This document shows, piece by piece, positions 1-64,000 of a stretch of DNA of 64,000 nucleotides. This DNA comes from Asterionella formosa (taxonomy: Eukaryota): contig NKIB01012180.1 in assembly GCA_002256025.1 (NCBI GenBank), forward strand, positions 1 through 64,000. The letters run 5' to 3'. The position numbers and the translations under genes were made by a program. The notes below the pieces were generated by a model, which saw only the letters and a list, made by a program, of their open reading frames with translations, ran no database searches and was not told the DNA's origin. Position 1 is the first letter of the stretch. Each line of letters begins with the position of its first letter.

Positions 1-864
1 TTCCCGGTACCACAAACAAGACAAGCCATACTTACCCGCTTGGGAGAGACCTCACACCGAGGAGACCAGCAGGCGCCAGCAGAAGAGATCAAAACTGCTG
101 TGGTTCTTGCTGCGAGTCCAATCCCCCCTATTCTCCCCCCTTGGCCTGGAGTTGACAATTGTGCTGGCACATAAGGGGGAAATTGAAATTCCAGCCGCAC
201 TGCCTTGCATGCTTCGGGCAAGGAAGAATATGAAGGGTGGCTGGCTGAGAGGAGAAATATGAAGGAAGCGACGAAACAAGGAGGCGGAAGCGGAAGCGGA
301 GCAAGGTGGAGGCAAAGGTGGAGAAGCAAACAAGCAATCAAACAAAAAATTCTCGCTTGGTGGCTGACATCTGTCATAGTAGTAATACCAAACCAGTAGC
401 CTGATGTAAGCAGAACACTAATTAGTGATGAACGTAAATAATCCCTATATAAATCTATATCAAACCATCATCAAAACGAATGAAAGTAAGATTATTGACA
501 CAAAAACTGAAATAATATTTGAGTTAAAAGGCAAATGCATTATTATTTAAGGTTTAAAAAATGAAAACAATGAATAATAAATGGGTAGATGATGCAACGG
601 ACAAATAATATTGTCGCAGGAAAAAGCTTTAGAGTGAACAACAGGGTAATCGAAACCAGAATTTGAATATAAAATTTTCTTCAGGTACGTAGTAAAAAAT
701 ATGTATTGATAGTCATACAAAAAGACCATAATCATCAACTTTAAAAACTTCATATCTCTTGAATTATGAAGCTTTGTTACTAATTAAACAGACCTATTGA
801 AAGCGGAGAGCCTGTTCTACATTTAGCTACGTACTTGATTTGTTGTCACCATGAAATTTGACTA

Positions 865-921
865 AAATAGTTTGAGTCGAAACATGGGGTAAACTTTATA
901 TGACTCTCAGTTTTTAGGTGG
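865..921. mobile_element. Terminus of a TA-flanked DNA transposon (...CTCTCAGTTTTTAGGTGG|TA)
   Basis: Inverted match (17/18) to 1113-1130. Similarity continues outward (CCATGTTTCGACTCAAA vs CCATCTTTCGACTAAAA), so the true ends face the central spacer. Confidence 0.6.
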
Positions 922-1112
922 TACCAGGTACACCCAGGTACCCTGGAACCGGTAGCGGTACCAGGTAGTACTTGCGATGTAGAAATCCAGTTTTGTTCGC
1001 TTGGTACCTGGTAGTAAAACCCGTCTTTTGCCGCAACTTGTTCCAGGGAAGCAGAGTTGCTGAAACAAGTAGAGTGGAGGGATGCCCATCAGTACGTACC
1101 TGGTACCAGACA

Positions 1113-2400
1113 CCACCTAGAAACTGAGAGCCAACGCTTGGTTCCTCCATCTTTCGACTAAAATTATCGAAGCTCCTTAGCTATATATCAAAATTCAAAG
1201 CAAGTATGAACTTTATTGTAGGCAATAGCATGTGATTAATATCAAAGCCATATAATGTCACCTATTTTGACTCGTTATGATGTCTTTCAGTGCATATATT
1301 TTAATCAGTACATGAAGGATTTTCCCCCAACCTGTCAATTGTTGCTATTTCATTCATCCCTGGTCCCTGGGTTGTGCATATCAGAATACCAGTGTGTTCT
1401 TCTAATAATTTACTTAACGTGCATTACACATTGATCAATTCAACTTTTGAATCTGCTGTCAGGTATTCCCTTGCACCAAAATGATGCTTGCACTCAATCA
1501 AACAGCATTTGGTGGTGGCTGTAATAGCAGCAGCAACAACAACAAGAGGGAACAAAGGCACAACAAGCAGGAATTGTGGCTACTGGTTGCCTCACTGATT
1601 GGATTCCATAAATCTGGAAAGTAGCCCTGATGTTGCTTGTTTGTGGCGATTGTAAGTCGCCTTGGCGCCTATACCGTTGCACCATTAATCTTGAATCTGC
1701 CACAGAAATCTGCCTATCTGTTTTGTTTTCTTCCTTCAAAGCCAGCAGATTCATTTCAAGGGTCGCAACCTCCAGTGACTTTTTTACTTCCTTTGCATGT
1801 ATCACATCATTTTGCCTTTTCTTGCGTTCCTGGGTAGCACCCAGAATATCTGACGAAACTGTTAACATTTTCCTTTTTTGCTTTGATAATGAAGGCAAGT
1901 GTTCCTTTTGGCATGATTTTGTTCTTTATAGTCATGTTGCTGGCAAGTATTTCTTGTTTAACTTTCATGACTGCTTCTGTTCCTTCTTTTAATGTATCTT
2001 TCACCCTGAATTTTTTTAACTACAGCAGAAATAGTGGCACCCTTTAGTCGTCCTCCAACAGTTGGGCTCATTAAAGTAACGCAAGCTAATTGACGAGTTC
2101 CAAGCACAATCATTATTGGTTAGTATGTAAATTGCTACAACAGTGCTTAAATCATTATGCTCGTATCAAGCTACTCGTGCTCCAAGAAGATGGTTTGCTC
2201 AACAGGATCATCAGTCAGCAAGTCCTAGTCCTATTCTGCAAATCCGAGTCATGTTCAATGACTGTATCGCGTCTGCAAATTGTCATCAGTCCATAGCAGT
2301 AAACGTTTACTACACTACTTAACGGAATATTTGAAATCGATACTAAATTTCCTAAAGAAACAATTTTGGAATTGAAAGCTGGCCTATCTCACCTGGTAGG
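1113..2400 (-). mobile_element. Decayed, internally deleted DNA transposon starting CCACCTAGAAACTGAGAG
   Basis: Terminus as above. Frameshifted minus-strand coding fragments at ~1630-2070 (GGRLKGATI..., MPKGTLAFII..., LMVQRYRRQGDLQSP). Distal end not located, so the end coordinate is approximate. Confidence 0.4.
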
Positions 2401-2761
2401 CATGAAATGAATCATTGGGAGTGAGTTAAAACTGAAAATGCACACATAAAACGTGTGTTACTGGACCTTCCTGGAAATAATACCCCGATGCCCTGGGCTC
2501 AACTCGTTTGGGAATCTATAACTTCACTACCGGTAAAGGTAGGATAAACAGTAGAAATTGGGAAATCAAGCTCAGAGGCTATATTCACTACTCAGACGCC
2601 ACAAAGTAATCATCCAATATACTTAGTAAGGGTGTACCTTCTCAAAAGTATTCTTCGAAGTGCGACTCAACACTGAATGGGGCGAATAGTTATTTTTGGA
2701 AGTGAATAGTGGCCCTACTTTTCTTATAGAAATTTTAAAAATAGATTATTTTGTCTGAATT

Positions 2762-4132
2762 TCATCGTGGTGGAGGCGCCCGGATTTTGCTCACTGAAAT
2801 AGCGATGTCATCCCGGTATCGTCCGTCTTTTGCTCTTTGCCAGCCCATTGCCGCTATAGAAATCAGCTTCTCGCAAGCTGAGAGAAGGTGAATTCCGTCG
2901 GCTTCGAAAAGAGAGGGTGCTAATTCGTCTACAATAGTTTGGGCATCGACAAAGTCCATCATGCCATCTGTAGCTGAAATAGCGAAGATGTGAATGTCAT
3001 CGTCCTTGGCTTGGTCGCATTCCGAGGAAGTAATTTCACCAATATCATCAAATGCTACGCTTTGAATATCTTGAGCCATTTGATTCTGGATCAGCTCAGG
3101 AATATCAATCACGTCTACCAACGGGTCTGGTATCACTCCCAGCCTTCCCGCATCCCAGTCTCCGATACTTCGACTCATAGCCAGGCCATACTGATTTCTA
3201 GTTTCTGGGTCAATGTACAAGACTCGAGACGTTGCACCAGGCCGACTAGGAATGTATACTTTTCCTCCCATGGCTTCGACTCGCTTTCGTTCATCGGGAA
3301 GATGCGGTTTGTCTTCGCGACTCATGTAGACTACTTCGGTCTTGTGGGTTGATTTGTGGTATACTGCGATAAAGGACCGAGAATCGCCTGCATTGGCAAT
3401 GTATAACTTGGGACCATTCTGAAGTATAACCGATGCTGTGCACCCTCCTGATATTTCCGCGGGTGCCGTTCTATCGATTTCAACAAAGGTATCAATCAGA
3501 GCTCGTTTCGTCAATTCGATCTCCATGCCTTCCGATAGACCAGCTACTAGGTTTATTTCCTCAAGCTTGGCTGCTAATCGTTTCGGCAGCTCAGAAACAC
3601 TGTATTGCGATACGTTCTCACCAAGCTCGGAATGGCCGTCAAATACACCCAGTAGGCGCCTTGTCGATAAATCATCTGAGGTGTCGCAAACGTCAGCTGT
3701 TTCAGTCACAAAGAATGGTGACACGACAAAGGATCTATCCTGGTTGATTTGCTCAGGTCCACCTTTGAAACCAATCAACGTCAATGTCGCCATGTCACTA
3801 TTCCCGGATGATTCCAGAAGGCCCAGTGATTTGGGGGCTTCTTCTTCAATCTCCTTCTTTGACTGGGAACGAATTTGTATCAGTGCCTGTTGAACGGATT
3901 CGTTGTAGAAGATGTCTTGCGGAAGCAAAGGGCACCCATACGACGGGCAGTCCTCTTTTCGTTTTGATGAATTAGCCATGGCCATGTCAGCCGAAGTCAC
4001 CATTGGGCTGATCGTTGCTAGAGTGGCCACAGCAAACAACAAGGGAACATGATGTGGCCGTATCCTGAGCCGATTATGCATCGTTGAGTGAATGCGAGGC
4101 ACTGCAAATCTCCACATTACAAAGATAGACAT
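2762..4132 (-). CDS. PP2C (PPM) family protein phosphatase with N-terminal hydrophobic signal-like segment
   Basis: Intronless ORF with PPM motifs INQDR, GVFDGH, GCTA, ANAGDSR, LAMSRSIGD, SATDG, YRDDI. Real start may be the downstream ATG at 4081. Confidence 0.92.
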   Translation of the reverse strand: MSIFVMWRFAVPRIHSTMHNRLRIRPHHVPLLFAVATLATISPMVTSADMAMANSSKRKEDCPSYGCPLLPQDIFYNESVQQALIQIRSQSKKEIEEEAPKSLGLLESSGNSDMATLTLIGFKGGPEQINQDRSFVVSPFFVTETADVCDTSDDLSTRRLLGVFDGHSELGENVSQYSVSELPKRLAAKLEEINLVAGLSEGMEIELTKRALIDTFVEIDRTAPAEISGGCTASVILQNGPKLYIANAGDSRSFIAVYHKSTHKTEVVYMSREDKPHLPDERKRVEAMGGKVYIPSRPGATSRVLYIDPETRNQYGLAMSRSIGDWDAGRLGVIPDPLVDVIDIPELIQNQMAQDIQSVAFDDIGEITSSECDQAKDDDIHIFAISATDGMMDFVDAQTIVDELAPSLFEADGIHLLSACEKLISIAAMGWQRAKDGRYRDDIAISVSKIRAPPPR

Positions 4133-5275
4133 TACGTGCGCCGGCAGGCAAGCAGATATGTTTGACTCTGTCCGATCATTCGACGTCTTGTTGCTGTGCT
4201 CGATCTCTTTTCCCGTCGCCGTTCAACATCCTGTGTCTCGGACTTCAGTACCGGTAGGCGAAGAAGGAAGCAATTCATGTATGTATATTTTGCATGAATC
4301 CACGATAGGAGCCCAGAACCCAATTTGGACCCATTTAGACCCATTTAGACCCAAGTTCTTCTTTCCTCCATGCACGCCAATCTTTAATATTGCTCGGAAA
4401 TTCGCATTCGGAAACTTAACTAGATTTTCCGAGGAATTCGATTATGGCAGTGAAATTCCGATGCCAAAAATGGGCAATTTCATACCACGTTGATTTTCAT
4501 TTTGGAGTTTGTTAAAAGCATTTCGGAAAAAGTCGTTAATGCCCGTCTAGAATTCCATCAGATGGGTAGATTGACAATGATGAACATTGCTTTTTTTTGC
4601 TTGTTTACTGCTGCCTCAAGAGAGCTTTCCATTGATGTTTCAGTTGATGATGACATTGCATTTTCAACAAACAACCTTTTTGATCCTTTCTTTCTATTCC
4701 TGATCTAATAACATTCTGGCCCCACACCAATGGATAAATTGACACAGCTGTGTGTTGCTTCTACAGCTGACAGCATCAACACAGGTATGTATTATTGGTG
4801 CTCCAATATTATTCATCTATTTGCTGTTGTCATTTATGTTAACATAATTTGCTCACATGATATTTTTGACAGCCTCTCCAGGAATCAATGGGTGTCCTTG
4901 CTAATCAAGCAAAGCTTGCAGCCCAAATTGAAGCATGCAAATATGCTTGTCAATGACAGATAAAAGAAGTTCAAAACACTTTTCGCCTTATAAAACATCT
5001 ATTTTGAGTTTGGTGTGTCCATTTTATCTTGCAAAGTGACCAACATGGAGGATATCAGCCAGCAAGTGAAATAGTAAAAGAGTTCCACTTGAGAGTGTAT
5101 CATTTCTTGAAGAATTTCCAGTAACAGCAACAGCAATTAAACATCTTTCATCAATATTGGCATCATTGCTGATGTCAAACACTCTTCTCATGAACAAACC
5201 TCGTCTGAAATAAACGAGGATAATTCTTCTACTTGTAGTGTTTATGCATCGTCATTGTAATGTAAAATATAATAA

Positions 5276-5610
5276 AAAGAGTAATATTTTATAGCCCATT
5301 CCGTACTCCCCTTTTTCTAGACAAGTCTTTCAGTTTGCTACCTGCCAACAAGACCTGTGCTTCTCTACTTTTGTTCTCTTAGGTGAGTCCCAAGCAGCCT
5401 TTCGCGAAAGGTGATCATCTTAGCCACAGCGTTAGGGGAAACTCCGACTACATACTAGGAAGGCGGCACAGCAAACTGCTAGGCAAGAACGTGTGGAACA
5501 GAAAGGAGTGTGAGAGTTGAAACCAACAATTTCTTTTCATAAAAATTGCGGGAATCGAACTACACTACATCAGATCAAAGGCAATGTGCTAAACCACTAA
5601 GTCATTCCTT
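5276..5610 (-). mobile_element. tRNA-headed SINE-like insertion, copy 1 (degenerate)
   Basis: Minus strand 5610-5541 has A-box-like TGACTTAGTGG and B-box GTTCGATTCC. Imperfect direct repeats AATGTAAAATATAATAA (~5259-5275) and AATGTAGTATAATAA (~5611-5625) flank it. Confidence 0.5.
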
Positions 5611-8011
5611 AATGTAGTATAATAACGTATTAGTGATACATATATATAACTAAATTATTATTTTTGATTCGCTTTAGACAATTTCTTTTCTTTGAAAATA
5701 GAAGGCAAGAGTTGGAGCCTTCTCCTTGACCTGTTCTTTAGTGAGCAGAGCAGCAGGACAGAAAAGCCAAAAGAAATGAAGATAAACATTTACGAAATCA
5801 GCCGATTCAGAAAACACAATCCACTTTTCTGTTTCAAGATCATCCACTCATCAACAAAGCCATGAACGAAAATCCATTTCTTTTCCTGTTTATTCCAGTT
5901 ATTTTGTCATGTGAATCAAAAGCAACGTACATCCCTTGCCAGAGCTTACATTGTTTCTAAACAAAGGATACGCACAACAATCATATGAAATTTGTTCCTT
6001 CCTGCTGTCACTTTGTTTTCTGGTATTAGCTTCATTGGAATAATCCCTGCATGTGCAATCGAAATGTTGTAGGGGACCCAAAATCTGCCTACTACATCGA
6101 AACTTCACCAAGTCTTGACTCTGGGTTCATATGCTACCTGTATATGTTCTGTCGACGCACTTGTCGGCCTTGAAAATCTATTGGTTAGAGGAAAAAGAAA
6201 CTCTTATGATGTTTCAGGACCAAGCTGACAACTTGCCCTATTCTTTGTCTTTTTGAAACCATTCCAATTCTTCACCTTCTGAGATTTCCTCAGCAATAAA
6301 ATCCAGCACAATAATTCAGAAAGTATCTTGCCAAGGATCAAAAGAAAAACATCATTCTGGAAGGACAAGGAGGTCATGGTGGATTGATCGACTGATGATT
6401 GCAATTTTAGGGACGAGGTATATATCTTAAAATACTGGTTGTGACAAGAACTTATCATGCTGGTATTTACATATACGTTTTGTCCTGAAGACAAAAATTA
6501 TCGCTGTTATTCTATCTAGTGCTTTAGTGAAAATCAATGTTACCAAACGTGATTGAATTTTCCTTTTCCAAAGAAAATCGTCTGCGCCCCGAAAATCGTC
6601 GAGTTTCTGGTCATGACAGAATATATTTTCGATTTACCGAAATTTCGAGCCCGAAAAACTCAAGTTTCCGAAGTGGTAGGTAACCATTTTGGATTAAAAG
6701 TTACATGAAATTTGAGTATTCACGAGTTAGTTTCTGGAGAGGTGATCATTGGCCTTTTCTCAGAACAAATCCAAATGGGTATCATCTCCAAATTTGTAGA
6801 TTTTATAACACTTTGAGACCCGATCTTATATGATATGATTAACCTTGCTTCATGTATATAGTCATTTAGCTTCCAAACAAAACAAATTTTGATTTGAAAT
6901 ACCAATTTAGAATCTTAAGTGCTGTATATTAACAAGGAGCACTGGACTTGTGCGAAAAGGGTTTTTCTCCGGTATGTCGTCGGGTATGGACACAAGTAGA
7001 ATGCAGTCAGTCGGTACATTGCAAAGAATCGTTTTACCTTTATCACGCAGTGAGTGCTAGCTGGGTAAAATAAGCAGTTTCTATTCAACAAAACCTCATT
7101 CCAATGACAAGTTAAAACGAAGTAAGACAACGACGAAGGCCTGGTCGTGGTGCCACCACTCCAAAGAAAAAGTATCAAGCATCAGTGAAAGTTTGCATTA
7201 TGTAATGCCTGCTTTTAATGCAACATAAGAAATCTTAATGTCCACAACAAGCAGGCTAGATATACTTAAATGAGATTATAACCATGATTCAAATATTATA
7301 GTTATAAAACTATATTATATATTGAGCTACTTGTCTACTACCAATTTGGCAATATTGAATTGCTACCGATTTTGAGCTACAAAATTAGATAGGTTACAAA
7401 TTGCTTACTTGATTTCAAGAGGATCTACCGAATAGTGCTAAAAATTGGTATCAAATGTGGGGACCAAATTTATATCTTGATAGTACCTAACTCGAAAGAA
7501 CGATAATTTTTTATCTGCTGCGTTGCTGTTTATGCTTTAACTACTAGTCATCTGTATTTTATGATTGATGCATTTGCGTTATTTGTTCCTACTACCCTTC
7601 AATCCAACGACTTGTATTCCATTGAACACATTTAATCCTAAGCATAGCAACCGAAACAAGATCAAGTATTGATTCAAGTTAAAGTATAGAAAATAACTTC
7701 CTACGGCACTGATTCTAATAGAACAGGGGAATGATAGAATGAATGAGCCGAATTTTGGAACATACATTCAGCATCCTCCTTAATTGTGCATAACATGCTA
7801 AATTCTCGAAAATTCATGTTTCATTTTTTCTGAAAGCGATATGATGGGCAACTAAGTTTCAATGATTTGAACATGAACGACTGCACATCAATAGGGTATG
7901 GACCACATGGACCAGTCCTGGTGATGGAGGGACACTTTGCCCTGGTATGCCTTCTACGTGAATATCATGTAGGCCAATGATTGTTAGAAGAATATTTAGT
8001 TTTATCTTGAC

Positions 8012-8565
8012 TTTCTTCTATAGTCGGATATTTCAACTTTTCATGAAAACCTCCTTTGATAGTTACTTAACTTCCAATGTTGGTGGTACCTGGTATCATC
8101 ATGGTCACTTGAAAGCCGGTTTGTTGCCAGCCAGAGATTGAAAGAATCATGATTGTTGTTGATAATGATAACAATCAAGCTACCACTGTTGTGAATTAAG
8201 TAGCAGCAGAGGGTGCATCGATGATTAACTCTGTAAGTATAAATTTGATAATTCAATTTCCATGAACATAAATAGTAAAGAAGCAATAGTTACAAAGGAA
8301 GTTCTTTTCTTCTATAGTCGAATATTTAAACTTATCATGACACCCTCCTTTGATAGCTGAACCTCCAATGTTGGTGGTACCTCCTGGTACCATCATGGTG
8401 ACTTGAAAGCCGGTTTGTTGCAGCAGATTGATAGGTCCATCATGTTTGCTATTACTAATCATGATAACAATCAAGCTACTGGTGTTGTGAATCAAGGAGC
8501 AGCAGATGCATTGATGATTGACTCTATAAAGTCTAAAAAGATTTAATTCGATATCTACGAACATA
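8012..8565. repeat. Diverged tandem duplication, two ~260-bp copies with ~295-bp period
   Basis: TTCTTCTATAGTCG...CCTCCTTTGATAG...CCAATGTTGGTGGTACCT...ACTTGAAAGCCGGTTTGTTGC...ATGATAACAATCAAGCTAC...GAACATA occurs at ~8012-8270 and ~8305-8565. Confidence 0.9.
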
Positions 8566-10539
8566 TACTGTATACATTACAGAGTTTGTCCTCCTAGCTA
8601 CAAACGAATCGTGAAATCAGAAGATTGTTGGGCATGACCAATTCATGGGACACTCATATTCTCTTCCACGTGTATCCACCTACACCGGACAACCTCCTTC
8701 CCATAAAGAAATCACAAATCGCTTGAGTTCGCTTAAGTTCGCTTGAGTGCCTGAACATGTTGATGACTCAAAGATCATCACAAAAAACCAGGACTCCATT
8801 TTCGAAAATTATTTCCTCATCAGGCCTTCTAGGAGCTATATGTCTTCAAATTGAAAAGTTCAAGTTCATTTTGCGATTCCATTTGGAGAAGTTCTTCAAA
8901 TGGAATCGCAAACTGCGCCTACTTCTTCAAGAAGTTTATGAAAGAAGAGGGATCATTAGAGGACATGAAATCAATGACAATGAGCAAACGGAGGCGCCAA
9001 AGATCGTGACAACTTTGACACCAGACAGAATGGTGGACTTACCTTGTCGTTCACCATCTCTGCCTTTCTGACAAGATACTCTTGGAATTGTAAGTTCTTC
9101 GGGGAGAATAAAGCAATCTCACCCTATCTTCGTTAGATGTTGGGCTCATTCAAGGGTCCTGAACTTTAATCCCTAGCACGAAATTGATTCATGGTAAAAA
9201 CAACACTTTTCAAGAGTATAATAAACTGCTATATATAACTCTATACAGAGGAGCGTTCACCATTTTATACGCTTTCTTCATGCTGAGATATAGTCATTGG
9301 TAATAGTAAGTCAACTCTAGCTATTTAATGTCAGCATATAGGATCTGGAGTGAAAGTGCAGAATGGAACATCGGGCTTTTTACTTTGCCAAAAATGCAAG
9401 AAAATTTGGGCCCAAACAGTTTCAGTTTACTTGGTGTAGTAAAGAACCAAGTTCCTTTCAACACTTTTTCACCTGAAGTTATATGATGATGCTAATTGAA
9501 GGGTTCCTATGTATTTATTCGCCTTCAAACCCCAGCAGTGTTGAGCAATCACCATCCGAAAATTCGACAAAATCTGTCTTTCAAACCTCCAAAATATGGA
9601 AATCAAGCAAGTTTCCACATGCCGAAACGTCCTCTTTGATTGCTTCGTTTTTTCTCTTGCAGCGCCTCACAGGTTGATTGCAGTGCTTAGTCAGCCAGTC
9701 GCCAGGCGCTGAGAGAATTGTGCACTGTGTCCCCGATGTGACAATCAACCTGAGTAGTAACTTTCCAACAGTGAGTGATGACAAGTAGACCGGATATTGA
9801 AACACAATTTTTTCACCAGAATCTCACTAAATTTTTCCATTTCCGTACCTCCTTGTTCGTGCGGAAGCAGCTATAAAGAAAATACGAGAATGGGTTGGTT
9901 TGCAAGAGAACTGGTGTAATGAAAGTTTAAGAACTATCCTTCAAGGCAGGCATAGGCAATCAGACAAGGAACCAATCGGCGTCACTTTCAAGCAAAGCTA
10001 CAATCAAGAACTGAGCAGTAGGTACATGGGAAGCAACAAACAGGTTGTTCAATGGAGAGGTGTAGTGATGGAGGTGTGAAAAATTGCGATTTGCAGATTG
10101 ATTCTTGTTTGGAGATCAATTTTTTGAAATTCCATTGCATGCAAATTGCCTACAGATCTGTCAGATCGTCAAAGTGCCTCAAAGCATATGATAGTATCTA
10201 ATCATTAATTTTATAGTTTGTTATCATTATGCCTGTTCATTAGTTCACCAATGCAACCAAAAGCTCCACCAATGTTGATCAGCTGGTTGATTTAAGATTG
10301 CCAGTGGTTTTCTCATGCTTTTTGCTCCAGGGGTATAATAATGGCCGATTTTTCCAAAGTAAGAAAGGAGTAACATAAAGTATTATAGTTTTTTGTGGAG
10401 AGGCTTAACCAAAACTTCGGAAAAACTCGAAAAATATGCTAAAACATCCCGGAAAATACAAACTTTTGACTACGGCGAAAGTTGCATGTGGACAATCGGA
10501 ATTTCGATGGAAAGCAGTCCTCCAACCACAAGCTATTAA

Positions 10540-11688
10540 GGTTGCGGCCCCGGCTTAACCCTAGTTTGGAGAAAATATCGCTAGGGTTGTAAAAACGCCG
10601 TGTTACTATGAATTCCTATGATTCGAGTGTCCATTTGAATATTTGAATTAAACAGGAATCGGCGCCAGATTGATAGAGTTCCATTTTAAACAAACAAAAA
10701 TGATATTTAAACGTTTATACTATATCAACATTGCTGAATGTAGACATCATTCTGCTTAACGCAAAAACACATGTATAAATCAGGAGTACGCCAACATGTA
10801 CGCTCATCGTTCGTGTTTATACGTTATATTGAATCTACGCTGCTGTGTGTAGGCATACATAATAAGAATCAGTACTGTACCAGGTACCAGGTACCGAAGC
10901 ACGAGAGTACCCTGGCACCTGTGTACCGGTAGTACATTAACTCGGTTCATGACGATGGAAGACAGGATGAAGTACCGGTGTACCGGTACTGATTTTACCT
11001 GCTTGAACACAGTACATCCAATACATGTGGTTCAAGTGTGGCTGGCGTTTTTTACAAGACCGGAATTTTTCAGCCAATCTGGAGCAGGTGAGTAAATTCA
11101 TTTCAACCAATCAGAATATGTGTAGTGATGCGGCAACGTACCCTGGAGTCTTGTCGGACTGAGAGTTAAGCAGCAAAACATAACTACGCAAGATTCTAAG
11201 TCTACGAGAACGTTTTGCACATACAAATTCCGATTCCAATATTTTGGCGACTGTTGAAAAAGCCGATCGGGTCGACTTTTTGGAGGAGGATTGCTCTACA
11301 TCTGCGGGGTTTCATGAAGAATAAAGTAGATAGCCGTGTACCCTATTACGTCAGGAGTTAACTTCTGGAGAGAAACTGCAGTTATGTATCTTAGTTTTTT
11401 AGAAAAGCTTGATAACCCCTTTTTTGACTATTTTTGCGATAGTTACGGTTCGACGATACATAACTGGAGTTTCTTTCCAGAAATAAGGATACAGTATCCG
11501 AGGATAGAACATACCCCTTAATCTACCCATGACTGTATCTAAGCATGTGCAAAGTGGTCGTATTGGTGAAAGCTAATTTTATCTTTAACTATTTTATTTA
11601 CTTGTACGTATTGTGTGGATTAAGGTACATCATTGAATTATTTTGGGAAAAAACGGACCTCGCAATGTGCAACTGCGGGGCCGCAACC
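10540..11688. mobile_element. Non-autonomous TTAA-targeting DNA transposon, Kolobok-like
   Basis: Perfect 13-bp TIR GGTTGCGGCCCCG / CGGGGCCGCAACC with TTAA on both sides (10536-10539, 11689-11692). GG termini fit Kolobok rather than piggyBac (CC). No transposase ORF. Confidence 0.8.
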
Positions 11689-12800
11689 TTAAGAGACATA
11701 CCGGAAGGTCAGCGTACGACAACACACAACACTTATGAGAAGCGAAACTCCCTCTTCATCAGGAGATAATGAACATCACGATGAAGTTCCATGAAAATAC
11801 AACGATTCAATTTATCCTGGTACTAGGTACCTGGAAGCTGGTAGCTGGTAAATCATGTACCTAAGATACCTGTAGTCTACTTGTTCTCGTTCTTTATGTT
11901 TGTCGATATCATCACAGCAGCCTTCAGATGACATTTCTTAATTTTCTCGTGTCATATTTATCGAATACCTAAACAATCTGTCGTCGATGATCAAACTCAA
12001 TTGAGAATCAGAAAGAATGAATTCGTCAATCAATTATCTCGATTCTGATTGGCCTAACATGCGAACAACGCAAGGTTCTGCGAACAAGAATGACTAGCTG
12101 CGACAAATACCTGCAATGAAGAACATCTGTTCCCTGTATTTGGCATTTTCCGGGTTGTTTCATATTTTGCTTGCGTTGATGATTTGTTCTCTAAACTAAG
12201 TTCGCCAAGTAATGTTCCCTGATCACACTCCAAAAACGCATAAATGAATAAGAACAGAGTTTAAAGTTAAGTACGCGTGCTGACCACGGATTTCCTTCGA
12301 ATTTAATAGCTCATCGATTCATATACAACGAAACAAGGAATCCTTCAATTGGATTACACTAATGTGTCTGAAAGTTTCTAATGACACCGCTCAATCTCTG
12401 TATAAGATATCTACAGCAGCTGTCGGCTTACATACGAAATACGCACTTTAGGAGAATGTCTGCCACGGCAGAAGCATCGAAGATGCGTTTTGTTTGCGTG
12501 GTACCGTAACGGCCGCGTATTTATTAGTGGTACAAGGCACCCTGGTACCGGGGGGTACCTGGTACCGTCGTCTCATGCAATACACGTATTGCTCGTGAAT
12601 ACCGTCTGTTCTTCAGAGAAGTCGACTTTGATTTGGTTGTATACACCAGTATATCTAATTTCGACCAGACAATGCAAGACCCACGGTGTCGAGGTGATAC
12701 GAAAAAACATATCTCTTCATATTGTGTTGCAAACATATCCCGCACAATAAATAATAAGTCAAAGTTAGGAACGAAAAAACAACGAATACCTACTGAAATA

Positions 12801-13358
12801 ATGATGGCTGCCCACTCTTGCGACTATCCATCCAACCTGCCTGCCACGCAAGCACTGGAAAGATTATCGCATATGCCATCTCGAGAATATATCACGTCGA
12901 AGAAAATAACGTCCACTATTCCGAGGAACAAGAAATCGTCTGCTTTCGATTTGAGTGATCTCGTTTCCGCATCTCAGCCAGTTGAAGAATCGATTGCTTT
13001 TCCAATGATCGCGTGGGACAGTGATGAAGGCGATTCTGATGCCGACGATCGCGAGAGTTGCGCCCCCTCCAGCCTTACTTGTGATGACGAGGACCAGGAA
13101 CGCCTCTCCCGATCAGAATCGATGTCTTCACTTGGGAAGCGTGGTCGAGATGGAGGGACAGGAATGGTTCGCTCAAAATCGCAGAAGGTCAACCTCACCT
13201 CTCTCGCGGGCGGATCTGCCAGTGAAGCTCCGAGAAGGACTGGAAGCTGCTTTGAGTTTAATACCCCCTCGTCGGCCGGATCATTCCCCGTCCCCTTCCT
13301 TGACCAAAGCCAAAGATCCAGCAGAAGGCCCGCCTTCTTGACTCCTTTTGCTGCATAA
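12801..13358 (+). CDS. Hypothetical Ser-rich protein
   Basis: ORF from ATG 12801 with gene-island composition (CpG retained). Blocks IAFPMIAWDSD and GMVRSKS; no recognisable domain. Confidence 0.6.
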   Translation: MMAAHSCDYPSNLPATQALERLSHMPSREYITSKKITSTIPRNKKSSAFDLSDLVSASQPVEESIAFPMIAWDSDEGDSDADDRESCAPSSLTCDDEDQERLSRSESMSSLGKRGRDGGTGMVRSKSQKVNLTSLAGGSASEAPRRTGSCFEFNTPSSAGSFPVPFLDQSQRSSRRPAFLTPFAA

Positions 13359-14128
13359 CTTTTCATTCATACAAGTTTATGAGCTTGTACACATATACTG
13401 CTCTATCGCTTGACCCTATTGACACTTCGTAAATATTGTACAAACAGCAATCATGAAACCATCTCAAGGGAGCTTTTACAAATCATTTTAATCTTATTAC
13501 TGTCTCAATTTACCTTTCATTTGATCAATTAAATCTAGAGTGTAGTGCCACTCAATGTTTTTAGTCGGTCTTTCTAGACGTAGAAATGGTTGTCCATGTT
13601 CTTTCACTTATCATAGCATGGAATATGCTTCACGTGTCCTTGTTGTTCTGAGCAAGTCGATTCTGTGATGCCGATTTAAGCTCTGAGGGAGTCGGAATAT
13701 TAACGAAGGAAAAATATCGAGTATTGAAGATTGATTGTTCCCTTGAGCTATACAGGGATTGAAGTGTGATACCATCTTTTTACCACCGGTATTTGTTGAC
13801 CGAAGTTGAGTGCCGGGGGAAAGGGCTATCTGATTCCCTGAATTGCATAGAGTACACTTTCTCAAGACTTCAGAACACTATTCGTCGTCCGAAATCTGTA
13901 CAGCAGCACATACCGGTAGTTATTTCTATCAAGAGAGTTCTCTACTATGTATTTCAAGAAAGTTCTCAGCTGGATGAAGTATTATTAAGAAACGCAAGGG
14001 ACTATAAACAGTATATGGCAAGAAGTTCAAAAAGCATATGGCACAATACGAATTACTGAACACCTTAATTAAGTGACAATGATGGGAGGTCCTATTGATC
14101 GTTTAAATACCGCAAAGCGATAAACGCA

Positions 14129-15097
14129 TTATTCACTCTTAGCAGGAGCAGCAGCTTGCGACATTTCAACAATCAACGTCTTGATATCCTTTCGGTCGGC
14201 AGCGGGTCTGGGAAATGGTAATCGTAACTTGAATTGTTGAGGCTGATCAGAGGCTCGAGGCGTTCTTGTCACCTTGACGTACATCCCTAGGGCATCAACA
14301 CTAGTGATGAAAGCTTCCGAAACCTCTAATCCAGGAATAGCGTTGGCGACCATGGCAATAGTATTTTCCATGTGATCCTCGTTCATATGGTTGGCAATAT
14401 GTGATCCGAATTCTGAAATCGGATCAGGTTTGGCTTCTTTGTATTCTTCAGGGGTAACAGATCCAGCACGGGCAAACCCGCCAACGAAGCGGATCTTTTC
14501 TATTTCCATTCTGAAGAAATTAAAGTCACCGAATTCGACCCAGAAAGCGCCAGGGTGTTTCTTCAAGTATAGAGCTTTGGCAGAATCAACCTCGGAGGTG
14601 GGGAGAAGCTTGCATGTGCCCATTAGATTGACGCGACCATCAGCGGCTCCCTTGAACTCTTTCGAAGCAATGGTCAACGAGCACTTCGGATTAGCAAGAA
14701 TATCCTGTGTGTGAGTGGACATACCAGAAAAAATGAAGATTGGGCGGCCATCTTCGTCAGGAGCAAAGCCAACGACAGATCCACCTGGATATCCATCATC
14801 CGATTTGGAAATCGTGCTCATGACAGCGAATCCGTGATTATACTGAACCAACGTTCGAACATCCGTGGCCCAACCAAGTTTGGGTGCATTCTGCTGGTGC
14901 TCGGCAAAGGCAGCCTGGATCTTTGCTTCCTCTGGATCGATTTGCATGGGTGCGCTGCTCCGAACATCATGTCGAGGGTTGTTGAAAAGTCTGGAGGAGA
15001 AACGTTGTGCAGCAAGAGGAGCAAATGCTGCACTGTATCGGAATGATTGCATTCCGAAAACGGCGAGAAGCACGTGGGGAAATTGAGAGACTCGCAT
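14129..15097 (-). CDS. Plastid-targeted HugZ/HOZ-like split-barrel protein with DUF2470/GluTR-binding-type C-terminal domain
   Basis: SAAFAP bipartite presequence; GYPGGSVV, HTQDILANPKCSL, RFVGGFARAG, HMNEDH motifs. Confidence 0.85.
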   Translation of the reverse strand: MRVSQFPHVLLAVFGMQSFRYSAAFAPLAAQRFSSRLFNNPRHDVRSSAPMQIDPEEAKIQAAFAEHQQNAPKLGWATDVRTLVQYNHGFAVMSTISKSDDGYPGGSVVGFAPDEDGRPIFIFSGMSTHTQDILANPKCSLTIASKEFKGAADGRVNLMGTCKLLPTSEVDSAKALYLKKHPGAFWVEFGDFNFFRMEIEKIRFVGGFARAGSVTPEEYKEAKPDPISEFGSHIANHMNEDHMENTIAMVANAIPGLEVSEAFITSVDALGMYVKVTRTPRASDQPQQFKLRLPFPRPAADRKDIKTLIVEMSQAAAPAKSE

Positions 15098-15751
15098 GGT
15101 CGATGGAATGGTTTACATGGAATAAAACGGTTCACTGGTCGTACCAGGTACTCTCGACAGTGAGTATAGCGAACAATACAGTAAATAACATACCGGTATG
15201 TACCGAAAATCGCACTGATTTTTACATGACTGACTAAGAAAAGCTAAGCGAAGAACTCATCGTCGAAAATCCTACAAATTAGTTACGGTATTAACATTCT
15301 ACCGGTACCGGTACGCACAGTGATAATGATTGTAGTACTTTGTACTGTACTTGGTACCAGGTACCAGGTAGCACTACTTAGAGATTACCTGGTACCTGGT
15401 ACCAGGTACCCCTGGAAGGTCCGCAGCGCACGTTTTTTGCGCACCCAGGGTCATTAAGAAAATCTATGCTTCTTATTCGCAATTTCTAGTCGCTTTCAGC
15501 AGTTTCTGAGATAGTCGTCGTAGTACAGAGTACACCCTCCGTCCGGAAATACCAGGGTACGCCGGAGCACCAGGCCACATGTCTCCACGGGTATAGTACC
15601 TGGTACCAGGGTGGTAACAGTACATATACTGGTGTATATAATCTACAGGAATATATTTCGTGCTCAAAGCGACTGAATGCAACTCGCTTGTTTCTACAGG
15701 TAATAACTGTAGCAGACCTAACAGATGGCTCTGGCACCAAGATCATTGTGG

Positions 15752-17680
15752 ACTAGTATCTCCAGGGACAGCGTTGTCCTGATAGAACTAGCACGTTGGA
15801 ATGGACTAAGCAGGATCGCCCTTCCCCCTTAGCATCATGGAGGCTATGGAAGAAGATGCTTTTAAGATGCCTATGTACATCAAGTGCAACGTATAAACTT
15901 CGAAAACCATTGGGACCCTGGCTAACCCAAGCCTGTAAGCATCTAAAATGGAGGTTCCATTTGGATGGGACAACTATGGATTTAATCCGACAAACAGAGG
16001 AAGGTATCTTTTTGGTTCATCAACAATGCCACTCAGCATGAGTTTACTCTCTCATACATATAATGTCACTTTTACACGACCTCAACACTTAATTCCAGTT
16101 TCAATTCATAAAACTTCCACCAAGTATTGTGAGATAACAGAATATCCCTGGACAGGCGGATTTCCTTGAACCTTTGGACAATATTGAGGATTAAAACAAG
16201 GGCTGCTATCACAAACTCAACACTCCTCAAACACTTTCAAATCTTTCCTGGAACAGGCGATGGGGGACTTTGTTCTTCTCAAGGACCTGGCTCTCTTCAG
16301 CAAAAACCTAGTTTCTGGCCATGTACTAGTCTTGGCCTCTGATGGCTCCTTAATTGCCAACCCGGAGAGTGCCTCGCATGGTTGGAAGTTATATGATCGC
16401 CGATCAAAAACACAGGCTTATGGGCATGGGTGGTGGGTCACAAGCGGGGGCCAAGATATGTCCTCACTACGAGCCGAGATGAGGGACTTTTAGGCGGCAT
16501 GGCAGCCATCTCACATATTTTACAACTCGACCCCACTACGATTCGCTTGTCACAAATTACCCTTGATGTTTATATGGATAACTCTGCACTTATCTCCTGG
16601 ATAAATCAGTGGAGACATGGCGGCCCCTCTAGTACGCTTCTCACCGACTACGACTTTTTTCAAGTAACAATGAAACTAGCAGATGAGTTACAGATTAATT
16701 TGGTACCTCATCACGTCAAGGCCCATCAAGACGACGACTGCCCATATGACTTATTACCTTGGCAGGCCAAAATGAATGTCGACTGTGATCTTCAAGCAGC
16801 TCAGGTCAGAAGATGCACAACATGCAAGGGGGTTTCCAGATCCTACACTCTACCACCTGGCCACAAAGCCACCTTACAAATCGGAACTAGCTACATACAT
16901 TACCTCTCACTTACCAATGGCAGTCCGTATTGCGATGTAAAAAGAAGAAATGAAAAAGCATATCATGAAACTCGCAGGATGGAACACCCATATTGTGTTT
17001 GACATGGTAGATTGGGAAGCTCGAAATCATGCTAGCAAAAACTTTAGGGGATCCAAGCAGATGACAATATTTAAACTGGAATTCGAACTCTTGGCGACCT
17101 TTAAACATCGCATCAAATACAATAGGACAGTGGAAAATCGGTGCGTCCGCTGTAAACCCTCAAATGAAGATTTTAACCATATCCTTCGATGCCAGCAAGC
17201 AATACCCTACAGGAATAAGTTGATGCAGCAGTTAAATGAGTAGTGTCTCAAGAGAACATCCTCTTGCCCATATACAGCACAAAAATTCAAGATGGGTATT
17301 GATCAGTGGCTTAACAATGAACCAGCGCGATGGGTCGGACCAATACCCATGGACAAAGTGGGGAGGCTTACGTTTGAGGCCTTTGTGAACCAAATCGACA
17401 TAGGATGGGATCAAGCCTTCCTTGGAAGAATCAGTAAAAATTGGAATAGGGCCACAAGGGAGTATCATAATGAAAGAGGTCTGGGAGAACCACAGCCCCA
17501 ACTGACGGGTAGTTGGAACGAAAGTGTTATTAGAGAATTATGGCAGATAGGAACCAACTGCTGGATACATCGGAACGAGGAATTATATGGCAAGACTGAA
17601 GAAGAACAATTGGCAAAATTGATGAAAGAGGTCGATGAAAAGATTCTTGCAGACAACAAATGCTTATGTACCACCAGGTT
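15752..17680 (+). mobile_element. Degenerate 5'-truncated non-LTR retrotransposon (RNase H and CCHC zinc-finger region)
   Basis: Frameshifted ORF chain with RNase H motifs LASDGS, SSLRAE, YMDNS, HVKAHQD, NVDCD, then CVRC-x7-NHILRC, IGWDQAFLGRIS and W..RN. No RT domain seen; ends approximate. Confidence 0.85.
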
Positions 17681-18650
17681 ACGATACCAGGTAACTGGTA
17701 GTCTATATTTGTTGATACACTCACTGTATGCACGACATCTCTATTTGATATGGCCTAGTACCTATGTAGTCTAGGCCACTAGCCATAGGTTACTATTACC
17801 ATGAATGTCCCTCAATGCAAATATTTGTACTACTAGGGTTCAATGCATTAAAATATCTAATTCCAGGGTAGCTAGTATACTGCTGTATTATAAACCTCAT
17901 TGGCTAGTTTTGTTGTTATCAAACAATAATTGAGGAAGAACTGTTCTTCCTTATCTGTTGATTGTGAGCAGACCATTGTCCAGTTCAAGTAAATTGACTC
18001 CCTGAATCAATCCAACTCTCACTTTTCCTTGCCTTATTTCAGATTCAGATAATTCATCTAGATTATTGTTACATGTCATGATTACAAACTTTTTCCATTC
18101 ACCTAGCTTGCTAGCTAGCTAGCATCATCATAACTTACCTTGATTTCCTATGCCCAAGCCTCATTGCAGATAATTATTTTCATCTAAAATTTTTTGGTCA
18201 TCAGCTCTTGATTGAGATACTTTATTCATCAATTGTGAATGCTTACTTATATATTCTTCCAAACATTCCAAACATTGTATGCCAGCAGCTACAACACATC
18301 TAAATACACAAGTGCTTGTGCTAGCAGTACCTGGTACTGGTACCAGGTACCAGGGTCAGGACTGGTCGTCTCATACCGTGCTGGAATACGAGTCGACTCC
18401 CACGAGCCGACTCCATGTTTGGAGATATGTACGACATTCTGCAAGTATCACGAATGCAATGATGCTTTACACTACGCCACAATATGCAAATGCCATCGTT
18501 GGCAAGAAGATGCATACAATCACAAAGAATGGATATTCGACCATCGCGGGGCTTGCCCTCGAAGCACATCGATCAACCTAAATGCTCTTCATTGCTGTGC
18601 TTACCATTTAGATTTTTCGTCTATGAATACCTCGTGAATGGTGATAGTCG

Positions 18651-19820
18651 ATGAGTGACGGAAATATGGATGCTTCCTTCGTAGCAAAACGAAGAGGGAA
18701 GCGAGGACAGTCAAAAGATTCTCCTCATGCAGTGGAACCCGAAACTAAAGATGCAAGTCAGAAACAACGAATGACGAACCGTCGACTTTGTCGTCGTGAT
18801 ATCACACTTGTTGCCCTTTTATTGGGATTATTCCCTGCCTATTCTGCGTATCGATGCATCCAAGACCAGCCTTTGATGCGACGGCGATATCGAGTCGTCG
18901 TTTCGCTCGCGACGATCCCAAGTCGACTACAACATCTTAAGCCAACTCTAGAGTCGCTGATTTATCATCAAAGTCAGCAGCCAGATATGGTTTACTTGAC
19001 ACTACCCGAAAAGCAAGGATACGGAAGCAAAAGAAAATTAAATTATGTGATTCCAGACTTCGTAAACAAATTTGTCCGTGAACGAAAGCTGCTGGTTTTG
19101 AAACCAGAATTCGACTACGGGCCCATTACAAAGATCCTGTACGCGCTTGAAATGGAATCCTACGATACCAGGATAATTTATGTTGACGACGATGTGATAT
19201 ATGGTCGGCACTTGGTTTATGGTCTTTACAAGAAGGCTGCAGAGTTTGAAAGTTCTGCTGTTGCCTTTAATGGAGCAAGCTTGCGAGACAATTTTAGGCA
19301 AGTCAAGCATACCACACCGTCTTTCGATCGGCATCCCAATCTATTTTTCCAAACATCTGGAACCAATTCGTTCTATGGTGAAAAACCAATCGATGTTGCT
19401 TCTGGGTTTGCTGGCGTATGTGTCCAGCGTCGCTTCTTTGATATTCCCAAGCTGCAAAAACTGGTTCAAGAAGACCTTCCAGACGGAGTCCGCAAGTCGG
19501 AAGATTTCATACTTTCGGCTCACTTGGAGTGGCGCAACGTTACTCGCATGGTTGTTGCAGGTGGTTCTGCGCCCAACTTCAATCCAGTATACAGCAACAT
19601 TGATCGATTGTCGACTTCTATGCATGACAATGCAATTGACGCCGCTTTTTTTCTTCAACAAAAACTAGGCATTTGGACGAACTTTCAGTTTTTGGAAAGA
19701 GAAGATCTTTCTGAAGATGAGAAGGATGCGATTGACTGTGAAGCAGGACATGAAGAACGGTGCAGAAAGAACTACGAAAAGCTGATACAGCAAATAGAAG
19801 ATAGACAAGCTGTTGCATAG
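18651..19820 (+). CDS. Type II membrane GT-A-fold glycosyltransferase (GT2-like)
   Basis: Single N-terminal TM; VVSLATIPSRL, DYGPITK and the DxD motif in IIYVDDD. Confidence 0.8.
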   Translation: MSDGNMDASFVAKRRGKRGQSKDSPHAVEPETKDASQKQRMTNRRLCRRDITLVALLLGLFPAYSAYRCIQDQPLMRRRYRVVVSLATIPSRLQHLKPTLESLIYHQSQQPDMVYLTLPEKQGYGSKRKLNYVIPDFVNKFVRERKLLVLKPEFDYGPITKILYALEMESYDTRIIYVDDDVIYGRHLVYGLYKKAAEFESSAVAFNGASLRDNFRQVKHTTPSFDRHPNLFFQTSGTNSFYGEKPIDVASGFAGVCVQRRFFDIPKLQKLVQEDLPDGVRKSEDFILSAHLEWRNVTRMVVAGGSAPNFNPVYSNIDRLSTSMHDNAIDAAFFLQQKLGIWTNFQFLEREDLSEDEKDAIDCEAGHEERCRKNYEKLIQQIEDRQAVA

Positions 19821-19888
19821 CAGTGTTTTACCACTTTACAGCATCCACTAAATGCCTTCTACCGTAGCCTCTAGAAATTGCGTTTCGT

Positions 19889-20734
19889 CTAGCTTCCGCC
19901 ACCGACATAACTCTCCGCAGTTGGCCCAGTGTTTCCGGCAGCAACGATTGGTCCTAGGGCCTCTCCCAACTCCTTCACGCTCTTGGCGACCTCACCTCGA
20001 TAAAAATACTGCCTGAGTTTATCGTCGCGTAAGTTCATGGATCCACGAGACCGAGCAGGGATCGGCTGTGCTTGCTCGACCCATGCAAGGAATCGATCAA
20101 GGTGAGCATTAACAATACTGTCAGCGGCCTCCTTCGATAGCCCTCCTACAGCAATTCGGACGGGACTGGCAAGGAGACGCTCTTCAAAAGATCCTTGGGG
20201 AATCAAAGGCTGATTGCCTTCGTAATTGAAAGCTTGAGTCCAGGCCGCTGTGACATCTCCACCGTAGAACATATTCACGTATTGAGGGTTGCTTCCAATG
20301 GGTGTATCTCCTCGAACGACATAGTCCGCAGCGACTGCGTACTTCCCATTAGCCTGCTCCCCATATGTCATGAGCATATGAGGCACCTCATATGAAGGTC
20401 CCATCCAGACATTAACGGTCAATTTCTCGTTTGTTCCGTCCCTATTTACACTTGTACAAAGCGACACTCCGGTAAGATACTTGGGGCTGGCCTCCGTCAT
20501 CCACTCCGCGGTTCCAGCAACACCACTATTAGTGCAGGACCATTTATTGACATTGTAGGATTCGGTGAAATCAGTCGGTTGGAGACCAAGCTTCTCAACA
20601 AGCTTATTGCTCATGGCATCGTAAGTAGGCTTCATGCTCATGGCAAGCTCAGATGTACTTGAAGTGTACTTAGTTAAAGCAAAGCCGTCCGCCACGACCA
20701 GCAGGCCGAACAAGGAAGCTATGGTGAACCTCAT
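19889..20734 (-). CDS. Plastid-targeted red chlorophyll catabolite reductase (RCCR)-like protein
   Basis: Start MRFTIASL...ADGFA presequence at 20734. Pattern VPHML, D..VRGD...NPQY..FY, S...RLLASP, RDDKLR parallels plant RCCR (recalled, not searched). Confidence 0.7.
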   Translation of the reverse strand: MRFTIASLFGLLVVADGFALTKYTSSTSELAMSMKPTYDAMSNKLVEKLGLQPTDFTESYNVNKWSCTNSGVAGTAEWMTEASPKYLTGVSLCTSVNRDGTNEKLTVNVWMGPSYEVPHMLMTYGEQANGKYAVAADYVVRGDTPIGSNPQYVNMFYGGDVTAAWTQAFNYEGNQPLIPQGSFEERLLASPVRIAVGGLSKEAADSIVNAHLDRFLAWVEQAQPIPARSRGSMNLRDDKLRQYFYRGEVAKSVKELGEALGPIVAAGNTGPTAESYVGGGS

Positions 20735-21711
20735 GATGTAATTGTCGTTCAGCGATAGGGAGATTGTGTCTTGGAATGTTGGGATCAATATTGCTGAACT
20801 TCAAATCAGCCAAAACCTTCCTCTCATTACCAGCAACTGAAAAGTGATTAACTCTGCCAAATTGCTTGTTTGTTTTACATGCATAATGCGGCATTTCATA
20901 CACATACATGAAACCGTGACGAAATCTAAGTCAATGTACCTACTGGTATTACATGCTGGGAACTCAGTAACCTGGTACACCCTCGTCTATAGTAGCGGTA
21001 CCTGGCACCCTTGTACCTGGTACTACAAGTCGCTCTGCCTTTGCTGAGCGATGATTTTGTTCCGACACCGGGGAGGGAGAGGAGGATGCTGAGGAAAGAC
21101 GATGATCTGGTACCTGGTACTCTGTTCGTACATACATACGGTAAATCCTCTGACGTATTATACAGACACAGACAGGCGTACAACATATTTTGCTGCCAAG
21201 GCTGCAAACGAGGATGATGAAAAAATTGTCCTATTCACCATATATGCCGGCACATACCGGTACATACATATGCATCATACATTCATGTGATAGATAGCAA
21301 AAGTGATGCTGTGTTTGTAGCGATCATGTTGCCTCACACTTTGCCCTTGTTGCATGGTGCCTTTCCACGTGGAGAATTCTTGGTTGATGCGTTGATGCTA
21401 TGCATACACATACGCATACGTAAGCTAAGCAATACTGTACTGACATAAAATCATTGTAACAGTATTACCGGCATCTATACTACATACCGGTAACTGGTAC
21501 CTACTAGCTAATCTGGAAAACGCCATTCGTTTTGTTCCGGTACCTGGTACTACCTCCTGGTATCCTCCGCCTCCGACAAATAGAAGAGCGGGATCTGTCT
21601 CTCGGATGATGCATTTTACCAGGAAGTACTCGGCAACCGATCCAGACATGGCAGTTTTCGAAATTCAATAATATTCATAACTTCCTTTGCTACTCTTTTC
21701 CTTGTTTAAGA

Positions 21712-22938
21712 ATGAGGTTTCTGATTGGAAGTACTCTTGTCCTGCCTGTTTTATCGGCATTTGTGACACAGTCGACAACGCTGTGCGCGATGACAGAAAA
21801 GCCGTCAACTACTTTTCTGCACATGGCAAGACACGACCAAGAAAGTATGATGCAAAAAGGACTGCATGCCTTAGCAACTTTTGGCATGGGCCTCACATTG
21901 GCATCCTCGAGCTTCTTTGGAAGCACAGCTGCATTCGCAGACACTGCCGCCAGTGCTGCGGCCAAGTATGATGGCTTCGCTGAGTATGCCAAAGAGAATC
22001 AAATGGAACAATCCGACGTCGGATGCTTTGTGAATAAATGTGGTGATCAGACCAAAGAGTTATTTTCGAACCCACGAGGCATCAAGGGTGTGTCGTGCTT
22101 AGGTCGGTGCAAGGGTGAACAAGCATGTGCTACTCGATGCTTTGCTGAGTTTGGATCAGAAACTTTGAATAACTGGTTGAGTTGCACTATTGAAGAAAAC
22201 GAGTGCGTCAAGGTGCCGAAGAATATTGACAACAGTGCAGAAGACTTGGGCTATACAAATGTTGTTCAGAAATTTGACCCGAAAACACTGATCGGAACTT
22301 GGTATAAGACGGATGGTCTTAACCCCAATTACGATCTCTTTCCTTGCCAATCGAATACATTCAAGGCTTCGGAGGGATTTCCTGATGCGTCCGAGCTCGA
22401 CATGGCTATCTTCCTTCGAATTTCGCGACCGGAAGAGCTAGGAGGCGGTTACTGGGAAAATGCTCTTTCTGAGCACATGGTTGTTGATTCTGCATCATCG
22501 AATAAAAATATTCCCAATCCGTCAGGGAGAACAATGCACACCGCAGGGAAAATGTATGGATTGACTTTCAACGAAAACTGGTTCATCGTTGGAGAGAGTG
22601 ATGGCAGCAACGGAATTCCTGAATTCAAGCTAGTTGCTTACAAGGGTCACACGCTTCAAGGTAACTATGATGGAAGCTTTGTATATGCTAAGGAGTCCAT
22701 TCTCCCTGAAGCTGCCATCCCTGCTGTGAGAGAGGCTGCCGCTAAAGCTGGGTTGGACTTCGACAAGTTTACCCACATTGACAACACATGCCCTGCTGAT
22801 GGTTCACTAAATGACGCAGCCGCAGGAACAGGTACTTCAACAACCGACTGGGTTGACTTAGTTGTTGGTGAAGGTGGAGTAATTGATTGGGTTTTCCCGG
22901 GATGGCGAGGTGAATACAAGAATAAGCCCTTGAGCTAA
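21712..22938 (+). CDS. VDL1: Violaxanthin de-epoxidase-like protein, VDL1 type
   Basis: LSAF presequence, Cys-rich domain (CFVNKC...CLGRC...CATRCF...C..ENEC), lipocalin motif GTWYKTDGLNPNYDLFPCQ, and C-terminus GGVIDWVFPGWRGEYK as I recall from diatom VDL1. Confidence 0.88.
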   Translation: MRFLIGSTLVLPVLSAFVTQSTTLCAMTEKPSTTFLHMARHDQESMMQKGLHALATFGMGLTLASSSFFGSTAAFADTAASAAAKYDGFAEYAKENQMEQSDVGCFVNKCGDQTKELFSNPRGIKGVSCLGRCKGEQACATRCFAEFGSETLNNWLSCTIEENECVKVPKNIDNSAEDLGYTNVVQKFDPKTLIGTWYKTDGLNPNYDLFPCQSNTFKASEGFPDASELDMAIFLRISRPEELGGGYWENALSEHMVVDSASSNKNIPNPSGRTMHTAGKMYGLTFNENWFIVGESDGSNGIPEFKLVAYKGHTLQGNYDGSFVYAKESILPEAAIPAVREAAAKAGLDFDKFTHIDNTCPADGSLNDAAAGTGTSTTDWVDLVVGEGGVIDWVFPGWRGEYKNKPLS

Positions 22939-23435
22939 CTTCGTCTATTCCAGTGATTAATGATGTTTTCAACAATTGTGATATGCTAGTTGCACATGCC
23001 ACGACAAAGGTTAACAACACAATGAATTTTCAAATATTGTGATATGTTAGTTTGCGCTTGCGATGGCAAAGGTTCAAAACAACTTATTGGGCAACTCGAA
23101 CTTCAGGTACAACAGAAGGCAAACAAGTCATGGTCACGGTGAATGACAACTTGGTTGATTTAGATGCATGTGAAGGCGGAGTTGTTGATTGGGTTTCCTC
23201 CAGCATGACCCTGGATACAGCGATTACGCCATCAGATAACTTCGATTGCCATGAGCTACAAGTTCGCTTAATCGAGCCATTTATGAAGTTATTATTTTTG
23301 TGATATGCTAGCTTAAATATGCCACTGCAATGGCTGAAAACAACTTGGCAGGCAAGTCCACTTGCAGCGATACTGACAAATGGCATACCAAATATGGCAC
23401 AGCGAATGACAAAACTAAGCTAGCTCTGATAAATA

Positions 23436-25433
23436 CTATATGTTTTCAGGTTGTGCTCCTTTCAGATTCGATGGTCGTCTTGGCTTGTCGTCCTTTCGTT
23501 CTTTTACTGGTTTCCTTTGCCTTCGCCTTCCTTCGCTACCGCTATCAGGAGTCGGTACAAGGTTTAATCCTTCCATTTCGGCTACAATATTAGTCTCAGG
23601 ACTATCACCGTTGCGAAAATATTCATTAAAAGAATCTCGAGTACGATCGACAACTTCGGGTGGATCGCCGGATCCTCCCCAAGCAGCAGAAACATCAAAA
23701 GCCTCGAACGCACTCTTCTTGCCTTCTTCCGTCGTGACAGTCTCTTGATCGAACGAAGAGAAAGCATCCACGCCATCTTCGGGATTATCAGCTGCAATAT
23801 GAAATAGGTAATGTTGACGTGAGATACTGATATGATGAAGATATTAATTTCAAACCAATTATCATCCAACTTACTCTGGACTGCGGCAAACGGATTGTGA
23901 GACGTAGAAAAGGCAAGGTCTTCATCAACACCTAGTGAAACGTTTTGTTCAGGGATTGGAAAGTTTGAGAAAGATGCATCGAACATGACATCATCGGGTA
24001 ACGGTGAAGTTTCCGTGGATTGGGCAGCTCGCCTTCGTCGCGCAGCAGCAGAGTTAGGGTTTAGCTTTTTGGCCTGGAAAAATGAGAGTGTTAGGTACTT
24101 CTTTCAACAAAAAGTATTCTTTCATGGAAGTGACATACCTCTACCGGTCTCTTTGGTTCTGACATCTTCTTTTTGGTATAAACTCCTTGTCCAGTGGTTC
24201 TGTAATTACCAACACGTTCTTCCTTGTCATCTTCGTCTTCTTCCTGTACCTCAGTTCCAGCCTCGGCCTTTTTGGATTTTGAAGGTTTCTTTCGCGGCGG
24301 CAACGGCTTGCCGGAATATATGGCAGACAGACACAAAATTACTTCTGTCATATCCGCCCTGGCTTTCCATTCCACAGTGAGCATTCGGTCCAATAGCTCG
24401 GCAAGGCCGTCACCATACGGATTATCGTCGGGAATCTTGTAATTCCTTGACAAAATGGCCAGATTTGAACCTTCCTCGAAGCAATTCTGGAGGAAGGCCA
24501 AGGAATAAAGACAGCAACCCAAAGCCCACACATCTGTGGTTTGAGTCAGTCGCTTAGCCATGTAAAGATCGACCATTTCCGGTGCACGAAACATCTGAGT
24601 TGTGGTTTTTTGAATGACATCTTCTGCTTCCGCCCGTGCTTGTTGCGTCTTTAGCTCAACGTGTCCAAACACTGCTGATCCGAAATCACAAAGTTTATAG
24701 GCGCCATTCTTCACCAGGAAATTCACCGGCTTCAAGTCTCTGTGAACAATCGGCGGTCTCTGCGCGTGAAGGTAAGAAACTGCGTTGCAGATCTGTCCAA
24801 AAGCAATAATCAATGCTGATAAGTCAAACCTCTGACCTGCTGCCGCAAGCTTGTTGCACACATCGAGCGCGTGCCCTCCTTCACAGTACTCCATCAGGAT
24901 CATGTGCTGCGGTCTGCCGTCTTTCCCATTTGCACCAGCGCCTGCGTCTCGATCTTTGCTGGCACCGACAAGTCTTTCGGCGATTCCCATGGGACCCGAC
25001 GCCGTTCGATAGCATGCATCATACATCTTTATTATAGATGGGTGGCTGAGTCTCGACAACAATTTTGCCTCCTTCTCTGCAATATCTCGTTGCTGTCGCG
25101 AACGAATAGAAGTCACTTTGAGCACCAAAAATGCCATGTCACTCTGTGAAGACCCATTTCCAGTCTTTGAAGGGTCACTTTGCCTATCTTGCAGCGCATC
25201 TTTGTCAGATGACGTATCTTTGACCAAATATACATACGAAAAGCCACCTATGGTGCGGACCAAAGAGTGTTAGAATGGTGACGGAAAGGTAAACAGATTG
25301 TGGGTGGGTAACTTGAATCAGTCAGTTGCTCACCTTCGCCAAGAAGTTTGGAAACCTTCACTGTCCGGTGATTTAAAACAATACTTTCGCCAACTAGCGA
25401 AGAACCGAGGCCGCCGTCGTCTCGTCGTTGCAT
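23436..25433 (-). CDS. NAK-family Ser/Thr kinase (AAK1/BMP2K/GAK-like), 4 exons
   Basis: Exons 25433-25334, 25247-24139, 24073-23875, 23791-23436 with GT-AG introns. Splicing restores LGEGGFSYVY; HRDLKPVN, KLCDFGSA, TTQMFRAPEMVDL, DVWALGC. Tail has NPF and DAF motifs. Confidence 0.9.
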
Positions 25434-26248
25434 CTTGTCTTAGTACCTGCAAGCAAGCAAGCAAGCAAGGGGTACTTCCTTTGGCGCTCAAATATGATTA
25501 TTACGGAATTGTGTACCGTATCGCGTGATTCCGCTTTAGAATATCCTACGGCAAAATGATTGCTAATGTGGAGCAAGAAGCTTCTCCAAGCTGCAGTGAA
25601 TGCGTCAAAGGAAAGAGATTCGACCCAACAGATTGGTAGGTGCTTTTGATAACCTTGGAGTAGTTTTTGCGTGACCGGCAAGTAGTCGGATACTGAAAAT
25701 GAACGTAGATCGTCACGTAGCGAGTACCAGGAAGAAGGAGGCTCAATCTTTGACTTTTCTGCTTCTCACCGATCCTTCACTACTCTACAATATCAAGAGA
25801 CACAGCAGAGCAGATTAGCCGACACGAAAGGTATGAATGATCCAACTCGACGATCGTCGCTTCTCCAATGAAAGGCCAATTTTACCCGTACACGCCAGGA
25901 CGCTACTGCTCGACTACCGGTCCCCTGGTACTGGTAGCAGGTCAATAGGAAAATCAGGCCTGTGCCGTCAAAATAAGCAGCTTTTCAAGGCCTTCACAAT
26001 TTAGTTGGTCAAATGGTGATGCATAAAGATACTGCTAGTGAAGCGTCCTTGCCTTCTGATTGGCCTGCATCAATATATCCTTGAGTTTACTATATTCATA
26101 TCATAGGTGGCTAGTTAGTATAAAATAATGACAACAATCCCAAATCTGTATACCGGGATATGTAATCCTAAAGGTCCCGGTACACATTATACATAAAAAA
26201 CAAGAATAGGGCGTGGTACATAGGAGTAGACCACCAGCAATATAGGTA

Positions 26249-26343
26249 CCAGCAAGTTGCGGTAATTTTGCTGAGCTAAAGATTTAGCTATTTTTATCCT
26301 AGATAAAGTTGTCTATTTAAGCAAAATGACCGCAGCGTGCAGG
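26249..26343. mobile_element. 95-bp MITE with TA target duplication (Tc1/mariner-type architecture)
   Basis: TA|CCAGCAAGTTGCGGTAATTTTGCT ... AGCAAAATGACCGCAGCGTGCAGG|TA: 24-bp TIR with 4 mismatches. Confidence 0.8.
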
Positions 26344-27143
26344 TACTGTACCAGGTCCCAGTAATTTACACGGATCATTTTTCTGTAGATGTAGACCGGT
26401 AGATGCTCCAAGCAATCATTACCCGACAAAAGCACATAGCATCTGTAGACTTACTACCTGTACTGCAATATCATGTAGATCCGTGTACCAGTTACTCTGA
26501 GTACCTGGTACCAGGTACCACTTAAAAACTGCAGGCTAGCATTATTTTCCTCCATCTTCCGACTGAAGCAATACAGCAATCAAACTTGATGCAAGCACTA
26601 GCTAAGTGCATGTTAGACTATGCACTCAACTCAACTAATAAGTAATCAGTTTTGAATGGGTCTTCCAAATCTCTACATCCAGGAAGATGCAACTGCACCC
26701 ATGTTTGAATAATTATAGACTCTATCATCATCACTTTTGTACCACATAATTGTAAAATCATTACAAACTCAAGGAAAACTGCAATGATGATGGTTGCCAC
26801 TATCAGCACAGTCAGTTTCATGTGATTGTTACTCTTTCTGAGCATCTACATCACACACCTCAATACCTTCTTCCTAAAATACAGCCTCTCATGAAAGAAA
26901 ATTCAAGATTCAATGAGAAATTAAATTTGTGTCAAGGTTGTGTTGCTGGCACTTTCTTGGTATGATGTTGTTTGCTTGTTATTTCATTAGCTTTCTGCCT
27001 TTTGCTCATTTCAAAGACTCACACAAGTAATCTAGCTTGCTGATCAGATACTAAAATATTTATGACAGCTCCAATATAATGAGGTGAGAACCAAGATGAT
27101 TGGCCTGTGTGCTTTGCCATTTTTATCAATTGTGCAACTCTAA

Positions 27144-27378
27144 TATATTGTCAATTAAATCTTATAGTATATTAGAGCTATCCAATAATTGCACTCGTGC
27201 CTAAATAAATGGGCACAAATAGTTCCAGTTTTATTTGTCTGTACAGTACAATGGGACTTGTCTCCATGTCAGCCACACACCCCAGAATCCTCAGGGCTAC
27301 ATAAAAGATCAAAAGGTGGAGAATGAAGGAATCGAACCCGCCACCTCATGAGGTGTGCTAACAACTAAGCAATTCCTC
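27144..27378 (-). mobile_element. tRNA-Ala-derived SINE-like insertion, copy 2
   Basis: Head GAGGAATTGCTTAGTTG...GAGGTGGCGGGTTCGATTCCTTCATTCTCCA (27378-27317) lacks an intact anticodon arm. Perfect 16-bp direct repeat AATTGTGCAACTCTAA at 27128-27143 and 27379-27394. Confidence 0.75.
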
Positions 27379-29251
27379 AATTGTGCAACTCTAAAATAAA
27401 TATCTCGCTCCTATTTGCAGGAATCATTGCATCTTATCCAACAATCAGCCATGACCACCAGATGCTAGTAGTGAAACAGCAGCTAATGCTGTTCTTGAAG
27501 AGAATGATGTGGTATGATGATTGTTGCAGGAAAATTGATTTGAAAGTTGTTAACGCAAGCAAGTAGAGCAATGATTCTATACCAGCCAGCATGCTATTCA
27601 GCAAGTTTTGCAACTACTATTCTTAGTAGTGCCAGCTAGCTAGACATGTAATGTAAATAGTTCAGTTAGATATTTCAACAACATTAATTTGCGGTAGCAT
27701 TTTCATATTACTTTACTCTTCATAGAAATTATAGTTGATTATTGCAAACAATATTTGTGGTTGTTGAGACAGAAATTATGTAATCAGAAATACCAAAATA
27801 TTGTAAGTTTGCTTGCCCCAAAATTTATTTGGGTTTATTAAAAGATTATGCTAGTTGTCGAAACTTTTTAGTTCACTCCTATCAATTACATTATATCAGG
27901 TATCACATTGTATATTTGATGCCATATCATTAAATTATTTACTTAGCCCAATTCATCATATTGGGCCATCCAAATTATTTTTTGGGGTGATAATGATAAA
28001 TGAGTGACAAATCAGCCCTTGTATTCACTGTAGTTGTTCCTGTTGCTGGTAGTCTTGCAACAGGTGATATAACTTCACCTTGTGGCAAGTATAAAGAGGT
28101 CATTGCTACGAATATACCCAAGCCATTGCCAGCCAGGTGAGCTCTAGCTAGTCATCTGAAAAAGGACTTGAGCAAGGAAGGACATATCTTTTCTTTGAGT
28201 TAAGGGCGATTTTTTTAACAGAGATACAAATTAGTTTTTTTATAGCAAAACAGTTAGCTGTGCATCAGACAAAAGTAAAATAAGCGAATTTATAGCTATG
28301 TGGTATAACCATTCCTGCTGCGCATCATCGCCATCTTCCACCTGCATCCAGAGTTGCCTGTCAGACAAGAGTACTGATACTTACGCATGTGGTTGCAGAT
28401 ACTTCACTCATTCCTGAGCTGCCAAACAAGACAAATATGAAGACGCCATGTCGGAGCTATCAGTTTAAAACTGTTGATTTTCACGAAAACCTGGCCGCTC
28501 AATACCAATGGGAAGTCATCATGCATTGTAAGTCCCTCATGATTTGATCATAATAGTCATCTCAAGAAAATTAGTCAATCAGAGATTATTGACAGTTTTC
28601 TTGTCAGCATACTGCAGAATTGAATAAAAACACCCGGGATTTGCTGTATCACACATTGTCTACTGAAGAATGCGACATGTTGCTGGTGGTTTGACTAACA
28701 GTAGAGTCCTCTTACATAATGAAAGTCAATGACTTGCGTCCTTGCTGAGAGTTGGAAGAGACTTCACTGTCTTGCGCTGACTCAAATTCAATCTATCTTC
28801 GGTGTCGCTCGAATCATCCGCACTCTTAGAAACATTTTGTCGAGAAGGCCACAAGCGGACTGACTTGTTCTTCTTGATTTTCCAACTGCTGCTGGCGAGC
28901 TTGAATTTCCGTAGCTCAAGCAAGCTCAATTTGTTTTTATTCTGAATCAATGCGCTTCTCCTGAAGATTCAGAAGTAGTTCTTCTAAATCAATCTTCTCT
29001 CGCACTGTCCCAATTCAGTTTTCGTATAGGAAATTTTGATGATCAATTTACTTGAATAGCCTCTCCTTGATGTTGCGGCGAAAGCATGTCTATCCATTTC
29101 ATTATTACTGTGCCATTGCTCTATGAGAAGTAGCAACAACAAGAAGCACAACTCATAAATGCTGCAATATGTACTGAAACCATAATTATACGAGTTGCGA
29201 TAATGCTTACTGGTGATCCCTCCTGCTCCCAAAAATCGTTTCCGTTGTTTC

Positions 29252-29370
29252 CATTAGAGATGAATTGCTGTCTGTTATGATTAATTTAATTACTTAACAA
29301 AAATTAAACATTAGAGATGAATTGTTGCCTTTTCTGATTAATTTAATTTAATTACATAACAAAAATTAAA
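29252..29370. repeat. Two tandem ~58-bp AT-rich copies
   Basis: CATTAGAGATGAATTG...TGATTAATTTAATTA...TAACAAAAATTAAA occurs twice. Confidence 0.85.
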
Positions 29371-31813
29371 TTATTAAAAAAATAGTAGCGATCCACACAG
29401 ATACACATTTCGGAGCAACAAAAAAGCGTTGCTGAGCAACATATAACTCGGATTGTGGGGATACAAAAAATTGGGCCGAACAACATATCTTCCCATTTTG
29501 TATCTCTTTTAAGACCTGCCCTAGCTAATACTGATAAAAAACATGTTCACGCTTCGTTTTTCTCTAAGAAAAGCCTCATTTGTATTTGATTCAAGTTTCC
29601 ATCTAAAATATCAAGACCGTTTTGGATGTTTGCAAACATTATTTGATCCAATCATGGGTATCTGGCCTGTTGTTGCAGAAGACCATTCATTAAATTACGA
29701 GTACATGCAGCAGATTGACTGAGACCAAATAATGCATTTACCACATTTGTAATGTTCACCAATCTTGCAGCTTCCACCGATGAGTCTACTTGCAACTGTC
29801 CTCTCCTGCCAGCCAATGGAGCAATCAATTGTCATATCAGATGAGCATCTGACATTTCGCTCCTCAGCAACCAGTTTTCGGGCTGATGCATGGCCTGTTG
29901 TCCACTAGCAAACAGATAATGTTTTGTTCGAAAAAGAATCGATTTGAATTCATCTCTAGCAAATCATGGTCCAACCAATTTAAATCCAACCCAACCAGGA
30001 AAAAAGAATTTACAGGCATTTCAAAATCATCAGTAAATGCCACAACACCTATGATTTCTTCGTCTTACATTATTTTCAAAATCAAAATTAGATGGATCGC
30101 AAGGATAGTTGTAGCTAGTTCGACCCTTCAGGTTTTTAAAAACCTGCTTTAAGAAATGATTTTTCATAGTTTTCAACATTGTTTCCAGAAGGCAAAGTTC
30201 CATCAGGGAGTAAAAATTGCGAACCAACTACTAAGGCCTTCTTCCAATTGATCAGAGCAAGCTGAGCCATCTTCAAGAGAATTCAAACAGCACCAATTAA
30301 AGTAGAAATACTCTTCATTCCAGTGCCAGCAGGAGATTTCGTATTGAATTTGAGATTCAAAAACATAAATGCTTTGATAATTACAAAAGTAGCAGTCTGC
30401 CTGCCTTACAGTCTTTTAACGCCAAATCAAAAGCTGAAACTCTATCTGGGAGAAAATTGTTCACCTCCTCTCTACTACACAGGTCTTCAAACTGGCCCCT
30501 TCCCCACAGCAGAGAATTCAAATATGCAATGCTTCCTTGCACATCTGGATCGCCGTGATAAAGTATAGATTTTTTGCTCGGAGTTTTTAATCATAATTGT
30601 AGCTAGGCTGTCTAGACATCTTGTCCATGACAGCAACAGTTCCTTGCAGCTCCTTCTGCCATGATGCAGAGGGCGGAGCAAGAGCATTCTTTGCTGATTC
30701 TAACGGTTCTTGGGAAAACCTAAATGTTGTCAACCACCCATTGACTGTGATGTAGGACGACAAAATATATAGAAAAATGCACAATTTTAATCAATCATTT
30801 TGATTTCTATTCGGAAATAGTTAATTTTCGCCCAAATTTGATGCTTTGTTGTTGTCTCCTCATCAAACCATATATACTTGTAGTACATATGAGTACTAAA
30901 ATAGTCTACGGTATTAATGTAAATAAATGTATGACAGTTCTATGCATACCAGGTAGTATTGTAGATTGTAGATACATACATAAGCATATAACTTGGCATT
31001 ACAAGTGGTACCAGGTACTCCTGGTAACAAAAGAATGAGTACATGATCACTGGGCTACCAAAATTGTATGTCCTTGTCCTTGTATCTTAGGATCATCGTG
31101 AATACATGAAAAGGGGAAGTCATACATATTTCGAAAACGCCTTTTTGTGCATTTGCGATATTTTTTTTGGCCATCAAAACAAAGTGGAGATGCATGAGAA
31201 GCCATGTTTCTTTGAACCATCAATAATCTCAACATCCTTATAAAGTTGGTTATAGCGGTAGAACAAAGGCAACTTGTATTCAATTATTGATTGCACAACC
31301 ATGAAAGTGGCAATTATGGGAAGGAAGAAAATGATGGTCTGCTTGTTTTGATGATCAGAACCATGAAATATCTGATGGTGTGGTCAATGTACACGTAGCA
31401 AGCAACCATAGAAAGTATATGGAATGATAGTTATTCTATTGAAAACTTAACCCAATTCACACTTAGCTAATATCCAATTCTCCAGCTGACATGAGCAATG
31501 CTGTCATTGAGAACTGATCCAAGAACAACATCAACAAAAAATTATTACACATACTTCCATATAAGGAAGTAATTACCACACCAAATTTTTTTATGTGCAT
31601 GGGACCAACAAGCATGGTACAGGGTTTGCTACGACAAACTGTGACTACAGTGTCACTAAAAAACTCCGTTGACTTACAAATGATGTTGTGCTCCCTACAG
31701 ATAAATGAAGGAAGTAAATGGCATTCCATTATCTAGTGTTGCTTTCACAAACTGTGTGATTTAAATGTAGCTTGATTCTAAGAATATACAATTTGGAGTG
31801 CATTGTTAGGAGC

Positions 31814-33003
31814 TCACTTGGCTCCAGCCTTCGAATCACCAAAGTCGATACCTCCTCGCTTAATGATTTCTATTGAGTAACCGTCAGGATCATAGGCAAA
31901 TGCAAGTCCCTTCATAGATCCACCGTCGGGTTCCTTCCTGAAACCGTACCCCATCGGGCGAAGAGCATCACAAGCTTCGTAAACATCATCTACGAGAAAC
32001 CCTATATGCCCAAATCCTTGGCGACCTTCTTCGTTACCGTTGAAATGCTTAAACTCCTCGTCAGATTTAGTGCCCTTATTCCATGTCAATTCTAGGACAG
32101 GGTTGAACAACATCTTGACGTCAGCATTGTCGGCTACGTTGGACGAGCCCAAGAAATACAGTGCAAAATCGTCAAACTCGCGTTCGCTCAAGACCTTCAT
32201 GCCAAGCTTTTCGTAAAAGGCAATGCTCCTTTTGGGGTCCTTGACACGAAGCATAGTTTGAGAAAAGTTGTGCTCGGCGGCAATTTTGGCACCGTCACCG
32301 CGCTTCACAATTTCGACCCAATAACCATCTGGATCGTAGATAAAGGCGATACCCTTCATTCTGCCTTCATCTGGCTTCTTTTTGAAAGAACATCCCGCTC
32401 TTTCCAGTTTCTCTGAAGTAGCGTAAACGTCGTCAACGTTTATAGCAATGTGACCAAAACCGTCGTTCTCAGCGTTGCCCGTATGGTACTTGAAGTCAAT
32501 GTCATCCTCGGTTCCGTAATTGTGGGTCAACTCCAGTGCGACGCCCTCCATTGACCATGTATAATCATGAGCTTCTTGTGAGCCAGGAGTGAAATTGTAT
32601 ATTTCCCCATCCGGCATAGTTGTCAAAAAGTAGATGCAGAATTTGTACTGAGGGAAATCAAACTTGTCAATGAGGGTAAATCCTAGATGATTTGTGTAGA
32701 ACGGAAGCGATTTGGTTGGATCTCTGTAAAGGAGCCTAAATGTCAGCATTGCAGAGTTGCAAGTGTCATACCTAGTCATTCTGATTATCGTGCTTACTTA
32801 ATGCGAAGCATTGTTTGTTGCCAAGTAGGCCTCCCTGGGCAAATGTCAGAGTTGGTCGACATCAGGCTTGCTTGCTTCCAGTTGAAACGTTGAACAGGCC
32901 GGCGAGACTTTTGGATGCTGATGAAAGCTGTTCCTGAAACAACAGGCGGTGGTGCAGTGATGACAGCAGTAGCGAGGGCCAATGTGAGTTTGTTGAACAG
33001 CAT
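31814..33003 (-). CDS. GLO1: Glyoxalase I (lactoylglutathione lyase), two-domain, 2 exons
   Basis: Intron 32797-32724 joins WQQTMLRIK to DPTKSL. Duplicated QTMLR, LELT(H/W)N, GFGHI, DPDGY motifs. Signal-like N-terminus ending TAF. Confidence 0.93.
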
Positions 33004-34974
33004 AACATGAAACAGTCATGTGATCTCATTTCGACCCTACGGTATTAGTGTCGAGTACCGGTACATGAGATAGTTCTATTCTCGTCGCCATCTCAGCTTG
33101 TCTGTGAGCAATCCCCACCCTAGCTATCGTCTTGCTTTTCGATGAGAACTGTGGGTGTCTAAGTAATTTTTAGTTTCATTTAAGTAATTTTTTTATTTAG
33201 GGGCAATATGGGGCACATTGGATTTTTCGGCAGTCAATTTTAGGTTTGAGCAGCAGGGACCATCGAGCAACGTCAGGAGTAGAATTTTCATGGGAAAAAG
33301 TTTACCGGTAGACAAATCAAAAATGCATGGACCACCGAATATACCGGTACCGGTATATGCATGAAAAATAGTCACACAAGAATGATTGTAACAAGCATCG
33401 AAAATTCGACATGATGTTGTTAAGCAACCAAAGTATGAAACGGAAATCGAAAGGTAAGACGTGAAAATGACAAGCAGGGAGTAGAGTAAAAAGTGAAAAA
33501 GAAAATGGGTCAGCGGAAAAATCGTGTGAAATTTTGTCAACGCATATTCATTAACAATTGTCAACTCACACTTTTTTTCGTTGCAACGAAATTTCAAAAA
33601 TTTTCAGATCGGGCCTGGCGGAGCAGAAACCGATGCCTGAATGGATTAAGAGGCAATGATGGTTTCTGAATTGATTTGGACTTGTGGTTGCGGAGGTGTT
33701 GGAGGAGCAACAGCTTGATAGCGGAGGTTTCGTGGTGCTGGCAGTGCAGAATTCTGGCAGTATCCGGCAGGAGGAGGAGCAGGATTCGTCGAAAATTTAC
33801 TGGCTGATGTGGAAATTTGTGAATTGGAAAATTGAGGAGGATAGTTTTGATTAGGTTGTTAGGGAGCAATGGAGTGATATGTTGTCAGTGCTGGCGAGAT
33901 ATGTTGCCCACATTGTTTGCGACCTGGAGACTTTGCAATCTTTGTGCGAGTTTCGATAAAAGTGGCTTGCTAGCGTTGGGAAACAGGAAAAGAATAATGT
34001 TAGTGTGTGTAAATTATACCTTGTAAAACAACAATCAAATGGCAACATATTTCACCTCATTGGACAGGCTGGTTTGACCAGTGGATACTGATTTGTTGCA
34101 TCGTCAGGAAGTGGAGGAGTAACATGACAATAGCCTTTATCAACGTTCTGAAGAGGAAGAAATACGTTTCATAATTAGTATACTCGACCATGGCGAGAAC
34201 TTAAATATGACAACAACAATCAACAAGCACATACCTGTCCTCTCTTCCTTGTTGAATACGAGTTAATGCAGAACACTGGTTCCATCATGTTCCGGCTGCT
34301 TTGCGGAGTTTGCGATAGCTCATTGAGATTGACGACTTTTCGTTTGTCATTGTAGAAGACTATGCAGCAGTAACAAAAGTAATATTGTGATTAGAAAGCA
34401 ATGAAACAATGCTATTGTAGGGCAGCTGAAAAAAAGCCAACATGTGAGCACTAAAACTTGCTGCCGAGATCTGATTTGTGTAGAACACGTAGAAAACATA
34501 ATACAAAAATATAGTTAAAATTTAACGGCTGATCATATCTGACGAAAATACCGGTTCTATGGCGAGATGGAAGCCTAACTTTGACCTACCATAACATTTT
34601 GAGTTTTGATACTCAATGACTGATTGATGTCGTTTTTGAACAATCATTAATTTATTTATCACTATATATCAAATATAGCGAAGGAGTTGACCGGAAAGGC
34701 TATCGGAAATCAACAGAAAGGGTAACCGAAATTTTGGCGTCACTGTGATGAAGCAAGTATGATGCAATGATATGAATCATATGAGAAGTCGAATTATCCA
34801 ACAACAAGCCAAATCCATTTGATGAAGAGTCAGTACTTGAGACATCAATGACCAGATTTTGTATACATCGGAGCATGCTGGAAGATAGCAGGGATGTAAA
34901 CAGTGGAATTTCTGTCAACACTTTAAAGAAACCATCATTTCGTGCCTTCATGTAGCTCCTCCTACTCTTGTCCA

Positions 34975-35241
34975 ATCTGGCAGTCGATTTTCCTTAAGTA
35001 AATGGCAGTCAATTGAGGGGCCATAGATATCAGTAATCAAATTCCCCTAAATAAATGGCAGTCGATTTTGGCAATAAAATCTAGGGGCTATTGAAAATAT
35101 TGAAGGTAGTTTGGCAGTTGAAAAATGGAGCATATCAAATATACAAAATATGTTTTATATGATGGGCAATTGCAGGATTGAGTAATCCAAAAAGTGTACA
35201 TATGAAATCTACAATATATGTTTTATATGATGGGCAATTGG
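34975..35241. repeat. Subterminal-type short repeats of a decayed element
   Basis: TGGCAGT(C/T)(G/A)A at ~34978, 35003, 35056, 35112; ATATGTTTTATATGATGGGCAATTG twice (~35148, ~35216); CCCCTAAATAAA (~35044) is inverted relative to ~33192. Confidence 0.6.
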
Positions 35242-35802
35242 CTGGTTTTCATCCAACATACAAACTATCTAAAATACGTTTTCAATGTTAACAGAAAGGG
35301 CAATGTAGTGGCGAAAAGAGCGCCAATAGCTAGTTTGTGAATTGCCTAGGTATTACCCTACTTGGGAGGAGTCTACCTACTCGTAATCTTGTGTACTCAG
35401 CTTGGGAGGCCCTCGCAGGTCGACCTTATCACAGCGCCGGGAGCGCCACTCATTCAGTCAACCTACTTGCACCTCCCAAGCCTCGAACACAAGAATACTC
35501 GCAGGCAGTCTCCACCCTCAGTCGTGTATTACCTTCAGTAGCTGCGATACCGCGAAGTACCGGTAGGATAGAAGCACGGTCGACCTGCGCAGTGATCGAA
35601 CCATCGACAATTGCTCACCGGTACCAGGTACCTGGTACCCTGGTACCTGGTTAACAGGTAGTAAGACCTTGTCCCCTGGTACCTGGTGGTACCTGGTACC
35701 ACCATGTACCGGTAGACTGCTTTAAGTTCTTTTGCATTTCTTGTCATGCATACTAAAAAAATTGGTGACCGAAATTGTTTTGCTCCGTGTTCGAGGAGGA
35801 CG

Positions 35803-36981
35803 ATGAAGCCGTATTCCATAATCATACCTGTCTCGTCCCTTTTCTCGATTTGTTTGGCATACCCCGGCCCGCATTGTCCATCATTTGGTTGTTCATTGCT
35901 TCCACGAGATGTCGCTTATGACGACAAGGCCCGGGCAGCCCTGAAGCACATCCGCGCCGAGCTGCCTGGTACATTATTCAATCAAGCAATGATAGAGCTC
36001 GAAACAAGCGGAGATGAAGACAAGGCGACAATGACGCTTATTGGATTCAAAGGAGGAGCATTGGAGGATCAAATCAACCAAGACCGTGCTTTTGTATTGA
36101 GCCCATTTGACCTAGTAGAAGGCCAGAATTGTCAAATGTTGGGCGTCTTCGATGGTCACGGGGAAATGGGGGAAATCGTTGCATCATACGCAGTGAAAGA
36201 GCTTCCCAAGCGCCTGAAAGAAAAAATAGGAAATCTAAATGGCGAAGTTAATGACGAATTCATCCAAAAAGCATTGATTGACTCATTCATCGAAATCGAT
36301 AGGGATATACCAACGAAGGGTGTTGGTGGATGCACGGGATCGGTCACACTTCAAATTGGTTCAAAGATGTTCATCGCAAATGCTGGAGATAGTCGCTCCG
36401 TTGTGGCTATATACATTGAGAAGACTGACGTCGTCAAGCTAATATACGTGACTCGAGAAGACAAGCCTCACCTCGAAGATGAACGAACTCGTATTGAATC
36501 AATGGGAGGTCGTGTCTATGTTCCCCCCGACTTGAAGGAGGAGTCCTCCAGGGTTTTGTCCGCGTCAAGTGGTAGTGCTCTAGCTATGAGTCGAAGTATC
36601 GGGGACTGGGAGATGATTGGAGCGATTGCAGAACCAATCGTTAAAATCATTGACGTAAGTGCTGTCATCAAAGCAGAAATCGAAGAAGCCAACGCAGGTT
36701 GTTCAGAGGATGAAGAATACTGTCCGGGATCAATAAAGGCAGAACATATCAGTATTTTTGCTGTTTCAGCAACCGATGGTATGATGGACTACATTGAACC
36801 GGAACATTTGGCTGGTGCATTTGCAACAACGTTTTACCGCACAACTGGACCGCACCCCCTTGTCATGTGTGAAGACCTCATTCTGATTGCTGCAAAGGGT
36901 TGGTATGATGAAATGGGAGGTCAATATCGTGACGATATAGCCGTTGCTGCTGCAAGGATTAAAGTTGAAGGGAAAGTATAG
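35803..36981 (+). CDS. PP2C (PPM) family phosphatase with signal peptide
   Basis: MKPYSIIIPVSSLFSICLA signal-like start; INQDR, GVFDGHG, ANAGDSR, LAMSRSIGD, SATDG, YRDDI. Confidence 0.92.
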   Translation: MKPYSIIIPVSSLFSICLAYPGPHCPSFGCSLLPRDVAYDDKARAALKHIRAELPGTLFNQAMIELETSGDEDKATMTLIGFKGGALEDQINQDRAFVLSPFDLVEGQNCQMLGVFDGHGEMGEIVASYAVKELPKRLKEKIGNLNGEVNDEFIQKALIDSFIEIDRDIPTKGVGGCTGSVTLQIGSKMFIANAGDSRSVVAIYIEKTDVVKLIYVTREDKPHLEDERTRIESMGGRVYVPPDLKEESSRVLSASSGSALAMSRSIGDWEMIGAIAEPIVKIIDVSAVIKAEIEEANAGCSEDEEYCPGSIKAEHISIFAVSATDGMMDYIEPEHLAGAFATTFYRTTGPHPLVMCEDLILIAAKGWYDEMGGQYRDDIAVAAARIKVEGKV

Positions 36982-36986
36982 CAACA

Positions 36987-38378
36987 CTATAATTTTGTTA
37001 CAGCAATGCTGATATCGTCTCTGTATTGTAGTTGTGTTGCCTTCCACTTTAGTGATGCAAGTGATATTAGCTGCTCGCATCCACATAAAAGCGAGCTTTT
37101 CTCCTGATACATGGCTCGTGCGAGGTGATCGGAGACTACCGATGGGTTGACAAGATCAAACAATCCATCTGTTGCTGCGACCATGAAGACTTTGAGTGCT
37201 CCAGACTTTGAAACTTTATCCAAATCAATGACATCGACTGTGGGGTCAGCGATGATGCCAACGAGTTCCCCTCCTTTATCCCCAATACTCCTGCTCATTG
37301 CAAGCGCAATGGCCGAGTCTATTCCATACGGGATGAGCACTCGCGATGATTCTAGATTTTCCAATTCCGGCAACGTAATCGTGCCTCCAGCCTTTTCAAT
37401 CCGTTCCCGCTCTTCTGGAAGGTGTGGCTTGTGCGGCTTGGTTTGGAAGATGGTTTTCACCTGTCTTGATGACACATTGTATGCTGCAACAAACGCAAGA
37501 GAATCCCCTGTGTTGGCAACGTATAATTTGCGCCCCAGCTTCAACATTAGTATAGCGGTTGATCCTGAAAAACCTTTGGAAATAACGTTGGCATCCATTT
37601 CTATTATTGTCGCTGAAAGTGCAGCTTTAACAGCATCTTCTGAGTCTAGCGCCCGTTTCTCAAGTTGATTGGTTAGCATTCTGGGTAATTCTAGAGCAGC
37701 ATAGTGCGAGGTGACATGACCTTCCTCTCCGTGACCGTCAAACAATCCCATAATTATAGGAGGCGACTTTGCTTGCTTGAACCAGAACGGTGATACAATT
37801 AGAATCCGATCTTGATTCATTTCTGAGGCCCCAGCGGATCCTTTGTACCCTTGTCGCGTCAGCAATGCATGTTGTTCATCCACACTAGCAGGAATTCTCA
37901 ATTTTTTGATAATCTCTTTATTTATCACTGCTTCAGTGTCTTGAGTTGTAACTATAGGGATGATTGGGTCAATAACGTGGTCCTTCGAGGCGGAACTCTC
38001 GCTTGAAAGCATTTCATCACGAGAAATGAAGCTACTCATTTCCACCATGGGAAAGTATATTCTGCAAGGGTTGGAAATGTGTAGTGCACATTCCTTGGTT
38101 TCGTAGTAGGTATATGCTCCTGTTGGGTTAACTGTTGCATAGGTCTTTTTGGACCTGTCGCTTTTCAACCCCATCCATGGCTTCGTGGCGGAGAGGCTTA
38201 CTAATGCTATATCCCGCCGTATTTTTCCTCGCGTCTCAGTGGGCGAGATCATTAAAACAAGATACATTGTGTACACAGCAAAACCAATCACCACTGTAAT
38301 TGAAATCAGTCCCTTCCAAAGAAGGCGGCCTGGTCGCACCTTTTGTCTGCTGCTCCTTGTTGGTGCTGATAGGATCAT
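36987..38378 (-). CDS. PP2C (PPM) family phosphatase with N-terminal membrane anchor
   Basis: First ATG at 38378; basic stretch then TM (LISITVVIGFAVYTMYLVLMI); MNQDR, GLFDGHG, ANTGDS, LAMSRSIGD, AATDG, YRDDI. Confidence 0.9.
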   Translation of the reverse strand: MILSAPTRSSRQKVRPGRLLWKGLISITVVIGFAVYTMYLVLMISPTETRGKIRRDIALVSLSATKPWMGLKSDRSKKTYATVNPTGAYTYYETKECALHISNPCRIYFPMVEMSSFISRDEMLSSESSASKDHVIDPIIPIVTTQDTEAVINKEIIKKLRIPASVDEQHALLTRQGYKGSAGASEMNQDRILIVSPFWFKQAKSPPIIMGLFDGHGEEGHVTSHYAALELPRMLTNQLEKRALDSEDAVKAALSATIIEMDANVISKGFSGSTAILMLKLGRKLYVANTGDSLAFVAAYNVSSRQVKTIFQTKPHKPHLPEERERIEKAGGTITLPELENLESSRVLIPYGIDSAIALAMSRSIGDKGGELVGIIADPTVDVIDLDKVSKSGALKVFMVAATDGLFDLVNPSVVSDHLARAMYQEKSSLLCGCEQLISLASLKWKATQLQYRDDISIAVTKL

Positions 38379-41300
38379 CACGTTGCTCAAATCAGCGGAA
38401 GAAGGAAGCGATATCGCAGCAACTGCTATGATGTGGCATTGGGAAGGAATCGATGTGACCAAAAGAACTCAAGCCTTGTAATGTCGTTGGGAATGAACAA
38501 TAAATTGAATTGCATCAAATATGTTGCTGAAGCTAATTGTTTAATACCGGTACATATTGACTACCGCGGTAAAGCTACCAGTTACCAAGTACCTGGTACC
38601 TGTCACCGGCAATCATAAAATGGTCCTGAGCGACACCCAATGATAATCCTCCGTATGATAGCACCTGTTCTGCTCTTGTAACCATCAGAAGCCCCATTTT
38701 TCGTATATACAGAAGTACTCAATTTATAAAGCAGTGACTACATAGAATTTCCCGGAATATTTCAAGACTTCGTTCCTGCTCATAGTACTTGAAATGGCTA
38801 GCTCTCTCCAAAATAGGCATGCAAATATATATGCATATCATTACATATCAATCAACCTCCTCAATACATTGATCGTCACTCCTTCAGATTTCGACAAATT
38901 CTTCATCTTCTTCCAGTCAAAGGAGACCAGTCAGGGAGGGCTTCCCTTCCTTGCCAAGGCTGCTTGAACATCACTGTCATCAACAAGAACAACAACAGAT
39001 TCAACCAGAAGAGGGAGAAGAGGAGGATGATGAAAGATGAAGATGACACTGGTGCTGACGAGTTTGCCAGCAGCAATGAGGACAGCAGGATGGAAGCATG
39101 CAGAGTTGGCTGGGGTCAACAATTCAGGGTAAATGAGATCCTCTCATTGCTGGACTCTAGTGACAACAAATAACCTTGAATCAATTCGTTCTAAGATAAA
39201 AATGAAAGTAGTGCTGATGAAAATTCATGATAAATAAATTCTATGAATTACATGGCATATCTATTGTTAGCATTCCTATGCAAACAGGGCATATACACTG
39301 AAGCAATTTGGTTCTTACCAACTTTGCTAGCACGAAAGTTGTAGAGCAATACAATGATCATTTGGAGTATGAACTTTCTCTCACCTTTTCTTTGTAACAA
39401 AATTTTCTTTTGATTCTTGGAAATGATCCCTGAAGATATCGCATTCCCCATTCCGACAGCTGTTGGATTAAGGTGGCTTGGCGTTTTACACCAAATCTTT
39501 GTTGAGGATTACCTTTTGCTTCACAACCACTTTTTTACCTGTATCCCTGTTAACTGTTTCAATTTGATCTGGTGGAATTATTGTAACCACGCGTTGATAT
39601 AGACATATGATAACAATGAAACATAAATGATAATGACACAACAATCATGTCATAAAGGCTTAAGGAACAATAGTACAATCATTCAAATCGTCGTCATTGC
39701 TTGAGTGGTGTTGAAGACAAAGCGAAAACGGAGCAAGTGATGATGATGATGACAACAAGATCAATGCATTTGCTGGTAGATTATCGTAAAAGGGAAATTT
39801 AACTAAAGGAACAAAAAGAAAACAATACATATCATATTTTAACATTTTAACATGCATAGTCGAAAAAGGGTTCTATTTTATATATGGAATCATTTATTAC
39901 ACATATTAGATGATATATTGAAATTATATGAACTTAAAGCAATGGAGATTGTATGACAAAGTGAGCGCATCCTAATAGTTACAACTAACTTACGAATGAG
40001 TAAACTTTGGGTGGCATTACCCAGCTCCCATCAACCACATGACATTATTCTGGTATAAATGAGCCAGGCAATATAGAATTTTTTGAAGACCGATAGTTTG
40101 AATCCAATAATCAATGGTTGTAAACATATTGTCAATGAATGTGAGGTAGACATCAATGGGTAATTCTGCACATGTATGATCTGACAAATGCAAACAGCAT
40201 TTGTAGACTAGTTCATTTGATTATTCCATTCGAACAAAAATAATAACTAGCATAGCAACTCACAATAAGAATATAGAAATAAAAAAATGAATGTCTCTAC
40301 TGTCTAGAGCCTATTTTTTGTCGAACAATAGATCAATCTAGGAAAGTTAATACTTTATCAAATATATTTTAAGTGAATTCGAAAAGGAATCTTTGCATGT
40401 ATGCGCAAATTTCCTCTGATTTAAATATTTCAAACATTATTATTTAATTCATACTACTAATGATCACATAAATGTTTCCAGTTCCAGGGAATTTCGGCAA
40501 CGCTAAGCCATCCTTTAATTTTGTCTAGGGTTTCAGATACAGCAACCTTAAAATTTCATTTCGTATTTTTAGCATGACAGCCAGAACAACGGTACCTGAT
40601 CCTGTATATATAGTAATGTAAATGATGAGTGGTTAATTGAAAAATGAGCATCATGAGAATGATTGAAATGTAGGTTGCTTTTATCAATAAAAAATCAACA
40701 TAATGTTTGGAGCAACCAAAGTATCATGATATAGAATGTAATCGGAAATGTCAAATTCAAAATTAAAAGATTTTTTTGGGGATAAAGTTGAAATGAGCAA
40801 TATAAGTTTCTGAGAGTTTTCCTTTGTAGTAACTACAAAGTAATTGTTTTTCCATAAAACAATCAAAGAAGGAAATAGCACAAAAAAGAGAAGAAACCCT
40901 GAACCCAATTGAAGATTTAGTTTGTTTTATAGAGAAAATGATCTGTTTGTTGGAACCATGCTGCACATAACTGTGTTAATTACTAGTATAGAGTAGATGA
41001 TATGGCTTTTGAGCCATGAACATAGCTGTAGCTTGATAATAGAATACAGGCAGCAGAAGTCTTTCCACCCACGGTTTGAACTTAACAAGCAAGAACAACA
41101 ACCCTGATCATTCCATTCTGTATGTGATCACCAGGGTACTCCTCTATTACCTCCTCTATTGAATAAGTAATTATTGCTACTAAATGCTGAAACATAGCCT
41201 GTTATACAAACTCTGAGAAGAAAGATTACAAACTGAGTTAGTACAAGAAAATCATTGCTTAGTGGCAATAATGTTAACATCATCATTTACAAAACCTTGA

Positions 41301-41812
41301 CAAATCAATAAACAGTTTCTGAAATGATAACTTCAAAGACCAGGCACTGATGTAATTTACATTGGCCTTCTATAAGAAGATACAACCGAATCAAGAGTGT
41401 CAGAATGGAATGAAAGATTTACAGATGCAATCAAAACATAGAACAGAAGCAATAAAATCACAATTTGGTCAAATAGTACCTACATAGATGCCACATTCTG
41501 TGTTTCAGTTTCAGTGTTAAAATTACCACTGATCTGCTATTGTTAGCTGTCATAAAAAGAGCAAATGATGTGATCAATTGAAAGTCAAAAGGTTTTTATT
41601 TGAGCAATTTCAGGAAGAATAAAATGAGAATTATATTTGTGATGGCAAAATTGGGCAAACTAAAAATCAAAAAATGTTTAATTTAATTTAACTTTCTGGT
41701 CTTGTGAAGATAATACTGAGCCCAGCATTACAACATGTTCAAAAAGTAAGAGTTAAAGTTTAGTGATAACTATGCATGCTTATCTTTATTTCTGTTTGAA
41801 TATGTAGGCTAG

Positions 41813-42330
41813 CTACATCCCTAGAGTAACCATTAAGTACAAATGTCTGGTGCAAACCTTGCTGCCAAAATCAGATATACATCTAATGGAATCATCCATT
41901 TTCCAAAGTTGTGTGTATGATGCAATGACATGAAAAATCCCACATGAATTTGAGTCATACAACAACCAACTGCATCTGTTTGACAACTCATGACAGTGAA
42001 ATTTTTTGATAAACTCATTTTTTATCACTTGGCATGATGGATGTTGATTTGCATCATCAAAGGTGGACATCAGGAAAAGGTCAAAAACAAAGTGGATACT
42101 TCATATATTTTTATCAAATCTGTAGAGTATCTTCATTTTTTTTAATTAGTACATCAACTGCATGTTTTCACACTAACCTGACTGAAAAGCTGAGGGGTGA
42201 TTGGTGTAAATTGTAATGCCAAAATGGAAATATATGAAAGAATCAAAACATATTTTAATCATGGGCAATAGCAGACCCATTGTAAATTTCAACATGAAGA
42301 TAGGAAATATGCAAATATATTTTTTATGAG
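41813..42330 (-). pseudogene. Decayed intron-containing gene fragment, possibly Ulp1/C48 protease-like
   Basis: CAG|GTTAGT...TACTAAT...CTACAG intron (~42177-42120). Fragments LLLPM...FHFGITI and DSNSCGIF, with an in-frame TGA. Confidence 0.25.
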
Positions 42331-42570
42331 CAATAGCAAGCTGCAAAGGACACTTAGGCTCAATCAATTGGCAGTAGGTAGTGAATGCCATGCCAGTTGT
42401 GAATGGCCTCATCAATACCCTTCTCCTATTCACAGTCAACCTACTCATGCCACTCAGCCTTGCATACATGTATACTTGCAGGCATGAGACCACCTCAGGC
42501 TTGTATTGCCTTCAGTAAATGAGAGCTGTTTGCATAGATAATGACAATCAATGATTGATCTGAGATGGGA

Positions 42571-44486
42571 CTAACAGTTGCCATCATCATCACTGTCACT
42601 TCTTGGTCGTTTATGGGTTGGCAATGCAGAAATCTTGATATTGTTATTCTTCTCCCACTTGAATGGGTAAGCATACATTACTATCTTACCCTTGTCATTG
42701 AGTCTATGGTAAGACTTGGATGCAAACAGTGGGACCAGAGAAGACAGAAGGTGCTCCACCACTGGAACAGAAAATGAGTTCCCAAGCAAATGTTCACAGA
42801 ACTCCTGTGCATTCAACAAGGTTTGGGTTTTCCCAGTTTTGGGAGTACCAATCCTTAACTTTACCTTCTTTTCATCAACCAAGAAACCAAAGGACTCACC
42901 ACTGAAGTGATGGTATTTGGGGTGCAAAGATTTGTGCCAAGGGTCATCATCCATTACAATCTTTGAGAGTGCATCATCATACAAAACATTGAAAAGCTCC
43001 TCAACTTCAAGATGAAAAACCATCATTGAGCACAAATTTTTTTAGGAATTGTTCCAACCATAACCTTGCCACATACCTGCACTGGTGTAATTGTCTGGAA
43101 AACCCATCATTCGTTCACGTTCTAATACAGAGAAATGGGATTGTTCAAATCTACTTCCATGTGACCTGACTTTCATCATTCTTTCATCTTTTAATCTTCT
43201 CTTAGATGCCATGAACGTGTTTGCCTTTTGATGAGACACTTTTGCTTTGATTAACGGGAGTTGCCAACCATCTTCGAGACATGTACTGGGTGATGATTGG
43301 CTCCAAGGTCCACTAAAATCAAAACTATTTACCTCAAACTAAAAAAGGGAAAATTGGTGGTAAGATTCAGGTGTTTCATCGAATTTTCATTCACAACAAC
43401 TCTCAAGGATATTACTCACATTCAACCGATAGCTGCGATTTCTTCTGGTAGGAGAAAAGTAGCATGCATCTATTTCAATGACTGGACCATTCTTAAAGGC
43501 ACAATCAACTTCGCTAGAATCTTCCCGACGAAGAATTACATTTTCAATCAGATAAAAGATGGTCCTGGACTGCCGCCGTTGAAGCTCCTCGATGAATGAA
43601 GCAAGCATGATGATGTACATGCCTTGATTTCCTTGGGTCCCTTCCCTGTTGGCATTGATAAGGCAATAGTCTTGACATGGTGGCCCTGCAATGATCAAAT
43701 CAATGGCTGGAAATTTTGAAAAGTATTAGCAAATCAAGTATCAAGCATAGCTTGAATGAATAAAAACAACTTACGACCATATTCCAATGCCATTTCAACA
43801 CTGAAATCTTCAAATTTGTTAACATAGGTGTGAACAATACCATCATTCGGTAGCTGAGGATTGTAAAGGGAATCATGGTTGTTCCTAACAACATGCGTTG
43901 CAACAGAATTATGTTCAACATGAACATGCCGCTTAATGTCAATATCCAGCCTCTTTAAAGCCACCAGCGCTGTCCCAATACCACCGAATAACGACAGTAC
44001 CACCATTGAGGGTTTTTTCGTCATTCTTGAGCGCTCCTCCAGAATTTTCCTGAATTTGAAACGCCTGTGAACGTACATTTCACTTGTTTCTAACATTGAT
44101 ATCGGATCAGGAAGATCTTGATTATTAAAAAAATAAGCCTGTTGACACTCAGCATTCCGTGTTTTTTCATTTATGATGGATTTCCCAATCATTTCGTTCC
44201 CCGTATCCTCAGAATTTTTGCCATCCTGATAGACAAGCTTCTCTAATGCCAGCATCAATGGTGGCTGCCAGGTTTGTCGATTATTTCCGATTTTGTGACA
44301 GCATACCCGATGGTAAAGTCCAACCTCAGTTCCAAGTTCTGGGGATACGACGTGATCGGATGGCTCCTCACATTTGCATTGGAAGCAACAAAATGCCCAT
44401 TCATCATCTGCTATGAAATCTGTACGACAGACAGATTCTTCCTTTCTCAAGCAATCATGATAACAACCGGTATCATCGTCTTCCAT
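42571..44486 (-). CDS. DNA (cytosine-5) methyltransferase, DNMT3-like, 4 exons, 564 aa
   Basis: Exons 44486-43775, 43706-43420, 43338-43077, 43004-42571 splice in frame (1695 nt). Motif I VLSLFGGIG, IV GPIDLIIAGPPCQD, VI IENV, VIII SPTRRNR, IX ERERMMGFPDNYT, X LLGNSFSVPV. Confidence 0.9.
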
Positions 44487-45931
44487 TATTTTATTTCACA
44501 ACCAGGCAGTATGAATGAATAATGTAAAGCAATGGCTGGAAGGCGACGATTGAGGAATTACCGGTAGGAAAATCCAATCATTCATTTACAATTTTCCGCC
44601 AAGCGCAATAGATATTGAGCAAGAACCAACATCAAACAACGTACCGGCACATCATGATGAGGCCAGCAAGTCGTGCCTGGTACCTGGTACCTGTGACCGG
44701 AAATAAGATATGTATTCAGATACCAGCAGGGTACAAGTTACCTGGTAGGTAGAGTTGACCTGACCTGTTCGACACAATCTTGGGGCAAAAACTCGTGCGC
44801 CCACCATTTTCTTCAAAACGGCAATATAAAAGTGCGGAATCGATAGCTGACCCTTCGTACTATCTAAAACTTTTTTCCATTTAAAAAAGGTTGCATATTT
44901 TTAAAGTTATGGTCGTTTCCCAAAAAAAAAGTCCATTTTCGGGAATACCAGAATCCTTATCAATTCGCCAAGTACGACGGGTAGGCGCGCCACGGGTGAA
45001 ATGGAAACAATTAAAAACACGGTAGATGTACTAGCTAAATATTTAAAATGGTAGAATCACGTGCAAAATATGTAGTCTTGTGTGCGTGAACTCCTCTTTA
45101 CACTAGTTTAGTAGTTTAAACTGATGCTATGGGGGTTACAGTAGTCCTCTCCTCTCTACAGACACCAACAGATGCTTTAACAGCATTTATCAATCCCTCT
45201 TTGTCCAATTTCATAACATTCACTGGTCGAGGGCCAGTGAAATACCTCAACATGAATGTCCTGGAGCTGCTTGTTTGTCCACACCATAGCAATCAGATCC
45301 TCATTTTTTATGGCTGCATCAATCAGTGAAAAAATATCAAGCAAAATTGAAAGCTTTTTCTGATCCAATGATGCTACAGCTGCCAACTTCTTTCCCTCCT
45401 TACCCTGGGTTTCAACTTTATTTGCAATTGACCTTTCTTCCTTTGCCCAGTCATTTTCTCCACAAATCTCACCAACAATAGACATGACTTCATTCATCTT
45501 TTTAACTCTTTTCATTTGGCGTTATGAATTCAATACCCTTGAGTAGCTGGCCACATTGCCCTTTAACATTGTCTGCAAATAAAAAATATCGTACTTATAA
45601 GATCAGGGGTATCATACGATAACTGGCACAGAATTTTTCTGTGCATGATACATGTTTTGTTATATGTATGATAAATGCATACTATGAAAGTGAACAGGCT
45701 AAGCGTACTCATAATAACCAAACCACCATATAATTATCAAAACATTATCCTATGATGTATATTCTTTTATCAAATACCTATCCTGCCTTATTTGATGGTA
45801 ACTCTAATCGAAATAGCAGTTAAAAATAGGTTGAAATGAATTGTAATTTTACTGTTATATCACGAAATCATTTTTATGCTTCTACATTTTGTGTGGTTAA
45901 ACAGCCAATATTCCCCTTTTCTATTCTTGTC

Positions 45932-46150
45932 TCAATGCTCTTGATGCATGCCTCCTGCCTCCCTGCAATGCTCGTGAGGATGCATGCCTCCCCCGCTTCC
46001 CTTCAATGCTCTTATGGATACATGCCTCCCTCTTCCCTTCAATGCTCTTGAGGATGCCTGCCTCTCCCCCGCTTCCTTTCAATGCTCTTGAGAATGTATT
46101 GCATCCTGCCTTCAACTCTCTTGATGCATGCCTCCCGCCTCCCTTCCACT
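45932..46150. repeat. Minisatellite, about six degenerate 33-39-bp units
   Basis: CAATGCTCTTGA(GG)ATGCATGCCTCCC..CTTCCCTT repeated. Confidence 0.9.
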
Positions 46151-47239
46151 CAGATTCTGAAACTCATCTGACTTCATGCTGCGAATCCCATTTCCATTTG
46201 ATCCGATTCTGTTTTATCTATTTTGATTTCCTAATCATAACAACAATGAGAAGGAATTACTCGCTCGTTAGCCATGTTTTGTTTATATCTCAACACTGCA
46301 GTCCCATTTAAGCCTGCTCCACTTACCAGAAATCGATGAACTTTTCGCATAATGCAGTAAAATAATGTATCAGTCAATGATCACATAAGTAAAAATCAAT
46401 AAACCATTCCACCAATAAAAACGTCATTCATAACTTACAACAAAAATCTTTAATTAAAATTATCCTGAAAGATTGAAAAACAAACATATGTCAGTGATTT
46501 CCTAACAGTGGCTCATTAATCCAACAAGAGCATTTACAAGTTTTTGGTCGACATTGGTGGTATCCCGCTGAATGCGAAATGTGCTTTTGAATTGCTAGGG
46601 AAGGAGGCAATCATTTAGTCTTTGTGAACCCAACAATTGATCACCTTGGCATGTACTCCTGATATCATACTACCATAGCTAGATTCAGTTCACTTTTCCT
46701 TTTCCAATCCTTCTAAGCCGCAAGGTTTATCATCATTGTGTGCGTTGAAGCGTCGTTCTTTCAGTTTTCCTTGCTTGTCACAGGGCAGAGATGATCTTTC
46801 ATTTCAGGATCATGTGGTACTACTGGTAGGCATAACAAGGAACCTCTAAACATGATTTCAAATGTATAGGCTATGTATACAATTAAAAACATATAAATAT
46901 ATAGACATAATGTTTATACTATCATCAATTAAGCTTATACATAATTCAAATATATACAAGAATGCATGAGGATATCATTGTTTTCCACGACCTGATGTAC
47001 AGTCATTGAATTTTTCCGCATCAATTCTTGTACCTACAAGTAAGTAATTTAATTAAGCCCCTCAATTAGCGGGAGTCATACGAAATTTTTCATATGATAC
47101 AAATCATAAAATATTTACCGGTTGATGAATTGCTCGAATCTATCTTTATGATTTACAGATCATTCCTCCTGGTTAAAAATGATTGCCAATAAATAAGATC
47201 ACAGATGACAAGTTTTAGCTCGTTTGATCTTACTTTTAA

Positions 47240-47470
47240 CCTAAGTACGAGATGACAATAGATATCAATGTCACCTTGTTTGTACGAGAACAACGTGTTA
47301 TTGCGTCCCCTCCATCACCAATAGACGATACCAATGTCATCACCTTGTCTGAACAAGAACGTGTTGTAGCCTGAGTACGAGGTGACAATAGATACAATTT
47401 CACCTTGTTTGTACGAGAAAGTGTCATTGCGTCCCCTTCATCACCAACAGATACCAATGCCACATTGTTG
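47240..47470. repeat. Tandem ~130-bp duplication with internal sub-repeat
   Basis: AGTACGAG(A/G)TGACAATAGATA..CACCTTGTTTGTACGAGAA..ATTGCGTCCCCT.CATCACCAA..GATACCAATG occurs twice. Confidence 0.88.
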
Positions 47471-47550
47471 TATGACTACGTGATATTGTATACCCTCAAT
47501 CACCTTTAGATACCGGTATACCAAAGTCACTCCCTACTAACCCTATTCCT

Positions 47551-47815
47551 ATCATGGGCATGATTCAAATTCAAATCAATAGTACATGTAGTACGTTTAC
47601 ATAAAAATATCTGTGCAACATACCGGTATATATGTGTCACTATGATGGACATGATTTGAATTCAAATCAATCGTATGCATACTGGTACGTACGTTTACAT
47701 GCAAAAAAATTTGTGCTACATATATACCGGTAGGTATCCCGATGATGGGCATGATTAAAATTCAAATCAGTTGTGTACATACGTTTACATACAGAAATAT
47801 CTGTGCAACATATTG
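47551..47815. repeat. Three tandem ~92-99-bp copies
   Basis: ATGG(G/A)CATGATT..AATTCAAATCA..TACGTTTACAT..TGTGC(A/T)ACATA at ~47553, 47645, 47744. Confidence 0.9.
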
Positions 47816-49592
47816 GTACTACCAGGGTACCAGGTAGTACAATACTAGATGGTGATACAATAGACAGTAGTACCTGGTACCAGTACTCACACACAAGTAG
47901 ACTCAAACATGAATATGCACATACCGGTATGAATATATATTATGTCTTCTAAGCTATAGATTACTACAGCAGCTATGTACACACACCCATGTACGACTGT
48001 CCTACTCATGCAACAGGCATTCAGATTGAGTGGTTGTTGATGTTTGCAGCCAGTGATGGTATACATATAAAAATACATGTATCGATATATATACATACAA
48101 TATTCTACATGACGACAAATATTATTCATATTAGATGATAAATCAAATTTATATGATCATATGATCGCCATTATAAGATGCATCACACGAATTAGATGTT
48201 TTCTATTTGCAGACGATATTGATTCTCCATTTTGCAATGTTCTCCTTTGCTCCAACACCGATTGCATCAGAAATTTCAAAAGCAATACCTTGAATCTCAT
48301 CCCTCTCTGAAAATGTTGTTAAAGATCTGGGTGTAGGACAAGGGCGCTGCATTTCTATGTTTGGAATTCCCATCAAATTTTTTTTTGGGTTGCCAACCTG
48401 CAGTCATTTCCTTGCATCATACAATGTTGATCTCAGAACTCTTTGAGTGCGCATCATGATAATTGTATCATTCCCTCCCATGTTGTTCAATTCTTCTAAC
48501 AGTGCTTTGATGTTACCAGGCAAGTTCCAGTTCTTGTAAATATCGCAAAGATTCTTCATCAAAACCAGAGATTGACTCACTAATTTTTCAACATCAACCA
48601 TCATTGTTGTTCTTGCTTTTGCTGTTACTGTCATTGGTTTCTGGTGGGACAAATCAGAATGATCCTTTGTAGGTCGTCTGCGCCATAAAGGAATCCATCT
48701 TACAGAACAAGTAAACAAGGAAATGAGCGCATTGAAATAACTCTGGACGTTTGTTGCTAATCACTGGCATTGTTACTCACTGTCATATGTCACCAGACCA
48801 TTTCAGCCTTGCCTGTTCTTGCCTTATCTTTGGCCTCCCAGACATGGTTTGATTGTTGGAATTGAATGTGCAGTGAGCGAAATGAGTAAGTAATGCAAAC
48901 TAATGAAGATGATAAACATTCATCCACCAGTGCGCAAAAATCTGAGTTTGCAATGAACATAAAACATCTTGTAGTACTGCTATACTAGTGTACCTTTTTA
49001 CGACGGATTCGGATAGTTCGCGCCAGCAAGCATTAGCAGGATTCGAAATCATTCATAATTATGAAAAAATATTATAGATTGAATTAACTAAAAATAATAG
49101 AAGATCCTACGGAAGTTCTTCGGGGGCTGTACTACAAGGTGAAATCCAAAATTGGTCAGGGTGCCGGTTTGGTCAACTCTACCTGGTCCCGGAGTACGAG
49201 GTACCAGGACCAGGTACAGTAACCTTCGCGGTACGCTGTTGTGGGGTGCATGTAGTTCGAATCCAAGAAGTCATGCGGCCGGTGCTTGTGTCTCCACGAC
49301 ACGACTACTGGTACAGGAGCCACAATGGCTACCGGTACATGGAGAGTATTTCTTGTACCAGGAGGTACTTCCAAGCAACAGAACCAGGTGATACGCACAG
49401 GCAGTATTACTGGTACCTGGTACCAGTAGTCCGGTACCTGTTAGTAAACCTTGTACCAGGTACAAGTATACCTGTATAATAGCAGTACGTAGACTATGGT
49501 ATATTATTAGGATATGTTGCAATCAGCTTTATATCAGGGACCACACGGAGCTATGGGAGACCGCACATCATAAATCACTTTTTCACTCCACC

Positions 49593-51301
49593 ATGGCGGA
49601 CGATTCTGACGCTTGCCTCCCTCACGTCTTGACTGACTTTGTGTTTGATCTGTGCGATTCGGTCACGCAGTCTCAGATTGGCGAGGAGCAATCCAAACTG
49701 TACAATGTCACGTTCAGAGAGCTGTGTTCCAAGGTGCGACCAATCCAAACGCAATGGGGTAGTTGATGGCATGATGCTGCTTTTTCCACATTCTTTTCTC
49801 ACACTCGCGGTTCGCCCTTACCATTCGTTCCAGTACTACACTACCTCGCCTTGGCCTTCTCCTCAAGCCATTGCGTCCGAAGCCAATGGTCATCCCCTAT
49901 TCCTAGCCATTTACAGAGAAGTCACCCATCGTCACTGGCACTCCGTTAGTCGTCCCAACGTTCGCGATCGCATCGAAGGCTGGAACGTCTACAGAGAGCT
50001 TTTGGATGAAATATTGGACGAAGATAATATTGAATCCACTCAGCCCTCCTTCTTCCTCCTTCCAGACTGGGCATTCGATATTCTCCACGAGTTTGTATAC
50101 CAGTTTCAGGGATTTTGTCAATTCAAGGCTGCGGTATATGCGACTGCTCTCAAGCATAAGATTCCACTGGATGGAGATATTCCACCCAACACGCCAAATC
50201 ATTTGGTAGAAAACCTTAACGCGCTCTCGCAGAACAAGGACGCATGGTCGAGTGACCAAGTCATGGGATACTTGACTAAGTTGATTCGAGTAGGAAAGGC
50301 ATCAACAATGCCCGGATATCAGTATTTGGGCATTTTTGCTTCTATTACTCTCAGCCGCCTAGAGTGTTTGCTTGGAGACTACAGAGGATGCTTGCAGGCT
50401 GTGAATAGTGTAATGAATGGAGACATTTCGGTTTCACAAGAAGGCGAACTATCGACTTCGGTGGAGATTGTGCATAGAGTCGTTCCTGCCAGACTATCGT
50501 ATGCCTACCATGCTGGTGTGGCTTACTTGATGCTCCGTCGTTACAAGGATGCGACTCGAACGCTTGGGGACATTTGCTCCTTTGTGCAGAGTGGATTTAA
50601 GGTAAGAAGAATGCAACGTTTTATTTGACTGAGAATCAAAAGAGTCCTTTGAACTTATTTTCTTGCCGTTGCTAACACTTGACTGTCCTTAGACTGGTCA
50701 ACTTCGCAAGCTTCCCAACTCTGATCAATTCAACAAGACTCACGACCGCATGATTGCTCTTCTGGCAATTCTTAGTCATGTGTGCCCACCAGTTGGTCTA
50801 TTGGAAGATTCCATTTTACGCACAATCCGAGACAACCATGGCTCCTTGCTGGCCAAAATTGATTCTGGCGAGAAGGAGTACGATGAATTATTTACATTTG
50901 CATCTCCAAAGTTTATTTCTCCTGTCGTAGGTGGTGACAATTATAAGCTCCAAATCAAGCGCTTCCGCAAAGAAATGTCGAGTCAGCAGAAGTGCCGCAA
51001 GCTGAGATCATACATGAAGTTATACACGTCCATGGAAGTGAGCAAGTTGGCGGCCTTTACCGATTCGACCAAGGAAGAAATGATTGCCTTCCTACTAAGT
51101 TACAAGCATCACATGAACCAACTTGAAGAAGGAAGTGATGTTCCCAAGAGTGCATTGGATATCCACTACCATATTTCCAACTCGACAGTGCAGGTAGATG
51201 AAGCAGAGAAACAACGACGATTCGAGAACTATTTTATGCAACAGATTTCACAAAACGCAGAGATTCGCAAGGATATCATGAGAATCAACACGAACGTCTG
51301 A
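49593..51301 (+). CDS. EIF3L: Eukaryotic translation initiation factor 3 subunit L, 3 exons
   Basis: Exons 49593-49733, 49834-50601, 50693-51301. Motifs PWPS, WAFDILHEFVYQFQ, LSRLECLLGDY, YLMLRRYKDA, SPKFISP, LRSYMKLYT. Confidence 0.93.
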
Positions 51302-51361
51302 GAAATAGTGCAAGGGGTGGCATTTATGGAATTACAATGGTGCTTATTCCCTTTAACGGTC

Positions 51362-52084
51362 TTAAACAACCGGTGGTACATAGGTTGTTACTGTAGCCGT
51401 ATGCTTCTTTCGTCGTCCAATATTCCTTATTCTGAGGAGTGGTTTCACAAGCAGAAAGAGATTACTCCTGTGCTTCGTTTTGGTCTTTCCGGTGGCAGAA
51501 CTTATATTGTCATTCTGCACATCACACTCTGCCTTTCCATTCGTCAAGAGCAAGTATTCATTCCAATCCAGTTGGAATTCTCTGAATTCCTTGACAAGGA
51601 CTGCCTTGGTAACAGCTTGCCAATGTCGAATTTTCTTTCGTATGGGCTTCCATTTCTTGTCTTCCTTCATGACCATATCAAGAAAAAACGCCAATCCAAG
51701 TACCGCCACAACCAAAAAAGATGTCAACGCCAAGGCTAAGAGTCCATACTGTTGAACAATAGAAATCACCATCACAACAGCAACTCCAATGAGGAGACAA
51801 AAGAAAACCAGGGCTGCATGTACTAAAAAAGCGACTCGTTGACTCAAAGAATCCACCTCAATTTTTTCTTCATCAGGATTACTGCCTTCGTCGCCTGGTT
51901 GGGTTGTCACTATCGGCGTTACTAGGTTTTCAGTGTCGGTTGATGATACTACTGTTGTGTTCAGTGGTGATTGAGCAGAATTCCCTTCGCTACCGATTGA
52001 TGATTCTCGTGTTGGATTTGCAGATGAACTCAATGAATCTGGTTGACCCTTGCTGCTCGACTTGTTGGGAACATCATGCATCAT
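51362..52084 (-). CDS. Hypothetical protein with two transmembrane helices
   Basis: 240-aa ORF with disordered N-terminus and two long hydrophobic segments; convergent with EIF3L. Confidence 0.7.
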   Translation of the reverse strand: MMHDVPNKSSSKGQPDSLSSSANPTRESSIGSEGNSAQSPLNTTVVSSTDTENLVTPIVTTQPGDEGSNPDEEKIEVDSLSQRVAFLVHAALVFFCLLIGVAVVMVISIVQQYGLLALALTSFLVVAVLGLAFFLDMVMKEDKKWKPIRKKIRHWQAVTKAVLVKEFREFQLDWNEYLLLTNGKAECDVQNDNISSATGKTKTKHRSNLFLLVKPLLRIRNIGRRKKHTATVTTYVPPVV

Positions 52085-52812
52085 TGCGACTTCGAAGTGG
52101 AACGGCCGGGGTATGACTGATGATCTGTTTCTTTTTCTTTATTCCCGGCGTTGTTTCACGCACAGGCACGTCACGACCAAAGTCGACCCTTTATACGTAT
52201 ATCCCGGTAGATATTCCGGTATTTATAGTGCTAAGATGGACTACGGATACCGTACACACACAAAAAACCAGTACCGGGGTATTTCTTCATTTACATGTAA
52301 TCATCAAGTTTACCGGTACCGGTAGGCATGTATTTTGCTTCCTTACAATTTAGCCATGGTACCGGTAAGTACTTTATGAACGCAGCCAGTATTCAAAATT
52401 TCGACGTAGATGTACCTGGTACGCGTGTTCACGGACAAGGGGGAGTAGGAAAACAACTAACGGTACCGGTACCTGTTACCGGTACGATCGAACCGCGTTG
52501 TACTTATAATCCCGCCGTAAGCCCATCAACCAGCTTGGCATCAAGAAGATGCGACTTCCACTGCTATCATGTACTCCGTACACCAGTAATTTTGTACATG
52601 ATATACTACTATAAACCTCCTGAAAAATATCCCTTGATGTACCGGTAGTCTACCACCACATACATTCAATATAGCCACAATCTATGAAGTAAGTACACCA
52701 CGCCCGGGGGTAATAATGCACTGTAATTAATGCCTTCATAGCTAATTATCTTCGGTTGCGTGTATGTAGTCGATAATTTCATTCAATTCAAACCATGGGA
52801 GCAAAATCTGCA

Positions 52813-54374
52813 TTAAATAAATGGAACAAAATCACCCTTTCTTCCAGATCCATCACTGGCGGCAGGGTTTCCCAGACTCTGGAAGAATTCTATTGACTCT
52901 TTGAGTGCCTGGATGAACAAATCAACTTCCCTGTTATGAATGTATGAGTCAGCACTTTACAATCATTCTAGATACAATTGAAGCGAATGTACCAGATAAC
53001 TTACTCTTTGGTATTGTAGAAATACAAACTTGCGCGAGCTGAATGTGAAATCCCCCACGCTTGATGCAGTGGTTGGCAGCAGTGATGACCAGCCCGAATG
53101 GCGATACCTGCAATGTCAAGGAAAGTACTCAAGTCACTAGGATGAACAGCCTCACAATGGAACGCGCAAAGTGCTGCACGATTCTCTTTGGGTCCCAGGA
53201 CAGTCAATCCGTCGATCTCGGACAAGCGTTTGTAAAGGTATTCTCCCAATTCATGTTCATAGGCTGAAATTCGATACATCCCAATCTTGTTGAGGTACTG
53301 GACGGCAGCACCAAGACCAATTGCTTGCGCAATAGCCGGTGTCCCAGCTTCAAACCTTCCAGGAGCTGGTGCGTATGTAGATCCTTCGAGAGTCACTTGA
53401 TCAATCATTTCTCCACCTGCAAGAAAGGGAGGCATGCTGTTTAAAAGATCTTCACGTGCCCATAAGAATCCTATTCCGGTGGGGCCACACATTTTGTGAC
53501 CAGAAGCCGCCAAGAAATCTACATCAAGTGCTTGAACGTCGATTTTCATGTGCGGGACGGACTGGCATGCATCAAGAAGTATCTTGGCTTGCGGAGATTT
53601 CCTCCGAATCATCGCGACCATGTCTGTCACCGGATTCACGCAAGACATTACGTTGGATACATGTTGGAAGCCCACTATTTTGGTTTTTTCGGTCAACAAG
53701 TGTTCCATTTCTTCAAAATCCAACATACCAGTGTCTTTGTTAATATGCACGAATTTGAGGACAGCACCCATTTCTTTTGCGAGAATCTGCCACGGAACCA
53801 AGTTGGCGTGGTGTTCCATTTCTGTCACGAGAATTTCATCGCCTGGAAGGAGATTAGCTCGTCCGTAGGAGTAAGCAACCAAATTGATAGCCTCTGTTGC
53901 GCCTTTTGTAAAGACAATTTCGTTCCTTGAGTAAGCGTTGACAAATTCCGCCACCAAATCTCTAGCTTCTTCGTAACTAGCGGTGGCCGCTCTTGCCAAA
54001 GTGTGGGCGCCTCGATGGACATTGGAGTTTTGAGTCTCATAATATGCAGTCAAGGCGTCGGTGACAAATTTGGGTTTCTGCGACGTTGCTGCTGAATCAA
54101 GGTACACCAATGGACTAGAAGCAGCTCCCTCGCCAATGGAAGTCTTGAGAATGGCGAAATCATCACGTGTCTCGGTGGCTACGTCGGCGTTGTCGAGTCT
54201 TACATTTCTCCACCACTCATCGCCGCTGCCAGTTGGAGCGACCTCTTGGACTTTGGAGTGGCTTACAAAGAACTCTGGCAGGCCTTGTCTCCTGCATGTG
54301 GCTGACTGATGGCATATGAACGCGCTGACGGTCACGAGTGAAAATAGTAGAAGAAGGGGCGGGAATGCTTTCAT
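52813..54374 (-). CDS. sufS: Plastid-targeted SufS-type (class II) cysteine desulfurase, 2 exons
   Basis: VSAF presequence; YLDSAATSQKP, MEHHAN, SGHKMCGPTG, RAGHHCCQP. Intron 53004-52931 extends YNTKE to EVDLFIQALKES...; stop at 52815-52813. Confidence 0.93.
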
Positions 54375-55130
54375 GTTGACGCTACTGTGGACAAGATTGG
54401 AAAGTCGGCTGGAAATTATTGTTGGGGCCTGCGAGACTTCTGACCTATGAACATATGATATTATTTCCCTTTGTCAGTGCTAGTCTAGTTCGGATAATAG
54501 TCTACTTGGTAGTTGTGAATAGAAACGTGAGGAGTAGAAAGCTGTACTAGTTGCCGTCACAGAAGAAAGAATGCGTGACAGCAGCAACGATGACGAGGCG
54601 CGCAAGGGGGTATTTCAAAATTCCACAACTTTGTTGTGCATCCCGGTATGATCATTTATATCGCCTTGCGTGGGAATAAACATCAGGTACGTACCGGTAG
54701 GCAGGTAGACTACCATGGTACCTGGAAGTATACGTGAATACGGATGTTGGGGGTTGGTAGAAGTACTGCCGTTAGATATGTACCCGGTAGTTCGACCCTG
54801 TTCCAACCAAGGTGCCAGCAATACATATTATGAACCGGTGTAGTCCTACTAGTCCTACCAGGGAGTACCAGTACCAGTACCGGCACCTGGCACCCCCTTT
54901 GTACCAGGTACCTACCTGGTTCGAGAACTCTACGTAGTAAACCAAGAAGAAGAATTCAGATATTCGCGCAGTCTGCGCACATGGTAATCTGCTCACAGCA
55001 GCAGAAGCATCGTGTTGGCCGTATGTAAAATACCACGTGGGTACTGGCAAAATCTCAAACGCGCCGCGTCGTTGGCGCACCACAACACGACGTTTCTTGT
55101 CTGTTATTCGCAACAACCAACTCTTTGACA

Positions 55131-55621
55131 ATGATCGGCAAGTTCTTTTCACCCGCGTTCTATGTAGGACAGTATGACAAGACTGTTGCCTCATTGGGAG
55201 CATATTATAGACCCATGTTCCGCGCTGGAAGGTGAGCCTGCCCTTTGTTGTTGCTGGATTGCGCATCAATCGAGTGAATCTAGTGGTCTCCGGGTCGCTT
55301 TGCCGACAGGATAAAAAAATGGTTTTACTTTCCCCTTATTTTACATCAATTTTGTTCGACCTTTCATGTGCAATTATGTTTATTTTGCATGGGAGGAGGG
55401 GCTTGATTTCTCCATGATAATATATCTGTTTCTCACAAATTTTCCATTTATGCCTACATAGCATCACTCCACTCTGGCATGCCATGATCCTTACTTCCGT
55501 TGTCATGTACTCTTGCACTTATTATGGACGTAAGGGAAAGATTGTTCAAGATCAACGCAAAATCGAGAAGAAGGCTTTGGAGGAGTACTATGAGAAGCAT
55601 GGAGGACCTGCGCACCATTAA
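55131..55621 (+). CDS. 86-aa single-TM protein resembling mitochondrial ATP synthase subunit f, 2 exons
   Basis: Exons 55131-55231 and 55462-55621 give MIGKFF...YYRPMFRAGSITPLWHAMILTSVVMYSCTYY...AHH. YY..GS..PLWH-TM-Y parallels fungal Atp17. Confidence 0.7.
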
Positions 55622-56796
55622 ACAACCTGTCGTCAGGTTTTGATAACTCTATCGAATGATTAGCTAAATTGGTTTGACGTTCAAAGATCTGTAAGGCTGT
55701 TTTGGAAAATATTTGTTATCGATGTCGCAACTTTTTCAACTAAAAGGCAATACGGAGCCTGCTCCTCAGGAAACAGAAGAGTGTCCACAGAATCGGATGC
55801 ATGTCCCATGTCGTTTCGCTTTGTTTCCGACATTGTGTTGAGATTCCGACTGTTTGTTTTCGTATCACTTGTGTGAGGTTCTCTCGAAACTGTTTTTTCT
55901 TGGCAGCAGACTTACGAGTCTTGTCATCAGTGTTACTCGTCTCAAGGCATCGCATCACAACCATCAACTTGACTACCGGTACCGGCACCCGTACTATGTA
56001 GGTACCGACCGGTGCTGCTACGTAGTTAGTATGGTAGACGGGTGATCGTGAATGAGCCGAAAATCAAATCCCGTCATGGTAAGATCAGAAAACACCCAAA
56101 GTGTTCTTTTGCACACGTTTGGCACTGTGCACGACCCATCAGTACCGGGTACGAAAATCCGAAAAATTCCAGCGAGAGGACATCAGAGTCTACATTCCGG
56201 TACCCCTGGCACTACACACCGCGCAAATGTATTACATACCAGGTTCGCAGCTGGACTTCACACAGATCGAATAGGTAACCGATAGGCTACCCGGTATTGG
56301 TGCCAGGTACCAGTACCATACCGGTACCAGTACTGGTACGTACGGTAACATTGTTATATTGTATGAATAACAGTAGCGGTGGCCTACTTTTAGGATATGT
56401 ACAGCTATAGTAAGTACAGTGGTCCAACAAAATGGCCTTCCTGCTCATCCTTTACTTATTTATGTAATGTACCAGGGTAAACTAGCAAAACCCGTACCGG
56501 TAAGTTGTTGTTTTACAATGTTCGTCGATTCTTTCATTCTTGGCTACCGGTATGATTATTACAAAAACGAGAGGGATCAACAGAAAAGCTCCTTAAGTCG
56601 TTCCGTGCGTTTCTGCCGTTTCTTTCATTCCCATTTGTTTGTTTTTACATTACTCATCTGGGCAAAGGGAATCAAACGAGCGAGTACTATAGTACTTACC
56701 ATAATCAGCACGAATCATATTTTTCTGAAACTAGAATTGCATCCAGTTTGTTCTGATAGAAAAGCAAACGCAGAAATACCGAAAAGAAGAACGAAT

Positions 56797-58577
56797 ATGG
56801 CGTATAAATTGAAAGCTACTCGATACGGAGGTGAGAAAACAAGCAGCTTGTCGATACCCTGAATTGGTCATTTGATTTTTCTCGAGGTGCGGTTGACCTG
56901 ATTTCGTTCCAGATGCTTCATGTGCATTTAGTTTCGAGCATGTATTCTAGATTGCTTCGACGACATCAAAAACACGACTAACCCTATCCATCATTTCCTG
57001 AAGGATTTGAACGCAAGATACTTCTGCAGAATGAGAATGGACCATGTCCATTGCTGGCAGCGGCCAATGCGCTATTGTTGCGCGGGGTAGTATCGCTACC
57101 GTCAACGTGTGTTAGAGCTGGGGTTGCTAGCATTGACGACGTTGTCAACATGCTCGCGGAATACGCGCTAGGTCACAATCAATCGCACCACCATCAAATT
57201 GATGAAATGCTGACTCTCTTTCCATCGCTCCAATTTGGAATGGACGTTAATCCAAAGTTTACGGGAGGACCTACAGGGGTGGAATATACACAGAATGTTA
57301 CTGCGTTTGAACTACTGGATGTTGAACTTGTTCATGGATGGTTGTTGGATTCAGACGACAAAGAAACAGTGAAACTGATTGGAAACAAAACATACAATGA
57401 GCTGGTCGAAGAAATTATTAAAGGAAACGATGCTAGTTCTGAGATGGAGCAAATTTGCAAGTCTATTCAGGAACTGGACGACAAACTAAAAGAAATGGAG
57501 GAGTGGATCGATGTCGCTGCCGAACGAGAAGTTTCATCAATAGAAGCTGATTGCAGTGACACTGAACCTGTCAAATCTCATGTAGATAATAAAGAGCAGG
57601 AAGCTTCCCTTGTCCTTCCATCATCAAATCCCGCAACCGATATGGATTCAACGAAACTAGCAGCCTCGATGCCAGAATCTGTTACAGACGACAAATGGAA
57701 AGCAAGAGGTGAAATCGAGGTATTGAAAAAGAAGTATGAAGCGTTATCGCAACATGCTACAAACGGAGCACTCTTGAATGGATTCTTGGAAACGACAGGA
57801 CACCAACTCACTGAATACGGCTTAGAACAACTCAACAACTACCTGGGAGATGACTGTATTTGCGTATTCTTCCGCAATAACCACTTTTCGACACTTACAA
57901 AGAAGGATGGAAAGATGTTCACGCTTGTTACTGATTTGGGCTATGCAAATGTTCCAGAAGTCGTATGGGAAGAACTTGACGCGATTGATGGAAATACAGA
58001 GTTCTTCAATTGCATGTTCGTCAAACCTGCACCTAGAAACGACCAGTTAGTTCAAGCTCCAGGGATTTCGCCAGAGCAAATGCTTGCTCAACGGGGGCAG
58101 TCGGAAGCCGACTTCCAGTTCGCGCTGGAGCTTAGTAAACGCGATGGTGGAGGTTCGAAAACCCGTGCTCAGCTAGATGACGATGAAGGAACCCTTGTGG
58201 CAGCCGCGACCGAAGCAAGTATACGTGCGTACCATGGTCTGGACAGTGAACCATCAATTATTTCGGCGCCTTCAGCTGGAACTTTCGTTCAGATTCCAGG
58301 CTTGAATGATTCTTCTATCTCTGCTGTTTCTAGTTCTCTTGGTTTTCAAGAAACCAGTACGATACAAGAAGATCAAGATGCCATGATTGCTCAACAACTC
58401 CAGGCTCAAATGGAATTCGATTATTGCGATGAAGCCAGTGCCGTTCTTGCCAGACAGTTGCATGCTGAAGAACAGCACATGGCTGCCGCAAAGCATGCTG
58501 GACAAAACAATCGCAGGAGTACTAGAAATCAACCATCTGCCACCACTGCGAAAGGTTCGAGCTGTAATATCTCATAG
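56797..58577 (+). CDS. MINDY-1/2 (FAM63) family deubiquitinase, 2 exons
   Basis: Exon 56797-56830, intron 56831-57003. Catalytic QNENGPCPLLA, LVHGWL, FFRNNHFST, LVTDLGY; C-terminal MIU/UIM-like helices and CaaX-like CNIS. Confidence 0.92.
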
Positions 58578-58636
58578 ACAAAGACAATGGTAGTTATTTT
58601 GCGTTGTTGGAAGGAAGGTCTGCTATTACATTTCAG

Positions 58637-59815
58637 CTAGTTTATGAGACTTTCGAGCAGCTTGGCTGCAGCAGTCCGTGGCGTTATGCTACCTTTGTCA
58701 AGAGCAACCTCTAAATCCTCGGCAGTTCGTCGTAACTCAGGATCAGTATGTGTTCGCTCGGTAATCATGTTGTGAAGATTCTTCCACATCCAGTACCTCG
58801 ATTGATGCCTTCGTTTCTCTGCAAAGTCGCCACCTTTCATCATTATTGATCGGTATCGACTAATTTCCTTCCAGACCTCTGGTATTCCCTCACCCGTATG
58901 TGCACTCGCCAGCAGGACAGGCGGGGTACGCCACAAGTCATGCCGATGTCGCATAAAACATGTAGCACCTCTGTAGTCAGAAGCGGTGTTGCGAGCGGCA
59001 ATCAATAGGTTACCGTCTGCCTTGTTGACCATAATGGCGTCTGCGACTTCGACGATGCCTTTCTTGACACCTTGAAGTTGGTCCCCGCCTCCTGGAGGGA
59101 TGACTAAAAGTAGCATATCGACAGAATCGGCTACTTCGACTTCTGACTGTCCCAGACCAACCGTTTCAACAATGCAGCAATCGTAGGAAGCCGAGGAGCA
59201 AAGGGAAACCACATCATGTGTGTAAGCGGAAAGGCCCCCAAAGGTTCCTCCATTACTGCTTGGCCTCACATAGGCTCGATCGTGGCGAGAAAGTTCTGCC
59301 ATGCGCGTCTTGTCACCTAAAATGGAACCACCTGTGATTGTCGAAGACGGGTCGATGCACAGCACAGCCAGTTTGGACGGGGAGAACAGCATGTTTGCGT
59401 CGTCCTTTGGTAAGTCGTTCAAAACGTAAATTCCCATTGCCTCAATAAAAGTACTCTTCCCTGCTCCAGGTGGGCCAGCTATTCCGATTCTAAAACATTC
59501 TTTCCGGTGATTCTTCTGCAAAAGATGTGTCAAGAGCAAGTCTGCTTGTTTCTTATGGGTGGGAGAAGTGGATTCAATCAACGTGATGGCCCGAGCCAGA
59601 GCCATTCGGCGCCGAAGTCGAAGCTCAGGTGTTTCTGGATCCGCTAGCGTCAGGGAGTCCGCCAATTTTCGCGTCTTCTCATTCATCTGATCTACAATGA
59701 TTGGTGTTGTTGACAGGGATGAAACGCATCGCTTCGGAATCCCTGTGTTTTCTTTGGATAGCAACACCTTGGCTGTCCACGCCAAAGTTTTTCGGAAGAT
59801 GTAACTCGAAATCAT
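58637..59815 (-). CDS. MMAA: MMAA/MeaB (ArgK-family) GTPase chaperone of methylmalonyl-CoA mutase
   Basis: LARAITLIES, GPPGAGKST, GGSILGDKTRM, VETVGLGQSE, LQGVKKGIVE, VNKAD; mitochondrial-type N-terminus. Confidence 0.93.
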   Translation of the reverse strand: MISSYIFRKTLAWTAKVLLSKENTGIPKRCVSSLSTTPIIVDQMNEKTRKLADSLTLADPETPELRLRRRMALARAITLIESTSPTHKKQADLLLTHLLQKNHRKECFRIGIAGPPGAGKSTFIEAMGIYVLNDLPKDDANMLFSPSKLAVLCIDPSSTITGGSILGDKTRMAELSRHDRAYVRPSSNGGTFGGLSAYTHDVVSLCSSASYDCCIVETVGLGQSEVEVADSVDMLLLVIPPGGGDQLQGVKKGIVEVADAIMVNKADGNLLIAARNTASDYRGATCFMRHRHDLWRTPPVLLASAHTGEGIPEVWKEISRYRSIMMKGGDFAEKRRHQSRYWMWKNLHNMITERTHTDPELRRTAEDLEVALDKGSITPRTAAAKLLESLIN

Positions 59816-60224
59816 CGTCGCAATATCTCATGTATGTTTGTTGTTTGAAGAATGATCTCTTTTACATATTTGCATCGAAACATCCAAACTACCGGTATTA
59901 CCATCGTATTCCGATACCGGTTGTATATACCGGGTAGTCATGAAATAATGGGAACTGCTCCTAACAAGTTCAAGGAGGACCGTTCCATCATCTCATACAT
60001 GTGCATGATATTTACGGGTGGTGTACCGGTGTTAGCAGTAAATTTTGAGTGATTGCTACGTGGTTAGTATAGTACCGGTATTCCTTACATACCGGTATAT
60101 ATATTTAATACCGGTAGGGAGATAATATATAACCGGTACATATAATATATGTACAGTAGTATATAAAAACATGAGGGTGGTATATTCGACCAGTAACAGG
60201 TACGGTAATCTGGTAGTCCCCTCT

Positions 60225-60294
60225 GGAAGGTCCAGTAATCGAGATATTTAGCTTAACCTTTTCCGTAGAAAAAACGTGTCTTAACGAACCTTCC
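60225..60294. mobile_element. 70-bp mini TIR element with target duplication
   Basis: CCTCT|GGAAGGTCCAGTAA ... TTAACGAACCTTCC|TCTGG; CCTCTGG is repeated across both junctions. Related ends occur at 2447-2471 and 15414-15438. Confidence 0.7.
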
Positions 60295-60349
60295 TCTGGT
60301 GTTCTTATCTACAGATATTACCCTGGTACCTGGTAACGGTACCTACTCG

Positions 60350-63100
60350 AGGTACAGCTGTTCAACAATATCACTTATTAGCCATAACGATGTGAACAAA
60401 GCAACAACTATAGTATGAAACAAATGCCAGTGCATACCGATAGTATGTATGCATTTTCAAACCAACAGCAAAGATATTATATTGCCTTTTACAAAGGCTG
60501 GGTGACTATGAAACCATAGTCCACATTAAGGAGTGAATCAGCAGCCTTTCCCACTCATCCAACAAGCCAAGGCATGCATTGATATAGATGCAAAACCAGC
60601 TGAAAATGGCTGATGGGAGGCAAATAATTCTGATCGTGCTTCCTTGCTGCTGGGATCAGTCGTGGCTGTGGAAACTGTCGAGGAGAGTACCACAACAGCC
60701 CATGGCCAAGAAAGAGAGCAAAGATATAAAATTTTCAGACAACATTCTTGCTGTTCCAAACATGGAGTCAACAGTTAGTAGTACACAGCTGGAAATGAGC
60801 ACTCTCCTCCCAATAGAAAAATTTCCACCTGGATTGATGAGACCTCAACAAAATTCACTCTGCTTGCTACTCCAAAGAGAGTGCAAACGCTTGCTCGTAG
60901 TTTCACTAGACATAGACTAGCAACAAATGATAGAGCTGGAAGGTTGCTTTGTTACTAGCCAACCACGCAATGCATCCAGGCCTTGATGAGACTGATCTCT
61001 TTCAGTGGTTGCATGTATCCAACAAAAACTGTGAAGAAATCAAGTTTTAGAATGCCAATACCATCAATTAATCTCAATTTAAGGATTCAATTGAACATGC
61101 ACCTATTCAGAAATACACCTTATACTACCCTACATACACACATGTGATACATCTGTGCATAACCACACATAACACACAGCAACCTGGTGTTCTCAACAAC
61201 AAAGTGATATGACCTATGGTAAATTTTTGCCACATAGATTAAACAGGAAATATTGTTTGATTCACTTCTTGAAGGAACAAAGAAGGCAAGTATGCTGAAA
61301 AGTGACTGCTTCAATCACCATAGACACAAACTAAGATGCACACTTCCTTCACAGCTTCAGTGAAAAGGTGAAAGAAGATCCCAAGCACTACAACAAATCA
61401 CTATCTTAGCACTTCACAGAGAACATTTGCACTCCAACGCCTCTAGACATGAGGTGGTTGAGAATGTGTTCCAGCATGTTACCACAAATATACCCACTTG
61501 ACAGCGCCAGAAGTCACTACATAGTAGCTATTTTAGGTTCTTATCAGGAGGTTTTCTTTTTTCCGGGAAAAAACCAGACTAATCACGCAAGGAAGCGCCA
61601 TGATGCGGACTGCCCTACTATCACATATACAGTAGTTTTAAGGCGCTATACAAGTAATATTAAATATACCAACAGAGACATCAATTACTCATGATAGCAA
61701 TTTCCAAGAACACACGCCTTGCTTGCCTTGAAACAAGGTTTTTCCACAGATTGAAAATTGGATAGTAGTTTAGTGGTCGTGTTATCTGAATCTCAGCAGC
61801 TACATTGGGCAATTCCTTCCAAATGAACACGCACACGATCATTTTTTATTTTCTATGTTACTTTCTTTCCTTTTTCTTTACACATCCTGGGCATGCCCAG
61901 GAGGGATGCATTTACCTCATCGCGCAAACAATACAAACATGAAAAAATGGGTCTAGGTCTCTCAGAGATCAATCGATAGAGGGCACCTTTGAATGATTTG
62001 GCACATGCGGGTACTACCCGAAATGGAGACTAAAAGAAAGAAGGGGGGAGCGGTTTAAACACCACTGCCTGCTCCTGCTGACGAAATTAGCACACTACTT
62101 GGCTATTGGAAATGGCAACAATTGGACCCAATTATATGGCGTTGTACTATCCAAAAAATAATTCCATGTAGTCCAAGAACCGTGTCAATTCGGACTCTGA
62201 AAAATGGATGGCGACCAGTTAAGGCTTCTTGACTTACATAATTTTTTTGAGGCATGTATCAGGCTCATTGCAATCCCTTCGGGGATTGGGGTGGATTTAG
62301 TGCTGGTAACTCTTTTGAACATGAGTGCACAAACTGGAGGGCTGAAAAACTTAACTCAAATCATGTTTTCTACTGAAATCTTATACATAGCGAATATAAG
62401 CGAGGTCATTTTCAAACAATTCTTGGCGTTACCGGCACTCCCCAGCAGCACGATTAAAATCATGTCTTTCACATGGAGCACTTGTTGTGCGCAGATAGGA
62501 TTCAGATGCTGGGGCACTTACATCACGTTTTGGCCTCAAAACTGTAGATTTTTTACGCTGACCACGCTTTTTAAAATTGAATGTAGGTCGGACCTGTGTC
62601 ATGAAGTCATAAGGCATCAAATTGGCATGTGTCAGTTGAAATTGAGGAATTTTTTGATTGCTGATTGTTCTTGTTGACAGCAACATCCACGAACCCTCCT
62701 ATTTCTTGAATCTCTGACAGACATCTGTGTTTGAGATGCTGAGGGGAGAGCATCATTGTTATAACTACAATCGTTGAGATATGAAAGGGAAAGGTTTTTC
62801 CAAGCCAGCATTGTTGGTGATGGACAACTGGCAATTCTCAGGGAGAATACCAGCAAGAAAGGAAAGCATTGAGGAGGAGGCCTCATCTTCTTCAATCATG
62901 TAGAAGTGCAATCGAATGACGGATTGGTTGCCATTACTCCTATGTAAACAACGATTATGGTAGTCGAGCTATGCATGGGGTTCTCGATATTTCTGCTGCT
63001 GATAATTATAATATCAAATAATATTTTACTATGGAAAAAGATGGAGGAGCTAAATTAATTTGTATCGATTAAGTACAAGGGTTCTCCTAGACGTTCCAAG
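60350..63100. other. Decayed repeat-like block with broken ORFs
   Basis: 60350-61450 is strongly CpG-poor and CpA/TpG-rich. Only short interrupted ORFs; no family recognised. Confidence 0.4.
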
Positions 63101-63485
63101 TCATTGGGACATGCCAGAGCAAAAGATCCTATGTGCTGCTACCAGGGCACCAGGTAGTTTGTTGTTAGTACCTGAAAACGACTTCTTCTACCGGTAGTAT
63201 TGGGTTCCCACAAAACCACCCCAGTGTACTGGTCACTGGTCACACTCCATGAATTTTGCAGAGTTCCTCATCATGGGCCTTCGTTCTATCATGATACCGG
63301 TACTGGTACAAGGTACGTTGTGCCGCCCTGGCGCCAATTATATTTGATCATATGTAGTCACTATCACTTTTGTCGGTCCACTCAACAACAGGTCCAGACA
63401 CACTATTATAGTGTTGCTGTCATCATATTATCATCATAGCATCGCACAAATATCATCGATTACTTCAGTTCGTAAAAGTCAGAAT

Positions 63486-63977
63486 ATGGCAGCCTATCAG
63501 GTCAGTTGGATGGGATGAGTGGACTCCTGGACTCCTTGTCGTTGTGTGCAGAGTCACATTACGCCTGGGACTTGTGACAACCGTTGTACTTTTATGAAAA
63601 TTTTCTTTTTGATTTGTTGTTGTTTCTGTTGTGGTTACATCCGGTCACTCGCTCACCCACTTATGAATGTTGAAAATGCAACTATTGAACAGCAATCCAA
63701 TGGAAACAACTCAGAATCAAGCAGAAAGGAAGAATTCCGGCGCTATCTGGAACGGACCCATGTCATTGATGTCCTGACCAAAGTATTGGTCGGCTTATAC
63801 GAGGAACCCGAGCGACCGACTAACGCCATTGAATACATTCGGAAATACATGGGTGCACCGCCAAATGTAGATGTAGAGTCGATAAAGAAAGAGAATGAAG
63901 AATTAAAGGCACAAGTCGAAAAGCTAACTAAGGAGTTGGAAGCGAGTAAATTCAAGGGGCAACAACTAACACTGTGA
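63486..63977 (+). CDS. MYCBP: c-Myc-binding protein (MYCBP/AMY-1) homologue, 2 exons
   Basis: Micro-exon ATGGCAGCCTATCAG 63486-63500, intron 63501-63692, then SRKEEFRRYLE..VIDVLTKVLVGLYEEPERP.NAIEYI and a coiled coil. Confidence 0.88.
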
Positions 63978-64000
63978 AAATGGAGTTAAGTGTGCATGTG

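Follow-up and report, generated by a model that had tools for sequence, protein, structure and literature searches.

Strains of a freshwater diatom differ in the presence of a palindrome at plain TA sites, as transposon scars would

In Asterionella formosa, plain TA sites of one strain can carry the palindrome TACCGGTA in another, a pattern that transposon scars would give. The DNA analysed (hereafter the window) was 64 kb of nuclear sequence from this diatom (contig NKIB01012180.1), in which a unit was defined as TACCGGTA (6-bp type, CCGG) or TACCWGGTA (7-bp type). These units are probably excision scars of a Tc1/mariner-type element that lie near promoters, are partly extended into arrays by slippage, and decay neutrally. 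Transposon activity may therefore be rewriting promoter sequence in a freshwater diatom.

Single-unit differences between strains

Window positions 44000-63999 were compared with contigs of four public runs (X2, X7, X8 and X10); the candidate parent element described below (26247-26345) lies outside this interval. The comparison gave 50 indels and 274 rows of single-base differences. Six of the 12 indels listed among the 50 were exactly one unit, in line with the prediction of the preliminary description that unit insertions of 6-7 bp would be found at TA between strains. Five of the six, at five sites in 20 kb, set plain TA against a solitary TACCGGTA; the remaining one was a slippage-type change in array length. 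The six sites were:

44676-44689: (CCTGGTA)2 in the window; three units in one X2 contig (CCTGGTA behind 44675).
52198-52201: plain TA in the window; TACCGGTA in X2 and X8 (+6 bp, TACCGG behind 52199); without it in X7.
52739-52740: plain TA in the window; TACCGGTA in X8; without it in X2 (site 52738).
55995-55996: plain TA in the window; TACCGGTA in X2 and X10; without it in X7 and X8 (site 55994).
56495-56502: solitary TACCGGTA in the window; plain TA in X2 and X7 (-6 bp at 56494).
59890-59897: solitary TACCGGTA in the window; plain TA in X2, X10 and X8; retained in X7.

Because each variant occurred in one to three of the four runs, and in differing combinations, the six unit indels are segregating variants. 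The cleanest case of a new site is 52738, since no CCGGTA lies within 30 nt of it. Slippage is unable to produce the five TA versus solitary TACCGGTA differences; the motifs are thus neither fixed nor variable by slippage alone, two of the outcomes that the preliminary description had named as contrary to its interpretation. Most other motif sites in 44000-63999 showed no difference among the 12 indels listed of the 50.

Number and placement of the units

Expected counts were the means of 100 dinucleotide-preserving shuffles. The window held 40 copies of TACCGGTA (shuffle mean 0.31, maximum 3) and 38 of TACCWGGTA (shuffle mean 0.18, maximum 1), along with 65 of GGTACC. Among the 16 possible TA-NN-N'N'-TA palindromes TACCGGTA alone was enriched; TACATGTA was without clear enrichment (4 versus 1.17 expected), and TACWGTA was mildly enriched (13 versus 5.72). 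The middle base of the 7-bp type was A in 17 cases, T in 21, C in 2 and G in 2 (W 38, S 4). TA directly preceded 38 of 56 CCWGGTA and 40 of 59 CCGGTA, so that the insert is bounded by duplicated TA. One-mismatch derivatives of TACCGGTA numbered 57 versus 11.1 expected, the commonest being the CpG-transition forms TACTGGTA (9) and TACCAGTA (6); because such derivatives are about as many as the 40 intact units, a neutral balance of gain and decay fits. All the palindromes cited as examples in the preliminary description were found at the positions it gave, including TACCATGGTA at 54711-54720.

Gene models were 22 ORFs, which are rough and ORF-based rather than annotated. Within 400 bp upstream of ORF starts there were 42 units in 8,407 bp (5.0 per kb), versus two in 20,256 bp of coding sequence (~0.1 per kb); none occurred in 2,392 bp of 200-bp 3' flanks of ORFs, and 34 lay in the remaining 32,945 bp of the window. 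With a hit defined as a complete unit or a GGTACC by itself in the upstream 1 kb, 15 of 16 well-supported ORFs had at least one, with a maximum 100-400 bp from the ATG and a range of 0 to 17 hits per promoter. These figures uphold the earlier claim that the units sit 5' of nearly every gene and are rare in coding sequence and in 3' gaps. The further claim that upstream DNA is built of stacked palindromes went too far: of the 400 bp ahead of ORF starts, recognisable units occupied 6.35%, a share that rose to ~59% in no more than the densest 100-bp window, and 61 of the 78 complete units were solitary, TA-sharing being confined to seven doublets and one triplet. The title of that description was thus an overstatement. 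Motif clusters were distributed along the window as follows:

920-1111: cluster of 9 hits.
10878-10990: cluster of 6 hits, within a TTAA-flanked inverted-repeat element (10537-11691).
12500-12570: cluster of 5 hits, 100-170 bp upstream of ORF 12672-13358 (+).
15142-15414: biggest cluster, with 15 hits, 45-310 bp upstream of ORF 14129-15097 (-); the sole triplet of TA-sharing units is here, at 15386.
18328-18355: cluster of 4 hits, ~300 bp upstream of ORF 18651-19820 (+).
20997-21550: a pair of clusters, of 5 and 4 hits, in the gap that separates the divergent ORF 19889-20734 (-) and VDE ORF 21712-22938 (+).
26502-26523: cluster of 4 hits, 157 bp from the 95-bp MITE.
30947-31018: cluster of 3 hits.
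33303-33357: cluster of 4 hits, 520-570 bp upstream of ORF 31814-32779 (-).
35558-35716: densest cluster, with 12 hits, 39-188 bp upstream of the PP2C ORF 35746-36981 (+).
38545-38604: cluster of 3 hits, upstream of ORF 36987-38378 (-).
44559-44748: cluster of 5 hits, upstream of ORF 43734-44486 (-).
47511-47931: 8 hits within a high-copy inverted-repeat element.
49200-49463: cluster of 7 hits, 250-505 bp upstream of ORF 49705-50628 (+).
52311-52486: cluster of 10 hits, 227-393 bp upstream of ORF 51362-52084 (-).
54692-54916: scattered units, including the single TACCATGGTA, upstream of ORF 53001-54374 (-).
55974-56554: clusters of 3, 4 and 2 hits, upstream of ORF 57150-58577 (+).
60073-60347: a pair of clusters with 3 hits each, 258-523 bp upstream of ORF 58637-59815 (-).

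At 47511-47931, TACCGGTA is part of a ~100-bp internal tandem repeat and was therefore copied together with it. RNA contigs cover part of 55974-56554.

A candidate parent element and the origin of the units

One element in the window has ends that fit the units:

26247-26345, + strand: 95-bp MITE (26249-26343) with TA on each side and terminal inverted repeats that match at 20 of 24 positions.

The element (left arm CCAGCAAGTTGCGGTAATTTTGCT, right arm AGCAAAATGACCGCAGCGTGCAGG) is small, lacks an ORF and has terminal inverted repeats, and hence qualifies as a MITE. Its ends, CCA...AGG, predict scars of the form TA-CC-A-GG-TA or TA-CCGG-TA, and its terminal 2-3 bases match the inserted bases (CC+GG or CC-A-GG), a match that concerns one family with one copy in the window. 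The product expected if both ends were retained in full, TACCAAGGTA, was absent from the window (0 copies); the common form is the one expected from a 1-nt overlap. A scan for further copies returned 120 loci, 117 of them chance matches; the other three were metagenome contigs, L009 (87% identity), L035 (85%) and L079 (interrupted), in which homology ends at CC/GG. Unit arrays were also present in all three of these contigs, while among the 117 other loci one had at least two complete units and one had four bare GGTACC. Over the four copies TA occupied four of eight flanks, including both flanks of the window copy. A TA-flanked element with CCW ends, of the sort that had been postulated, is present; the postulate was of an abundant family, and for its 78 units the 64-kb window has a single copy. 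A scan of 97 of the 113 candidate ORFs of the window revealed no transposase domain. The earlier interpretation of the palindromes as scars is accordingly borne out in part, the strain indels and the TA-flanked, CCW-ended MITE speaking for it and the single copy and the ORF scan against it.

If the units are excision scars, a TA-targeting cut-and-paste element with ends CC(W)...(W)GG, of which the 95-bp MITE would be one member, would insert at TA and duplicate it. On excision, a staggered cut would leave the element's last 2-3 bases on each flank; Sleeping Beauty and mariner are described as nicking 3 nt inside the element, with end joining leaving the overhangs as a footprint between TAs (PMC7827188). 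Joining of the ends would give TA-CC+GG-TA, a gain of 6 bp. In the other outcome, the A that ends CCA would pair with the T that ends the CCT overhang opposite, giving TA-CC-W-GG-TA, with 7 bp gained and the middle letter set by the orientation of the element. A middle base of A or T is likewise a feature of the Sleeping Beauty scar (mechanism in PMC7827188). Insertions would fall mostly 100-400 bp upstream of start codons, presumably because the DNA there is accessible; where units touch, the 6/7-bp repeat would then also lengthen or shorten by replication slippage, and units would later decay through point mutation. The parts of this model that we infer are a transposase, the geometry of its cut, a preference for open chromatin, and neutrality.

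Another process, such as a different mobile-element class or a repair pathway, could instead write CCGG or CCWGG between duplicated TAs, the MITE being a bystander that shares the target region. The excess of scars over MITE copies (78 to 1) and the differing behaviour of the 6-bp and 7-bp types favor such a process, as does the presence of CCGGTA within ~20 nt of sites 52199 and 55994, so that templated repair could have copied it. We consider this unlikely because site 52738 has no nearby template, the MITE ends fit exactly, and Tc1/mariner excision is known to leave just such an unvarying insert flanked by duplicated TAs (PMC7827188).

It seems more doubtful still that the palindrome is a working promoter element, for example the binding site of a dimeric factor, that is under selection and has an origin unrelated to transposons. 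Its occurrence ahead of 15 of 16 ORFs, most often 100-400 bp from the ATG, and its perfect symmetry are what a promoter element would show, and there is a parallel in another stramenopile: in Phytophthora infestans, the motifs M94 (TACCGGTA, the identical 8-mer) and M93 (TACATGTA) are over-represented promoter palindromes that were read as factor-binding sites (PMC3597505). Both have the form TA-NN-N'N'-TA, and for TACATGTA a binding site was favored over a Tc1 footprint (PMC3520976), the footprint origin being dismissed, in the account given there, on abundance and conservation alone. The Phytophthora case differs from ours in that the reading as transcription-factor sites is presented without strain indel evidence in what these papers report of the motifs (PMC3597505, PMC3520976), and in that TACATGTA is not clearly enriched in the diatom window; further, M93 and M94 are not among the six motifs that PMC3597505 describes as tested. 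In the diatom, identical 6-bp inserts at unrelated plain TA sites in different strains are beyond what point mutation under selection would produce. The spread from 0 to 17 hits per promoter, the occurrence of units inside two transposons, and one-off derivatives about as frequent as intact units also argue against a selected element. Scars may nevertheless have gained a function later.

The middle letter of the 7-bp type had been said to vary irregularly; this was not so, as adjacent W-W letters were mostly alike (8 same and 4 different in the window, 9 and 0 in L009, L035 and L079, 17 and 4 when pooled). The only 7-bp-type polymorphism among the listed indels was the change in array length at 44675. 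Both observations fit slippage, and so weaken the proposal that arrays polymerise by repeated cycles of insertion and excision. A sequence search found homogeneous (GGTACCW)n arrays in many bacteria; these are likewise tandem and intergenic with the same 7-bp unit, which can therefore grow by slippage alone. The bacterial arrays differ in being homogeneous (224 same versus 34 different neighbors) and in lying beside blocks of other heptamers, and are probably an unrelated slippage phenomenon. In the window, 14 of 19 period-6/7 rows from a tandem-repeat finder were of the CC(W)GG-TA sequence type, so there is no general microsatellite habit. That the arrays are ordinary 6/7-bp microsatellites that arise and vary by slippage only is thus highly improbable, for all that the like neighbors, the 2-to-3-unit variant at 44675 and the bacterial arrays would suit it: 61 of 78 units are solitary, five of six unit indels occurred at plain TA or a single unit with no repeat to slip, and the repeats are largely of one sequence type. 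Three properties of the 7-bp type are unforeseen by a simple excision-scar model, namely its GGTACC context (30 of 38), the G at -1 (62% of its non-array flanks versus 26% background) and the same-letter neighbors.

Known footprints and the meaning of the probable scars

The Tc1 footprint in C. elegans is TACATGTA, and the inverted repeats of the classical mariner Mos1 start CCAGG and TCAGG. Known excision footprints are rare, scattered, single events that are usually treated as by-products. The diatom units share with Tc1/mariner footprints the duplicated TA on both sides and the constant 2-5 element-end bases between; unlike those footprints, they outnumber their candidate parent 78 to 1 in 64 kb, reach 5 per kb upstream of genes and fuse into arrays. 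The MITE resembles Stowaway-like, Tc1/mariner-derived MITEs in being under 100 bp, non-coding, gene-proximal and present in multiple copies, with terminal inverted repeats and, at four of eight ends, TA flanks. Its copy number is apparently low in comparison, and its terminal sequence is, we take it, unlike the plant Stowaway consensus.

A comparison of rice species likewise revealed transposon excisions as indels between close genomes, with non-autonomous mariner-type elements prominent (PMC4423477). The 94 excisions reported there left complex footprints, only 8 of 94 being perfect (exactly two copies of the target-site duplication), whereas the diatom window repeats one stereotyped scar many times in 64 kb.

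If the units are indeed scars, regulatory DNA across the genome is being altered to a measurable extent by a transposon, since a single stereotyped scar accounts for ~6% of the promoter-proximal sequence and its gain or loss continues between natural populations. An unlikely extension is that promoter sequence in stramenopiles is continually supplied by excision, with diatom scars at accessible TAs co-opted as promoter or 5'-UTR elements and the Phytophthora TACCGGTA and TACATGTA sites having the same origin. The Phytophthora footprint question as put in PMC3520976 is also reopened, and can be tested as strain indels of TA versus TA-NNNN-TA. As to neutrality, a rough rate check, not a fitted model, took as input at least six unit indels beside 274 rows of single-base differences and a 9-bp unit that is lost by any point change. 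It predicted an equilibrium of ~2 units per kb, compared to ~1.2 observed, which suggests that neutral accumulation could suffice.

Palindromic units and their placement

The window is diatom nuclear DNA. Its G+C content is 41.7%, its ORFs are long and mostly unbroken, and 11 of the 15 largest matched Pfam families (PP2C three times, CREG/PNPOx, VDE lipocalin, protein kinase, glyoxalase, Paf67, class-V aminotransferase, MINDY and MeaB). Among relatives of the VDE protein, those with a named source are from diatoms without exception; the best non-identical match has 84% identity. The same DNA occurs in freshwater and lake metagenome or metatranscriptome runs from 13 studies. The three PP2C phosphatase ORFs share one 64-kb window (2762-4132, 35746-36981 and 36987-38378), two of them being convergent neighbours with a gap of 6 bp; a C-5 cytosine DNA methylase ORF fragment (PF00145, E 2.5e-05) lies at 43390-43725 on the minus strand, inside the 42571-44486 gene region. 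Rfam and tRNA scans of the window gave no matches. RNA contigs of two runs revealed short introns of 74-230 bp, bounded by GT..AG (CT..AC on the minus strand):

49731-49832, intron
50599-50691, intron
52929-53004, intron
55229-55460, intron
56828-57002, intron

All examples of TA-bounded palindromes cited in the preliminary description are present in the sequence. Their enrichment is real and far above chance, as judged by counts, upstream placement and tandem repeats. The 6-bp unit TACCGGTA occurs 40 times and the 7-bp unit TACCWGGTA 38 times, against 0.31 and 0.18 expected from dinucleotide-preserving shuffles; GGTACC occurs 65 times, and 14 of the 19 TRF rows of period 6 or 7 are of the palindrome-unit sequence type. 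TACCGGTA is the sole enriched form among the 16 TA-NN-N'N'-TA palindromes, and the middle base of units is A in 17, T in 21, and C and G in 2 each. TACWGTA is enriched only 2.3-fold (13 versus 5.72 expected).

With rough gene models (22 ORFs), the two unit types together number 42 in the 400-bp upstream regions (8,407 bp in all) and 34 in 32,945 bp elsewhere in the window; the rarity claimed for coding sequence and 3' gaps was borne out (2 in 20,256 bp of coding sequence and 0 in 2,392 bp of 3' flank). A match, meaning a unit or bare GGTACC, lies within 1 kb upstream of 15 of 16 well-supported ORFs, in line with the proposed position 5' of nearly every gene. Matches upstream of these 16 ORFs peak at 200-300 bp from the ATG, successive 100-bp bins holding 9, 19, 31, 17, 2, 13, 5, 3, 6 and 2. 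Units lie upstream of RNA contig ends at 49200-49463 and 56199-56554, although such ends need not mark transcription starts, and within RNA contigs, which cannot show starts, at 55974-56332 and 59890-60116.

The description of promoters as built from stacked palindromes was an overstatement: the enrichment stands, but recognisable units make up 6.35% of the upstream 400 bp, and while seven doublets and one triplet do share TAs, 61 of the 78 complete units are solitary. TA directly precedes 38 of 56 CCWGGTA and 40 of 59 CCGGTA, with equal numbers on the 3' side. The 6-bp and 7-bp units form two populations. TACCGGTA is mostly solitary, 30 of 40 having neither GG before nor CC after, and its flanks are near background. 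TACCWGGTA has a GGTACC context at 30 of its 38 occurrences, and G occupies -1 in 62% of its flanks outside arrays, versus 26% over all TAs. The target-site logo around solitary units shows weak biases. One-mismatch derivatives are about as frequent as intact units (57 for TACCGGTA, versus 11.1 expected and 40 intact), the commonest being the CpG-transition forms TACTGGTA (9) and TACCAGTA (6); this abundance is as expected where the gain of units is balanced by their neutral decay.

Unit-sized indels between strains

Over 44000-63999, the window was aligned with contigs from four runs, two of DNA (X2, X7) and two of RNA (X10, X8). Indels of unit size at TA sites had been predicted, and six of the 12 best-supported of the 50 indels proved to be exactly one unit:

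44675, two CCTGGTA units in the window; three in one X2 contig
52199, plain TA in the window; TACCGGTA in X2 and X8
52738, plain TA in the window; TACCGGTA in X8
55994, plain TA in the window; TACCGGTA in X2 and X10
56494, solitary TACCGGTA in the window; TA in X2 and X7
59890, solitary TACCGGTA in the window; TA in X2, X10 and X8

The number of runs that share a variant ranges from one to three of the four, and the combination of runs differs between variants; the six are therefore segregating. Five of them lie at sites that offer no repeat for slippage, which therefore cannot account for them; at 52738, no CCGGTA template lies within 30 nt.

Sleeping Beauty and mariner are described in PMC7827188 as nicking three bases inside the element, leaving the donor flanks with 3' overhangs of 3 nt, which end joining converts to a footprint between duplicated TAs. 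An element ending in CCA (CCT on the other strand) could, by terminal A-T pairing, leave TA-CC-A-GG-TA, or T in the opposite orientation; if the last base were trimmed, or the stagger were 2 nt, TA-CC-GG-TA would result. Such scars may then have seeded the arrays. The full-retention product TACCAAGGTA is absent from the window, and TACCATGGTA occurs once. The comparison gave at least 6 unit indels versus 274 single-base difference rows; from a rough calculation with no fitted model, in which any change within about 9 bp destroys a unit, equilibrium would lie near 2 units per kb, against 1.2 per kb observed.

We consider the units to be, with fair probability, Tc1/mariner-type excision footprints, a reading that passed the indel test and that a candidate element fits. 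Their density and placement would then be unseen for Tc1/mariner scars.

A candidate parent element

An inverted-repeat scan, for arms beginning just after TACC and ending just before GGTA, found a 95-bp element with TA on each side:

26249-26343, MITE with ends CCA... and ...AGG, arms matching at 20 of 24 positions

The TA-duplicating, CCW-terminal family that had been envisaged has here a candidate member, present once in the window: neither a second copy nor further MITE ends were found there. TACTGTA, a Sleeping Beauty-type scar sequence, begins at the right-hand TA (26344-26350), with CCAGG next. A 17-nt pattern taken from the arms matched 120 metagenome loci, of which 117 were rejected as chance matches. 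Real copies occur at three, L009 (87%), L035 (85%) and L079 (interrupted), with homology ending at the terminal CC and GG and TA at 4 of 8 MITE ends. All three contigs carry GGTACC(W) arrays (6, 3 and 15 units, respectively); of the remaining 117 loci, two units occur in L041 and four bare GGTACC in L077. GGTACC units lie inside the L079 copy (455-480), as if it had been struck after insertion.

Neither the MITE arm nor the array had a match in scans of viral contigs. A Pfam scan of 97 of the 113 leftover window ORFs detected no transposase domain; the 16 ORFs outside it lie largely over arrays (20929-21668, 49078-49522, 52117-52650, 54713-55174, 55744-56282). Among the inverted repeats flanked by TA that a general scan of the window detected, no other element had CC ends; the rest were arrays and one TTAA element. 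The latter (10537-11691, 1.15 kb) has terminal inverted repeats and TTAA on each side, a piggyBac-like target duplication, and contains six palindrome units at 10878-10990.

A process or element other than the MITE family might instead write the scars. We regard this as unlikely, though it stands because the window has 78 scars for one MITE copy, the 7-bp type favours G-TA-C in a way that a simple scar model does not predict, and no site in the 44000-63999 comparison has both element and scar.

Promoter palindromes, slippage and similar arrays

Slightly less likely still is a promoter factor site of independent origin. The positional peak fits it, as does a precedent in Phytophthora infestans, where PMC3597505 lists TACCGGTA (M94) and TACATGTA (M93, with 4,150 promoter occurrences) as over-represented promoter palindromes, both outside the six motifs tested there; this reading cannot, however, account for the same 6 bp recurring at unrelated TAs. 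According to PMC3520976, TACATGTA is a Tc1 footprint in C. elegans, but a footprint origin was set aside in that paper given the abundance and conservation of the motif. For rice, PMC4423477 reports a comparison that revealed 94 excisions, mostly with complex footprints. In a full-text literature search, neither these arrays nor scars of this kind turned up for diatoms, and none of the words mariner, MITE, footprint, Tc1, promoter and upstream appears in a preprint of 2025 on diatom transposons (10.1101/2025.10.24.684338).

That slippage alone made the arrays is very improbable, as it cannot account for five of the six sites that vary. Under the excision-footprint reading, slippage would act later, lengthening seeded arrays, as suggested by the array-length change at 44675 and by the middle bases: contrary to the irregular variation first described, adjoining 7-bp units share their letter more often than they differ (8 versus 4 in the window, 9 versus 0 in the three MITE contigs).

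A scan of bacterial and archaeal genomes with the 20-nt array GGTACCWGGTACCWGGTACC matched at least 110 bacterial loci in many phyla. Among the matches listed there is no diatom DNA, and the loci are homogeneous, intergenic heptamer tandem arrays adjoining blocks of other heptamers, e.g., (CCTGATA)n and (CGGGAGT)n. Low-GC 'Chitinophaga' loci have densely packed bacterial ORFs.

A non-coding inverted-repeat element at 45565-48220 has internal tandem repeats of 36 bp and about 100 bp, and about 80-fold depth in X2. Some haplotypes may be without it, because X2 and X7 contigs connect 45482 to 48216; one X2 joint has TTAGGGTTAGG between the two sides.

What the first reader, a model, noticed from the sequence alone, without database searches (positions are those of the whole stretch)
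42571..44486. Intact DNMT3-like methyltransferase inside a transposon-like, CpG-eroded block
Seen: four ORF-track fragments splice into one open 564-aa protein with all main catalytic motifs. It has a short Cys/His-rich N-terminus and a long insert between motifs IX and X. It lies in the 38.6-49.2 kb repeat-like block. By eye, exon 1 keeps over 20 CpGs while exon 4 (434 nt) keeps about one. Established: diatoms encode DNMT3-type enzymes, and TE-borne DNMTs are known in dinoflagellates and charophytes. Inference: either an element-carried/duplicated copy or a host gene methylated from its 3' side. YRLN in place of the usual W after motif VIII may signal early decay.
Basis: partly seen in the sequence, partly recalled or inferred. 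Interest (0 to 1): 0.7.

Follow-up and report, generated by a model that had tools for sequence, protein, structure and literature searches.

The report
Diatom DNMT3 gene between old transposons
This is the diatom's ordinary, single, spliced DNA-methyltransferase 3 gene, wedged between unrelated transposons rather than carried by one; its last exon has lost its CpGs next to an old transposon, and its protein family shares a conserved cysteine/histidine cluster that published surveys did not describe.

Summary
The gene is real: four minus-strand exons give an open 564-aa protein, and RNA contigs skip the introns exactly. It is not element-borne. Five genome searches found no second copy. The 38.7-49.2 kb block is a patchwork of separate repeat families, and the gene is the unique island between two element ends. 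It belongs to the diatom DNMT3 family and keeps 62 of 65 conserved columns, so decay is not indicated; the Arg after motif VIII is unusual (0 of 121 relatives), but Trp holds there in only 48. The IX-X insert and the N-terminal C-C-x2-C-x-C...H-x2-C-C-H cluster are family traits. Two papers say algal DNMT3s lack companion domains, so the cluster looks undescribed; a PHD origin was not supported. Exon 4 (CpG o/e 0.05; 0 of 374 control windows this low) fits past methylation spreading from the adjacent old repeat, into which the 3' UTR runs. Two look-ups found no earlier scan note on this protein.

The parts
43775..44486 (-). DNMT3 exon 1 (ATG at 44486; residues 1-238: Cys/His cluster, helical linker, motifs I-III)
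   Evidence: spliced RNA contigs
44295..44393 (-). Conserved F-C-C-x2-C-x-C-x19-H-x2-C-C-H cluster (residues 32-64), putative metal-binding module of diatom DNMT3
   Evidence: fold not resolved (pLDDT about 50)
43707..43774 (-). intron 1, 68 nt, GT..AG
   Evidence: skipped by X6 record 19 and X11 record 10 (table 8)
43420..43706 (-). exon 2: motif IV (PPC, Cys248 at 43677-43675), motif VI (ENV), motif VIII with Arg331 (codon CGG, 43428-43426)
43339..43419 (-). intron 2, 81 nt, GT..AG
   Evidence: joint seen in 3 of 3 RNA runs, not in the DNA run
43077..43338 (-). exon 3: target-recognition region and motif IX
43005..43076 (-). intron 3, 72 nt, GT..AG
   Evidence: joint seen in 3 of 3 RNA runs, not in the DNA run
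42571..43004 (-). exon 4: most of the 75-aa IX-X insert, motif X, tail and stop; CpG o/e 0.05
44487..44603 (-). 5' untranslated part covered by RNA contigs (they begin at 44603, 44597 and 44595)
   Evidence: contigs cannot fix a true start
42108..42570 (-). 3' untranslated part; its last 408 nt lie inside repeat D
   Evidence: X6 record 19 reaches 42108, X12 record 14 reaches 42421
40683..42515 (.). Repeat D: old, unclassified non-coding multi-copy element with a sharp shared end at 42515; this copy is CpG-eroded (3 CpG, o/e 0.06)
   Evidence: loose ends at 42515 in all 4 runs
44747..49184 (.). Repeat A: multi-copy element with terminal inverted repeats, starting about 145 nt upstream of the RNA 5' end
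   Evidence: (I14)
45570..48216 (.). Repeat B: high-copy element with terminal inverted repeats, nested in A
   Evidence: (I3, I4); empty sites in L060, L061, L064
38735..39569 (.). Repeat C: deleted remnant of a PIF/Harbinger-type element (fuller copies carry DDE_Tnp_4)
39773..40551 (.). short pieces of further repeats
36987..38468 (-). left host neighbour, PP2C phosphatase
   Evidence: PF00481 E 1e-26
49633..51301 (+). right host neighbour, Paf67-family gene (eIF3 subunit L, name recalled)
   Evidence: PF10255 E 2.5e-42 and 5.3e-45

Best explanation
This is the genome's one vertically inherited diatom-type DNMT3 gene. It is transcribed and spliced, and encodes a probably active SAM-dependent C5 cytosine methyltransferase: Cys248 attacks C6, the ENV glutamate and motif VIII arginines hold the flipped base (mechanism from established knowledge; activity inferred from intact motifs). 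Its likely job is de novo methylation of new repeats beside a DNMT5 maintenance enzyme (inferred). Unrelated transposons landed on both sides at different times. The oldest, repeat D, sits 55 nt past the stop and supplies the end of the 3' UTR. Long-term CpG methylation of D reached about 1.2 kb into the gene, and deamination removed CpGs at positions where selection allowed it. That gives the gradient from exon 4 to exon 1 while the protein stayed intact (methylation inferred from sequence only). The N-terminal Cys/His cluster and the IX-X insert are ancestral parts of diatom DNMT3; the cluster most likely binds zinc and serves as a targeting or regulatory module (inferred).
For: Single copy: protein searches with exon 2, P0001 and the distant relative P0091 hit only this locus (1, 2 and 3 candidates scored). 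PF00145 gave 5 loci of 6 candidates, this being the only DNMT3-type one. DNA search of 40560-44735: 70 matches outside the locus, none beyond 42518 (40 of 1003 candidates scored). Spliced RNA in 3 runs of 2 studies; an intron-free allele P0001 is in the protein database. Family: 53 representatives at E 1e-30 or better; named relatives are diatoms. Nearest solved proteins are DNMT3A/B: E 4e-16 against 1e-7 for DRM2; Z 30.8, rmsd 2.4 over 283 residues, against 24.8 for the best non-DNMT3. Tree: inside the 44-row clade (support 100), end branch 0.92 against a median of 0.75. 62 of 65 conserved columns kept. CpG gradient rho 0.89, p 5e-4 over ten 200-nt bins. D copy: 0 of 18 family CpG sites kept, 13 as TG/CA/TA; 20% non-CpG divergence against 2-13% in 21 other copies. 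The genome has a DNMT5-like locus (L109; typed by motif from recall). Diatom methylation is CG and TE-centred, and spreading is suggested (PMC9998398 passages).
Against: No methylation data. Spreading is not general for D: in 17 other copies flank CpG did not track copy CpG (rho -0.05), and of the two other eroded copies only L086 had an eroded flank. Genome searches score only top candidates in a 15,436-contig assembly, so a diverged second copy could be missed. Arg331 is found in 0 of 121 relatives and Asn193 replaces a conserved Asp (85 of 91). No diatom DNMT3 has a shown activity, and loss of DNMT5a alone removes global CG methylation in P. tricornutum. Synteny and dN/dS were not testable.
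Confidence: 0.82

Rival explanations
1. The gene is carried by a transposon, or is a recent duplicate moved with its flanks (as for DNMT3s inside dinoflagellate and streptophyte retroelements).
For: It lies in a repeat-rich block. In L052 repeat D is followed 168 nt later by repeat A, as if the gene had been deleted from a composite element. TE-borne DNMT3s are described (PMC12344493 passage).
Against: The L052 spacer is unrelated sequence between two true termini. D, A, B and C occur apart from each other and without the gene. No second copy. Three spliceosomal introns and an ordinary branch length among diatom relatives.
Confidence: 0.03
2. The host gene is in early decay: still transcribed, but weakened by Arg331 and by methylation-driven mutation, under relaxed selection.
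For: Arg at 331 in 0 of 121 relatives, where the column is almost always hydrophobic; D193N, Y489F and K491E depart from consensus; some diatoms have lost DNMT3; 4 of 7 polymorphic codons listed from lake RNA change the amino acid.
Against: Trp occurs in only 48 of 121 at that column; a break rate of 3 of 65 is mid-rank (12 of 42 compared relatives lower); no stop or frameshift in any laid contig or in allele P0001; model mean pLDDT 84, core above 90. The polymorphism list was cut by the tool and is too small for a ratio.
Confidence: 0.1
3. The CpG loss in D and exon 4 is a selected feedback device: methylation of the TE-derived 3' end tunes DNMT3 transcript level or 3' processing (like the plant ROS1 or IBM1 cases, recalled).
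For: The transcript runs 408 nt into D; this D copy is the oldest and most eroded of 22 compared and is present in lake DNA as well as the culture; exon 4 is below all 374 control windows.
Against: With almost no CpG left there is little to sense today; age alone explains the erosion; no expression or methylation data; no evidence that relatives have a TE at this position.
Confidence: 0.05

Closest known systems
Diatom DNMT3 family (Hoguin et al. 2023, PMC9998398; main-text passages and Supplementary Data 1 and 4 rows seen)
   Same: DNMT3-type catalytic domain, single copy as in P. tricornutum, long N-terminal extension before PF00145; relatives named Epithemia, Fistulifera, Skeletonema, Cyclotella.
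   Different: The paper states that microalgal DNMT3s all lack chromatin-associated domains; it does not mention, in the passages seen, the Cys/His cluster, the IX-X insert or members without PC/ENV. I could not fetch its P. tricornutum sequence for a direct comparison.
Mammalian DNMT3A/DNMT3B catalytic domain (PDB 6u8p, 4u7t, 6w89)
   Same: Best sequence and fold match; motifs I, IV, VI, VIII, IX, X in the same order.
   Different: No PWWP or ADD detected; 75 residues between motif IX Tyr and motif X against about 13 in DNMT3A, replacing the stretch that forms the RD homodimer face in DNMT3A (recalled); about 21-27% identity.
Retroelement-borne DNMT3 of dinoflagellates and streptophytes (PMC12344493 passage)
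   Same: DNMT3-type enzyme in a repeat-rich setting.
   Different: Single copy, three introns, no LTR, reverse transcriptase or shared element ends; flanks are unrelated DNA-transposon-type repeats.
PHD/ADD zinc fingers
   Same: C-x2-C ... H-x2-C spacing; one relative (P0062) has extra cysteines and a sub-threshold PHD_NSD hit; red algal DNMT3 has a PHD at a similar distance from the catalytic domain.
   Different: Ligand pattern is CC-x2-C-x-C / H-x2-CCH with a 16-37 residue loop and no closing C-x2-C; profile comparison with diatom PHD fingers is not above shuffled controls.

Membership tests
C5 cytosine methyltransferase (PF00145) | Motifs I, IV (PC), VI (ENV), VIII, IX, X in canonical order | tested here: met
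   PF00145 38.8 bits over cut-off 22
C5 cytosine methyltransferase (PF00145) | Methyl transfer to cytosine in DNA | not testable with these tools
   needs an assay
DNMT3 | Closer to DNMT3A/B than to DNMT1, DNMT2, DNMT5 or DRM by sequence and fold | tested here: met
   E 4e-16 vs 1e-7 DRM2; Z 30.8 vs 21.5 DNMT2, 18.0 DNMT1, 17.5 DNMT5
Diatom DNMT3 | Groups with diatom DNMT3-like proteins to the exclusion of other DNMT3s | tested here: met
   quick tree, support 100 for 44 of 47 rows; only three outgroup rows, long-branched; names
Diatom DNMT3 | Reciprocal best hit with the P. tricornutum reference enzyme (criterion of PMC9998398) | not testable with these tools
   reference sequence not among fetched proteins; supplement file searched lists ids only
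Host single-copy gene | One copy in the genome | tested here: met
   lower-bound searches in a fragmented assembly
Host single-copy gene | Spliced transcript | tested here: met
Host single-copy gene | Synteny with related species | not testable with these tools
   no relative genome held; metagenome scan gave 1 weak unrelated locus
Transposon-borne DNMT | Gene lies between the two ends of one element and recurs with them | tested here: not met
PHD/ADD finger (N-terminal cluster) | C4-H-C3 (or ADD C4-C4) ligand pattern and profile match | tested here: not met
   pattern lacks the second and last cysteine pairs in the window protein; 1 of 49 and 1 of 26 members give a sub-threshold PHD_NSD hit; hhalign probability 1%, reached by 9 of 100 shuffles
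PHD/ADD finger (N-terminal cluster) | Cross-braced zinc-finger fold | tested here: inconclusive
   models have pLDDT about 50 there; fold search of the low-confidence model found nothing
DNMT3L-type pseudoenzyme | Loss of PC and ENV | tested here: not met
   both intact in the window protein

The most novel reading that the evidence does not exclude
Diatom DNMT3s, described as bare catalytic domains, carry a lineage-wide zinc module of their own (C-C-x2-C-x-C / H-x2-C-C-H) that does the work of the animal ADD domain by reading chromatin or gating the enzyme. The IX-X insert rebuilds the dimer face, and a clade of catalytically dead paralogues that keep the module acts as an independently evolved DNMT3L. 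Diatoms would then have a DNMT3/DNMT3L-like de novo methylation system by convergence.
Probability: 0.2. Interest if true: 0.7.

Novelty: new member of a known kind. Interest (0 to 1): 0.35.

Why it matters
The locus itself is an ordinary host gene, so the transposon-borne reading can be dropped. Two by-products have value. First, the function and targeting of diatom DNMT3 are open (no knockout was obtained in P. tricornutum), and a conserved eight-ligand Cys/His cluster gives a precise handle for mutagenesis, metal analysis and pull-downs. Second, the exon 4 gradient is a clean sequence record of transposon methylation reaching into an expressed gene in a lineage where genes are mostly unmethylated.

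Tried and rejected
One composite element around the gene: rejected. The GTACCTGGTACC-type words at 38589, 44680 and 49413 as block ends: rejected, the same words flank unrelated copies of A. A hidden intron removing the IX-X insert: rejected, RNA contigs read through it and 56 of 57 pattern-matched proteins have 75-114 residues there. PHD or RING origin of the cluster: PDB profile search gave only PCF11 at E 1; hhalign 1.0% for PHD and 2.7% for RING, reached by 9 and 16 of 100 shuffles; ESM Atlas gave no usable hit for the window protein and PHD clusters at 0.83-0.86 for P0062, below two unnamed bacterial clusters and below the 0.9 mark, a lead only. Fold search of the N-terminal model: nothing. 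Predicted complex of residues 25-154 with zinc and the histone H3 tail: no verdict. Spreading as a general property of D: not supported. Metagenome scan for related loci: 18 candidates, 1 weak hit, no usable context. No ORF with a Pfam match was found for repeats A or D (5 ORFs from A-bearing loci and 2 from D-bearing loci scanned). Earlier-findings look-ups by sequence and by words returned nothing.

Full report
Observation. The finding describes a real gene on the minus strand. Four exons (44486-43775, 43706-43420, 43338-43077, 43004-42571) separated by GT..AG introns of 68, 81 and 72 nt give an open 564-aa protein. Pfam PF00145 matches the spliced form above its cut-off. A polyA RNA contig of 2275 nt (run X6) covers 44603 to 42108 and skips all three introns at these positions; lake metatranscriptome contigs skip all three (X11) or introns 2 and 3 (X12); the DNA run X1 is continuous. 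These are 3 RNA runs of 2 studies; contigs show splicing, not level or true ends. The protein database holds an intron-free allele, P0001, 563 aa, differing at M99I, A365E and one Asp in the tail.

Copy number. Protein searches of the own genome with exon 2, with P0001 and with the distant relative P0091 returned only this locus (1, 2 and 3 candidates scored). The PF00145 family gave 5 loci of 6 candidates: two bacterial-like enzymes (L106, L107), a DNMT2-like (L108), a DNMT5-like (L109) and this gene (types assigned from recalled motifs). A DNA search of 40560-44735 gave 70 matches outside the locus, none reaching past 42518 (40 of 1003 candidates scored). These are lower bounds in a fragmented assembly, but all agree.

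The surroundings. The block is a patchwork. From left to right: a deleted PIF/Harbinger-type remnant C (38735-39569; fuller copies carry DDE_Tnp_4), short repeat pieces (39773-40551), repeat D (40683-42515), the gene, repeat A (44747-49184, terminal inverted repeats) and repeat B nested in A (45570-48216; empty sites in L060, L061, L064). D ends sharply at 42515 in its other copies, 55 nt past the stop; A begins about 145 nt upstream of the RNA 5' end. One locus, L052, has D followed by A and looked like a deletion form of a larger element, but the 168 nt between them are unrelated sequence between two true ends. The gene is therefore the unique island between two elements, flanked further out by host genes (PP2C and a Paf67-family gene).

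Identity. The best sequence matches in the PDB are DNMT3A/B (E 4e-16; DRM2 1e-7). The AlphaFold model (mean pLDDT 84) matches DNMT3B at Z 30.8, rmsd 2.4 over 283 residues, ahead of M.MpeI 24.8, DNMT2 21.5, DNMT1 18.0 and DNMT5 17.5 (Foldseek agrees). The representative library holds 53 relatives at E 1e-30 or better; those with names are diatoms, both pennate and centric. In a quick tree of 47 rows the protein sits in a 44-row clade (support 100), at an open fork outside a group holding the Skeletonema rows and a group holding the Epithemia and Fistulifera rows, with an end branch of 0.92 against a median of 0.75 (the careful search did not finish, and the three outgroups are long-branched). 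The laid runs are from algal culture and lake samples.

Decay. The protein keeps 62 of 65 columns conserved in at least 80% of relatives; 12 of 42 compared relatives break fewer. At position 331 relatives have W 48, F 28, Y 16, I 11, L 10, V 3, H 3, C 1, S 1 of 121, never R. So the Arg is unusual, but Trp is not the rule in this family. P0001 has it too, and no change at that codon was listed in the laid contigs. Eight differences listed from lake RNA touch 7 codons, 4 changing the residue; the tool cut the list, so no ratio is drawn. Decay is possible but not indicated.

Family traits. The IX-X spacer is 75 residues here and 75-114 in 56 of 57 pattern-matched proteins, against about 13 in DNMT3A; the model folds it with confidence as helices and a hairpin. 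The N-terminal motif F-C-C-x2-C-x-C-x(16-37)-H-x2-C-C-H occurs by strict pattern in 42 of 161 fetched proteins, most of the others being fragments. Among relatives covering the site, the eight Cys/His positions are kept in 46 of 52, 48 of 52, 46 of 48, 44 of 49, 52 of 56, 52 of 55, 54 of 57 and 51 of 57. A profile of the cluster alone found 19 proteins among 2053 candidates; those with a name, a Pfam label or a sequence I read are diatom or DNMT3-type proteins. [quoted passage not shown] Supplementary Data 4 of the first lists 33 DNMT3 rows, most with PF00145 starting near residue 25, so probably cut short; it shows a Tudor hit in one Skeletonema and a PHD in the red alga Cyanidioschyzon. Six literature searches showed no description of the cluster; I read only passages, 10 supplement files were not searched, and subscription papers are outside the library. 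What the cluster is remains open: one relative gives a sub-threshold PHD_NSD hit and language-model features lean to PHD, but profile comparison with 20 PHD and 18 RING fingers of this genome was no better than shuffles, the PDB search was empty and the fold was not resolved. Metal binding is inferred from the conserved ligand-type residues.

CpG erosion. Exon 4 has o/e 0.05; among 374 coding windows from 138 long frames in 470 kb of this genome, the median is 0.87, none is at 0.1 or below and 2 are at 0.3 or below. The ratio rises from the D end towards the start codon (0.13, 0, 0.27, 0.39, 0.62, 0.51, 0.51, 0.99, 0.76, 0.72; rho 0.89). Where other D copies have CG, the window copy has TG or CA in 762 and CG in 20 of 1341 aligned cases. 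It keeps 0 of 18 family CpG sites and is the most diverged of 22 copies. CAG and CAA are not depleted, so the loss is CpG-specific. This is what long methylation of an old insertion, reaching into the neighbouring exon, would leave. Against generality: among 17 other D copies, flank CpG did not follow copy CpG, though that sample is mostly young copies. Diatom methylation is reported as CG-centred on transposons with few genes affected, and spreading is suggested. Present-day methylation is unknown; with so few CpGs left it may be slight.

Mechanism. Shown: single spliced gene, intact motifs, DNMT3 fold, family-wide cluster and insert, CpG gradient, 3' UTR inside D. Inferred: catalytic activity, a de novo role beside DNMT5, zinc binding and a regulatory role for the cluster, and methylation spreading as the cause of the gradient. 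I put the host-gene-with-spreading reading at 0.82, early decay at 0.10, a feedback device at 0.05 and an element-borne copy at 0.03.

Verdict. A new member of the known diatom DNMT3 family, not a transposon passenger. Interest 0.35, carried by the apparently undescribed Cys/His module, the dead paralogues among relatives and the clear erosion gradient.

Noticed in passing
proteins P0042, P0052, P0057, P0076, P0091 (also P0036, P0048, P0064): A clade of five relatives (support 99) lacks the catalytic PC; in four the ENV motif is also degenerate, while P0052 and P0091 keep the full Cys/His cluster: candidate DNMT3L-like pseudoenzymes. Three more PC-less proteins fall elsewhere on the tree. None was found in this genome. 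Gene-calling errors are not excluded.
   Followed up: partly
proteins P0066, P0084, P0162, P0163, P0165: Some relatives have a Tudor-like stretch upstream of the cluster (sub-threshold Pfam hits for P0066 and P0084; similar stretch seen by eye in the others); a Tudor hit is also in Supplementary Data 4 of PMC9998398 for one Skeletonema.
   Followed up: partly
window 40683-42515 and loci L073-L101: Repeat D is a multi-copy family with one sharp conserved end, often followed by CAA or CAG, no second matching end found and no coding match; class unknown. Most copies keep their CpGs (o/e near 0.9), a few are eroded.
   Followed up: partly
window 45570-48216: Repeat B is a high-copy element (83-94% identity among the 30 best matches) with internal 33-40 nt and 90-130 nt tandem units; contigs of all three RNA runs match it at high depth.
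   Followed up: partly
window 38589, 44680, 47870, 49413, 49453: GTACCTGGTACC-type words cluster near gene starts and element ends; earlier notes on this genome read such words as excision scars.
   Followed up: no
L106:451-1932, L107, L108, L109: The genome also holds two bacterial-like C5 methyltransferases with FAGIGG and PCQPFS motifs, a DNMT2-like and a DNMT5-like gene (types from recalled motifs).
   Followed up: partly
L146:5340-7469 and L120:4532-5320: The most CpG-poor long frames in the control set include leucine-rich-repeat genes (o/e 0.15-0.35), perhaps a methylated multigene family.
   Followed up: partly
window 26501-28000 and 60501-61500: Two further CpG-eroded islands (o/e 0.06-0.26) without long frames, probably old repeats.
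   Followed up: no
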